64,000 bases of DNA. Origin: Ranitomeya imitator. Its lineage: Eukaryota. Within the stretch, counting starts at the first letter, position 1. Each line of letters begins with the position of its first letter. Positions 1 to 64,000 of this stretch are shown here, piece after piece. The DNA is taken from NCBI RefSeq assembly GCF_032444005.1, contig NC_091291.1, forward strand, positions 21,576,001-21,640,000, in the 5' to 3' direction. The translations under genes were made by a program, and so were the position numbers. The notes beneath the pieces were generated by a model. It made no database searches, had not been told where the DNA came from, and was given only the letters and a program-made list of their open reading frames with translations.

Positions 1-1140
1 CTTCTGCTATAGACCGGTACTGACCTTTTAGCGCTCCTTTGACTCTGTGTTTGGATTCCCCGGTACTTGACTCTACTTTGGCTCTGACCTGACCTTGTCT
101 CTTCCTTCTGGTACTTCTGCTATATAGACCGGTACTGACCTTTTAGCGCTCCTTTGACTCTGTGTTTGGCATTCCCTTTGGTACTACGCTACTCTCTGGT
201 ATCGACCTGGCTTGTCTGACTATTCTGCTGCCACCTGGTGGTAGCCTCACTGCAGTTCTGCTGGTCTGCTCTGAGCAGGATTTCAGCCCTCTCTCCACTC
301 TGCTGCCATCTAATGGAGTTTTGCATTTACCGGCAGTGCTGCAGTGTGACAAAAGGCTTCACAAAAGACTATGCAGGTCTAAAACATGTTGTCTGGGTGC
401 GCAACAAACCTTTTTTTCTGCCTTTTTAATTTTTATGTTATTGTATTCAACCATTTTGTGCCTTTTATACTGCTGGATAAATAAAGCAATTTTTTTTAAG
501 AAGATGTGAGTGCTGGCTAATGATTGGACTTTTTTTCTACCACTGGGATATTTTGCTGTGCACCTGTCAATAGGAGCTGATTGCTTCTTTCTGTATATTT
601 TCTTTGTATGTGGTCTTCTCCTTAGGTTGTAATCTAAATTGCCATATCCACCTCTTCTCCCTCTATTGTGGTCTGTTGGAGTCCAAGTGGGCCAGTAGGA
701 GCAGCCTCCCATTATAAGACCCCTTCTGAAAATCAGAACTGATTGACTGCACTCATTGATAATTGTAATGTAATGGATTTCAAGAGTTTAATGTGTTAAT
801 TTTATCACTATGACCAGCAGGGGGAGTAGTTTGAATGTAAATGTAATACCTCTACTGACCACCAGGAGGGCGATCATGACAATTCTTTGAGTAAAATTCA
901 CTGCCGTCTTCAGTATTGCAATGTACGTGATGCAGAAACGCTGCAAATGCGCAGTGGGAAAAAATCCACATCAAATCCACATGTGTGCTGGAATCTTATA
1001 CATTGCCAAACAGAAAACCGCAATAAATTGCACACAAAGGATAATTTATTTGCAGAAAATGTTTGCTACGTGTTGAGGAGATTTTTAAAACTTAACTTTG
1101 TGTCATCTATTAGAATTGTGAATCACTTTCTTTTTGTTAG

Positions 1141-1234
1141 TGGATTGGACAGTGCCCATTCTGATTGGCGGAGGGATTCTCGCTTTCCTCGTAATGTGTG
1201 TTACCGGTGCAGTCTGTGCAATGAGAAAATGCAG
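1141..1234 (+). CDS. Gene A transmembrane exon
   Basis: ttttgttag|TG...GCAG|gtatgt; hydrophobic PILIGGGILAFLVMCVTGAVCAM followed by basic RKCR. Confidence 0.75.
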
Positions 1235-4200
1235 GTATGTAATGAACAAGAATATACAGTGCAAATATTGTTTTTATGGGCAAAGAAATCGCTGGTTCCT
1301 GTATTATATGTATACAGATCAGTATGTTTAGTAAAGTACAGGAATATGAAGAGCAGTCATGTATTATATAGAGACCTCCCAGGCCATAGTGGCACATTTA
1401 GGCCTCATAGGTTCCTCACAGTAGGACCAGCAGGTGTTATGTTTAAAATTTGCTCCAGGCCATGGCAACATGTTTAGGACACTTTGACTGCTCAGAGCGT
1501 CACGATCCAACATGTGGTCTGGTGTCGTTGCGTTGAAAATCGTTTTTTGGGATATTTTCAAGAAATGGCCATGATGATTGATCCACTCTTCACAAAAAGT
1601 ATAATTGTACATGACATACAAAGACTAATGTACAGTATTATTATGTGTCCATGTAAACCATAAGAAGGCGTTTGGGCTACGGGTCAACCATCCAGCTCCA
1701 GGTGTTACACTGAACTCACGCCACTGCTTTAAAAGGCCATCATGGTGCAGCTGGCATTGTAGGCTGCAATGGAGGTCTGTCCTCGTCAGTGATGAGTCTC
1801 GCTTTTGTCTTGGATGCAATTATTGCTGGACATTAATCTGGAGACCACGTGGACAACCACATAAATAGTCCTTCTCACGGGAACATCACACCAGTCCCAC
1901 TCCTAGGATTATGGTTTGGGGCGACACAATGTTCAGTGTTCGGACCCCTCTGGTAGTCATGCCAGGTACTCTAACATGTCAACGTTTCATTGGTTTGGTC
2001 GTGAAACCAGTGATACGGCCTTTTCTTCAAAAGCCGATTTTCAACACAACGGCACCAGGCTTGTGCCACTGTGAGCAGCCAATGTGGCCTAAGCATACTG
2101 CCATGGCCTGCACAGTCTCCGGACTTGTCTACCATAAATAATGATCTCTGATACTGTTAGGCTTTATACTCCGACACTGTTTATGGGGGCATTCTGACAC
2201 TCTTTATCTAGGCACAGCAGCACTGTTTTTGGGATACTTTTTTCATTATGACAACTTACGTACGGTAATTATTAATTAATAAATATACCTGCCAATTCCT
2301 TATTTCTACCTTATTTTTGCATCAAGGAAAAATAAAATTTCGGAACCAAATAGTTATATAATCAAAGACACAACATTTAACTGTGATGTCAGTACCAAGG
2401 AAGGGAAGAAGAGGCCTCGTTCAAGGAGAGATGTCGATGACAATGACACTTGTCTTATATATGAGGTATAATCATAGAATCCTAGAATGTTAGATTGGAA
2501 GGGACCTCTGGGGTCGTCATGTCCAACCCCCTGCTCAATGCCGGAGTCACTAAACCATCTCAGATAGATGTCTGTCCAGCCTCTGTTTGAAGACTTCCAT
2601 TGAAGGAGAACTCACCACCTCTCGTGGCCGCCTGTACCACTCATTGATCACTCTCACTGTCAAAAAGTTTAAGGATGATCCCTCTACACTGTGACATCCC
2701 ATGGAATATTTTGGTAGCACATTTGTCCCCTATAAAACAAATTGGGTTATATTACAGTCTATAGTTTTCCCTCCACCATCTTGCCTTGACATAATGCCGT
2801 TTGAGTAGCGAGAGAAGACTTATGAATGTTTATAGTTCTCGTGGGACGGGAATCAGATGTGAATAGGGCATAAAAAAGGAAGTGTTTATCAAATTGATCT
2901 GAATGGCAAGTACCAATGTGGCCCAATGAGTTTCACCCTGTTGGCTTCCTCTGGTGCACAGCCTCTTTTCGGATCTACTTTTAAGCCTACACAGGTAAAC
3001 ATTGGGAAAATGTAAAATTACATGTCAATCATTCAAATGAAAAAGTCTAAAAAAAGTAGGAACTCTTGTTTAGTGGCTCTGTGATCCGACTCATAGCGGG
3101 GAAGTCCTGATTGGGAAACCATCTATGATGTCTATATGCCGTAATCACCGCTTCGAGTTCATATCTTGCATTGGTTCCGGGAAAACCATGGCACATGACC
3201 GGTTTTAATTCATAACACATTGGAATAAATAATGCCAGATTTTTTAGGATACCCACTTTAATGTGGTGGGTGAAAAAAAATAACACGGAAAAAAGTCACG
3301 TATTTTAGCATGAGGCAGATTGTGGATTTTTTTTTTCCACTGGTAAAAAAGAGTACCGTATTTTCCGGCGTATAAGACAACTGGGCGTATAAGACGACCC
3401 CCACAACTTTTCTAGTTAAAATATAAAATCTTCTTAAAAGTCAGGGGTCTTCTTATATGCCGTGTGTCGTTTTATAGGGCGGGTGACCAATGTGCATATG
3501 GTGGGGTGGAGTGGTCCCGATGACAAAGAGAGGGTGCGTCTCACAGGGAAGGTGTAAGTGGAGTATCCCCCATTACCTCATTGTAGCAGCGATGCTTTCT
3601 GTGCTGGGGGGGCGGTGTCGGTGGCTCCTCTATGCGCAGCGTGGGGTCTCCATGCTGGGGTCGGCGCTGGCTCCTTTTTGTGCAGTGTGGGGGCTCTGTG
3701 CTGGGGGGCGGCGTCGGCGTATTTCTGTGCAGCATCGGGGCTCCACCTTCATTTCCTGAAAGCCCAGAGGCATCGGCAGCTCCATTTCTGCGATGCGGTG
3801 GCCTCCGGGAAAATGGCTGCTGGGGGAGGCTCATGCTCAGATTCAGATCTCGTCTCCTGAGATCTCGGGACGAGATCTGAATCTGAGCATGCACCGCCCC
3901 CAGCAGCCATATTCCCGGAGGCCACCGCATCGCAGAAATGGAGCTGCCGGTGCTTCTGAGCTTTCAGGAAATGCCGGCGGAGCCCCGACTCTGCAGGAAG
4001 ATACGCCGCCGCCGCCCCACAGCACAGAGAGCATCGCTGCTTTGCTACAATGCGGTAATGGGGGATACTCCACTTACACCTTCCCAGTGAGATGCCCCCT
4101 CTCTTCGTCATCGGGACCACTCCCCCCACCCACCATATGCACCCGCCCTATAAGACGAGACCCGGCGTATAAGACGACCCCCGACTTTTAGGAAGATTTT

Positions 4201-5267
4201 CAGGGTTTAAAAGGTTGTCTTATACGCCGGAAAATACGGTAAATCACTTAGTTGTTTTCCCCTTTAGAAATTTGAAGAAATCTGTTTTTTTTTCACCTTT
4301 GCACAGTGTATTTCTAATCTTCTATCATTGTTTCCCCACTTTACAGAATTCAGGAAATATTTATATAAATTCTATTTCCCAGGTAATGTAGTACTCTCAT
4401 TTTTCACCAATATATACAGTATGTGGAATACATTTTTCAGATGCACATTTTTTTTCTACATAAGTAAATTTGTGAACAGTTTTCTCTTCAGACCCTCAAA
4501 GTACCTATTACACACACAATATCCGTAGCTGTAATCATAATTCTGTTGATTGTTATTGAAAACGGTCAACAAGTTTGTGGACAAGACATTCTAACAGCTT
4601 AGCTGAACTCGTAAAGGGGAGGATATTTTTGGCAATTATTTTACCTTCCCTTGTGTAAAGTTAACAGTAGACCCAAGGTGACCAGATGCCTGAGATAGCA
4701 TCCAGTTGACCCCTTGTTTGGCTGACAGTTATCTCTCCTCGGCCCATTTTACAACATATAGCTCTTGGCTTAATGATTGTTCGGCCCTACAGCTATATTC
4801 CGTGAGTCCATTACACCTAGGTACACTCAGCTCGGCAGAACTCTTCGGTGATCCCTGAGAAAGCCTCTGCCAGACTCCTCTGGCAGTGACTTATTTTGTG
4901 GACAATAAAAGGACCGGCTGTTGAAAATATGGTATGGTATTCCAGATCCTTTACTTCCCCCGGAGTCCCTGATTTATATCAAACGATCCTGCTGATATTG
5001 GTAGCTTTGGTTGATGTTAGTCGTATGTGTATGGGGGGTCGTTACACAAGTTGTCCTTGCTTGGCCAGGTTAAACAGAAGCCATTGTAAGAGGCAAATAA
5101 AATGATATTTTAGATACCATGATGCTAATTTTGAATTTTTCAATGTTAATTTCTGTACTTAGCAGAATGTTAAAGAAGAAATTTATGTCAATGGTGATGA
5201 AGACAAAGGGAAGAAAGAGAACAGAGCAGTAGAAGAAGACATTTATATCAACGGTTTATCTTATTAA
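1141..5267 (+). CDS. Gene A, 3' part of a type I membrane receptor: join(1141-1234,2327-2465,2962-2994,4347-4382,5163-5267); TM plus tyrosine-rich tail. Ectodomain lies upstream of the window, so family identity is unproven.
   Basis: AG/GT-bounded exons with compatible phases (1-2, 2-0, 0-0, 0-0, 0-stop) give VDWTVPILIGGGILAFLVMCVTGAVCAMRKCR-KNKISE...TCLIYE-PLFGSTFKPTQ-NSGNIYINSISQ-QNVKEEIYVNGDEDKGKKENRAVEEDIYINGLSY*; AATAAA at 5571-5576. Confidence 0.62.
1370..2140. pseudogene. Degenerate Tc1-like transposase fragments (plus ~1660-2130; inverted fragment ~1370-1600)
   Basis: WRSVLVSDESRFCL, MVWG and TPLVVMPGTL on +; FQRNDTRPH and MLPWP on -. Confidence 0.7.
2327..2465 (+). CDS. Gene A cytoplasmic exon ending ...TCLIYE
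   Basis: Pyrimidine tract + catcaag acceptor, open phase-2 frame, GAG|gtataa donor. Confidence 0.62.
2962..2994 (+). CDS. Gene A 33-nt cytoplasmic exon (PLFGSTFKPTQ), completes LIYEPL
   Basis: ttggcttcctctggtgcacag| ... CAG|gtaaac; phase 0-0. Confidence 0.5.
3356..4239. mobile_element. Non-autonomous Tc1/mariner (Tc2-like) MITE with internal foldback
   Basis: TIR CCGTATTTTCCGGCGTATAAGAC at both ends, TA TSD; internal inverted arms centred near 3865. Confidence 0.9.
4347..4382 (+). CDS. Gene A 36-nt cytoplasmic exon (NSGNIYINSISQ)
   Basis: tttccccactttacag| ... CAG|gtaatg; phase 0-0; IYxN motif also repeated in the last exon. Confidence 0.6.
5163..5267 (+). CDS. Gene A terminal coding exon (EEIYVN, EDIYIN)
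   Basis: Tandem TAG/CAG acceptor at 5160-5165, open frame to TAA at 5265-5267, AATAAA at 5571. Confidence 0.65.
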   Translation, partial: QNVKEEIYVNGDEDKGKKENRAVEEDIYINGLSY

Positions 5268-5889
5268 TAGCTGAACCCCTGAAGAATCCTTGCTTGGTGG
5301 TGAAACGTTTGGAATCTCATTCATTTTTCATCTTTGTTTTTGGGATAAGTTCACATTGGTTGATCCAGTTAGACCGGATGCATGATGACTGTATAATGTA
5401 TTTAGACAGTAAAGCACTTTTATGGGATTTGTTCTTCTTCATCTCTACGTTTACAAATTGTGGTTCTTTTTTGGAGGAATGTTTTTTGGTGATAACTTTA
5501 ATCATGGTATTTATTGCCCATGTTTTTGCAATTTTTTTACTTTTCGCTTTTAACTATTTTTGTACAGATTAATAAAATTTGGATTTATATAAACTGTGTC
5601 AGACAAATTTATGACCCGTATTATATTCATCCCACTTCGTCTGTTTTCTTCTACTTTTGGATGTTTGCTACCATTTATGGAGTTTAAATCGGGAGTGGAG
5701 CCACCCATGTTTATTTCCTTGTCCCTACAAACATCACTACCGAAGACATCATTTTCTACACTGTACAGCACAAAAGCAGACATATCCGGTAGGTATTTAG
5801 TCCTGAGGAAGCTACATCATGAACAGTACCCATGTCTCTTACAATGTCCACAACATAAGATAGCTTCTATAATGACCACTACATATGAC

Positions 5890-6119
5890 TAGGGATGAAC
5901 TGATCCATTGAAGTTCCGGTTTACGTGACCTTTGTTTTAAAGTTCGGTTCGGGTACCCGAATTTGAACCAGAACCCGAACCCCATTGAAAACAATAGGGA
6001 CCCGGACTTTTGAGCCGGAAAACTCTCTTCTGGGAGAAGTCCATTTTCGGCACTTAGCATCAGACACTAACTGTCCGGTACAAACCCCAAACGTTTAAGC
6101 TCGGGTTCCCTCATTTCTT
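5890..6119. mobile_element. hAT-type MITE
   Basis: Starts TAGGGATGA; 8-bp TSD CATATGAC; right TIR degenerate. Confidence 0.65.
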
Positions 6120-6296
6120 CATATGACGTCTCTTATAGCAACCAGTACAGATGGTGTCTCCTAAAATGACCACTACACGTGATATGATATCCTTTAATTT
6201 CCACTGTCCATGTTATGTGACTTCATATCCTTTAATGGCCACTGCACATGACATTTCCACATTTCCTATGTCAACCACTATATATCATGTCTCCTG

Positions 6297-6908
6297 TAGA
6301 GATAAGCAAAAACATTTCAGTAGAATTTAATTATACTCAAGTTCAGAAAAATTCCGCCTTCTTTAAAATGTGAATTTTTTTCTTATTCGATTTCTGCATC
6401 TGCTGTTTTTCTAAACCATAAAAATGTATACAAAAGAATCCAACAAAACATTATGCTGAAATTACCACTCGCCTCTATGGCCCCACTGCTCCTCATCATC
6501 ACCCGTCCAATCCTCGCAGCATCTTCAGATCATTGCAGCTCATGCTGAAATCCTGTGACCTCTCATGTTGGATTAAAACTTCCGGTTTTGATGAAGGGTC
6601 CTCTACTAAAGGTTGCAGAGTAATGTCTTCTCCGCATGCCCGCTGATCTCAGTATTCGCAGAGGCAATCTGAAGATGAAGGGAGAACCAAATGGATGACG
6701 GTGAGGAGCAGAGGGGTTGGAGAGGTAAGCTGTAAGGATATGGGTTTTTCTTATATTTTTACATCCTACTACTATTATACTCTGGAGTCTGAAGAGACCT
6801 CAGAGTTTAACAATAGACATTAAATTTGGGGAGAATAATTTAAAATATCCCAGGAAAAAACTGCATGACCAAGGAAAGTTGGAATTTTACCTGATCTGGT
6901 CATCTCTA
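6297..6908. mobile_element. hAT-type MITE
   Basis: TAGAGAT...ATCTCTA termini; TSD GTCTCCTG/GTCTCCTA. Confidence 0.7.
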
Positions 6909-7199
6909 GTCTCCTATAATGATCACTATACGTGCCATCTTTTACAATGACCTCTACACATGGAGGCTCCAATAATGACTGCTATGTATGGTGTCTTTTA
7001 TAAAAATACTACACATGGTGTCTCCTATAATAATCAATGTACATGACATCTACATGGTGTCTCCTATAATAACCACTACTCATGACGTTTTCCATGCTGT
7101 TTTACAAAGAATATCAATATTGGTACACTGGCCTCATGCATTAATCATTCCTTATGACTAAATCACCCGTGTTGCAATCATAGATAGGGCTGAGGACTC

Positions 7200-7351
7200 G
7201 ACCACTTCTGCTTTCCCAGAGCGTGCAGCTATAACAGGAGAAGTCAGGAGAGTGGGGGACAGAGAGTGAGCTGTAAAAGCTTATAGTGAAGATATACTTC
7301 ACCCAAGATCAAAGCCAAGACTTGTAGTTTTATTTTCTGCAAGACATACAG
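7200..7351 (+). promoter_or_regulatory. Possible gene B non-coding first exon / promoter
   Basis: Strong CAG|gtaaga donor at 7351/2; candidate ttttag acceptor near 11086 upstream of the leader ATG. No transcript evidence. Confidence 0.3.
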
Positions 7352-7379
7352 GTAAGAAATTTCCTACAGGACTCAGGAG

Positions 7380-8130
7380 AGTAAGAAACAGGCTCATCGG
7401 GAGGGTAGTAACGGGCTTATCGGGAGAGTAAGGAATGGACTCATCGGGAGGGTAAGGAACAGGCTTATCGGGAGGGTAAGGAACAGGCTTATCAGGAGGG
7501 TAATAACTGGCTCATCGGAAGGGTAGTAACAGGCTCATCGGGAGGGTAAGAAATGGGCTTATTGGGAGGGTAAGAAGTGGGTTCATTGGGATGGTAATAA
7601 TGGGCTCATCAGGAGGGTAATAACAGGCTCATTGGGAGAGTAATAACGGACTCATCGGGAGAGTAAGAAACGGACTCATCAGGAGGGTAAGGAACAGGCT
7701 TATCAGGATGGTAATAACGGACTTATCGGGAGAGTAGGGAACAGGCTTATCGGGAGGGTAATAACAGGCTCATCAGGAGGGTAATATGGGCTCATCAGGA
7801 GGGTAAGAAATGGGCTTATCAGGAGGGTAATAACGGACTTATCGGGAGAGTAGGGAACAGGCTTATCGGGAGGGTAATAACTGGCTCATCAGGAGGGTAA
7901 TAACAGGCTTATAGGGAGAGTAAGAAATGAGCTCATCGGGAGGATAAGAAACAGGCTTATCGGGAGGGTAATAACTGGCGCATCGGGAGGGTAATAACAG
8001 GCTCATCGGGAGGGTAATAACATGCTCATCGGGAGGGTAATAACAAGCTCATCGGGAGGGTAATAACAGGCTTATCAGTAGGGTAATAACAGGCTTATCG
8101 TGAGAGTAAAAAATTAGATCATCGGGAGGA
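7380..8130 (+). repeat. 23-bp minisatellite (AACAGGCTCATCGGGAGGGTAAT)n, ~32 copies
   Basis: Tandem unit visible directly. Confidence 0.93.
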
Positions 8131-9741
8131 TAACAAACAAGGTCAAGGGTAAAAAAAATTGTATAGTGGGACAAACTAACTCCATATGGTTAAGTCTTGT
8201 TCAAAGTCATTAGAAACTTATTTTTAAAATCTCAATTGATTATTTTGTAAAAAAAGGAAAAGTTCTTCAAATTTCCATAGACTTTGTGTTGTAAATCATA
8301 GGTCATTAATATAAAAGTAATGGTCAATCCCTTTAATACATAACTGATATGAAAACAATCTGGCTAACATTCTCAGACAGTAAACTTGAACATAACTAGT
8401 CCTGTTTCCAGCTGAAAAGTGTATACAATGACTTCTTACCTAGACCATGCTCTGTGTGCTAATTACTGTAGTCTTTAGTACTTTGCTACAATGCATCCAT
8501 CTGAAAGTCTAGTCTGGATACAATTATATGTACGTCTAATTGGAGAAACAGACTAGATAAGAGCAGGGATTGGTGGCTCAGAATAAAAACAAGACTGTCC
8601 ACATTCACTGACGGCAAACAAATATTTTGAAATAGTAAGAGTAAATTCATAATAGTCGATAGTCGGGGCTATAGACTGCAATGGTGCTGGCAGAGCGAAC
8701 GTGCGCACTGTCGTGCATCATTTTTCGGATTGTTCACTGTGCAAGTAGCCCATGTGTTTTTGGTTCTATAATTGTTCTCTTGTTTCTACAAGACTGGGGA
8801 GTCCATCACTCCTCTGTGGGTCATTTGCACTAAAGCTGTTCCATCCAGCACGTCCACATGGATATTCCCTCTCTGAACCCTGCTTATACAGGTACTATAC
8901 AGATGATCTGGTTTTTAAATACATCAGATAGGGATTATATACATTAGATAGGACTGCTCTATTACGGGTATACCTTGGCGATTGGTGGAGCAGCTTAATA
9001 TACATTTTTTTTGCAAAAAAACGTATTAACTAAATACCCTGTATTTTTTTCATTTTTTGACTAGCACTTGCTCATTTACTGTGACTTCTTTACAACAGAG
9101 TATTTTTGACCTCATTGTGCTCTTTTTGTGTCTTCAAGTTTCTTGGTGGTGTGAACAGGTTTCTACAGACTTGTTCACTGTGCAAGTAGCCCATGTGTTT
9201 TTGGTTCTATCATTTTTCGGAGTGTACGCTCACTGGAGGCGGACACTAAGATGTAGTCGACTGTAGTAAACTTTAGTTATTGAACTCAATTTTGTAATAA
9301 ACTTTGGATATTTAGATTTTTTTCTCAAATTCAATTTATTGTTAATGTGACAAGATGTCAGTGAGTTTTTGCAACTGTGAAAAGCAATGTGAAATACCGG
9401 AACTTAAACAGTATAAAAAGGAAGAAAGTGAGGAAGTCATGCAATATTTTTGGAAATTTACTTCTGAATTATTTCCAGATTTTGGTTTGTAGAGACAGTG
9501 ACACACAAGAAAGACATAACAACCAAAATAAACAAGCAATAGTAACGAGGAACTTCACAGCAAAGCCCAGCATTTCTGTCTAGCTAAAAAGTATTCTTTT
9601 TTTTTTTTAATTCGATACTCTATCAGGAGTTGTTTATTCTGTAAGCGTCCATCACCAGTCTGTGCATTGGGTTCTATTTTCATCCATTTTTGGTTGACTT
9701 GATTAATTGAATTTTATCTGCAAATCTTTAAAAATGGACAT

Positions 9742-10032
9742 TAGTGATGATTGAACGCGCTCGAATAATCCAACGATGCTCGTCTGCTGACCAAGTGTTT
9801 TTCGCGTGCTCGGAAAATATGGTCGAGTCCCCCGCAGGTGCTTGTCTCGCGGCTGTTCAAAGGCCACAACACTTGCAGTGATTGCCTAACAAACAGGTAA
9901 CCCATGCATGTGTTTTGGCTGTTTAACACCGGCGGAGACTGGAACATATTTTTGAGCACACCAAAAAGACGCTCGGTTAGAACATGAGTATGCTCGGATG
10001 ACACCATATTCGAGCATGGTCATTCATCACTA
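9742..10032. mobile_element. hAT-type MITE
   Basis: TAGTGATGA...TCATCACTA TIRs; perfect 8-bp TSD ATGGACAT. Confidence 0.9.
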
Positions 10033-11116
10033 ATGGACATGTTTTTATTTGTCTGCACCCCCGATAAAACATGCCCAAAGATAAACTGTGATTATAATCA
10101 GTACATATACATGGGGACTATGATGGCTGCATGTTCCTGGGAACGATAATAAGTACATGTGAAACACATGGATAAAATAAATATGTGAAAAATGGCCTTA
10201 AGATGGAAAATCATGGAAACCTATCATCTCTATCGAGCAGAACAACTACAGAAAAATTGATGGCAAAACTACTTACTCCAAATCTATGTGACAGTTCTTT
10301 TACTTGCACGCTAAAAATGGACTAATTTTTCATCGGTGTACAGGATCCGATTTTCATCCATTATTAGTCCATGTGTCCATTTTTATTATCCATGTGTCAT
10401 GCCAAAAAAAAGCAACTGACAGAGGCTTCTCAAGCTTTTTCAAGCATCTGTATGATATCCATGTGTAATTTAATACCCCATTCATTGAATTCTACCACAT
10501 TGGTCCTCCAATTAGATCTAAATCAGCCATGTGTCCAATGGTCTGCAAACAAAGAGAAAAATAATTTGTGTTTGAAAAGTCTCCGACTCGAACGGTGAAA
10601 GGATCCACATGTGGCATTTCCAAATTTGCCATTCTAATTGGAATCTAATGTTAGTGACTGTGCATCGTCAATGTATCTCAAATTTGATGATCAAGTACAG
10701 GATGGCCTCAGCATTGGGCTTCCCATTGCAAGTTTTACTGTAGAAATCCACTCCAAGTAGGCTTAGAAGATCAGGAACTCCTTTGGTACATACATGTCTA
10801 TCCACTACATTTTTCAAGTTGCCCCATTACTTAGAAGATCTGAGGTTTGATATTCCGGCATTGTCAGTGCATGACTCTGGTAGGTGGCTAGTTTAAGTCT
10901 TCAAATTCTACATCACCGCTCACTATTGTTGGCACCATGCAAAGTAAAGACACAAGCCTTAACTATCTTCCAGGTACTTTTTTTTGCAAATCTGAAGGAA
11001 AAACCATAAAGATCTGTTTAATCAATAACCAAGACCGGTGCAGAATGTATACTGCCGTCACTTACACTACTGCTCATTAATTTTAGGGAATATTTCCTTT
11101 GCACAACTTGGGACCA

Positions 11117-11177
11117 ATGACAGACTGGAGTCTACATTTCCATGCAATAATATTGATTAGTCCTCTGTTATGGAAAG
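11117..11177 (+). CDS. Gene B signal-peptide exon
   Basis: MTDWSLHFHAIILISPLLWK-G|gtgagt; ending matches the gene D leader (PLFWKG). Confidence 0.8.
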
Positions 11178-14100
11178 GTGAGTACAAAGTTTCTCCTACT
11201 TGTTGTACATGGTTCATTTTGTAATGTTGTGATGCATGTAGTCAATGAATTGTCTCTAGAGCCACTCTTATGGTCCATTTAGACTGACTGACCAATGGCA
11301 CGATAATACCGCCGATTGGTAAACATTTACCTTACGGCGGTTGGTCGAATGCTTTTATATACAGGCAGACCAAAGAAAATGATGTCCACTGAGCATTTCT
11401 ATACTAGTTTGTTCAGTGTGCATATGCTGCCATTATCCACCGAGAATGATGACATTTATGTTGCGTAAAAGATCATTTCACCAAATGAACAAGTGTTTTG
11501 TTCGCTCAACGGGTGATCCACAGTCCGTTTACATGGCAAGATAATTGTTTGTTCATGAATATCGTGCAGTGTGAATGCCACTTTAGTCATTTTCATGGTA
11601 CTGTACAATGAAATGATCAGTAATTTGGGAGAGGAAGCCTAGAAAAACTTTCCTAGTCAAGTTCTTAGGATTGAAGCTTACCTTACAATACAAGGAGAAT
11701 TTTAGAAAACAAGATCTAAAGATACCATCTTAGTCGGTTCCATAGTAATGACAGAAACTTTACATTGGAAAGTTGAGTAGCTTACAAAATAAAATATACA
11801 GTAGATGCTCTGATTTTTCCTTTTAAAAAAGTTTGAAGATTACAAAATAGAGCTGATCGGAAAAATTTGGGGGACCCTGGTTCAACGGCCACGTCGATAG
11901 ACCTTTGCCACCAGACCTGAGATCTTGAGAACCTCCTCGTAAAATGCAAACCTCCTCTTATGCAGGCTCCATTTCTGATTAATATCCCCGATGCAACCTC
12001 AAGCATGCATTACGCAACAACGATGAGTTACCAATCAAAATAGGGACCAAGAGGGTTGGAGGCGAGGACATTTGCAGAGCTAGGATTTCACAGTTATGGT
12101 CCTGTAAAAAATTTTTTTGCTCAACTATAAAAAATAGTAACTATAATAGTTATTATCAGGGGGCAGTATCTAATTTTTAATAAGAAATATATTGGAAAAT
12201 TGCTTTTTTAACAAGCACTTTCCAATTATACCTTTTAGGACTCTGTAATGTTAAGCAGTGAGTCGGTTACAAAGTAGGACTCAGAGACACTCTCTGAAGT
12301 CTTCCCAAAAGTATGGAAAGTTATAATAAAATATAAAGTTTACTTTAAAAAAAATCTGTTTGAACTTAATTATGTTTGCTGCAAAGATAACTATGACCAC
12401 AGCATAATCAATGGGGGAAATTAACATTTGCACAGTTGGCATGCAATGGAATGGCTAGTAAAATGGAAATATTTCGCTGTCTAGAACTTCTATTTTAAGA
12501 GAAAACACTATGTGAGACATTTTTGATTATTGACCAAAAATATCAGCGTAAAATCTCATAGTCATCTTTATCGCTGAAAAAGTGAAAATGTTGGGTATTT
12601 AATGGGTCACATCTTGAAATTTTTGTCTGTGCTCTTATCTTGACTTAGATGTAGGATCACAGTTTAATCAAGGATTTGCCATAACGGCTCCAAGAAATGT
12701 TGTTGTCCAGGCAGGACTCTGTGTGCATATTCCATGCTCATTTAAATTGCCATCAGTCTTCACCATCTCCAGGAACGCCCGAGGAATCTGGTTCAGAGGA
12801 AATTTCTTGTCCTCGCAAACTGTGGCTGTTAAAAGTAGTTTTGAACTTCCAAATAAAAGAGACAGGTTCTTTCTTACCGGAGATGTCTGGAGAGGGGATT
12901 GTTCTCTGATGATCAACGATGCAAGGGAGCAAGACGCGGATTCTTACAGTTTTAGAATTGAGGATGGAAGCGGTGTTTTTCCTTTCTATGACTTCAGTAC
13001 CTTACTGAGAGTGATAGGTAAGTAATAGATTATCCAATATTTTCATAGTTTTCACTAGTCAGGACACACAAGCCACTGCTCTTACTATAGTTACTTATTA
13101 CGTCACTTGGTTAATGCTTGGAAAATTTCGGAACTACCAACAAGATGTTCATAGAGAAACCAAACAAGGTGATGGGATCTTGGACAAACTGAGGTTCATG
13201 TTCAATCTATTGTGGTAGGAAGGGAAGACATACCATTGGTGTAATCCTCTGCAGCTGCACAAGCACCCAATGAGTAAAGGGGATCCCTTCTATGGCCAAA
13301 GTAGGTTGGGTCTTGCAATGCGATAAGGTATAGGACGCCAAAGGGCCCATATTGTTTTTGCACAAGGGCCCTCATCTGTCTGCTTCCGCCAGTGGTTGGA
13401 AGAGTTGTCGATTAAGTCTGGACTAAGCCTTTTTGCTCATTTTATGTGAAAAACAAATAATTACTAAAACAGAAATCAGGATAATCGACTTCTTCTGTAT
13501 ATGTCAAGTAACTCCCATGTGAAGTCTTATATGATTGGAGAAATTCCCTCTCTTCTCAATTCGACCAAGACTATCAGATTGGTTTGTCTTGATGACCACA
13601 ATTTTGTTGCCCTTTACTTTCATGGCCATGTCAAGCCTGCATAGCGATATCATTAAATTTAGATTACAAAACTCAACACTAAATGTATCCAGACACCAGA
13701 CCTCAAAAAATTTGATTCAGACCCAAGTCTAAATCCCTACTTTAATTTATACCTCAGAGCAGACATTGTCAATTTATTCAGACCTAAGACCAGAATGGTC
13801 AAACAACTCCATCCCCAGAAATAACCACTCAATGAATTCAGGAACCAGACCACACCACTCAATCAACTCCATCCTCAGACATAACTACTCAATCAAATCA
13901 GACCCCAGAACAGACCACCCAATCAACTGAGACCCCAGACCAGACCATTCAGTCAACTCAGACTTCAGACCACTTAATCAACTTGGACTTCAGACCACTG
14001 AATCAACTCAGACACCAAACTAGATCACTCAATCAGCTCAAATTCAAGATCATACCCATAAATAAATTCAGACCCCAGACCAGACTACTCAATCAACTCA

Positions 14101-17100
14101 AATTCAAGATCATACCATAAATAAATTCAGACCCCAGACCACACTACTCAAACAACTCCAAACTCCAGACCAGACCACTCAATTAGCTCAGACCCCAGAC
14201 CAGACCTATAAATAAATTCAGATCCCATCTCAGACCACTCAATGATTTTAGATGACAGACCAGACCCTTCAATGAATTCAGACTTTAGCATAAACTTCTC
14301 ATTTATTTTAGACAGCAGACCAGACCCTTCAATGGACTCTGACAACTAGACCAGACTCCTATTTAAATTCAGATCCTAGAACAGACCACTAAATCCATGT
14401 AACATCTTTCTCTCTTTGGCAGAATTGTCAGATAAACCAGAGATATCTCCGTCAGGAAAGATTATTGTTGGCCAGGAGACAACCCTGAGTTGTACAAGTC
14501 CTGGAATATGTTCTGGAATATCTCCGTCCATCAAATGGGAAGGAAAACTTAAAATGAAGACAGAGAAAATCTATGCAATAAATAATGAAGATGGCACCAT
14601 CATACATCGTTCTAATGTCACCTTTGTTCCATCGGCTGAAGATGATCAACTTTCCCTCACCTGTAAAGTCACCTTCGAAAATAATGTGACCACAAGTAGA
14701 AGCATCTCTCTGAATGTAGAGGGTGAGTTTTCCTGGAGAAGAGAGATGCTTCCTTTGAAGTACAGCAGTGTCCAATGATACAATTTTCTGTTTTATGGAG
14801 GAGAACAAATTAGGAAACTTTCCCCCAAAAGTGTGACCTGTTAGATCCCCTCTATAAAGAGCTATATCTCTAGCCTGGATGATTTCTTTCATTTTTGTTC
14901 CTTTTTTTTTTAATTGAAAATTGACCTACAGTGACATTATCTATAGGCGGCACTTGAGTGATGACTTCTTCTGTAAAAAGACTTGGAACATCTTGAGAGT
15001 TACAATAATAAAAGAAGTAGCTGTAGTACTAAACTTTAATAGTTAGAGGTGAGTGAATCGGTTCAAGGTGAATTAAATTTGCCTTGAACTTTAAAATTTG
15101 GATTCTCCGGGATCTGAATTTATTGTAATATGTCAGATGCTAAATTGTAATGGGCCGGAAAAAGGATGAAAAACAAACAAAAATCTTCACCACTCACCTA
15201 TCCTGCTGCAGCGGCTGCCTCCAGCCTTATCTTTATTTTACAGTGTGCAGCATCCTCTTCCTTCATCTGCACTTTGCACCAGGGCTTTCAGCTGCCGCCA
15301 TCTCATTGCGTCGTCTAGTCAGCTCCTAGGCCACTAATATCATGACTTGAGCGGTCAAAGTCACAGAGCAGAGATGCAGGAAGAGGACGTTGCATAATGT
15401 GAAGAAGTAAAGAAAAGCCTGGAGAGAGCTGCCCGGAGGACCGGTCCTGCGGTGGCAGGAGAGGTGAGGCGGAGTGAGTATTTTTTTTTCACGCTGAATA
15501 AATCATGCTGTGTGGTCTAGAGAGCATGATAATGCAAATTTGATGGAATAATTTCCTGGCAAAATGTGAAGAACTGGCACAATTAAATGTCTGCAGACTC
15601 CATAATCTCTACTAATAATCTAGTAGTGGTAATAATGTAGTAATAGTTTAGTCATTGTCGTATCTTAGTTCTATATAGATAATAATTAATGTGTGTTTGT
15701 TCCACAGGTGCTATCCAGAAGGATATTCCTATGCCTGGTGAGTTTACAGCTATCAGTGGTTGATGCATTAATTTTATTGTCATAAATATGAATTGTATGA
15801 ATTGTATGATGCTAGTCACTACTCACGGACAAGCCGTGGGGTTGAATAGTCAAGAAGTCTGGGGTAAAAAACCTACAGAGTTCATCATATACAAAGGGGT
15901 AAGGCAAAAGGAGTAGTCAGGTCACAGTCCAAAAGTCAAAACAAAAGAGGTAATACAAACGGGTAGTTAATAGGCAAATCCAGGGTCATGCAACCAAAGA
16001 TCAGAATGTCAGAATTCACAACACAAGGTAAAGAGAACAGGCCACACAGATATGAAAGCTACGACCAGCAGCTATCTGAGACAGACAGCTTGGTTAAGTA
16101 GTTGGGTAATTACTTGAAACAGGGAACACCTGACGGAAGCTCAGAGCCTCCCTAGTCAAAGATTGGACGGCCGAGCTGTCATTCAAAACACTGACACCTT
16201 GGCATGCCCCTGCAGTAGATTGGACGACTGAGCTGTCAGTCACTATCCAAGACACACTGAGAGGTGGAATCATGACAAAATGTAGTAGTAGTGGTAATAG
16301 TAGAAGTAGTAATAACCTAATATAAATAGTAGTATATTAGTAGTAGTCTAGTAGAAGCAGTAGTAGCAGTAATAGTACTAATAGTACTCACATAACAGTT
16401 TTGTGGGGGTTTTATTGCCCTTTTGACATGATATCTTTATTCCATGCATCAATAAATACTCCATAATTTGAGGACCTTAAAGGAAATGAGAGAATCCCCA
16501 AATTATGTAAAGCAATGTGAACTGTTGTGAATTCTGTGGCAGAGCTCCCTCCTGTGGTCACAAGTGGTACTTCGGCTGATTCTCTCTGGGAGCTTCCGTT
16601 TGCGGAGGAAACTGGTACTGCGGCTTCTGAGTTTCCTCCCTCAGGTGATCTGGTGAGGTCGTTAGGTGCTTCTCTACTTAACTCCACCTAATGCTTTGAT
16701 TCATGCTTCCTGTCAATGTTCCAGTGTTGGACTTGTTTTTCCCTGGATCATTCCTGTGGCCTGCTGCTCTGCATAGCTAAGTTCTTCTTTGCTATTTGTT
16801 TGCTATTTTGTCTGTCCAGCTTGTCTATTTGTTTTGCTGGAAGCTCTGGGACGCAAAGGGTGTACCTCCGTGCCGTTAGTTTGGTACGGAGGGTCTTTTT
16901 GCCCCCTTTGCGTGGTTTTCTTTAGGGTTTTGTGTAGACCGCAAAGTTATCTTTCCTATCCTCGCTCTGTTAAGAAAGTTGGGCCTCACTTTGCTGAATC
17001 TATTTCATCTCTACGTTTGTCTTTTCATCTTAACTCACAGTCATTATATGTGGGGGGCTGCCTTTTCCTTTGGGGTATTTCTCTGAGGCAAGGTAGGCTT

Positions 17101-20100
17101 ATTTTTCTATCTTCAGGCTAGTTAGTTTCTCAGGCTGTGCCGAGTTGCATAGGCAGAGTTAGGCGCAATCCACGGCTGCCTCTAGTGTTGTTTGGAGAGG
17201 ATTAGGGATTGCGGTCTGCAGAGTTCCCACATCTCAGAGCTCGTTCTATTATTTTGGGTTATTGTCAGATCACTGTATGTGCTCTGACCTCCATGTCCAT
17301 TGTGATACTGGATTGCCTTTCATAACAGTACAGGAAGCCAAAAGTACTAATGATTCTCAATAGAGGGAAAAAAGAAGTTCTGAGACCATTTTTTTTTCTT
17401 GGCACGGTGTTTTGTCTTTTTTTTCCCCTAGACATTTGGGTGGTTCAGTACACAGGTGTAGCGATGGACATTAGAAGTCTGTCTTCATTTGTGGATCAGC
17501 TCTTGGCAAGAGTACAAAAGATTCAAGACACTATTGATCAGAAATCTATGTTAGAACCAAGAATTCCTATTCCTGATTTGTTTTTTGGAGATACAACTAA
17601 GTTTCTGAGTTTCAAAAATAATTGTAAGCTCTTTCTGGCCTTGAAACCTCGTTCCTCTGGTGATCCAGTTCAACAGGTTTTGATTATTATTTCTTTTTTG
17701 CGTGGCGACCCTCAGGACTGGGCATTTTCTCTTGCGCCAGGAGATCCTGCATTAAGTAATATCAATGCGTTTTTCCTGGCGCTCGGATTGCTGTACGATG
17801 AGCCTAATTCAGTGGATCAGGCAGAAAAGAATTTGCTGGCTCTTTGTCAGGGTCAGGATGAGATAGAGGTATATTGCCAGAAATTTAGAAAGTGGTCAGT
17901 GCTCACTCAATGGAATGAATCTGCGCTGGCAGTTATGTTCAGAAAGGGTCTCTCTGAAGCCCTTAAGGATGTCATGGTGGGATTTCCTATGCCCGCTGGT
18001 TTGAATGAGTCTATGTCTTTGGCTATTCAGATCGGTCGACGTTTGCGTGAGCGTAAATCTGTGCACCATTTGGCGGTATTACCTGAGCTTAAACCTGAGC
18101 ATATGCAGTGCGATAGGACTTTGACCAGAGTTGAACGGCAAGAACACAGACGTCTGAATGGGCTGTGTTTCTACTGTGGTGATTCCACTCATGCTATCTC
18201 TGATTGTCCTAAGCGCACTAAGCGGTTCGCTAGGTCTGCCACCATTGGTACGGTACAGTCAAAATTTCTTCTGTCCGTTACCTTGATCTGCTCTTTGTCA
18301 TCGTATTCTGTCATGGTGTTTGTGGATTCAGGCTCTGCCCTGAATTTGATGGACTTGGAATATGCTAAGCGTTGTGGGTTTTTCTTGGAGCCCTTGCAGT
18401 GTCCTATTCCATTGAGAGGAATTGAAGCTACACCTTTGGCCAAGTATAAGCCTCAATACTGGACCCAGCTGACCATGTGCATGGCTCCTGCACATCAGGA
18501 GGTTATTCGCTTTCTGGTGTTGCATAATCTGCATGATGTGGTCGTGTTGGGGTTGCCATGGCTACAAGCCCATAATCCAGTATTGGATTGGAAATCCATG
18601 TCGGTGTCCAGCTGGGGTTGTCAGGGGGTACATGGTGATGTTCCATTTTTGTCAATTTCGTCATCCACCCCTTCTGAGGTTCCAGAGTTCTTGTCTGATT
18701 ACCGGGATGTATTTGATGAGCCCAAGTCCGATGCCCTACCTCCGCATAGGGATTGTGATTGTGCTATCAATTTGATTCCTGGTAGTAAATTCCCAAAAGG
18801 TCGACTGTTTAATTTATCCGTGCCTGAGCACACCGCTATGCGCAGTTATGTGAAGGAATCCCTGGAGAAGGGGCATATTCGCCCGTCATCGTCGCCATTA
18901 GGAGCAGGGTTCTTTTTTGTAGCCAAAAAGGATGGTTCGCTGAGACCTTGTATAGATTATCGCCTTCTTAATAAGATCACTGTTAAATTTCAGTACCCCT
19001 TGCCATTGTTATCTGATTTGTTTGCTCGGATTAAGGGGGCTAGTTGGTTCACCAAGATAGATCTTCGTGGTGCGTATAATCTGGTGCGAATCAGGCGAGG
19101 CGATGAATGGAAAACTGCATTTAATACGCCCGAGGGTCATTTTGAGTATCTAGTGATGCCATTCGGACTTGCCAATGCTCCATCAGTGTTTCAGTCCTTT
19201 ATGCATGACATCTTCCGAGAGTACCTGGATAAATTCCTGATTGTGTACTTGGATGACATTTTGATCTTCTCGGATGATTGGGAGTCTCATGTGAAGCAGG
19301 TCAGAACGGTTTTTCAGGTCCTGCGTGCTAATTCTTTGTTTGTGAAGGGATCAAAGTGTCTCTTTGGTGTGCAGAAGGTTTCATTTTTGGGGTTCATCTT
19401 TTCCCCTTCTACTATCGAGATGGATCCTGTTAAGGTGCAAGCCATCCATGATTGGACTCAGCCGACATCTCTGAAAAGTCTACAAAAGTTCCTGGGCTTT
19501 GCTAATTTTTATCGTCGCTTTATCTGCAATTTTTCTAGTATTACCAAACCATTGACCGATTTGACCAAGAAGGGTGCTGATTTGGTCAATTGGTCTTCTG
19601 CTGCTGTGGAAGCTTTTCAAGAGTTGAAGCGTCGTTTTTCTTCTGCCCCTGTGTTGTGTCAACCAGATGTTTCTCTTCCGTTCCAGGTCGAGGTTGATGC
19701 TTCTGAGATTGGAGCAGGGGCTGTTTTGTCACAGAGAGGTTCTGATTGTTCAGTGATCAAACCATGCGCTTTTTTTTCCAGGAAGTGTTCGCCTGCTGAG
19801 CGAAATTATGATGTGGGCAACCGAGAGTTGCTGGCCATGAAGTGGGCATTCGAGGAGTGGCGTCATTGGCTTGAAGGAGCTAAGCATCGCGTGGTGGTAT
19901 TGACTGATCATAAGAACTTGACTTATCTCGAGTCTGCTAAGCGTTTGAATCCTAGACTGGCTCGTTGGTCGCTGTTTTTCGCCCGCTTTGACTTTGTGAT
20001 TTCGTACCTTCCGGGCTCTAAAAATGTGAAGGCGGATGCTCTGTCTAGGAGTTTTGTGCCCGACTCTCCGGGTTTATCTGAGCCGGTGGTTATCCTCAAG

Positions 20101-23100
20101 GAAGGAGTAATTGTGTCTGCCATCTCCCCTGATTTGCGGCGGGTGCTGCAAAAATTTCAGGCTAATAAACCTGATCGTTGTCCAGCGGAGAAACTGTTTG
20201 TCCCGGAAAGGTGGACGAATAAAGTTATCTCTGAGGTTCATTGTTCGGTGTTGGCTGGTCATCCTGGAATCTTTGGTACCAGAGAGTTAGTGGCTAGATC
20301 CTTTTGGTGGCCATCTCTGTCGCGGGATGTGCGTACTTTTGTGCAGTCCTGTGGGATTTGTGCTCGGGCTAAGCCCTGCTGTTCTCGTGCCAGTGGGTTG
20401 CTTTTGCCCTTGCCGGTCCCGAAGAGGCCTTGGACACATATCTCTATGGATTTTATTTCAGATCTTCCCGTCTCTCAAAAGATGTCAGTCATTTGGGTGG
20501 TCTGTGATCGCTTTTCTAAGATGGTCCATCTGGTACCCTTGTCCAAATTGCCTTCCTCCTCTGATTTGGTGCCATTGTTCTTCCAGCATGTGGTTCGTTT
20601 GCATGGCATTCCAGAGAATATCGTTTCTGACAGAGGTTCCCAGTTTGTTTCAAGGTTTTGGCGAGCCTTTTGTGGTAGGATGGGCATTGACTTGTCTTTT
20701 TCCTCGGCTTTTCATCCTCAGACTAATGGCCAGACCGAACGAACCAATCAGACCTTGGAAACCTATCTGAGATGTTTTGTTTCTGCCGATCAGGATGACT
20801 GGGTGTCCTTTTTGCCTTTGGCTGAGTTCGCCCTTAATAATCGGGCCAGCTCGGCTACCTTGGTTTCGCCATTTTTCTGCAATTCTGGGTTCCATCCTCG
20901 TTTCTCTTCAGGACAGGTTGAGTCTTCGGACTGTCCTGGTGTGGATACTGTGGTGGACAGGTTGCAGCAGATTTGGACTCATGTAGTGGACAATTTGACC
21001 TTGTCCCAGGAGAAGGCTCAACGTTTCGCAAATCGCAGACGCCGTGTGGGTCCCCGACTTCGTGTTGGGGATCTGGTTTGGTTATCTTCTCGTCATATTC
21101 CTATGAAGGTTTCCTCTCCTAAGTTTAAACCTCGTTTCATTGGTCCCTATAGGATTTCTGAGGTTCTTAATCCTGTGTCTTTTCGTCTGACCCTCCCAGA
21201 TTCTTTTTCCATACATAACGTATTCCATAGGTCATTGTTGCGGAGATACGTGGCACCTATGGTTCCATCTGTTGACCCTCCTGCCCCGGTTTTGGTGGAG
21301 GGGGAATTGGAGTATATTGTGGAGAAGATTTTGGATTCTCGTGTTTCAAGACGGAAACTCCAGTATCTGGTTAAATGGAAGGGTTATGCTCAGGAAGATA
21401 ATTCCTGGGTTTTTGCCTCTGATGTCCATGCTCCCGATCTTGTTTGTTCGTGCCTTTCATGTGGCTCATCCTGGTCGGCCTGGGGGCTCTGGTGAGGGTT
21501 CGGTGACCCCTCCTCAAGGGGGGGGTACTGTTGTGAATTCTGTGGCAGAGCTCCCTCCTGTGGTCACAAGTGGTACTTCGGCTGATTCTCTCTGGGAGCT
21601 TCCGTTTGTGGAGGAAACTGGTACTGCGGCTTCTGAGTTTCCTCCCTCAGGTGATCTGGTGAGGTCGTTAGGTGCTTCTCTACTTAACTCCACCTAATGC
21701 TTTGATTCATGCTTCCTGTCAATGTTCCAGTGTTGGACTTGTTTTTCCCTGGATCATTCCTGTGGCCTGCTGCTCTGCATAGCTAGGTTCTTCTTTGCTA
21801 TTTGTTTGCTATTTTGTCTGTCCAGCTTGTCTATTTGTTTTGCTGGAAGCTCTGGGACGCAAAGGGTGTACCTCCGTGCCGTTAGTTCGGTACGGAGGGT
21901 CTTTTTGCCCCCTTTGCGTGGTTTTCTTTAGGGTTTTGTGTAGACCGCAAAGTTATCTTTCCTATCCTCGCTCCGTTAAGAAAGTCGGGCCTCACTTTGC
22001 TGAATCTATTTCATCTCTACGTTTGTCTTTTCATCTTAACTCACAGTCATTATATGTGGGGGGCTGCCTTTTCCTTTGGGGTATTTCTCTGAGGCAAGGT
22101 AGGCTTATTTTTCTATCTTCAGGCTAGTTAGTTTCTCAGGCTGTGCCGAGTTGCATAGGCAGAGTTAGGCGCAATCCACGGCTGCCTCTTGTGTTGTTTG
22201 GAGAGGATTAGGGATTGCGGTCTGCAGAGTTCCCACGTCTCAGAGCTCGTTCTATTATTTTGGGTTATTGTCAGATCACTGTATGTGCTCTGACCTCCAT
22301 GTCCATTGTGATACTGAATTGCCTTTCATAACAGTGAACCCTGTAAGCAATGAAGGAAAAACATGATAATTGTAGTCCTTTAACGTGTCACCAGGTCAAA
22401 GGTGTATAGTGCGTGCTCATATTTTATTTTCACTGCTCCCCTGAGCATTCCTGTTTTATGTTTCTTTTAAATACTCTATAAGGTTCCCGAGATATGGGCC
22501 TCTTACTTTAGTGCTAATTTTTCAAGTCTTTACAAGGGGGGATGTCTCAAAGGATCCTCTGGGGCGTGTCTTTAGGCTGGTCTACATTTTTACCCTCTGA
22601 ACACCGCCCAATTGATAAAGAAAATAAAAAATAGCACTAAATAAAGTCGCCCATATCTCTGGAACCATATGGTGGATTTAAGAGAACCAAACCCTCCCCA
22701 GAAAACTCAGGGGAGCAGAAAGATTAATATAAGAGTCAAACTTGACCATTTTTGACCTGTGCAAGTAGTTCAGGATATTGTATCAAAATTAACTGTGTTT
22801 TCACTTGTTCAATAATTGTCAAGGTTTTACTTACTTTTTGCATGGAACTGTAATAAGTTGAACAAAAATAGTAGTAAATAATATTTTCTTCGTAACCTAA
22901 AGATCTACTACTGCTGTAACTCACAAGTTTCCCTACAGTTTGCAGGTCTATAGATTCTGGCATAATTGCTGCAATGGCCATTGGTAACGTTGTGATCCTG
23001 ATTTTGATTTTTGTGGGCACCTACTACTTTTTGAAGAGAGACATGGCGAAACGATCATTAGGTAATTAATTACACATTCTCCAGCCATCTGGAAAACACC

Positions 23101-24999
23101 ATAACTGGTGGTAAAGGTCGATGACCAACATTTCTTGGGAGACTAGACCACTCTCAGTTCCTCTTTACAATGACATCAATGGTGCTGTCACTTTGAGTAT
23201 CTGCCACAGTGCTAGCCACAATGACCCCCAGAGTTTTTTTTATTAGAGTATACAAATAAGTTGTTTTATGCATTATGTTCTCTAGGAAAGGAGCCTCAAA
23301 ATCAAACACAAGGAAGAGAAACCAATTACCAGGTATGTTTCCGGTAATAATAGTAGAGGACAATACATAAAATGGGGTTTTGCTCCACTTATATTCGTAC
23401 TTCTCCTTTTTATGTGACCTTGAAAAATAAATGTAAACGAAATTGAATCAGGCATCAAGTGCCTCTACCAGCTGCGGGATAAAGCCGCAACTTATAACAC
23501 GTTAAATGCCGCTTTCATTCACTGACAGCAGCATTTAACAACACTGTCAGCGGAAGCAAATCACAAGTAACACCCATTGGCGACCCTGTCAAGTGATCGC
23601 GGGGCGCCGATAGATCGTCATGACAGCCTGAGGTATGCAGAAGACCCTCGTGCCTGTCATTCCGATACTTCTGTGAAGGCCGGCTTGTGGCTGACGTTCA
23701 TAGGAGATCATGATTTTCGCTTTACATATCAGAGCTGAAGCGTTACTATATATAGAAAAAAAAATATCATTTGATTGCTGCTTCAAGACTCCAAAAGGGA
23801 CTATTAAGTAAAGTAAAAAGTGAACAATAAAGTTTTAAAAAATATAAAAAAATACAAAAAAATACAAAAGTTCAAATTACCCCCTTTTTGCCCCATAAAA
23901 AATAAACTAGTGAGTAAAAAAAAAATACACATATTCGGTATCGCTGAGTTCATAAATGTCCACTCTATCAACATATAAAGTAAATTCATCTGATCGGTAA
24001 ACGGCGTAACAAGAAAGAAAATCAAAAAGCAAGAACTACGTTGTTTCGCTTTCCACAGCATTGTAATAAAATGCAATAATAGGCGATCAAAACATCGTAT
24101 CTATCCCAAAATGGTGTCACTCAAATCATCAGCTCAGGGTGCAAAAAAATAAGACCTTACCCAGCCCCAGATTATGAAAAATAAGAACACTATGGGTCTC
24201 AGAATATGGCAATAAATGCAAAAACTTTATTTTCATACAAATTTCTTATTTTCTTTTCACCAATGAAATAAAAATTAAACTATACATGTTTGGTATCTGT
24301 GTAAAAACTTTCAAAACATTTTTGGAAGTTGGGCAAAGTTGGTGCAAAAATTCAAAAAGTTGCAAAATGTCAAGCAGTCATACGCAAGAAAACCAATGGT
24401 CCTATGTTTATGCAGGAGATCTAGAACAGACAGCCTTTATGGGCACAATTTAGTTAGTTAAAGGGCATGCTCACTACTACGGTATTGCTTTCCAATCTTG
24501 AGAAAGTGTCATCAATATCAGATTGGGGGAAACATGCATCGGACACCCCCATTAATCAGCTGTTTCCAGTACCTATATAAACTCTATATGGATCTGTCCC
24601 AGAACCGGTTTGTAGACTGCTTAGTAGTCATTTTTGGGTCCTACAGCCTAGCTCCTAGTAACGTGGATGTGATCTGAGCTGCAGATTGTTCACTATAGTT
24701 TACATCTAGCCATTACTGGTTCGGCAAACATTTGATAGATGGTGGTTCCAGTTGTCTGTTTCCCACCAATCGACTTTCGGTATCCAATTAGTTGAAGACC
24801 ACTTTAATTTGGAAATTAACCAACAGGGTAACCATTTGCTGTAAGCTTCGATGGAGGTTTACATTTGAGTATCTCCCATCCTTCTAGGAGAGCTGTGGAG
24901 TATCACCAGTCTAATTATGTCTATTTATCTTATCTTTTTTTTCTGAAGAACTTAATTGGACAGGAGAACGATGTCTACTACAGCTTAAGGATGCACTGA
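11117..24999 (+). CDS. Gene B, Siglec-like (CD33-type V-set + C2-set) receptor with cytoplasmic ITAM: join(11117-11177,12649-13017,14423-14722,15708-15737,22939-23061,23286-23332,24949-24999), 326 aa
   Basis: All introns GT-AG and phase-compatible (981 nt). Siglec hallmarks: GLCVHIPCSF, GDCSL, F-strand YSFR with the essential Arg, C2 CTSPGICSG. TM, then ETNYQ|NLIGQENDVYYSLRMH*. Confidence 0.88.
12649..13017 (+). CDS. Gene B Ig V-set (sialic-acid-binding) exon
   Basis: ttag|AT...ATA G|gtaagt, phase 1-1, 369 nt; VQAGLCVHIPCSF...GDVWRGDCSLMINDAREQDADSYSFRIE. Confidence 0.93.
13790..14395 (+). repeat. Degenerate ~30-bp tandem repeat (CAGACCAGACCACTCAATCAACTCAGACCC-like) in gene B intron 2
   Basis: Recurring cagaccagacc...ctcaat...tcagac units. 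Confidence 0.8.
14423..14722 (+). CDS. Gene B Ig C2-set exon
   Basis: ggcag|AA...GAG G|gtgagt, 300 nt; ELSDKPEI...CTSPGICSGISPSIKW...LTCKV. Confidence 0.93.
15708..15737 (+). CDS. Gene B 30-nt stalk micro-exon (GAIQKDIPMP)
   Basis: tttgttccacag| ... CCTG|gtgagt; phase 1-1. Confidence 0.7.
15778..16277 (-). mobile_element. Probable solo-LTR remnant
   Basis: TGTCAT...ATGACA termini; A-rich on + like other reversed LTRs; no TSD found. Confidence 0.4.
16523..17327 (+). repeat. 5' LTR of the Gypsy element
   Basis: Direct repeat of 21529-22333; 8 substitutions counted by eye. Confidence 0.97.
17464..21495 (+). CDS. Gag-Pol polyprotein of the Gypsy element (ORF open from 17350; likely start MDIRSL at 17464)
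   Basis: CCHC knuckle CFYCGDSTHAISDC; protease VDSG; RT YLDD; RNase H DAS/TDHKNL; integrase HHCC + SMDF/SDRG/ERTNQ; GPY motif; chromodomain YLVKWKGY. Confidence 0.95.
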   Translation: MDIRSLSSFVDQLLARVQKIQDTIDQKSMLEPRIPIPDLFFGDTTKFLSFKNNCKLFLALKPRSSGDPVQQVLIIISFLRGDPQDWAFSLAPGDPALSNINAFFLALGLLYDEPNSVDQAEKNLLALCQGQDEIEVYCQKFRKWSVLTQWNESALAVMFRKGLSEALKDVMVGFPMPAGLNESMSLAIQIGRRLRERKSVHHLAVLPELKPEHMQCDRTLTRVERQEHRRLNGLCFYCGDSTHAISDCPKRTKRFARSATIGTVQSKFLLSVTLICSLSSYSVMVFVDSGSALNLMDLEYAKRCGFFLEPLQCPIPLRGIEATPLAKYKPQYWTQLTMCMAPAHQEVIRFLVLHNLHDVVVLGLPWLQAHNPVLDWKSMSVSSWGCQGVHGDVPFLSISSSTPSEVPEFLSDYRDVFDEPKSDALPPHRDCDCAINLIPGSKFPKGRLFNLSVPEHTAMRSYVKESLEKGHIRPSSSPLGAGFFFVAKKDGSLRPCIDYRLLNKITVKFQYPLPLLSDLFARIKGASWFTKIDLRGAYNLVRIRRGDEWKTAFNTPEGHFEYLVMPFGLANAPSVFQSFMHDIFREYLDKFLIVYLDDILIFSDDWESHVKQVRTVFQVLRANSLFVKGSKCLFGVQKVSFLGFIFSPSTIEMDPVKVQAIHDWTQPTSLKSLQKFLGFANFYRRFICNFSSITKPLTDLTKKGADLVNWSSAAVEAFQELKRRFSSAPVLCQPDVSLPFQVEVDASEIGAGAVLSQRGSDCSVIKPCAFFSRKCSPAERNYDVGNRELLAMKWAFEEWRHWLEGAKHRVVVLTDHKNLTYLESAKRLNPRLARWSLFFARFDFVISYLPGSKNVKADALSRSFVPDSPGLSEPVVILKEGVIVSAISPDLRRVLQKFQANKPDRCPAEKLFVPERWTNKVISEVHCSVLAGHPGIFGTRELVARSFWWPSLSRDVRTFVQSCGICARAKPCCSRASGLLLPLPVPKRPWTHISMDFISDLPVSQKMSVIWVVCDRFSKMVHLVPLSKLPSSSDLVPLFFQHVVRLHGIPENIVSDRGSQFVSRFWRAFCGRMGIDLSFSSAFHPQTNGQTERTNQTLETYLRCFVSADQDDWVSFLPLAEFALNNRASSATLVSPFFCNSGFHPRFSSGQVESSDCPGVDTVVDRLQQIWTHVVDNLTLSQEKAQRFANRRRRVGPRLRVGDLVWLSSRHIPMKVSSPKFKPRFIGPYRISEVLNPVSFRLTLPDSFSIHNVFHRSLLRRYVAPMVPSVDPPAPVLVEGELEYIVEKILDSRVSRRKLQYLVKWKGYAQEDNSWVFASDVHAPDLVCSCLSCGSSWSAWGLW
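21529..22333 (+). repeat. 3' LTR of the Gypsy element
   Basis: Direct repeat of 16523-17327. Confidence 0.97.
22939..23061 (+). CDS. Gene B transmembrane exon
   Basis: VCRSIDSGIIAAMAIGNVVILILIFVGTYYFLKRDMAKRSL; same 123-nt length and homologous to the gene C exon. Confidence 0.88.
23286..23332 (+). CDS. Gene B cytoplasmic exon (first ITAM Tyr, ...ETNYQ)
   Basis: ttctctag|GA...TACCAG|gtatgt; phase 1-0. Confidence 0.8.
24949..24999 (+). CDS. Gene B terminal exon (NLIGQENDVYYSLRMH*)
   Basis: Strong pyrimidine tract + ctgaag acceptor; homologous to 43826-43876. Confidence 0.8.
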   Translation, partial: NLIGQENDVYYSLRMH

Positions 25000-26344
25000 A
25001 GACATCGGAAGGACCCTATATTGTAGAAGAGAGACCAAAGATTGGAAATGGCGGCGATTTCAGGATCAACTATTTTCTTGATATCAACTTCGTTATTTAT
25101 GGGGGGTTTTTGTATGTTACCTATATGGTCCTGTATACTGTATGTACCAGCCCCAGTTAACAATCAAATTCAATATGTAAGAGGTGGGATTCAAGTCTAA
25201 AATGCAGTAGCCACCATTGCTTTCTTTTGCTTCATGCTTCGTTTGCTACTGCAAACGTTCTCCTATAGCATTCCCAAGCATGGCAGAAAGCTTCCAGCGT
25301 CTTTCATGGCTACTACACAATGTGTGAAGCTCTGGCACTTTTAGTGTGCTAGGGTACTGAGGGTGTCAGGAGTTGGACCCATGCAATGTCATAAAGATAT
25401 CTTAGGGATAGGTTAAGGTAGAGAAAAAGGGGGTGGTTGGATCTTACCATGCCTAAGTAAGATTAGAGTCCAAAACCGGTGGATACCATGTCTCCAGCTT
25501 GTGCAGCACAGCAACAATAGAAGGAAAAAAAGAGGGAGAGCGGCACTTCCAGGGGCTCAATAAGACAAAAATTTTATTTAGCAAGCCATAAAAAAGACAA
25601 ACAGGGTTGAAAAATTAACGCGTTTTTGGCGTCCAGGATGCCCTTATTCATAGCATGATACTATGACTGAAATCCTTGTTTTATTGAGCCGCTGGAAGAG
25701 CCGCTTTCCCTCTTTTTTAATTCTAAGGATAGGTCATCAATATTGAAATACTAGAAAACCACTTCAACTTCCTCCATTCACTTGCAGTGCCGCTCATGGC
25801 CACTGTACGTGTGCGAAGCTGTGCCACTTCTAGTGTGCCGTGGGACATTTAATCAGCTGATTTTTGCGGGTGACTGGTGTTGGACCCACAACAATGGATG
25901 AATGATAGGTTATTGATTTATAAGTACTGGAAAAGCTCTTTATCTTCCTTTATAGAAAATCCCAACCAATTATAACCCAGTAATAAGTACTAAAGGGGTA
26001 TTCCCAAAAGAAGTTTCTTAAGGATGTATCATATATGTATAATATGTGGATCTCCAATCTATGGGACGCCATCCTATAAGGGTACAGGTGAACTGCTATT
26101 TTTCTAGATGGAGGCCACTAAAAGGACCTTGACACTTTTTCATAGCTGTTCCCCAAAATCCAAGATTATAATATAAAGTTCACTAAAGATGAGCAAACCT
26201 GAACTTAAAAATTTGGGGTTCTTACTGATTAGTTAGTACCTGGTGCTAAACACCAAACATGGAAGTCCGTCTTAATGTTTGTTGTTCCAGGGAAAGTCTG
26301 GGAAAAGAGAGAGAGATTTACATCTTCAAAGTTTTGGTCACTAT

Positions 26345-26655
26345 TAGTGATGAGCGAGTAACCTCGTTGCTTGAGTTTTCCCGAGCACGCTCGGGCGATC
26401 TTCGAGTATTTGTTAGTGTCCGGAGCTTTAGGTTTCATCGCCACACTTGAATTATTTACAGCTGCTAGCCAGCCTGAATACATGTGGGGGTTGCCTGGTT
26501 GCTAGAGAATCCCCACATGTATTCAGGCTGGCTAGTAGCTGTAAATCAATCAGCTGTGGCGATGAAACCTAAATCTCCGAGAAGTCACAAATACTCAGAA
26601 ACCACCCGAGCATGCTCGGGAAAACCCGAGTAACGAGTATACTCGCTCATCACTA
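26345..26655. mobile_element. hAT-type MITE nested in an older MITE (~26184-26778)
   Basis: TAGTGATGAGCGAGTA...TACTCGCTCATCACTA TIRs; TSD GTCACTAT/GTGACTAT. Confidence 0.88.
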
Positions 26656-27347
26656 GTGACTATTGATTTCAATGAGGTTCAGGTTCAAATTTGGATACAG
26701 TTTTGGTAGCAGAACCAAACTTTGGACTTGAGTTTGGTCATGTACCAGAACCCGAACTTGCATGGGTCCGATCATCCCGAAAACTCAACATATCGGTGAC
26801 TCATTGGTTAGCACTGTAGCCTTGTAGTGTTTGGTTCATGGTTTTAACGTCTGTAAGAAATTTGTACTTTCTTCCCATATAGACATGGACATACTGATAG
26901 GGAATATAGATTGCGAGCCCCGTTGGGCACAGCGATGATGAAGTCTGTAAAATACTATATACGGTAATTAATGGTGCTATACAAGTGAGTAACATAAATT
27001 AATATTTCCTCCACTTCGAGATCAGTAACAGATTTTCCAGGTACTGATGTTACATGTTACTGCAGATGTTGTGGCACATTCAAGAACTTCCCTACTTATT
27101 CCTTTATGTTGAAAACGTTTACATAACTGAAGCAATAAATAAATGTTGCCATGAAACTTCCAATGAGCTTCTGCAGATCTTGGTTGCACCATCATGTACA
27201 AGCTAAATATGTAACGGAAAACTTTTAAGATTATTCTGGCATGGTATATGAGGGAAGATATGTGTCACGAAGATTGCTTTCTTCCATGATGTAGAAACCC
27301 ATAAGTTTCTCTTCAGCATGCTACGTACTGAAGAAGCTAATGAGCCA

Positions 27348-27737
27348 TGTTATGGGACTGGTTTGTAGGTGAGTAGGCAAGAGTTGGGCGGGATGCCTAC
27401 TCACCATATCTCCACCTCATGGGTGTGACAGGGATATTAAATGTACAGCCACTGATTTTTTTTCTCAGTGTTGTGTGTTTGTAGAGGAAAGACTCCAAAC
27501 GTGGATCCAGCAGGAGCTGAGGACTTTGTGTGTTACCTGCAGGTGAATCCTGCAGGAAAAAGGACTCTATTGGACTTTATCTTTGTTTTCTTTTGTCATT
27601 AGGCCAGAAAGGCCGCGTTTGCTTTATTCAACCCTGCTACGGTTTATGCTGTACTTTAATATACCAGCAGGTGTTTTACCACAAGAAGCATTCCTGAGTT
27701 TACCTCTGCAAGTAACTGAGTGAGTGAACCCCTTACA
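27348..27737 (+). mobile_element. Probable solo LTR related to 40590-40940
   Basis: TGT...ACA ends and shared motifs; no TSD found. Confidence 0.45.
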
Positions 27738-27873
27738 AGGCTCAATCTCATGAGTTTTAGTATGGAAGGCAGAAACACTAACAGTGACCCATATGCTGTA
27801 TTGTGTGTGTACAAAAGATTTTTTCAGCCTAAAAACTTCACAGCATTTTTCTTCACTAAAATAATGTTATATA

Positions 27874-28751
27874 TAGTGTTGAGCATTCCGATACCGCAAG
27901 TATCGGGTATCGGCCGATACTTGCGGTATCGGAATTCCGATACCGAGATCCGATACTTTTGTGGTATCGGGTATCGGTATCGGATACATAGAGATGTGTA
28001 AAATAAAGAATTAAAATAAAAAATATTGATATATTTACCTCTCCGGCGGCCCCTGAACTCAGCGCGGGTAACCGGCAGGCTTCTTTGTTCAAAATCAGCG
28101 CTTTTAGGACCTGAGAATCACGTCCTGGCTTCTGATTGGTCGCGGACCGCCCATGTGACCGCCACGCGACCAATCACAAGCCGCGACGTCACCCCAAGCT
28201 ATTAATGCGCTCATTTTTAAAAATGAGCACGGTAATAGCTTGCGGTGACGTCGCGGCCTGTGATTGGTCGCGTGGCCGCGACCAATCACAAGCCGCTACG
28301 TCTTTGAAAGTCATTACCGCGCTCATTTTTAAAAATGAGCGCGTTAATAGCTTGCGGTGACGTCGCGGCTTGTGATTGGTCGCGTGGCGGTCACATGGGC
28401 GGCCCGCGACCAATCAGAAGCCGGGACGTGATTCTCAGGTCCTAAAAGCGCTGATTTTGAACAAAGAAGCCTGCCGGTTACCCGCGCTGAGTTCAGGGGC
28501 CGCCGGAGAGGTAAATATATCAATATTTTTTATTTTAAGTCTTTATTTTACACATCCCTATGGATCCCAGGGCCTGAAGGAGAGTTTCCTCTCCTTCAGA
28601 CCCTGGGAACCATGAGAATACCTTCCGATACTTGATGTCCCATTGACTTGTATTGGTATCGGATATCGGTATCGGCGATATCCGATATTTTTCGGGTATC
28701 GGCCGATACTATCCGATACTTTCAAGTATCGGACGGTATCGCTCAACACTA
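27874..28751. mobile_element. hAT-type MITE with long internal palindrome
   Basis: TAGTGTTGAGC...GCTCAACACTA TIRs; perfect TSD GTTATATA; inverted arms ~28015-28555. Confidence 0.92.
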
Positions 28752-28864
28752 GTTATATAATGTACAGACCTACCTCTATACACCAATACATTGTTTGTAA
28801 ACAAAACACAAAGCTGAAGGTAAAATTCAGATTTTTTCTCCATTAGGTTGCGTAAAAATGAATG

Positions 28865-29906
28865 TGTTAGGTGTCAAGTTCCCGCCTCTGCACAGGGGGA
28901 ATCTCGAACCCTCTCTGCTGCGGTCTCCCATTCTCCTCCAGCTGCAGTGGAGCCTGCTCAGCATAGATGTCGGTCCCAGCATCTGGCTCAGGCTGATACT
29001 GCGCGCTTGGTTACTGCTGCCTTTCCAGGCTCTGCCTTTGTAACCAGCATTGATCAGCGGCGAGCAGACATTCCAGGGACTAAGTCCTGCTTTTCTTCTA
29101 CTGAGCATGCCCACAAGACAACCTCTCATTGGAGGTCGGGGGTCACATGCTCAGGTCCTGTAGCATCTCCAATTGGATCACTAGGAAGGTCACGGAAGGC
29201 TACAACTATAAAAGGTTCGCATGGCCGCTCGGCTAGTATAAAACTGAAATTGTGTGTGTGTGGATGTATGACTGAATCTGGTGAAAGCTCCTTAATCATT
29301 CCCATCCCTAGTGTTGTGGAAAGTACTTGGGTGATTGAGCTACCTAGCGCCAGACTGTGCCACCCAGCACTAGGCACAAGCTACAGCGTCTATTAGCAGC
29401 GACCGCCAATGCGGTGCTGTGCGCAATCAATGCGCTTTCCTGATCCTAGTTAGGGTGGTTAGTGGCGTCAGCCAGAGCGGCGCTGTATGCACTCAGTGCA
29501 GTAAATGTTTTTGTTAGTCCTGTCCTGACTACCGGTCAGTGTAGGGTGGAAATTCCCAATTGGACTCAGCATCTGACTCAGGGCGTCCTCAGGCGCGGGC
29601 TCAAAAGCCACCGAGGGTCAAAGCGAGTCCAATCACCAGTTTAGTGGGGGTGATTCATAGCGATCCCACTAGTGTCTTTCAGCTGCACCCTGTGACTGTT
29701 AACAGGGCGCAGCGTGTATTTGGCGAATCTCTGAAGCAACAGAGTTTGCTTCTATTCACACTGGGTGAGGTCTAAACTCACGTGTGAGCAAGTGTCCATC
29801 CGCCATTACTCAGCAGCAGGTTCCATCTCTGCACGGTGGACCCCGGACTGCGAACGCACCTCTTATCTCCCTTTATATTATTTGGTGTGTTCCGCTAGCC
29901 CTAACA
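28865..29906 (+). mobile_element. Solo LTR, family 1
   Basis: TGTTAG...CTAACA termini; 5-bp TSD GAATG; homologous to 42010, 52822 and 54274 copies. Confidence 0.9.
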
Positions 29907-29966
29907 GAATGTGCAAAAGCAATTACAATAAAAAATATTGTTATAAGTGTCAGAAGCAAGGAAATA

Positions 29967-30620
29967 CACTGAGCAAAATTATAAGCGTAACACTTGGTTT
30001 TGCTCCCATTTTTCATGAGCTGAATTGAAAGGTCTAAGACTTTTTGCATGGAAACCAAAGGCCTTTTTCTCTCAAATATTGTTCACGTATTTGTCTAAAT
30101 CTGTGTTAGGGAGATCTTCTCCTTTGCTGAGATAATCCATCCACTTCATAGGTGTGGTATATTGAGATCCTTATAAGACAGAATGATTATTTCACAGGTG
30201 TGTCTTGTAGGCTGGCGACAATACATGGCCACTCTAGAATGTGTAGTTTTACAATACTGGGGCATCCCGGGGTGGGGGTGGGGGGGAGTCAGAAAACCAG
30301 TAAGTATATGGTGTGACCTCTATTTGCCTTCACCATTCAGCTTCCAGAAATTGAGTTCAGATCCTCACAACATGGGGCCATGCATTATCATGCTGTAACA
30401 GGAGGTGATGGTCATTGATGAATGACACAACAATGGGCCTCAGGATCTCGTCACGGTATCTCGGTGCATTCAAAATGGAGTCATGTTCCCAGAAGGTGAA
30501 AACATCTCAATTCTTGCATGGTCAGTGTGGACACATGTGGTTAGTTGGTGTTCTTCTCTGCTGGCCTGGCTGTCTTTCGAAAGACCGCATTGATTGTCCC
30601 AACCTGTATTCTCCAAATGT
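29967..30620. mobile_element. Tc1-like element fragment
   Basis: TA|CACTGAGCAAAA...TAAGCGTAACAC terminus recalled as a Tc1-type end; decayed interior. Confidence 0.5.
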
Positions 30621-31622
30621 TTTTGAGGGTTCAGTGACGGTCAGTAGAGCAGATCTGTATTCCTCCAGTTGGTGCCTTGGTTCGCTGGTGGCTCTTCTTT
30701 AGAGTCTCTGCAAACCACAGCAATTTGTTTTAATGAAGAAGCTCAACACTTTGAAACGCGTTAACCAGTAGACCACAATCTTGGACTCTTGTTTCCTCCT
30801 CATCTTTCCAATGGTAGCACAATTTTAACCCATCTTTATTCCAGTCTTTTATGTTTGCCACTACTTTGGATCATTTTGCTTGTCTGTTATACATTGAGTT
30901 TCCTGAGAAATCCAGCTTTACTATACAAATAGACTGCCACATCTTTGCATTGAGCTTCCTGACCAACCCAACTACAACAACACAAGTGCACTGAATCTTC
31001 GGATCTATTTGGCTCTACTACATCAATAAGATCTCAAACATTGCTGTTCAGTGCTTCTTAGGGCTGATATTTTCTGCTCTACTAGATTGCCAAGTCTACT
31101 CTGTCATGCCATTATCTTGGCCAGTTTCATCAATCTTTCTTCTTTGAGTCATGGGCTTACTACTGGACTACTACTCTTTTTTCCTATGGTTGCTGTTTAG
31201 TGTATTTAGCATCCATTGATCCTTCCTGTCTGCTGCACCAACATCATATTTCCGTGCTACACAATAACCGATTATCTGGACCAACGCCTTCCAGAATCTA
31301 CTTCACCGGGTGAGACATAACACATTGTGAATTTTTGCATTCTGCCGGGAACTATTTTTTAGTCTGTCGTTGCAAAAGTTTGGTCTTTTCTCTGATTTTA
31401 ATAAAATTTCCCATTTCCTGTGCTTTGTTTGTCAAGTATGTCATTGTAATGCTTTCACTGTGCAGTAAATTAAGTCCTTACATGATCTGTGAAAAGTTAA
31501 AGGTGGACACATAAAATGAAGAAATCCAGGAAAAAGAAAAAGGAGAAGTTGCTGAAGACTTTCAGAAATGTTATTTTCAAAAGAGACAACGCCTCGCAAA
31601 TCAAGAGTTAATCTCCGTCAAG

Positions 31623-31689
31623 ATGATGCAGAATAGCGGCTTTGACATTTGGGTCAGTCTTTCTATTGTCCTGGCTCTACTCTTGAAAA
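31623..31689 (+). CDS. Gene C signal-peptide exon
   Basis: MMQNSGFDIWVSLSIVLALLLK-A|gtaagg; phase 1. Confidence 0.75.
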
Positions 31690-34600
31690 GTAAGGTTTTT
31701 TTTTCTTATAATTCACAAAATCCTACCTGTAACATGTGGGAGCAGAAGTTATGTTATCCTTCTTTGTGATCAGTAAGGGCATGGTGCTATCTGATCTAAT
31801 CCTGGAGATATCAGTGGTGTAGAGTTAAGAAGAGGCTGCTCACTATCAAGTGTGTCAAGTCCTCCTGGGAGATCTGGGAGTAGAAGATCACTGTGTATTG
31901 TGAATCGCAGATCTTCCATTTAGCCTATGTGATTGCGTCCCATGTTAAATGGATTTGTTTTCTTTTGGTGCTGAAGAAGTTAACAACCCATTTTATGCTG
32001 GTCAGAAACTTGCAGCTCCATTTCAGCTGCTTCTGATCTGGTCATTGCCTCTCCCTATAAATCCTGGCCAGACCTTCTCTGTCTTGCCAGTGAAAACTTT
32101 TCTTCCTAGTTCCTTGGAGATGCTGTGCTGAATAGGAGATCGTTGTTGCTACTGGAAAATGTTGCGTGCTGTTTTTGGGTGTATGCTTTCCTCTTGTCCT
32201 ATTCCCATTTGATTGGTACATTCCTACCCTTCCCTATATACCTCTCTAACTTTGGTGTTTGTTGCTTTCTTTAATCCCTGTTTTATCTTTGTGTCTTGTT
32301 TACCTTATAATTATGTCCCATGACTCATGGGAAGATGGAGGGGCAGATCAGGGGTTAACCAGAGCAATGTAAGGTTGGAGACTCAGGCCTCTCTACCACC
32401 AAGAGTACCCCCTGGACAGGGATAGTTAGAGTCCCAGTTCCAGAGACAGTTTGAGGACCCCATTTCTTACCAAAGACCATCACAGCATGTCACTCACACT
32501 ACTGTCCACCCTGTCTATCTGTTTTAATGATGATGATACCAGAGGTGTTTTGGTAAGAAAAATCTGCTCACACTGCTGTCCACCCTGTCTATCTGATCTA
32601 ATACTGGAGATAATAGTCATGATGAAGTAAGAAGAGGCTGCTCTCACTGCTGGCAATACTGTGTTTCTGAATGTTGAGAGGTAGCTCTGACCTGGATATC
32701 TGTGGTACAAGTTATCTCCAGGTCACATCAGTGGACCTGGAGGAGATCCTGGGTTCCAGTTAGTGAATGCAGACAAATAATCCATGAAAAAAAAGCTGGA
32801 ATTCCATAAAATTGATACCTTTATTGAAATTCCATTAAAAGTCCATCATAGAAAGGCAGAAGTGAACGTTGACACTTTCTGACTAAACAATCTTAATCAA
32901 TACAATTAAGACTGTTTAGTCGAAACGCGTCAACATTTACTTCTATTTTTGAGAATACTGATATTCCGGTGAATATGGAAGCTTTTTTAAATTACTTTAA
33001 TTTGAAAAGAATTTTTCAAAAAGTCATTCATTCCTTTTTTCAACAGGTTTCCTGTGTCAGGACGTTCCTGGTTACTCCATTGACGTTAAATCTACTGTCA
33101 ATGTCCAAGAGGGCCTCTGTGTCACCATTCCTTGCCAATTTAATGCTAGCTCTAAAAATGTGTTCAAGAATTCCAGGGGCTCGTGGCTCAAAAATCCTCT
33201 TCTACCAGTTACATTTGTAGCCACTAATGTCAAGTCAAGACATGTCATTAAAGAAAACTTTCATCTTACGGGAAATCCTGATTACGGAGATTGCACATTG
33301 ACCATAAATAACGCCAAGAGGGAAGACGATGGGACCTATTACTTTAGACATGAAGACAGTAAAAATTGGACTCTAAGTTATAGTTTTCAGAACGCCATGG
33401 TCAGAGTGAATGTGATCGGTACGTAGATTTATAAAAGTACTCAGAAAACCGAAAGTGTCTAAACATGCCGGGAACTGAAAAAAAAACTTTCCACAAATTG
33501 TTGCCAATGGTCTTTCTCAAAACACTCTTAAAATATTTGGATTGGGTTATTGCTATCAACATTTCTTGGGTAGTTTAACTATGGTGTGGTACATGTACGC
33601 CAAGATGGGGATGAGTCTTGGCTAAAGTGGCTTGTTAGCTGGTGTAATAGTGCAATCATCGTATCTGGCTCATGGTAAGATGCATATGACCTTGCTTTGA
33701 TGCTTCTTACTCTTTTTAATAACATTTTATGCCTTTCACTAATTATTTCCTAGAGTTGTCAGATAAACCAGAAATATCTCCTGTGGGAAGGATTGTTGCA
33801 GGTGAGGAGGTAACAGTGAATTGTACAAGTCCTGGAAGATGTTCTGGAAAATCTCCACTTATCACATGGGAAGGAAACATTGAAAAATATGGAACAACAC
33901 AGACATACGTAGAAAGGAATGATGATGGCACGATGACGTATCACGCCAGCCTCACGTTTATTCCATGGATTGAGGATGATCAGTCTTTACTTACCTGTAT
34001 GGTGAGCTTTGGAAGTAATGTGACCACCAGCGGTAACATCACTTTGCATGTCGTAGGTAAGTTTTATAACTCTTTCCAACTGTTACGATAACAATGTTTG
34101 TTATACAGATGCCAAACTTGTATCCAAAATATTTACAATAGGCAGAAATACCAATTGCAATATTGGAGTGAAAAAAATGTTCCCTCAAGAGTATCTCTAC
34201 TTTTGGTGAATTTATATAAGTCTACTAGATTCATACAGGATAAGTCTACATATGCAACTATTTTTAATGCTTCAATAAAATGAAGTCACTTAGCCCATAC
34301 AGTAAGCTTGATATTAAAAATTCCTACCATCTCCACTACAGACCTATATGCCTTTATCCACAGAAGAAATTCGGCACTCCATTCTCCTTGGTTTATTACT
34401 TTATTAGACATCGACGTGAGCAAATTACATACAGTACAGTCATTGAAGTAACTGACGCTTTTCGGAATACGATTAATTTGTCATAGAACATGACTGAGGA
34501 ATCGTATTCCGAAACGCGTCAGTTACTTTAAAAAACTGTACTGTTTGCCATTTGTGTTCATCAATCCCTAATAAAGTAGTAAACCAAGAAGAATGAAGTG

Positions 34601-37600
34601 ACAACTTTTTTTTGTGAATTTAACTATTTGCCTGCTCAGGCTGCGGTACACCCAGGAAGCGATTGATGCAGGTATGCTGAGCTTTCATTGTTTGAGTTGT
34701 GTATTTTTTCATGGTTGAAAGCAATGAGCAAACTCCGTAGGAAAGAAAAATAAGTCAAACAAATGATGCAAAGGAAAGCAGTTGACTATCAAAGAAAGTG
34801 TCACAGTCCTGTTGCAGGATATCCCGAGACAAGGGGCTCCATCCCGAACCCTCAAGCTAAGGGACGCCCTAATCTATCCATGTTTCCTGGATTACCCCAG
34901 AAGGTGGAGATGCCAGGGTCACATGCCTTTGCTATGGGAAGAGAGACAGGGATAAATGAAAATTGCAATCATACAAAATACACTCTTCAAACAACAGAGT
35001 GGTACACAGGGGAGGGGAAGGTAGGCAAAACTAAATAGGAGAGGATGAGGATGAACACGCAAACTCCAAGTAGAAATCTCCAGGACAACTCTCTATCAAT
35101 TCTAACCACCAAACATCTCCTCCAACTGTAAACCAGGCAGAATAAACTATCACTGGTAATTTCCAAATGCCAATGGCAAGAACATATATTCCGCAATCTT
35201 CTGGCCACTCTCTGTCGAGATATCCCCATGACGAAGAGGGAATGAAATGAAAGAAGGTGAATAGATAAAAGAAAAACAGGTGAACAGAAAAGGGAAGAGA
35301 TTGAAGGGAAAAGGAAGAAGGGAAGTGAAGGGAATGGTACAGAAAAGAGGTGAAAGGAATGTAGAAAAATGGAAATGAGGAGTGTGGAAAGCAAAAAAAG
35401 AGATAGAAGAAAAGAACAGAAAGAAACAAAGATGAATGGGAGTGAAACATGTTGAAAGAAAGAGAAGGAAATAAAAGTAATAAAAGGCCAAGGGAAAGTG
35501 AAGAGGCGAATTGAAAGGAAAGCTATTGAAGCAAAAGAGATGAAGGAGAAAAAAGGTGAATAAAAAGTGTTGATGGCGATACAAAAGAGGTGGAGGGAAT
35601 GGAAAAATTTGTAGAGCGGAAAAAGGTTGGGGAAAAATAATTAAAGGGAAAGGAAAAGGGATAAAGGAGAGAAAAGAAAAAAAGAAATGAAGCAAAATAT
35701 TTTCAAGAAAAATGGAAGAGAATGAAAGGAATGTAAAGTACAAAGAAAAAACTAAATGTGGTTAATAGAAAAAAAAGGAGAAATGAAAAAATAATTTAGA
35801 GACAAGAAAAGCAGATAAATGATAAGGAAGAGAAGGAGAATAGGAAAGGAAATGAAAGGAAAATTAAAGGGTATAAAGTTAAAGGAAAGGAAGTAAAAAA
35901 AGGTCCAGGAACAGGAAAGTAGATGGATGAAAAAAAACAAAAAATAAGATGCAGAAAGGAAAGAAAAGACACGGAAAGAAAGAACAATTCAATAAAATCC
36001 TTATAATCTTAAGGTATCTTCCATTATTTTTCTACTTCTATAAGTAAAGTGTTTTTCTTTTCCAGATAAAGATACATTTCTGCAATTACTAGAAATAGTA
36101 AACTTAGTGCTTTTGTAAAAAAAAATATATTTAAATTTATTTTGCCTCTTTTCCTGCTCTTCCAGGTCAGACGATTTCTTGTCCAGGTAAATATACTCAG
36201 TGTGATATTTGTCCTTTCGATCATTATTGTCCTCAGCCAATATAATTAACATATTAGTAAGTTTATATTACATTGGTAATTCAGCCATAAAGAAGTAGTC
36301 CATCTTGTTCTGTCTAGTGAGTGACATGAAATGGGACACAATTATTCTCCTTCGTATCCCCCATGAATCTTTATTTCATCCACCACCCCCTTACTGTCAC
36401 GCCATAAGCGGCGTTAAAGGGGCAGGCGGGCGTACTGGGACCCGCACCTGTCCTTACCACTTTAATGGGGCCCTGGCTTTCCCTTATCTCGGGGGTACCT
36501 ATGATGGTTAGGAGGCCCGAGCCGCCAGCGTCTCCCTGTCTCCTGTGCAGGCCCTATAAGTGGCCCCCTCTCCCCCCCCCAGGGAGGAGGACTGCACCAG
36601 TGTATAAACACAACAATAAACAGGGTATACAGACAAGGTAACTAACAGTCTCAAACTCACCAAATGCTCACACAACCACAGAGGGTACACATAGAAGGGA
36701 AGAGAAGGAGAAAACTAGGAAGGAAAACAGGTTTAGCAAGCAACCGAAACAACAGACACCAATCTCTGTAATAAACCTAAAAAGCTCCAAATATCACACT
36801 CCTTCAACCTCCAAGCCAGGCAGCAGAACTGATCACTGATACTAGCTGTAGTCAAGGCTGGGTCTATATAGAGGAGGAGATTACAAAAATCCACTTCAGC
36901 TAAGAGACTTAGCTCACAGCAACTTAGCAAATAAGGTTAACTCCTGCACTGCTGGCACAAAGCAGCCAGGTCAAAATCAGGAGAAGAGCTTCTGTTCACT
37001 GTGCCCAGAGCGCTGTGGTTCTCTGGAACCTCTCTGTTGCGGTAGCCCCGTGACACTTACACTCTACGTTAGGTGTGACACAAGGTCTCTGCTCTGTTTG
37101 GACTCTTCCTTTAAGCAACCAATGATTCACTGATATTTTATGTTCTAATATTGCACCATTTTTTTACAGTGTGCAGATCTATGGATTCTTCCCTTATCAC
37201 TGGGATGGTTGTTGGAAACGTTATCATCCTTATCCTGATCATTTTGGGGTCATATTGCTTTCTCAAGAAACATGCAGAGAAAAAACTATTAGGTAGCAGT
37301 AAGTAGTCGCAAAACTTTTTTCTTGGATTTTAATCCGTTCTCAGTGTTTTGGCTGCAGCAGTCATGTCACATCACTGCTGCCACCAATCATTGAGCTCAG
37401 TGGCTCTTATGAGAGCATAAGCCGCTGAGCTTAGTGATTGACTGCAGCAGTGATGTAAGCTGTATTCACTTCTGCAGCCAAAACATTGAGACCAAATAAA
37501 CTTTCATGAATGCTTTCAAAACTAAAAGTGTATATATAACCAGTTTACAAACATGCAGTTAACGTACAGCTCGTAGTTACAAATGCCGGATGTTTAGAAA

Positions 37601-40600
37601 ATAACCCAAACTCATGGCTGAAATCTCCAGCTGTCAGCCGGCCTTCTTCTTCCATCATCATGCACAGGCCTTTTTACTGTAGGAGAGGATTTTTGTTCAT
37701 ATCCACACCAGAGCTCACTATGCATCAGGTCTTGTCATCATTGCAACCTAATGATGCACAGTGACTTTTGGATGAGTACTGACATCTTAGCCTACAGTTA
37801 AGGGGCCGAAGAGGTGGCATCCAAAAATGGAAAGAAGAGAACTGAATGGCAAGCGCTTGGGTCACATCCATGTTGGAGCTCACTGCGTCATAAGATCTCA
37901 TCGTCATTGCAACCTTATGAGGAACAATAAGTTCTCGACACATACGGAAGTCCTGGCCTACAGTGAAGGAGCCAGAGAGATGGCATGCCCAACAATGGAA
38001 AGAAGAGGACCAGATGGTAAGCAGTTGGGCCACATCTAGGCCAAAGCTCACTGCGAGTGATCAGTTCTAGTCGTCATTGTAACCTTATGATGCGCAATAA
38101 GTTCTGGACACATATGGAAGTCCTGGCCTACAGTGAAGTGGCTGGAGAGGTGGGGCGCCCAACAATGGAAAGAAGAGGACCAGATGGCAAGCAGTTGGGC
38201 TACCACCTGGTCAGAACTCACTGCATGTCAAAAGGTCTAGTCGTCATTGCAATCTTATGATGTGCAGTGAGTTCTGGATGCATATGGAAGTCTTGGCCTA
38301 CAGATAAGCGGTCAAAGAGGTGGCACAACCAACAATGGAAAGAAGACCAGATGGCAAGCAGTTGGGCTAACACCTGGTCGGAGCTCACTGTGTGTCACAA
38401 GGTCGAGTCGTCATTGCAATCTTATGATGCGCAGTGAGTTCTGGAGGCATACGGAAGTCTTGGCCTACAGTGAAAGGGCCGGAGAGGTGACGCGACCAAC
38501 AATGGAAAGAAGAGAACCAAATGGCAGGACGTTGGGCCACATCTAGGCCAGAGCTCATTGTGAGTGATAAGGTCTCATCTTCAATGCAACCTTATGACGA
38601 GCAGTAAGTTCTAAGATGTGTACGGAAGTCCTGGCCTACAGTGAAGGGGCCGGAGAGGTGAGAAGAATTTTAATAAGTAATTTGATAAGTTGCTTGCTAT
38701 TACAATTTTTTTTCCATCTAAGAAGGCAGGCTTCATTTTAAAAAAGTTTGCACTTATAAAGGGAATGTGTTATATAAAATAGCACTTCTATACCTTTCTT
38801 TTACAAATTTTCCTTAAGAGTTTGTTTTTGCTCCCCACCTTAAACAAGATGATCAGCAACCACAATTATAACAGCCAAATTGAGTTCCTAGAATGCAGAA
38901 GGAAAGTTAGTATTTCCTATTATGAACCGCAACCATAATAAGTATATGCACAGTACATATGCGATCATGCTGCAGTGCAGGAGCCACGGCCGGCGCCTAC
39001 CAGCAGAAAGGCTTTTTCTTTCAGTATGTATATATAATTTTCATTATGTAAACTAGGGGGCAGGTCAGTTGGGATCAGTGACCTGTCAGCAGTCTGCGTT
39101 TTGAATAGCTAATCAGAGCACCACAAGAAGACGCCCAACGGACTGCCCCAAAGCACGGGCATATCATTAACTCAAAACTGAAAAGAAAGATTAAACAAGA
39201 ACCACAAGACAGATTTCATCCCCAGGTATCAGTGTAAACAGCATAACGGCGCCGACCTGACACTGTCTGTAGGTTACTGTAGGACACTTTAAACTGTAGG
39301 TATGATTAATAATTCAACCCCATTTGCTAAATATAGATTTAGAATTGATTCAAATTATTGTATGTTTTCTAGGGAATGGAACGCAGAATTCTGAACCAAA
39401 AGACGACAGAACAGAATCTACTTATCAGGTATTATAACAGCTACTAAGAGTTTTAAACAAACCTACATGAAATCAAATCATAATTCAGAATGTCGCTGTA
39501 AGATCAATGCACTGCTTGCATTCTACTGAACTGTCTCCTTCTTATCGTGAAGGCTGTATGTGACCACACAGAAATGCTAAGGATGGAAATATCCCTTCAT
39601 TGTACAAGTGATAGATAGATATATTGGGGAAAATAAGTATTTGATACTCTGCTGATTTTCCAAGATTTCCCACCTACAGAGAACGGAGGGGTCTATAATT
39701 TTTATTTCAGGTACACTTCAACTGTGAGAGACAGAATCTTAAAAAAAATCCAGAAGATCCAATTGTATGATTTTTACATAATTAATTTGCATTTTATTGC
39801 ATGAAATAAGTATTTGATAGAATAGAAAAACAACTTAATATTTGGTACAGAAACGTTTACTTGCAATTACAGAGGTCAGACGTTTCCTGTAGTTCTTGAC
39901 AAAACGTTCTCCTGACAGTTCTTGATGCCCAGGAAAATGTTGAGCCTGGCCATCATCAAGGAGTAAAAGTGCGACTGGTCTAGCCCCGTTGTCCTCTTGC
40001 CAGAGCTTGATGGAGAGTTGCATTTCTGCAACAACTGCAGGAAACTAAATGAGGTGTCTAAATTTGACGAGTATCCGATGTCCTGCATCGATGAACTCAC
40101 AGAGAAGCTAAGGTCAGCCACATACATCTCAACCCTGAACCTAACGAAAGGTTACTGTCAAATACTCCTCTATCAAAGTGCCAAGAAGTAGATGGTCTTT
40201 TTTACCTTGGACGGTTGCTTTCAGTACACCAGAATGCCGTTTGGGTTGCTATCTTCTAGAAGGCCATGGACCGGATCCTAGCCCCTTACAACAAGTTTGC
40301 TGCAGCTTACCTCTATGATATTGTGATTTTCAGCCCAGAGTGGGGAAGTCATCTGCAGAAGGTCCAGGCCATGCTGAATGCTCTGAGGAAGGCCAGGTCT
40401 ACCATAATCACAAAGAAGTGCGCCAAGGGGAAAAGAAGGAAAAATACTTGGGCTACATAGCCAGGAGTGGCGGAATAAAGCCACAAGTGAAGGTGGAGGC
40501 AATCCAAAATTGGCAAAAAACGGTCTCCAAGAAACAGATTCTGGTGTTTCTGAGAAAGATGGGATACTATCAGAGGTTAATCGGCCATGTTTAGGGCTAG

Positions 40601-43600
40601 GATGATTGAACAGCTGTAGAGTGGTTGGGAGGATGTTCAACACATCTCCACCCTAGGGTGGAGTCCAGAGAATAAATACACAGCCTTCTGGCTCATTACA
40701 AGGTGGAGTGTGCCTGGAGATTTTTTAATTATTGTTTGTTTCCTGAGTGGGGGAATCCCCTCATCAAGACCTACTGTGTCGTTGGTTTTGGTTTTTTTTT
40801 CTGTTAGGCCAGAAAGGCCATGTTTATACGATGATCCTGCCCTGGTTTATGCTGTACCTAAATAAACCAGTGGAAAATTTAAAGAGACAACCTTACTAAG
40901 TGTCTCCCTCTATGAGGAGCCAAGGGATCCGATCTACAACTGTGGGAAAGCTTGCAAAATTGGCAATATTTCAAATACTTATTTTCCCAGCTCATTAACC
41001 ACAAAATATCTGTTCAAAGTGACAATGGCACTTCCAGAAGCTATATAATTACAACGCAAACTGCAACTGCAATTAAAGAGTCAAATGAAGGTTCGAGTTT
41101 TAAGAAGAGGTCCATATTAAAATTTCATTTTATTGATACAAAAAAATTAAAAACATAATTTTAAGCAGAGATTGTCATGTAGGGGACGTTGTTCAGACAA
41201 AAAAGGTAACAAGGGAGGAGCAGAAATTAGTATTATTGTACTATTCAATACATCTGTTTCCTGATTCAATTTTAGTTTCCAAGTAAATGGCAATAAACCA
41301 TAGAATACACAAAGTGCACTGTGATGGTCAGGAATTAATAAAAATAGGCAAAATGACTATGACTCTATAGTGTGTGGATAAGGTAAGTCAGAAAGGTATT
41401 GTGGAAATAGAAGGGAAATGCACCAATCTTAATTATGTTCAGAGTTGTGCTAGTATGCTGCAAGTGCAGAGTAACAATATAGATATAGATCAATGTGTTC
41501 TCCCCCAATTCATGAGATTATAGGATCACACAAAGTGAATGCATAAGGTAAATAGTCATAAATTAATAATGCCAGGAGTATTGATAAAGTGATCTGTGCC
41601 GAAATTACCTTGGAGAGGTTGTCAGTAATTTCTAAATGGGAAATAATAGCCACAGCATTCCCTCACCCCGACGCGCGTTTATCCAGAAGAAGCTAATTTC
41701 TCTGCCTCCCTAGTTACCTTTTTTTTGTCTGAACAGTGTCCCCTACATGACAATCTCTGTTTACAATTATGTTTTTCATTTTTTGTGTCAATGAAATTAA
41801 ATTTTAATATGTATCGCTTCTTAAAACTCGACCTTTCATTTGAATCGGTGCTTGCAGTTCACATTGTGTTTATTTTCCCAACTGTAGATACACATATAAC
41901 AATTAAATGAGTTTCATTCAAGGATCTTTGGATGAGACTGGACTGCGATAGACTGTAGTATAGATAGATAGATGGCTATTAGAGAGATAGATTATAGATA
42001 GATAGATAGTGTTAGGCGTCGAGTTCCCGCAGCTGCACAGGGGGAATCTCAAGCCATGTCCTCTGCGGTCTCCCATTTTTCCTCAGCCACAGACGATTCT
42101 GCTCAGCAGAGATATCGGTCCCAGCGTCATGCTCAGGCTAATGCTGTTCGTTTTGTTATTGCTGCCTTCCCAGGTCCAGCTATAGCAATCAGCATTAGTC
42201 AGCAGCGAGCAGACGCTCCTGGGACTAAGTCCTGCTTTTGGCCTTCTGAGCATGCCCATGAGATGGCCACTCATTGGTGGTCGGAGGTCACATGCTCAGG
42301 TCCTCAAGCTGCTCAGATTGGTCCAGTAGCAAGGTCCCGGAAGAGGAAGACTGCAGCTATAAAAGGTTCGCATGGCCGTACGCTAGTATATCCTATAATC
42401 GTGGTGTGTGTGTGCAAGCATATATGTCTCTGCCTCTGGTGAAAGCTCCTAATGATCCCCTACCCACGTGTCTGGGTAATTGGAGTATAGATACAGCGCC
42501 TAAGTAGTGGCATCGCTAGCGCGACGCCATGCGGTCACATTGCACAGACCCAATTTATAGAGTCAGTTAGTGGTGTTTGCCAGTGCGACGCCGCACACAC
42601 TCACTGCGCTAAATTCACTAAATTTAGCATTGGTTAGTGGCGTTCGCCAGTGTGACGCCAGTTGTGCCCTGTGTCAGCTAACAGGGTATAGCGCTCATAT
42701 TTGTATTACTTTGCAGCAGCTCTGGAGGTAATAGAGTTTGCCACAGTTCACACCGGGTGACAGCCAACCCGTGTGTATTCGGCGCTACACCGCCATATTG
42801 TGTCCACCATTACCGAACTGCAGTTACCATCCCTGCACGGTGGACCCCAGGGTGTGAACGCACCTTATTATCATCTTTATATTTATTTGNNNNNNNNNNN
42901 NNNNNNNNNNNNNNNNNNNNNNNNNNNNNNNNNNNNNNNNNNNNNNNNNNNNNNNNNNNNNNNNNNNNNNNNNNNNNNNNNNNNNNNNNNNNNNNNNNNN
43001 NNNNNNNNNNNNNNNNNNNNNNNNNNNNNNNNNNNNNNNNNNNNNNNNNNNNNNNNNNNNNNNNNNNNNNNNNNNNNNNNNNNNNNNNNNNNNNNNNNNN
43101 NNNNNNNNNNNNNNNNNNNNNNNNNNNNNNNNNNNNNNNNNNNNNNNNNNNNNNNNNNNNNNNNNNNNNNNNNNNNNNNNNNNNNNNNNNNNNNNNNNNN
43201 NNNNNNNNNNNNNNNNNNNNNNNNNNNNNNNNNNNNNNNNNNNNNNNNNNNNNNNNNNNNNNNNNNNNNNNNNNNNNNNNNNNNNNNNNNNNNNNNNNNN
43301 NNNNNNNNNNNNNNNNNNNNNNNNNNNNNNNNNNNNNNNNNNNNNNNNNNNNNNNNNNNNNNNNNNNNNNNNNNNNNNNNNNNNNNNNNNNNNNNNNNNN
43401 NNNNNNNNNNNNNNNNNNNNNNNNNNNNNNNNNNNNNNNNNNNNNNNNNNNNNNNNNNNNNNNNNNNNNNNNNNNNNNNNNNNNNNNNNNNNNNNNNNNN
43501 NNNNNNNNNNNNNNNNNNNNNNNNNNNNNNNNNNNNNNNNNNNNNNNNNNNNNNNNNNNNNNNNNNNNNNNNNNNNNNNNNNNNNNNNNNNNNNNNNNNN

Positions 43601-43876
43601 NNNNNNNNNNNNNNNNNNNNNNNNNNNNNNNNNNNNNNNNNNNNNNNNNNNNNNNNNNNNNNNNNNNNNNNNNNNNNNNNNNNNNNNNNNNNNNNNNNNN
43701 NNNNNNNNNNNNNNNNNNNNNNNNNNNNNNNNNNNNNNNNNNNNNNNNNNNNNNNNNNNNNNNNNNNNNNNNNGCAATTATGATGGAAAATTGATTTTTG
43801 AAAACAGTAAACTTTTGTTTTGAAGGACCTAACGGGACAGCAGGACAACACCTACTACAACATAAGGATACAATGA
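31623..43876 (+). CDS. Gene C, Siglec-like V-set + C2-set receptor with cytoplasmic ITAM: join(31623-31689,33047-33418,33754-34056,36166-36186,37170-37292,39373-39428,43826-43876), 330 aa
   Basis: Phase-compatible GT-AG exons (993 nt) with the same architecture as gene B. YYFR keeps the Arg; tail ESTYQ|DLTGQQDNTYYNIRIQ*. The last exon lies just past an assembly gap. Confidence 0.86.
31928..32484 (+). mobile_element. Old solo LTR
   Basis: TGTGAT...ATCACA termini, TATAAAT box, T-rich body; TSD not clear. Confidence 0.45.
33047..33418 (+). CDS. Gene C Ig V-set exon
   Basis: ttttcaacag|GT...ATC G|gtacgt, 372 nt; VQEGLCVTIPCQF...GNPDYGDCTLTINNAKREDDGTYYFRHE. Confidence 0.93.
33754..34056 (+). 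CDS. Gene C Ig C2-set exon
   Basis: ttcctag|AG...GTA G|gtaagt, 303 nt; ELSDKPEI...CTSPGRCSGKSPLITW...LTCMV. Confidence 0.93.
35240..35990. repeat. Purine (A/G)-rich low-complexity tract in gene C intron 3
   Basis: Composition seen directly. Confidence 0.85.
36166..36186 (+). CDS. Gene C 21-nt stalk micro-exon (GQTISCP)
   Basis: ttttcctgctcttccag| ... CCAG|gtaaat; phase 1-1; same position as the gene B micro-exon. Confidence 0.7.
36395..37055 (-). mobile_element. Solo LTR in gene C intron 4
   Basis: TGTCAC...GTGACA termini; 5-bp TSD CTTAC; orientation inferred from base skew. Confidence 0.85.
37170..37292 (+). CDS. Gene C transmembrane exon
   Basis: VCRSMDSSLITGMVVGNVIILILIILGSYCFLKKHAEKKLL; 123 nt. 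Confidence 0.88.
37711..38660 (+). repeat. ~168-bp tandem repeat, ~5.6 copies, in gene C intron 5
   Basis: Units start at ~37711, 37876, 38044, 38215, 38381 and 38551 (gagctcact...). Confidence 0.9.
39373..39428 (+). CDS. Gene C cytoplasmic exon (...RTESTYQ)
   Basis: ttttctag|GG...TATCAG|gtatta; phase 1-0. Confidence 0.8.
39623..39900. mobile_element. Tc1-like terminal fragment
   Basis: TGGGGAAAATAAGTATTTGATA with an internal direct repeat AAATAAGTATTTGAT near 39805. Confidence 0.55.
39955..40940 (+). pseudogene. Decayed Gypsy reverse-transcriptase fragment followed by LTR-like sequence
   Basis: RKLNEVSKFDEYPM, YISTLNLTKGYCQI, RMPFGL, AAAYLYDIVIFS and YLGY, broken by stops and frameshifts. 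Downstream shares TTAGGCCAGAAAGGCC and GGTTTATGCTGTAC with 27348-27737. Confidence 0.8.
41958..42009 (+). repeat. (GATA)n microsatellite
   Basis: Seen directly. Confidence 0.8.
42010..42889 (+). mobile_element. Solo LTR or 5' LTR, family 1, truncated by the gap
   Basis: TGTTAGGCGTCGAGTTCCCG start; homologous to 28865-29906. Confidence 0.85.
42890..43773. other. Assembly gap (N run)
   Basis: Run of N. Confidence 1.
43826..43876 (+). CDS. Gene C terminal exon (DLTGQQDNTYYNIRIQ*)
   Basis: cttttgttttgaag acceptor; same length and codon-level homology with 24949-24999. Confidence 0.78.
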   Translation, partial: DLTGQQDNTYYNIRIQ

Positions 43877-46800
43877 TTTGAAGATCTTCGTTTTCTACAA
43901 ACCAGTTTGTTCCCTCGTTGCTTCTCAGAACTAATTTGTTTTTCATAAAATCTATCTAATTTTATTTAATAAAACCAGTACAATGTCAAAAAAGGATTAT
44001 TATCATAGGGGGACTTAAAAATCTTATACGTCGTAAACTATGTCAGAATTTAAGGTCGAAAATAATTTTTATTATTATTATTATATATACAAGGCTTAAT
44101 AAAATGGGAGTAAAGGATGAGTATAAAATGATGAATCTATATGCGCATCCCCCCACCTGATAAGGAGATGCTGAGAAGCATATCTTTTGATATCATAATT
44201 TAGGGCCTTTTTTGGTACTAAACTAACCGTCGTGGAGATCTCTACACCGCTTAGTTTAGCACCAAAAAAGGCCCTATAGTTCACACCGTATAAGCTTATG
44301 AAAATAATCCTTTTTTGACATTGTAGTGGGTTTATTGCTTTTTAGCCCCACTGTTTCACTTTTTATCCCATCTTTATATAAAATATTTGTTTTTAATGTC
44401 TTTTACTTGTTTATCCAAACCATATGTATATATTTTAAGTTTAAGATATTAATAAAGTGTCAGTTTTTATTCTTAGCAGTGCTACCGGCCGGATCAAGCC
44501 GGGAATTTACGCAGAGCCTGTCCTATCAGCAGCTGCTTTTAGATCAATCCCCTTCGGACTAGCAAGCGCCAGTGTGTCTCATTTTTGTCTTTAATCTAGG
44601 TTATTTATTAAGAATTTGGGGTGACATATCTGTGTGATTTTAGGGCATGAAATTTCAAAGTTGGAAAATTGCGGAATTTTCAAAATTTTCGCCAAATTTC
44701 CATTTTTTCACAAATAAACGCAAGTAATATCAAGGAAATTTTACCACTATCATGAAGTACAGTATGTCACGAAAAGACAAATGCAGAGTAACGAAGATTA
44801 TTGCCCCTGCTAAGTTGTCACGTAAGATTATCTATACCAGGATTGCGCCAGTCACACAACTGCTAGACAAATATTAGGTATTTTAGGTGGAAAATAGCAG
44901 AGAGCTGCAGCATGCACTTTCAATGATCAGAACACCCAGGTGCCTGCCTTTCACCCAACCTCCTGCTCTCCCTCCTATTAAATCTCTCACTACTAAATCC
45001 CCACCTAGCAAACAAAAACAGTCTTCAGCTCTTAAAAGAGCTTTTTTGAAATAAATGACGCTCATTATAGCTTTTTATCACTGTCCCTACGCTCCTTTCA
45101 CTCTCCCTACGCTCAAACTACACTCTCCCTACGCTGTTTCCGGCTGCATTGTGCCCAAGATGTCGCCGGCATCCTTTAAATATCCCCTATGATGCTGGAA
45201 GGCCGGCCAATCACAGTAATGCCACACCAAAGATGGCGCTGCCATTACTGTTATTAGCAAGCCAGCCCAGCATGTTCATTGGCTGCAAATAAAGCACCAA
45301 ACATGCTGGGCAGGTCACTCGAATATACCGAGGTGAATACCTAATTACTCACCGAGTAACAAATAGACCAAATATCGTACTATTCGTGCGAGTAGTGCCG
45401 GATGTATTCGCTCAGCACTACTTATGAGAAGATTCATGCTGCTATCTTAACTACAGACAGCAAAAAACAGGATCAGGCTCCTCTTTTTACAAATATTTAT
45501 GCATTATGATGAAAATCTGGGAACTAGGAATGGGAAAATTTTCATCTGGGTAGGTCCCAAGTAGGGAGAGATCTACTAATAACGCTATAGATGGCAGAGG
45601 ACCATGCATGGCTTATAAGTCTCCTCACGCTTGGTTTTTCACTCTCTATATGGAGAAACATTACCCTGTAGATCCGTGGGTTATGTAGAAGAATTCCAAA
45701 ATTGTGACCACATTAAGTGACACAGGTCAGATTTGTAAAATTAAGCTTTGTCGCTGAGGGTTTTTACACAGTTCATTGTGTTACTTGTCCATAATGTTAT
45801 ATAGTATGTGCGTGAAGGACCGTCATAACCTTTCTGGACCCACAGATGGAGCCAGATGACTTGAGCCTGAAGTAAATGCTTTGTATTCATCTGACTCACC
45901 GAACAGACCTCAGGGGAAATTAGCCGATACATGCCACTTACAGGAAGATTATATTAAAACAATTTCCTTTTAAATATGCAAGAAATGGTCATCGGCTGAA
46001 GTTTTAGGTGTTTACTTACTCAATGTGATATTACTTAAGTCAGTGAGAGATATGTTTTTTCTTCTCTCCTGAAAAGTCTCTTTTACCAAACAATTCCCCA
46101 AGAAATATCTTTGTTTTTTCACATTTCTCTACATGTATGAATAAATTGACAACCAGGTGTTACCATCTCAAAGGGGTGTGGCATTGAAACTATCAACACT
46201 GATTGGATAGTGTCAGACTGTGCAGAGACACCACCACCGTTGGTAACACCCAGTTGTCAGTTTATTCAGAAATTGTCTAAGAGTAGAAATAACAAACTAA
46301 TGACATAACAGACTTTTCAGAAAGTTGTCTGGTTCGGAAAAACAGCCAGAAATGACACAATATGCTGTTTTTCTCAATAGTAATTAATCTTGCTATGACT
46401 TGGAGTTTCGAGACACAAAGAGAGTTTGAGAGAGAACGATTTTTTCAAGATAAAAAGTTTGGGTCTCTATTGTTTTCAATGGGGTTCAGGCACTTTTTCA
46501 AGTTCGGGTACAGTTCTGGTATTCGAACCGAACTTTAAACTAAAGTTTGGATTGGAACCGGAATCCAAATTTCCACAAGTCTGTCTCTTCCCTAGTTATT
46601 ATGTCAGATTTTACAATCCAAAAAAAAAATACAAAACAGAATCATTTTGTCCTCCAGAAATGAAGTGATAAAAAATCCATTAAATGTACCCAAAAAAACT
46701 TATGTCAAATACATCATTTTCCGGATCCGGCACCTTCCGGCTCTCATAGGCTTCCATTCTAGCAAACAGCCGGAAGCGCCAGATCCGGCGCTTACGGCTT

Positions 46801-48299
46801 TTGCGCCGGGGACAAAAAACATTGCTATGGACGTTTTTTCCTGAAACCGGAAATGGCAGATTTGCTGGATCCGGCGAAAAACGGATGAAACGCAATGTCA
46901 TCCGGCACTAATGCAAGTCTATGGGAAAAAAACTGGATCCAGCGGAAACATTCGCCGGATCCGTTTTTTTTAATTTAGCCGGATTTAGCTTGACAGCAAA
47001 AACCTGATGTGTGAAAGTAGCCTTAGGGCACCATTCACTATCATGCAACAGTTACAGGATGGAATTAACATTCTTAAAAGAGCAAAGAACTAGATCCTAC
47101 ATAATCCAAGAATTCCAAAATTGCTTCTCAGACTTCTTCAGACATATAGAAAAATCATCTAAAGAATTTCTCAACCAAGAATATCAACATCTAACCTTAA
47201 ATTTTCAGCTATCTAAAGGTTCTAAATCAGCATAAAGTACCCTTTGTTTTCTCCATTGTGGTTCTTGCAAAATGGATTTACTTTATAGGGATCGCTTGTT
47301 TAAAAGGTCCTTGAAAGATCAATCAAATTGTTCGCTTTTGCTGAGTAACAAGATAATTAGATAATCTGCAAATAACGATCGCTTGGGGTTTAGTTTGTTA
47401 GTTAGAGTTGTCACTATGGGTGACCGGACAAGTGGAAATTCAGATCTGGCACCTGATCCAAACTTTAGTCAAAAATTCGTTTTGGGTACTAGAACTGTAC
47501 CTGAACTTGAACCAGAAACCAAACCCCGGACCTGAAGTTTGTAGCAGAAAAACTCTCTCTTACGGACTTTCCCCGAAACTCCAAAAATTCCGGGGAAAGT
47601 CCATGTACGTGTTTAGAGCCAGACACTAACTGTCCGGTGCGAACGCCAAATTTTTAAGTTCTGGTTTGCTCATCCCTAGGTGCCACTGCTGTTGTTCACA
47701 TCAATACTCTACTTTTGCTCGGGTTTATTAAAACAAGAAGTTTCTTTCTCCTTTTCTATGTTCCAACAGTAGAAAAAAGTCTTTGTGGACCACAAAGATG
47801 GTAAGAATATCTTGCTCTTAGTAGTCATGAAATGCCGTACTGCGGACACTTTCAAAAAAGGGTATAATACAATGGGGTTTTTTTATTGATCATGTTCCAA
47901 AACTAAATATAAATTCATTATTTTACTGGTAGGTTTTTTTTTAAAAACAAATATTTTTTCTTCACCAAATTATCTACTGTCCAGGTCATTTTGTCCAAGT
48001 TATTCTAGAGTTCCTGGAAAAAGAAGTCACTTAAGCAAGTGATTATGACGAGTAATTGTTGAGCATAAATCAGTGACTCCGTACTGTCACAGTAAAGGTC
48101 TGAACAAGTTCAGCAATAAGACTAGTTGTTGACCACGGCATGGTCCAAGGCCATTAAATACTCATGTGATATTACGGGAAGGCAGGGGTAAAGGGATCAT
48201 GTCTACAGGTGATCACACATGGTAAAAATTCTGGATTATCACATGTAAGTTGCCATCCTCATTGTGCGACAATGGAGTGGTGAAATAAACACTGGAAAC

Positions 48300-51200
48300 A
48301 ATGAGAGTGAAGGCAAAGCTACTGTAACGTTGAACTGTATTCTCTGAGTACAAGTCTAGTGGTATCACTTTTGAGAAAAGTGGATCTGGACAAGGGTAAA
48401 AAGGGACTGGTCTCTGTAAGAACTTATTGTATGAGAAAGAAGGTATGAATAGTTCAAAGCCTGTACCGTGGGGTCAGGAGCCTTCTGAAAATAAGTAGTG
48501 ATCGAGCAGATGGAGATACCCCATGACACTCCTGTGCATGCTAAAACATGTGAACAGCATAGCCCCACAAATCAACAGCAATGCAGGGTATGCTGTGGTA
48601 GTTAGTAGCTCTCCTAAGATCCATAGTGCTATCGCATCCTCCATCGTTGACTGCTTTTGCCCCAGCAGCCTCCATTCTTCCATCCATCTAGTGGAGTAAC
48701 TTGAAGTTCATAGGCCCCAATGTAAAATCTCCAATAGGGCCGCAAAGTAGTGCAAGTCTTGAAATGTAATACTCTTTTCATATGGGCTAAAGAGACCTTT
48801 TGGCTCCCTGGTCGACTGCAACCCCTGCACCTATTATAGTTACACATCTATCTCTACGTCCCACCACATCTTCTCCTTTCCCTTTAACAATATATTTGGC
48901 TATTTCACTTCATGGCCTCCAGCCTCTAAAAGGAGGACTAAGTGCATTCATCTTCCATGGATATTGTACTTGGCATCAGGAATAATAGTTTTTCTATACT
49001 CATATTAATCAGATGTCACGGGGGTATTGGGTAGACTAAAGCTGATTACCCGGGCCCCTGCGATATCCCTCAGACTAGGGAAAACCCTGTCTGTCCCTCT
49101 CCCAGAATTTACACTGATGGTGTGCTTGTCTGGGCCGTCAGACCTGACCCTGACTCCTGTTTCAGCCCTATGCTGAAACCTCCATCCGCCACCCAGTAAT
49201 AAGACCACACACCAACCTACACAGAAAGTACAGACAGGGAAAACTAAAAACGCACCACGCCGCAGACACACAGGAAAACACTATAATGTGCACAGGGCAA
49301 AAATAAACACAAATATAGGAGGAAGAAATATGACAAAGGATAATACACCACCAGATACAATAGTTCAACTCCTAGACCACCACTCCAGACCGAGATCACC
49401 AGGCACCAGACACAAGCCATAATCGGCGATGCCCAAAGTCCAGAATGACTATTTAAAGGCCACGGGCGTGACCCAGCCTCCAACCAGATTACCAGCCAGA
49501 TTAACCCTGGATAAAATCTAGCCGGCGCCACTGAGCGTATAGTGGACAAATGTGGAATTACCGCTGTCTGTCGGATGCCCTAGTGTGAACAGCGTCCGAC
49601 ACGACATCAGAAGTGTATTCTGCTACTGAATTTTTGGCTTTGACCTCGCCTGTTTATGACCATGTTGCATTATCGGCTCCATGCCCTGACTTATTCTCAT
49701 CTGTTTTATTTTATTAAACTCCAGCTGCCCTGATCTGGGCAATCTGACCATGTTTTTTATGCTGCCTTTATACTGTGAACATTTTACTATCGAAGTCTTC
49801 TGTTCGATTGCACAACAGCCAACAGAGACAACTATGGAAAGCAATATGTGAATTCCTGCAAGAACATCTGCATCTGGATATGAAGATTAAAGAGTAAAAA
49901 CATGTGATACACTAGGCTTCACTCTCAATTTAGCCCACGTTAAGTCCATAAAGAGTCTACTAAGTCTACTTCATTCCAAGTTGGTAAATGTGCCTACCAA
50001 GTGTGAGTGTAACCACCAAGCTTTGTGCCTCATCTAGAGATTGTAACCATTATACTTGTATGGAGAAGACCCCGATGAACCTAACAAGATCGATCTTCCT
50101 ACTGAACTTTCCTCCTTCAAGTCTCCATGACTCGAGACCGAGTTGAAGACTATTAAATAAGCAAATACTTCTACATCAGAAAGTGACTGTAACCGTAAAG
50201 CACTGCGCCTCTACGAGAGAAATACAATAAATATTTTTGTTTACATTAAAAAGTATCTGTAACATTTATACCTCTTTTTCTTGAGTCCTTACACTCCATC
50301 CATTGACCCAGTACTGTCAAATAGGTTGTCCTAAACCAGATAACGCCTTAAAATACCATCTTCCACTCTGTAAAGTTGAGCAGAACATCTCAGATGTTCC
50401 TCAGAAATACCAGTTCAGCACAGACGGAGAGTTCTGATTAATGTATGTCACATTGCAACATTACATACTGGAAATCATCCTAAGACAGACTATATCTGGA
50501 TGGATTTTTCTCATATGAGATATGAACAGATGAGCGATGTGGCAATACAGTCTTCCGTATGCAGAATAAAGAAATAATGTAAAGGAGAAGTTGTCGAAAA
50601 TGAGAATATTTTGGACTTCAAGACTAACAAACTGAAATATGTGTTGGAGAGAGAATGAAAACAGTTTGGGTTCGATGGAGAATTTTATCAGTAGATCTAA
50701 GAACAGGGTTGTAAAACCATCTGACCCCACTTAGTTGACCAAGTTTTAGTGTTTAGTGACAGTTTAAACAAATCTTTCATGAATCTTCTAGATTGCATTT
50801 ATAGAACAGGTTGATACTGTTAGTCTATAGAAAGTGGTGGAACTAGCAGCCACTTGATCTATGAGATCAACTATGGTGGCTTCAGAAAGTTTCCAGCCTA
50901 GATTCCTAGATAGAAGGGTTGTCCTATAAACAACATATGTTGCCTATCAACAAGATAGATAATACATGTTTGACTTCTGCCAACAAATAGGACCTCTGCG
51001 GTCATGACCATGGTGATCTCAAGGATTACTAAACAAATGTGTAGAAGATCTGAGCGTGCGTGATCCATTTATTAGGAATGGTGGTTGTAAATGCTAGCGG
51101 GGTGATAAACTTTGCTACAGATCTTTTTGCTAAGGTCTTCTTAACAATAACATTGGATGCTTGAACTTTATTAACCCAGTTCTAAAAGAATCACTGAGAA

Positions 51201-51400
51201 TTTTGCTCAGCGTCTTCCTGTGAGGTTAAAAGCTGCAGGAAAATGCAAGAATTCTAAACTTTTTATTTCCATAGTAAAAGTCGCGTTGACCCATTAACCT
51301 TATTTTCAATGTTGACTTTATAACATCAAAAACATTCTTCCAATGTAAAAAATAATCAAAGAAAATTCCTTCCATTTCTGTGCTGGGTTAGAGAACTCAT
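48300..51400 (-). pseudogene. Highly decayed LINE-1/Tx1-like ORF2 remnants, interrupted by a solo LTR
   Basis: GSDGFTT (GPDGF-like) near 50720; C-terminal CRGC...SLAHM...CTTLRPYW and PALLLI near 48500-48840. Confidence 0.45.
49014..49606 (-). mobile_element. Solo LTR
   Basis: TGTCACG...GACA termini; 5-bp TSD TCAGA. Confidence 0.85.
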
Positions 51401-51754
51401 ATGTGTGAATATTACAACATATTTGTATAAAAAGAGTTAAGCTGTATATATTATACACAGTGGTATGCGTTGGTGTAGTCTGAGTACCTAGTACCCAGCT
51501 ATTTTCTACACCCTAACCCATAATCAATCTCAATTTTTATTACATAATGCGTAACATTAAAAAAATAGGTGACTGCACCCACCCAGCTCACCAATCACCT
51601 GGAAGCCTTCCCAATGTAAAACAAATCCCCCAGCACTAGATCTGCTGAGCAAAACATGCCCGGGCTTCCATCACAGGGCCACCCACCTCTGTGATACATA
51701 CTGCCCATTAAGCACATGACAGGTCACTATGCCACTATATATATATCATTCATA

Positions 51755-54173
51755 CAGTACAGACCAAAAGTTTGGACACACCTTCTCATTTAAAGATTTT
51801 TCTGTATTTTCATGACTATGAAAATTGTACATTCACACTGAAGGCATCAAAGCTATGAATTAACACATGTGGAATTATATACTTAACAAAAAAGTGTGAA
51901 ACAACTGAAATTATGTCTTATATTCTAGGTTCTTCAAAGTAGCCACCTTTTGCTTTGATGACTGCTTTGCACACACTTGCTATTCTCTTGATGAGCTTCA
52001 AGAGGTAGTCACCGGGAATGGTCTTCCAACAATCTTGAAGGAGTTCCCAGAGATGCTTAGCACTTGTTGGCCCTTTTGCCTTCACTCTGCGTCCAGTTCA
52101 CCCCAAACCATCTCGATTGAGTTCAGGTCTGGTGACTGTGGAGGCCAGGTCATCTGGTGTAGCACCCCATCACTCTCCTTCTTGGTCAAATAGCCCTTAC
52201 ACAGCCTGGAGGAGTGTTTGGGGTCATTGTCCTGTTGAAAAATAAATGATGGTCCAACTAAACACAAACCGGATGGAATAGCATGCTGCTGCAAGATGCT
52301 GTGATAGACATGCTGGTTCAGTATGCCTTCAATTTTGAATAAATCCCCAACAGTGTCACCAGCAAAGCACCCCCCCCCCCCACACCATCACATCTCCTCC
52401 TCCATGCTTCACGGTGGGAACCAGGCATGTAGAGTCCATCCGTTCACCTTTTCTGCGCCGCACAAAGACACGGTGGTTGGAACCAAAGATCTCAAATTTG
52501 GACTCATCAGACCAAAGCACAGATTCCACTGGTCTAATGTCCATTCCTTGTGTTCTTTAGCCCAAACAAGTCTCTTCTGCTTGTTGCCTGTCCTTAGCAG
52601 TGGTTTCCTAGCAGCTATTTTACCATGAAGGCCTGCTACATAAAGTCTCCTCTTAACAGTTGTTGTAGAGATGTGTCTGCTGCTAGAACTCTGTGTGGCA
52701 TTGCCCTGGTCTCTAATCTGAGCTGCTGTTAACCTGCGATTTCTGAGGCTGGTGACTCGGATAAACTTATCCTCAGAAGCAGAGGTGACTCTGGTCTTCC
52801 CTTCCTGGGATGGTCCTCACGTGTTAGGGATAGCGGAATGCACCGAGTAAATATAGATGTTTATTATTGGTGCGTTCGCAGCCCGGGGTCCACCGTGCAG
52901 GAGGAACATGCTGCTAGTGAATGTTGGCACTATTTGGCGGTATAGGCTAGCTCTGTTACTTCACAGAGTTGCCGTGAAAGGAAAGCACTGCGCCCTGTTA
53001 GACTCACAGGAGCACAAGCTAACTGCCGAGCTGATAGCAGTCAGGGGTCATGCAAACACACAATCTCCTCACCGGAGGAGCCGGTATTCTAGAGGCTTAT
53101 TACAGCCAGATCCCTGAATACATTCACACATTACCACACTGGCGCAAAGCACATAACTTAGATTGATACTAGCGCATGGCCGTGCGGTCATGCAAACCTT
53201 TTATAGCTGCAGCAACTACAGGATCTTCCCAGAAGGACCATTGGGAGGCTGCCACAGAACTTGAGCAACTTCAGGACCTTCCTAGAGGACCAATGGGAAT
53301 TGCTGCAGTACCTGAGCATGTGACCCTTGATTTCCAATGAGAGATATCACCCTGGGCATGCTCAGAAGGGGAGAAGTAGGACTTAGTCCCAAAGATGTCT
53401 GCTCGCCCCTGACCAGTACTGGCTACAATTGCAGAAGCTGGAAAGGCAGCAGTAACCCTTTGCACAGTGTCAGACTGAGCAAGACGCTGGGACCGACGCC
53501 TCCACTGAGCAGGCTACACTGCGGCAGGAGAAGAATGGGAGACCACAGCGGAAATGGCTCAAGATTCCCCCTGTGCAGAGGTGGGAATTCGACCCCTAAC
53601 ATCATGTGAGCCAGTTTCTTTGCAGGGCTTGATGGTTTTTGCAACTGCACTTGGGGACACTTTCAAAGTTTTCCCAATTTTTCAGACTGACTGACCTTCA
53701 TTTCTTAAAGTAATGATGGCCACTCATTTTTCTTTACTTAGCTGCTTTTTTCTTGCCATAATGCAAATTCTAACAGTCTATTCAGTAGGACCATCAGCTG
53801 TGTATCCACCAGACTTCTGCACAACACAACTGATGGTCCCAACCCCATTTATAATGCAAGAAATCCCTCTTATTAAACCTGACAGGGCACACCTGTGAAG
53901 TGAAAACCATTCCCGGTGACTACCTCTTGAAGCTCATCAAGAGAATGCCAAGAGTGTGCAAAGCAGTCATCAAAGCAAAAGGTGGCTTCTTTGAAGAACC
54001 TAGAATATAAGATATATTTTCAGTTGTTTCACACTTTTTTGTTAAGTATATAATTCCACATGTGTTAATTCATAACTTTGATGCCTTCAGTGTGAATTTA
54101 CAATTTTCATAGTCATGAAAGTACAGAAAAATCTTTAAATGAGAAGGTGTGTCCAAACTTTTGGTCTGTACTG
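51755..54173 (-). mobile_element. Full-length Tc1 transposon (DD34E) with ~270-bp TIRs; transposase inactivated
   Basis: CAGTACAGACCAAAAGTTTGGACAC TIRs. Minus-strand MARKKQLSKEK* from 53759, WSDESKFEIF, VKHGGG..VMVWG, FQQDNDPKH and WPPQSPDLNSIE. Confidence 0.93.
52822..53601 (-). mobile_element. Solo LTR, family 1, inserted in the Tc1 transposase
   Basis: Reverse complement of family 1; TSD TCACG/TCATG. Confidence 0.88.
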
Positions 54174-54189
54174 TGTATATATATATATG

Positions 54190-55980
54190 CATATATTTAT
54201 TTTTGCACTGGCACTTTATTTAAGATATGAGCTACATCATTTATAGTCAATATACATATAGGCATCAAGGAGATGTTAGGAGTCGAGTTTCCTCTGCTGC
54301 ACAGGGGGAATCTCGATCCGTGTCTGCTGCGGTCTCCCATTCTGCCTCAGCCGTAGTGGGCTCTGCTCAGCGGAGGCGCCGCTCCCAGCGTCTCGCTGGG
54401 ACTGATTCTGTGCAAGGGGTTACTGCTGCCTTTTCTGGCTCTCCTGTTGTACCCTGCACTGATCTGCGGCGAGCGGGCTTCTATGGGACTAAGTCCTTAT
54501 TTGCACACACTGAGCATGCCCAGGGCAAGATCTCCCGTTGGAGATCGAGGGTCACATGCTCAGGTACTGCAGCACATCCCATTGGTCCTCTTGGCAGGTC
54601 CTGAAAGGGCAAAACTTCTGGAGCTGCTTCCTGTGCTGCAACTATATAAACTGCGCATGACCGCACGGCCATGCGCTAGTATTGTCTTGATATAATGTGT
54701 GTGTAGATGGATGTATGTCGATGGATGAAAGCTCCTAAGTATCCCTCCCTAGTGTTGTTGACTGCTCGCGGATGATGGTAGCTATCTAGCGCCCAACTAG
54801 CCATCTGCACGTAACACACATCACAGCGTCCAGTTGCTGTGTCCGCCAGTACGGCGCCGTGCGCTTCCTCTGCGCTTTCCTTACCCAAGCCTGGGTGGTT
54901 AGTGGCGTCCGTCAGTGCGGCACCGCATGCACTCTCGTGCCTTTATACACTATTTTATTAGTTTCCTTACACACCCAGTTGCGGTGTTGTGCCAGCAAGT
55001 GGTCTAATCGGACTTCAATCCTGAGTTGGGGTTGTGTTCGCTGACTTCTTGCTCGCGCTCTATGTGCGGTATCGCGGTCCTGTGACTCAACAGGATCGCT
55101 TCCTTCACGCAGGGTGAAGTTAACCCGTGCGTGTATACTTATAGTACCGCCATATAGTCCGTCTTACTAGCAGCAGGGTTTTTACCTGCACGGTGGACCT
55201 CGGACTGCGAACGCACCTAGTTTCATATCATCTATACTTGGTGCGTTCCGCCGGTCCTTAACAGGAGATATATAGATATATATTTTTGCACTGGCAATTT
55301 TTATAATATGAGCTACATCATTTATAGTCAATATAGATATAGGCATCAAGGAGATATATAGATATATATTTGCATTTATATCTATATATCTGTTTGATGC
55401 CAATATAAATATTGAGTATAAATGATGTAGCTCATATCTTAAACGAAGTGCCAGTGCAAAAATAATTTATGAGCCTACACAAAATTTAATACAGACAGCT
55501 GCAACACTTGCATGATTTACCCTACAAACAGACATATATAAATATATTTACCTGAAGAAAAAATGTCCGAGTAAATAGTGGCGATGTAATAGAGTCAAAA
55601 AATAACAGCACTTACATGAGATGAGTCTGTGTGTGGCGTCCCTGCCGCCCCAACGCACTTTTCGCTTCTTCATCAGGAGGCGTATATAATATAATATATT
55701 TATTTTTGCACAGGCATTTTATTTAAAATATGAGCTACATCATTTATAGTCAATATACATATAGGCATCAAGGAGCTATAGAATTATATATTTGCATATA
55801 TATTTATATCTCTTTGATGCCGATATGAATATTGAGTATAAATAATGTAGCTCATATCTTAAACAAAGTGCCAGTGCAAAAATAATTTATGAGCCTACAT
55901 AAAATTTAATAATGTGTTAGACAGCTGCAACATTTGCAGGAATTGCCCTACAAGCAGACATATATATATTGACCTGAAAA
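54190..55980. repeat. AT-rich palindromic unit in tandem (~420-bp spacing); first copy split by a solo LTR
   Basis: ~90-bp inverted arms TTTTTGCACTGGCA...GAGCTACATCATTTATA...GGCATCAA at ~55283-55472 and ~55703-55882. Confidence 0.75.
54274..55263 (+). mobile_element. Solo LTR, family 1
   Basis: TGTTAGG...TTAACA termini; 5-bp TSD GGAGA. Confidence 0.9.
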
Positions 55981-56456
55981 AAAAATGTTATTCATTGGGG
56001 TTGTGCATGTATTTGTGGATAACAATAATTTTTGCAATTATTGCAGTCAAGTAAAAATGATGCACCTTGTATAGGCTCTTTATTTCCCTGCACATTCTAC
56101 TCTGATGCGATCTTTGGTCATTATAAATAGAAAGAGATACTGTAGATTCATTTTCAAGCTAAATTATAAATGACTACTATATAATATTTCTTCTCTGTGG
56201 AAGTTACAGCAGTGAAGATTGGAACCATTTATCTCATCTTTACTGTTTTTTTTTAGTTTGACAAGTGAGACAAAAATGGATTACTATAAGCGTTTGCGTG
56301 TTACGTGATCTGATCACATGTTACATGACTTGATCATATGTTACATGACCTGATCACGTGTTAACATCTACCATAAATAAAATATAACTAATACATTTAC
56401 AATAAGATAAAGTATTCTGCAGAAAACAAATGAGAAGAGGACACTTTAGTCAAAAA

Positions 56457-56636
56457 AAAGAGGAAGTGGAAGGCGAGGAAATTACAAAATAGAAACATTA
56501 AGCAATGAGGGACAGAAAGATCATAGCAAGCAAAGCAAGAGGAAGACTCAGGAGACAGAAGAAGAAACACAGAACAGAAGTGCGGAGGAGCAGCGGTGGC
56601 TGCAGGCTAACCTTCTAATATTATATACTTTACACG
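56457..56636 (+). promoter_or_regulatory. Putative gene D promoter (PU.1/ETS site) and non-coding first exon
   Basis: AAAGAGGAAGTG at 56457-56468 matches the PU.1 consensus; ACG|gtgagt donor at 56636/7; ccatag acceptor at 56857 ahead of the leader ATG. Confidence 0.5.
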
Positions 56637-56693
56637 GTGAGTGCAGATTATTCTTTATATATATTATAGGAGAATACATAGAATAGATAGATA

Positions 56694-56830
56694 NNNNNNN
56701 NNNNNNNNNNNNNNNNNNNNNNNNNNNNNNNNNNNNNNNNNNNNNNNNNNNNNNNNNNNNNNNNNNNNNNNNNNNNNNNNNNNNNNNNNNNNNNNNNNNN
56801 NNNNNNNNNNNNNNNNNNNNNNNNNNNNNN
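56694..56830. other. Assembly gap (N run)
   Basis: Run of N. Confidence 1.
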
Positions 56831-56931
56831 AACTTTGAAATATGATTTGTTCCATAGAATCTACAATCCATCCAACATCTCAACCAAAAGATAATCTCAG
56901 TATCAAGAAGGAGCACACAAAGCCCCACATC

Positions 56932-58050
56932 ATGGGGATCAGTATTTTGGCTATCCTCCCTCTCTTCTGGAAAGGTGAGTCCTGCACACTGATATATTGG
57001 ATATGGTGTAATGTGCAGTTGATTTTGGCACATTTTAGATCACACAGTATCCTAGGCCTCTGCCGCAGACTTTAGTGCTCCATTGATTTTCTGATACTTT
57101 ATACTTTTTAGTTTTTGGCAATTGTACAAATAAATAATAATAATTATTAATTAATTATAAGATGCTGCCTGTGCACCTGTTCATGCATCCAATGTTGCCC
57201 CATCCAGGCTGGGCATCACAGGAGACTCTTATTTTCACTGTGATGAGCAAAGACTGAAAAAATTGCAATATCTAAAAAAATATGATCAAATGATGCAGAT
57301 CCACATTCCCTGTAAGTGACCAAAAAAACTGTAATGTGAAAAAGACTAAAGAAAAAAAAAGAAAAATATAAAATTTCTATTCCACAGTTATAAAAAAAAT
57401 AAAATGTAAAAAGTAAAAAAAAAAAGAATGTATTTGATGAAAATGTAAAACTTTTTAACACTTATAGTGTGATGGAGAGGAGGGGTAAGCTTATACATTG
57501 TGTAGAACCGACTGCCCCTGATAATAGCTGATTGATGGTGGGGGATCTGATGTCCTATAAAAGAAGATAGATAATAGTTAGAAAAACTCAATATATTTGT
57601 GAATTATCTGAAAAATAAAATTCCTGATATGTAACGATGACAATTTTCATTCTTCTACAGGTATCGCGTGTCAGGTGCCGTTTCGGGTGCCGGGCTATGA
57701 TATCAGCGTGAATCCTAGTGTCAGTGTACAGGAGGGTCTCTGTGTGACGATTCCTTGCACCTTCACCGCTGACGGTAGAAAGACATTCATCAATACCTCT
57801 GGATACTGGATACGGATGAAAGCACCTTTAAAGCCATTCTACATCGTAGCCACTAATGATAAATCCAGTAATGTGCAAAAACCAAACTTCCGTCTGGCGG
57901 GAAATCCCGATACTGGAGACTGCACCCTGACAATCACTGATGCCAGGAAAGAAGATAATGGGACGTATTTCTTCAGATTTGTAGAAAGTGAATACAGTAA
58001 TGTGAAATACAATTATGACAGAGAAGCAATAACCGCCATTACTGTGACTG
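56932..58050 (+). CDS. Gene D, 5' part of a Siglec-like gene: join(56932-56974,57661-58050); continues beyond the window
   Basis: Leader MGISILAILPLFWK-G|gtgagt. V-set exon ttctacag|GT...ACTG|gtaagt (390 nt) with VQEGLCVTIPCTF, GDCTLTI and YFFR. Confidence 0.9.
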
Positions 58051-58423
58051 GTAAGTGTGAGTGTATCCGGCAGTGACGGTGGGATATAGCGGTGATGTGT
58101 CTGTGCTCTATGTCACCGTGCTACTGGTTATATAACATCTATAAGTAGACGGTGCCTCACCCCATGAAGTATTTGCCAACTGCATCATCCACATTACAGC
58201 CATGTTACTCCATCACATATATATATATATATATACATATATATACACACACACAATATATCCATCTGTTAGCATTAACAAGTATATCACCTTGTAAAAT
58301 TTTAATCAATATCACACTGAACACAAGATTTCCAAAATTTTGATAAGACCAATTTTTATTGACTATTTTGACCCATAACATGAAAGTGATGTTAATATAA
58401 TGATTTTCATGACAAAAACCTTC

Positions 58424-61400
58424 AGTTTACACTCTACAGGAGAAAGAGGACCCCACTGACGATAAGAGCTGACACTCTACAGGAGAGAGAGGACCCCACT
58501 GACCATAAGAGTTTACACTCTACAGGAGAGAGAGGACCCCACTGTCCATAAGAGCTTACACTCTACAGGAGAGAGGACCCCACTGACCATAAGAACTTAC
58601 ACTCTACAGGAGAGAGAGAGGACACCGCTGACCATAAGAGTTTACACTCTACAGGAGAGAGAGAACCCCACTGACCATAAGAACTTACACTCTACAGGAG
58701 AGAGAGAGGACACCGCTGACCATAAGAGCTTACAATCTACAGGAGAGAGAGAACCCCACTGACCATAAGAACTTACACTCTACAGGAGAGAGAGGACCCC
58801 GCTGACCATAAGAACTTACACTCTACAGGAGAGAGAGGACCCCGCTGACCATAAGAGCTTACACTCTACAGGAGAGAGAGAACCCCACTGACCATAAGAA
58901 CTTACACTCTACAGGAGAGAGAGAGGACACCGCTGACCATAAGAGTTTACACTCTACAGGAGAGAGAGAACCCCACTGACCATAAGAACTTACACTCTAC
59001 AGGAGAGAGAGAGGACACCGCTGACCATAAGAGCTTACACTCTACAGGAGAGAGAGAGAGGACCCCACTGACCATAAGAGCTTACACTCTACAGGAGAGA
59101 GAGGACCCCACTGACCATAAGAGCTTACACTCTACAGGAGAGAGAGGACCCCACTGACCATAAGAGCTTACACTCTACAGGAGAGAGAGGACCCCACTGA
59201 CCATAAGAGCTTACACTCTACAGGAGAGAGAGGACCCCACTGACCATAAGAGCTTACACTCTACAGGAGAGAGAGGACCCCACTGACCATAAGAGCTTAC
59301 ACTCTACAGGAGAGAGAGAGGACCCCACTGACCATAAGAGATTACACTCTACAGGAGAGGGAGAGGTTCCCACTGACCATAAGAGCTTACACTCTACAGG
59401 AGAGAGAGGACCCCACTGACCATAAGAGCTTACACTCTACAGGAGAGAGAGGGCCCCACTGACCATAAGAGCTTACACTCTACAGGAGAGAGAGAACCCC
59501 ACTGACCATAAGAGCTTACACTCTACAGGAGAGAGAGGACCCCACTGACCATAAGAGCTTACACTCTACAGGAGAGAGAGGACCCCACTGACAATAAGAA
59601 CTTACACTCTACAGGAGAGAGAGGACCCTGCTGACCATAAGAACTTACACTCTACAGGAGAGAGAGGACCCCACTGACCATAAGAGCTTACACTCTACAG
59701 GAGACAGAGGACCCCACTGACCATAAGAGCTTACACTCTACAGGAGAGAGAGGACCCCACTGACCATAAGAACTTACACTCTACAGGAGAGAGAAGACCC
59801 CACTGACCATAAGAGCTTACACTCTACAGGAGAGAGGACCTCACTGACCATAAGAGCTTACACACTACAGGAGAGAGAGAGAGGACCCCACTGACCATAA
59901 GAGCTTACACTCTACAGGAGAGAGAGAGGACCCCACTGACCATAAGAGCTTATACTCTACAGGAGAGAGAAGACCCCACTGACCATAAGAGCTTACACTG
60001 TACAGGAGACAGAGGACCCCACTGACCATAAGAGCTTACACTCTACAGGAGAGAGAGGACCCCACTGACCATAAGAGCTTACACTCTACAGGAGAAAGAG
60101 GACCCCACTGACCATAAGAGCTTACACTCTACAGGAGAGAGAGGACCCCACTGACCATAAGAGCTTACACTCTACAGGAGAGAGAGGACCCCACTGACCA
60201 TAAGAGCTTACACTCTACAGGAGAGAGGATCCCACTGACCATAAGAGCTTACACTCTACAGGAGAGAGAGGATCCCACTGACCATAAGAGCTTACACTCT
60301 ACAGGAGAAAGAGGACCCCACTGACCATAAGAGCTTACTCTCTACAGGAGAGAGAGGACCTCACTGACCATAAGAGCTTACTCTCTACAGGAGAGAGAGG
60401 ACCCCACTGACCATAAGAGCTTACTCTCTACAGGAGAGAGAGGACCCCACTGACCATAAGAGCTTACACTCTACAGGAGAGAGAGGGCCCCACTGACCAT
60501 AAGAGCTTACTCTCTATAGGAGAGAGAGGACCCCACTGACCATAAGAGCTTACACTCTACAGGAGAGAGAGGACCCCACTGACCATAAGAGCTTACACTC
60601 TACAGGAGAGAGAGGACCCCACTGACCATAAGAGCTTACTCTCTACAGGAGAGAGAGGACCCCACTGACCATAAGAGCTTACACTCTACAGGAGAGAGAG
60701 GACCCCACTGACCATAAGAGCTTACACTCTACAGGAGAGAGAGGACCCCACTGACCATAAGAGCTTACTCTCTACAGGAGAGAGAGGACCCCACTGACCA
60801 TAAGAGCTTACTCTCTACAGGAGAGAGAGGACCCCACTGACCATAAGAGCTTACACTCTACAGGAGAGAGAGGGCCCCACTGACCATAAGAGCTTACACT
60901 CTACAGGAGAGAGAGGACCCCACTGATCATAAGAACTTACACTCTACAGGAGAGAGAGGACCCCACTGACCATAAGAGCTTACACTCTACAGGAGAGAGA
61001 GGACCCCACTGACCATAAGAGCTTACACTCTACAGGAGAGAGAGGACCCAACAGACCATAAGATCTTACACTCTACAGGAGAGAGAGCCCACTGACCATA
61101 AGAGCTTACACTCTACAGGAGAGAGAGGACCCCACTGATCATAAGAGCTTACACTCTACAGGAGAGAGAGGACCCCACTGACCATACGATCTTACACTCT
61201 ACAGGGGAGAGAGGACACCGCTGACCATAAGAGCTTACACTCTACAGGAGAGAGAGAACCCCACTGACCATAAGAGCTTACACTCTACAGGAGAGAGAGG
61301 ACCTCACTGACCACAAGAGCTTACTCTCTACTGGAGAGAGAGGACCCCACTGACCATAAGAGCTTACACTCTACAGGAGAGAGAGGACCTCACTGACCAT

Positions 61401-64000
61401 AAGAGCTTACACTCTACAGGAGAGAGAGAGGACCTCACTGATCATAAGAGCTTACACTCTACAGGAGAGAGAGGACCCCGCTGACCATAAGAACTTACAC
61501 TCTACAGGAGAGAGGACCCCACTGATCATAAGAGCTTACACTCTACAGGAGAGAGAGGACCCCGCTGACCATAAGAACTTACACTCTACAGGAGAGAGGA
61601 CCCCACTGATCATAAGAGCTTAGACTCTACAGGAGAGAGAGGACCCCACTGACCATAAGAGCTTACACTCTACAGGAGAGAGAGGACCTCACTGACCATA
61701 AGAGTTTACACTCTACAGGAGAGAGAGAAGACTCCACTGACCATAAGAGCTTACACTCTACAGGAGGGAGAGGACCCCGCTGACCATAAGAACTTACACT
61801 CTACAGGAGAGAGGACCCCACTGACCATAAGATCTTACACTCTACAGGTGAGAGAGGACCTCACTGACCATAAGAACTTACACTTTACAGGAGAGAGAGG
61901 ACCCCACTGACCATAAGAGCTTACACTCTACAGGAGAGAGAGGACCCCACTGAGCATAAGAGCTTACACTCTACAGGAGAGAGAGGATCCCATTGACCAT
62001 AAGAGCTTACACTCTACAGGAGAGAGAGAACCCCACTGACCATAAGAGATTTCACTCTACAGAAGAGAGAGAGGACCCCACTGACCATAAGATCTAACAC
62101 TCTACAGGAGAGAGAGGACCCCACTGACCATAAGAGCTTACACTCTACAGGAGAGAGAGAGGACCTCACTAACCATAAGAGCTTACACTCTACAGGAGAG
62201 AGAGGACCCCACTGACCATAAGAGCTTACACTGTACAGGAGAGAGAGGACCCCACTGACCATAAGAGCTTACACTCTACAGGAGAGAGAGGACCTCACTG
62301 ACCATAAGAGATTTCACTCTACAGAAGAGAGAGGACCACGCTGACCATAAGAGCTTACACTCTACATGAGAGAGAGGACCCCACTGACCATAAGAGCTTA
62401 CACTCTACAGGAGAGAGAGGACCCCACTGACCATAAGAGATTTCACTCTACAGAAGAGAGAGGACCACGCTGACCATAAGAGCTTATACTCTACAGGAAA
62501 GAGAGGACCCCACTGATCATAAGAGATTACACTCTACAGGAGAGAGAGGACCCCACTGACCATAAGAGCTTACACTCTACAGGAGAGAGAGGACCCCACT
62601 GACCATAAGAGCTTACACTCTACAGGAGAGAGAGGACCCCACTGACCATAAGAGATTACACTCTACAGGAGAGAGAGGACCCCACTGATCATAAGAGATT
62701 ACACTCTACAGGAGAGAGAGGACCCCACTGACCATAAGAGCTTACACTCTACAGGATAGAGAGGACCCCACTGACCATAAGAGCTTACACTCTACAAGAG
62801 AGAGAGGACCCCACTGACCATAAGAGATTTCACTCTACAGAAGAGAGAGGACCACGCTGACCATAAGAGCTTACACTCTACAGGAGAGAGAGGACCCCAC
62901 TGATCATAAGAGATTACACTCTACAGGAGAGAGAGGACCCCACTGACCATAAGAGCTTACAATCTACAAGAGAGAAAGGACCCCACTGACCATAAGAGCT
63001 TACACTCTACAGGAGAGAGAGGACCCCACTGACCATAAGAGCTTACACTCTACAGAAGAGAGAGGACCCCACTGACAATAAGAGATTACACTCTACAGAA
63101 GAGAGAGGACCCCACTGATCGTAAAAGCTTACACTCTACAGGAGAAAGAGGACCCCACTGACCATAAGAGCTTACACTCTACAGGAGATAGAGAGAGGAC
63201 CCCACTGACCATAAGAGCTTACATTCTACAGGAGAGAGAGGACCCCACTGACCATAAGAGCTTACATTCTACAGGAGAGAGAGGACCTCACTGACCATAA
63301 GAACTTACACTCTACAGGAGAGAGAGAGGACCCCACTGACCATAAGAGCTTATACTCTACAGGAGAGAGAGGACCCCACTGACCATAAGAGCTTACACTC
63401 TACAGGAGAGAGAGAACCCCACTGACCATAAGAGCTTACACTCTACAGGAGAGAGAGGACCCCACTGACCATAAGAGCTTACACTCTACAGGAGAGAGAG
63501 GACCCCACTGACCATAAAAGCTTACACTCTACAGGAGAGAGAGGACCCCACTGACCATAAGAGCTTACACTCTACAGGAGAGAGAGAACCCCACTGACCA
63601 TAAGAGCTTACACTCTACAGGAGAGAGAGGGCCCCACTGACCATAAGAACTTACACTCTACAGGAGAGAGAGAGGACCCCACTGACCATAAGAGCTTACA
63701 CTCTACAGGAGAGAGAGGACCTCACTAACCATAAGAGCTTACACTCTACAGGAGAGAGAGGATCCCACTGACCATAAGAACTTACACGCTACAGGAGATA
63801 GAGGACCCCGCTGACCATAAGAGGTTACACTCTACAGGAGAGAGAGGACCCCACTGACCATAAGAGATTACACTCTACAGGAGAGAGAAAGGACCCCACT
63901 GATCATAAGAGCTTACACTCTACAGGAGAGAGAGGACCAAACTGATCATAAGACCTTACACTCTACAGGAGAGAGAGGACCCCACTGACCATAAGAGCTT
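58424..64000 (+). repeat. 43-bp minisatellite (CTTACACTCTACAGGAGAGAGAGGACCCCACTGACCATAAGAG)n, ~130 copies, runs off the window
   Basis: Head-to-tail units; length varies in 2-bp steps through an internal (AG)n. Confidence 0.98.

What the first reader, a model, noticed from the sequence alone, without database searches (positions are those of the whole stretch)
11117..43876. Siglec-like lectins with their own cytoplasmic ITAM (genes B and C)
Seen: two paralogues with a Siglec V-set (essential Arg kept in YSFR and YYFR) and a C2-set. Their spliced tails end ETNYQNLIGQENDVYYSLRMH* and ESTYQDLTGQQDNTYYNIRIQ*, an exact YxxL-x7-YxxL/I ITAM with an acidic residue upstream. Both Tyr and both hydrophobic positions are conserved while spacer residues vary. 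Established: mammalian Siglecs signal through ITIM/ITSM or, in Siglec-14/-15/-16 and Siglec-H, through a TM Lys that recruits DAP12; an intrinsic ITAM is the design of receptors such as CEACAM3. Inference: these are adaptor-independent activating sialic-acid receptors that couple directly to Syk/ZAP70, possibly phagocytic sensors of sialylated microbes. The ITAM exons are too small for the ORF track and easy for annotation to miss. I cannot confirm novelty without a literature and database search.
Basis: partly seen in the sequence, partly recalled or inferred. Interest (0 to 1): 0.92.

Follow-up and report, generated by a model that had tools for sequence, protein, structure and literature searches.

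The report
Frog Siglec-like receptors with built-in ITAM
Two neighbouring poison-frog genes encode CD33/Siglec-type receptors whose own short tails carry a canonical ITAM activation motif, unlike mammalian activating Siglecs, which borrow it from the adaptor DAP12. The design is real, transcribed and widespread in amphibians, but it is already present in RefSeq gene models and mirrors the ITAM tails known from frog CEACAMs.

Summary
Genes B (11117-24999) and C (31623-43876) are intact seven-exon type I receptor genes. Each has a signal peptide, a Siglec V-set with the key Arg, one C2-set, a mini exon, a TM without Lys/Arg, and two small tail exons.

The tail exons together spell D/E-x-x-Y-x-x-L-x7-Y-x-x-L/I. 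The first YxxL is split by a phase-0 intron, the classic ITAM exon signature.

The N gap at 42890-43773 lies inside gene C's last intron. RNA contigs from three runs join 39428 directly to 43826. The spliced product equals a RefSeq protein of Ranitomeya imitator ('Siglec-14 isoform X2').

Six orthologues from other frogs keep the same tail. The only R. imitator model found for it stops before the ITAM exons.

Of 192 fetched homologues, 32 end in this module, 24 of them canonical. They come from nine or more frog families and a salamander, and ITIM/ITSM paralogues sit beside them.

The sequence and fold of the ectodomain match CD33 and Siglec-5/-7/-10 best.

Syk coupling and sialic-acid binding are inferred, not shown. 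I found no paper describing ITAM-bearing Siglecs, but two key reviews could not be read.

Verdict: a new variant of a known kind, of moderate interest.

The parts
11117..11177 (+). Gene B exon 1: start codon and signal peptide (ends in phase 1)
   Evidence: ATG followed by a hydrophobic leader and a GT donor. It matches the N-termini of orthologues P0187 and P0159.
12649..13017 (+). Gene B V-set exon, with YSFR (Arg at 12954-12956) and the Siglec-type Cys pattern (GLC..IPC..GDC)
   Evidence: Pfam V-set E 5e-7 and Ig_CD22; AG/GT sites.
14423..14722 (+). Gene B C2-set exon
   Evidence: Pfam C2-set_2 E 1e-6; boundaries.
15708..15737 (+). Gene B mini exon (10 aa, GAIQKDIPMP)
   Evidence: Present in P0189 and in the orthologues; AG/GT sites and in frame.
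16521..22335 (+). LTR retrotransposon inside gene B intron 4. It is not part of the receptor but may affect it.
   Evidence: 809-nt LTRs that are 99% identical; an intact 1381-aa gag-pol ORF at 17350-21495.
22939..23061 (+). Gene B transmembrane exon (no Lys/Arg in the helix; one Asn)
   Evidence: Translation; aligned with orthologues.
23286..23332 (+). Gene B cytoplasmic exon ending ...RETNYQ (first half of the ITAM; phase-0 donor)
   Evidence: conserved in six orthologues.
24949..24999 (+). Gene B terminal exon NLIGQENDVYYSLRMH plus stop
   Evidence: orthologues. RNA runs hold 19-39% of the sampled words of 22900-25500.
31623..31689 (+). Gene C exon 1: start codon and signal peptide
   Evidence: tblastn gives 100% identity to P0154 residues 1-23; sequence.
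33047..33418 (+). Gene C V-set exon, with YYFR (Arg at 33346-33348)
   Evidence: Pfam V-set E 6e-14. PDB phmmer finds CD33 at E 1e-14, with the Arg aligned to the YFFRME motif.
33754..34056 (+). Gene C C2-set exon
   Evidence: Pfam C2-set_2 E 5e-7; boundaries.
36166..36186 (+). Gene C mini exon (GQTISCP), used in isoform X2
37170..37292 (+). Gene C transmembrane exon. An alternative donor 6 nt downstream (37298) is also used and stays in frame.
   Evidence: The loose ends of the X2 and X3 contigs show both donors.
39373..39428 (+). Gene C cytoplasmic exon ending ...RTESTYQ
   Evidence: RNA contigs cover it in X2, X3 and X5.
42890..43773 (.). Assembly gap, lying inside gene C's last intron
   Evidence: The RNA joint 39428|43826 skips it.
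43826..43876 (+). Gene C terminal exon DLTGQQDNTYYNIRIQ plus stop; the 3' UTR continues to at least 44252
   Evidence: The RNA contigs run on to 44252.

Best explanation
Genes B and C are tandem paralogues of an amphibian CD33-related-Siglec-like family. Each encodes a small type I membrane protein: a signal peptide, a sialic-acid-type V-set, one C2-set, a short stalk, a TM helix without a basic residue, and a cytoplasmic tail of about 40 aa.

The tail ends in one canonical ITAM. It is built from the same two-exon module, with a phase-0 intron inside the first YxxL, that encodes ITAMs in frog Ceacams.

Inferred mechanism: clustering of the ectodomain by a multivalent ligand, probably a sialylated one, lets Src-family kinases phosphorylate both ITAM tyrosines. 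The tandem SH2 domains of Syk then dock directly on the receptor, and no DAP12-type adaptor is needed.

Because ITIM/ITSM-tailed paralogues sit in the same family, B and C probably act as the activating arm of a paired-receptor system.

Shown here: gene structure, Siglec-type sequence and fold, the motif and its conservation, and transcription and splicing of gene C. Inferred: ligand, phosphorylation, Syk recruitment and cell type.
For: Gene structure:
- Both ORFs are intact with consensus splice sites.
- Gene C's product is identical to RefSeq protein P0154 of Ranitomeya imitator.
- Its ITAM junction appears in RNA contigs of three runs.
- RNA runs hold about 60% of the sampled words of the V-C2 stretch, roughly the share made up by exons.

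Siglec character:
- The V-set's best solved relatives are CD33, Siglec-7, -5, -10 and -8 (E 1e-14 to 1e-11), with the Arg aligned.
- The AlphaFold model (pLDDT 77; Ig domains about 80-94) has 29 Siglec chains as its top fold hits. CD33 gives a TM-score of 0.83 normalised by target length.
- Neither TM has Lys or Arg.

ITAM:
- It arises in only 0.25-0.34% of composition-preserving shuffles.
- Six gene-B orthologues and five gene-C orthologues keep Y, L, GQ and Y..L/I while the spacer residues vary.
- 32 of 192 homologues end in the module, 24 of them canonical, including the salamander Pleurodeles.
- On a V-set tree, gene B falls in a 100/98-supported clade with 10 of 11 members ITAM-tailed. 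That clade reaches the early-branching frogs Pelobates and Discoglossus. Gene C falls in an all-ITAM clade of five (90/82 support, below the tree tool's star threshold).
- ITIM+ITSM paralogues exist in the same species (P0175).
- Xenopus Ceacam ITAM tails show the same ...ESSYQ | ELQF..DVYNNL split by a phase-0 intron (PMC5112662).
Against: - There is no biochemical evidence for phosphorylation, Syk binding or glycan binding.
- Both halves also fit YxxPhi sorting signals, and some copies fit YxN (Grb2) motifs.
- Eight of the 32 family tails end in F, V or M, or have a 9-residue spacer, so they are not strictly canonical.
- In gene-B orthologues of Bufo bufo and Engystomops the key Arg is Lys, so sialic-acid binding is not universally kept in that lineage.
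- Gene B in this genome carries a young 5.8-kb LTR element in an intron.
- Gene B has no AATAAA or ATTAAA within 1.5 kb of its stop.
- No full-length gene-B model for this species was found.
- Gene B's ITAM junction could not be checked on reads.
Confidence: 0.65

Rival explanations
1. The double-tyrosine tail is used mainly for endocytosis and sorting (YxxPhi / AP-2), for Grb2 coupling (YxN), or as an inhibitory ITAM with partial phosphorylation. On this reading the proteins are endocytic or modulatory receptors rather than Syk-coupled activators.
For: YQNL, YYSL, YQDL and YYNI all fit YxxPhi. YQNL (B) and YYNI (C) also fit YxN. Several family members end in YYNF, YHTV or YHVM, which weakens the second SH2 site. 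Zimmermann and Kammerer class similar Xenopus Ceacam tails as 'endocytic or ITAM-like'.
Against: In B, C and 22 other homologues the full consensus is kept, including the acidic residue at -3 and the exact 7-residue spacer. That is more than sorting signals require. The two-exon phase-0 architecture is that of signalling ITAMs.
Confidence: 0.15
2. The receptors are ITAM-bearing, but their V-sets recognise something other than host sialic acids. On this reading they are pathogen decoys that have drifted from lectin function, like Arg-mutated mammalian Siglecs.
For: The gene-B and gene-C V-sets are only 38% identical. Gene-B orthologues in Bufo bufo and Engystomops have Lys in place of the Arg. 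The family shows repeated tail switching and long branches, as is typical of fast-evolving paired receptors.
Against: In B and C themselves the Arg, the A-strand aromatic residue (GF/GY) and an aromatic residue 7-8 positions after the Arg are all present. The Siglec disulfide pattern is invariant in the family alignment.
Confidence: 0.2
3. Gene B is impaired or decaying in this genome. The recent LTR retrotransposon in intron 4 disturbs splicing or polyadenylation, so only truncated products without the ITAM are made.
For: The 5.8-kb element has 99% identical LTRs, lies in the same orientation as the gene, and sits between the mini exon and the TM exon. The only R. imitator protein found for gene B (P0189) lacks the tail exons. 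No canonical poly(A) signal lies within 1.5 kb of the stop.
Against: All seven exons are intact with consensus sites and no stop codon. Eleven runs, nine of them labelled RNA, hold 19-39% of the words of 22900-25500, about the size of the exons plus 3' UTR. P0189 does include the TM exon downstream of the element.
Confidence: 0.15
4. The genes are CEACAM-family members rather than Siglecs, since ITAM-tailed CEACAMs are known in frogs.
For: The tail module is very like that of Xenopus Ceacam304/315/328.
Against: No CEACAM chain appears among the 60 best of 75 PDB sequence hits, or among the 50 fold hits listed. Siglecs fill the top of both lists. The V-set has the Siglec Cys pattern and the Arg. 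From general knowledge, CEACAM N domains lack the intradomain disulfide.
Confidence: 0.02

Closest known systems
Mammalian CD33-related Siglecs (CD33, Siglec-5, -7, -10)
   Same: An N-terminal V-set with the essential F-strand Arg, the Siglec disulfide pattern, a following C2-set, and closely similar sequence and fold. The genes lie in tandem clusters that include ITIM/ITSM-tailed paralogues.
   Different: The tail carries an ITAM in place of the ITIM plus ITIM-like motifs. The RefSeq names (Siglec-9, -13, -14) are automatic and do not imply orthology.
Activating mammalian Siglecs (Siglec-14, -15, -16, Siglec-H)
   Same: Presumed activating counterparts within a Siglec cluster.
   Different: Those have a TM Lys/Arg, a very short tail, and signal through DAP12. 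B and C have no basic TM residue and carry the ITAM themselves.
Xenopus ITAM-bearing Ceacams (Ceacam304, 315, 328 and others; PMC5112662) and human CEACAM3
   Same: Single-chain IgSF receptors with their own C-terminal ITAM or ITAM-like motif. The motif is encoded by two exons split YQ|xL in phase 0. They are paired with ITIM/ITSM paralogues in the same cluster.
   Different: The ligand-binding domain is a CEACAM N domain, not a Siglec V-set. Several of those tails have extra YxN exons.
DAP12 (TYROBP) ITAM
   Same: From memory, not tested: the DAP12 motif ESPYQELQGQRSDVYSDL closely resembles ESTYQDLTGQQDNTYYNI (gene C), ESTYEELKGQSKDIYSDL (P0160) and DSTYQELQRRQSDTYGEL (P0184).
   Different: DAP12 is a separate adaptor with a TM Asp and almost no ectodomain. 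Any homology of the exons is unproven.
FcgammaRIIA and teleost LITRs
   Same: Ig-superfamily receptors that carry an ITAM in their own tail (general knowledge; PMC4810170 for LITRs).
   Different: The ectodomains and ligands are unrelated. FcgammaRIIA has a 12-residue spacer.

Membership tests
Siglec (I-type lectin, CD33-related group) | N-terminal V-set Ig domain with the conserved sialic-acid-binding Arg on strand F | tested here: met
   YYFR and YSFR align with the YFFR motif of CD33 (Arg119). Pfam V-set and Ig_CD22 hits.
Siglec (I-type lectin, CD33-related group) | Siglec-type cysteine pattern: B-E intrasheet pair plus an extra Cys for the interdomain bond, with no F-strand Cys | tested here: met
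   The GLC..IPC..GDC pattern is present. C52 and C105 are invariant and C47 nearly invariant in a 25-sequence alignment. The F strand reads YxFR, not YxC.
Siglec (I-type lectin, CD33-related group) | V-set followed by C2-set domain(s), with overall fold similar to solved Siglecs | tested here: met
   Pfam C2-set_2. Foldseek ranks 1-29 are all Siglecs; CD33 has a TM-score of 0.83 by target length.
Siglec (I-type lectin, CD33-related group) | Arg-dependent binding of sialylated glycans | not testable with these tools
   Needs glycan arrays or binding assays.
Siglec (I-type lectin, CD33-related group) | Cytoplasmic ITIM plus ITIM-like motif (the inhibitory CD33r type) | tested here: not met
   The tails of B and C hold only the ITAM. 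Paralogues such as P0175 have LHYSTV...SEYAEI.
DAP12-coupled activating Siglecs (Siglec-14/-15/-16/-H type) | Lys/Arg within the TM helix and a short tail without motifs | tested here: not met
   Neither TM has K or R; an Asn is present instead. The tail carries an ITAM.
ITAM-bearing immunoreceptors | Consensus D/E-x-x-Y-x-x-L/I-x(6-8)-Y-x-x-L/I in the cytoplasmic domain | tested here: met
   B: E-TN-YQNL-x7-YYSL. C: E-ST-YQDL-x7-YYNI. Both lie downstream of the predicted TM helix. 0.04-0.05% of shuffles give the full consensus.
ITAM-bearing immunoreceptors | Two-exon encoding, with a phase-0 intron splitting the first YxxL | tested here: met
   YQ|NL and YQ|DL at 23332/24949 and 39428/43826. 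This is the feature described in PMC5112662.
ITAM-bearing immunoreceptors | Phosphorylation by Src-family kinases and docking of Syk/ZAP70 tandem SH2 domains | not testable with these tools
   Needs biochemistry.
CEACAM family | N-terminal IgV-like domain of CEACAM type | tested here: not met
   No CEACAM chain among the 60 best of 75 PDB sequence hits or among the 50 fold hits listed.

The most novel reading that the evidence does not exclude
Amphibians build their activating Siglecs by placing an ITAM exon pair directly on the receptor. That module is shared with neighbouring CEACAM-type genes, or with a DAP12-like gene, through exon shuffling. On this reading, cis-ITAM Siglecs are an old amphibian solution, at least as old as the frog-salamander split, that has not been described in the literature. 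The DAP12-dependent design of mammalian Siglec-14/-15/-16 would be only one of two evolutionary routes to an activating sialic-acid receptor.
Probability: 0.45. Interest if true: 0.6.

Novelty: new variant of a known kind. Interest (0 to 1): 0.5.

Why it matters
If the tails work as ITAMs, amphibians have adaptor-independent activating Siglecs. That is a second wiring scheme for sialic-acid sensing.

It would give a natural, compact model of about 330 aa for how Siglec engagement can activate rather than inhibit. It would also offer a clear case of signalling-module exchange between the Siglec and CEACAM families, which are neighbours on human chromosome 19.

It bears on how paired receptors evolve under pathogen pressure, and on amphibian innate immunity.

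The practical value is limited. The genes are already in RefSeq under misleading mammalian names, and function is untested.

Tried and rejected
Gene B's junction is therefore unverified on reads.
- Ten literature searches for Siglec with ITAM and amphibian, frog, Xenopus, axolotl, CD33rSiglec or 'ITAM-bearing Siglec' found no description of such receptors.
- Cao et al. 2009 (Immunogenetics 61:401) is not held. I did not try to look up Bornhoefft et al. 2018 itself. Prior description cannot be excluded.
- I considered and rejected CEACAM membership, DAP12 coupling through a TM Lys, and the ITAM being a chance motif.
- I considered searching with the TM-plus-tail piece for DAP12-like relatives. 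I left it out because a 20-aa motif cannot reach significance in a database of 5.8 billion sequences.
- I did not type the spliced gene-B protein into exact look-up tools, because long strings must not be pasted.
Full report
**What is there.**
The window holds a head-to-tail cluster of Siglec-like genes on the + strand:
- the cytoplasmic end of an upstream gene (1140-1259);
- gene B (11117-24999);
- gene C (31623-43876);
- the 5' part of a fourth gene, with its V-set exon at about 57.65-58.06 kb.

I rebuilt both genes from the three-frame translations and splice sites. Each has seven exons: signal peptide, V-set, C2-set, a mini exon of 30 nt (B) or 21 nt (C), transmembrane, a small cytoplasmic exon, and a 51-nt terminal exon.

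All junctions are AG/GT. The introns are in phase 1 up to the TM exon, as is usual for Ig-superfamily genes. The last intron is in phase 0 and cuts the first YxxL between YQ and xL. The products are 326 aa (B) and 330 aa (C), with no internal stop.

**The assembly gap.**
The N run at 42890-43773 lies wholly within gene C's last intron, and the terminal exon starts 52 nt after it.

Two independent lines show that the exons on both sides belong together and are in frame.
- RNA contigs from three runs (X2, X3, X5; 1362, 844 and 1653 nt) join 39428 to 43826 with GT..AG ends. They continue upstream into the TM exon and downstream into a 3' UTR to at least 44252.
- The spliced translation is identical, residue for residue, to stored protein P0154. 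RefSeq calls P0154 'sialic acid-binding Ig-like lectin 14 isoform X2' of Ranitomeya imitator.

The window is therefore most likely from that frog. The contigs also show two in-frame donors for the TM exon, 37292 and 37298. No constitutive exon hides in the gap.

**Gene B.**
The 23332/24949 junction is therefore supported only indirectly.
- The exon structure is intact.
- Eleven runs, nine of them labelled RNA, hold 19-39% of the sampled words of 22900-25500. That is about what the three exons plus a 3' UTR would give.
- Full-length RefSeq orthologues carry the same tail: R. variabilis (89% identical), Dendrobates tinctorius, Phyllobates terribilis, Eleutherodactylus coqui, Bufo bufo and Engystomops pustulosus.

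Caveats for gene B:
- A 5.8-kb LTR retrotransposon sits in intron 4 in the same orientation. Its LTRs are 99% identical and its gag-pol ORF is intact.
- No AATAAA or ATTAAA lies within 1.5 kb of the stop.
- The only R. imitator protein retrieved for this gene (P0189, 'unnamed protein product') reads through the TM donor and lacks both ITAM exons.

It does not hold for the family in general.

**Is it a Siglec?**
- Pfam finds V-set and Ig_CD22 in the first Ig exon and C2-set_2 in the second.
- A search of all PDB sequences with gene C's V-set puts CD33, Siglec-7, -5, -10 and -8 on top (E 1e-14 to 1e-11). MAG and sialoadhesin follow. YYFRHE aligns to the YFFRME of CD33, which places the Arg on CD33 Arg119.
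- The Siglec cysteine pattern (GLC..IPC..GDC, with no F-strand Cys) is invariant or nearly so across 25 family members.
- An AlphaFold model of gene C's protein (mean pLDDT 77; Ig domains about 80-94) has Siglec chains as its 29 best fold matches. CD33 scores a TM-score of 0.83 normalised by target length.
- No CEACAM chain appears in either list.

Membership of the Siglec structural family is therefore well supported. Sugar binding itself is untested. Two gene-B orthologues have Lys instead of the Arg.

**The ITAM.**
B reads E-TN-YQNL-IGQENDV-YYSL and C reads E-ST-YQDL-TGQQDNT-YYNI. Both fit D/E-x-x-Y-x-x-L/I-x7-Y-x-x-L/I.
- Shuffling each tail gives an ITAM in 0.25-0.34% of trials, and the full consensus in 0.04-0.05%.
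- Conservation is the stronger argument. Among 192 homologues fetched, 32 end in this module, and 24 of them are canonical.
- By RefSeq or GenBank name they come from Dendrobatidae, Aromobatidae, Bufonidae, Hylidae, Eleutherodactylidae, Leptodactylidae, Ranidae, Pyxicephalidae, Pelobatidae and Alytidae, and from the salamander Pleurodeles waltl.
- The tyrosines, the Leu, a GQ pair and an acidic position are kept, while the other spacer residues vary.
- On a V-set tree, gene B lies in a clade with 100/98 support in which 10 of 11 members are ITAM-tailed. The eleventh is a truncated model. The clade includes Pelobates and Discoglossus.
- Gene C lies in an all-ITAM clade of five (90/82 support, below the tree tool's star threshold).
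- The rest of the family mixes ITAM, ITIM+ITSM and other tails, and needs at least five ITAM/ITIM switches.
- Neither TM helix has Lys or Arg, so the DAP12 route of mammalian activating Siglecs does not apply.

**Comparison with what is known.**
The accessible literature gives the standard picture. Activating Siglecs lack motifs of their own and use DAP10 or DAP12, and fish lack CD33-related Siglecs (PMC7226832).

Zimmermann and Kammerer described Xenopus Ceacam paired receptors whose activating members carry ITAM or ITAM-like tails. [quoted passage not shown] Their Additional file 1 lists tails such as ...PQESSYQ | ELQFSNKDVYNNLRKTPR. This is the same split as here, with an obviously similar sequence.

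The design is therefore not new for frog IgSF receptors. What is new is its attachment to a Siglec ectodomain.

From memory, and untested, the module also resembles the DAP12 ITAM.

Ten full-text searches found no paper describing ITAM-tailed Siglecs. The most relevant comparative paper, Cao et al. 2009, is not held, and I did not try to look up Bornhoefft et al. 2018.

**Mechanism and verdict.**
The best-supported reading is that B and C are activating, adaptor-independent Siglec-like receptors, the ITAM arm of a paired-receptor family. Ligand clustering would lead to Src-family phosphorylation of both tyrosines and direct docking of Syk.

The architecture is shown. The signalling and the ligand are inferred.

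The rival readings are:
- the tail serves sorting, Grb2 coupling or inhibitory-ITAM use;
- lectin specificity has been lost;
- gene B is impaired by the LTR insertion;
- the genes are CEACAM family members, which the tests here reject.

I rate this a new variant of a known kind, of moderate interest. It is real, old and widespread in amphibians. It is already present, though unremarked and misleadingly named, in RefSeq. It is conceptually close to the published frog Ceacam system.

Noticed in passing
window 16521-22335: A young Ty3/gypsy-type LTR retrotransposon lies in gene B intron 4, in the same orientation as the gene. Its 809-nt LTRs are 99% identical and it has an intact 1381-aa gag-pol ORF (17350-21495).
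   Followed up: partly
window 37292 / 37298: Gene C's TM exon has two donors 6 nt apart, giving LLG|N or LLGSR|N. Both are seen in RNA contigs and both keep the ITAM in frame.
   Followed up: partly
P0191 (Bufo bufo) and P0192 (Engystomops), aligned to window 12945-12956: In these gene-B orthologues the essential Siglec Arg is replaced by Lys (YYTFK), while the ITAM is kept. This is a possible loss or change of sialic-acid binding in an activating lineage.
   Followed up: no
window 22939-23061 and 37170-37292: The TM helices of B, C and most family members keep a G-N pair (GNVVILILI / GNVIILILI). This polar Asn stands where DAP12-coupled Siglecs have a Lys. It might mediate self-association.
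   Followed up: partly
window 1140-1259: A cytoplasmic exon of an upstream neighbour matches the tail of P0141 at 65% identity. P0141 is a 1021-aa homologue retrieved with the V-set query, and its tail has repeated IYxN motifs. The rest of the neighbour gene lies off the window.
   Followed up: partly
window 56875-58076: A fourth Siglec-like gene starts here, with exon 1 just after the second N gap (56694-56830). Its V-set has YFFR. The V-set is nearest to the ITIM-tailed P0175 of R. imitator (74% identity). Its tail lies outside the window.
   Followed up: partly
P0189 versus window 11117-23066: The GenBank 'unnamed protein product' of R. imitator for gene B has a different first exon and reads through the TM donor (ends ...RSLGN). 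It therefore lacks both ITAM exons, and it differs from the window by one residue (SPAGK versus SPSGK).
   Followed up: partly
window 28.0-29.4 kb, 42.0-42.5 kb, 53.3-54.7 kb: Dispersed copies of one repeat occur on both strands, giving similar ORFs (...SAAVSHS...AQHRCRSQ...). One copy lies in gene C's last intron, next to the assembly gap.
   Followed up: no
window 58-64 kb: A long stretch has strong AT skew (0.33-0.42) and repetitive ORFs (for example 62014-62262), probably a tandem or satellite-like repeat.
   Followed up: no
P0054 / P0153 (Acanthopagrus schlegelii, 'CD22-like'): A teleost CD22-like protein of 827 aa also ends in a canonical ITAM (YMSL-x8-YDVI). Self-contained ITAMs on Siglec-type receptors may therefore not be limited to amphibians.
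   Followed up: no
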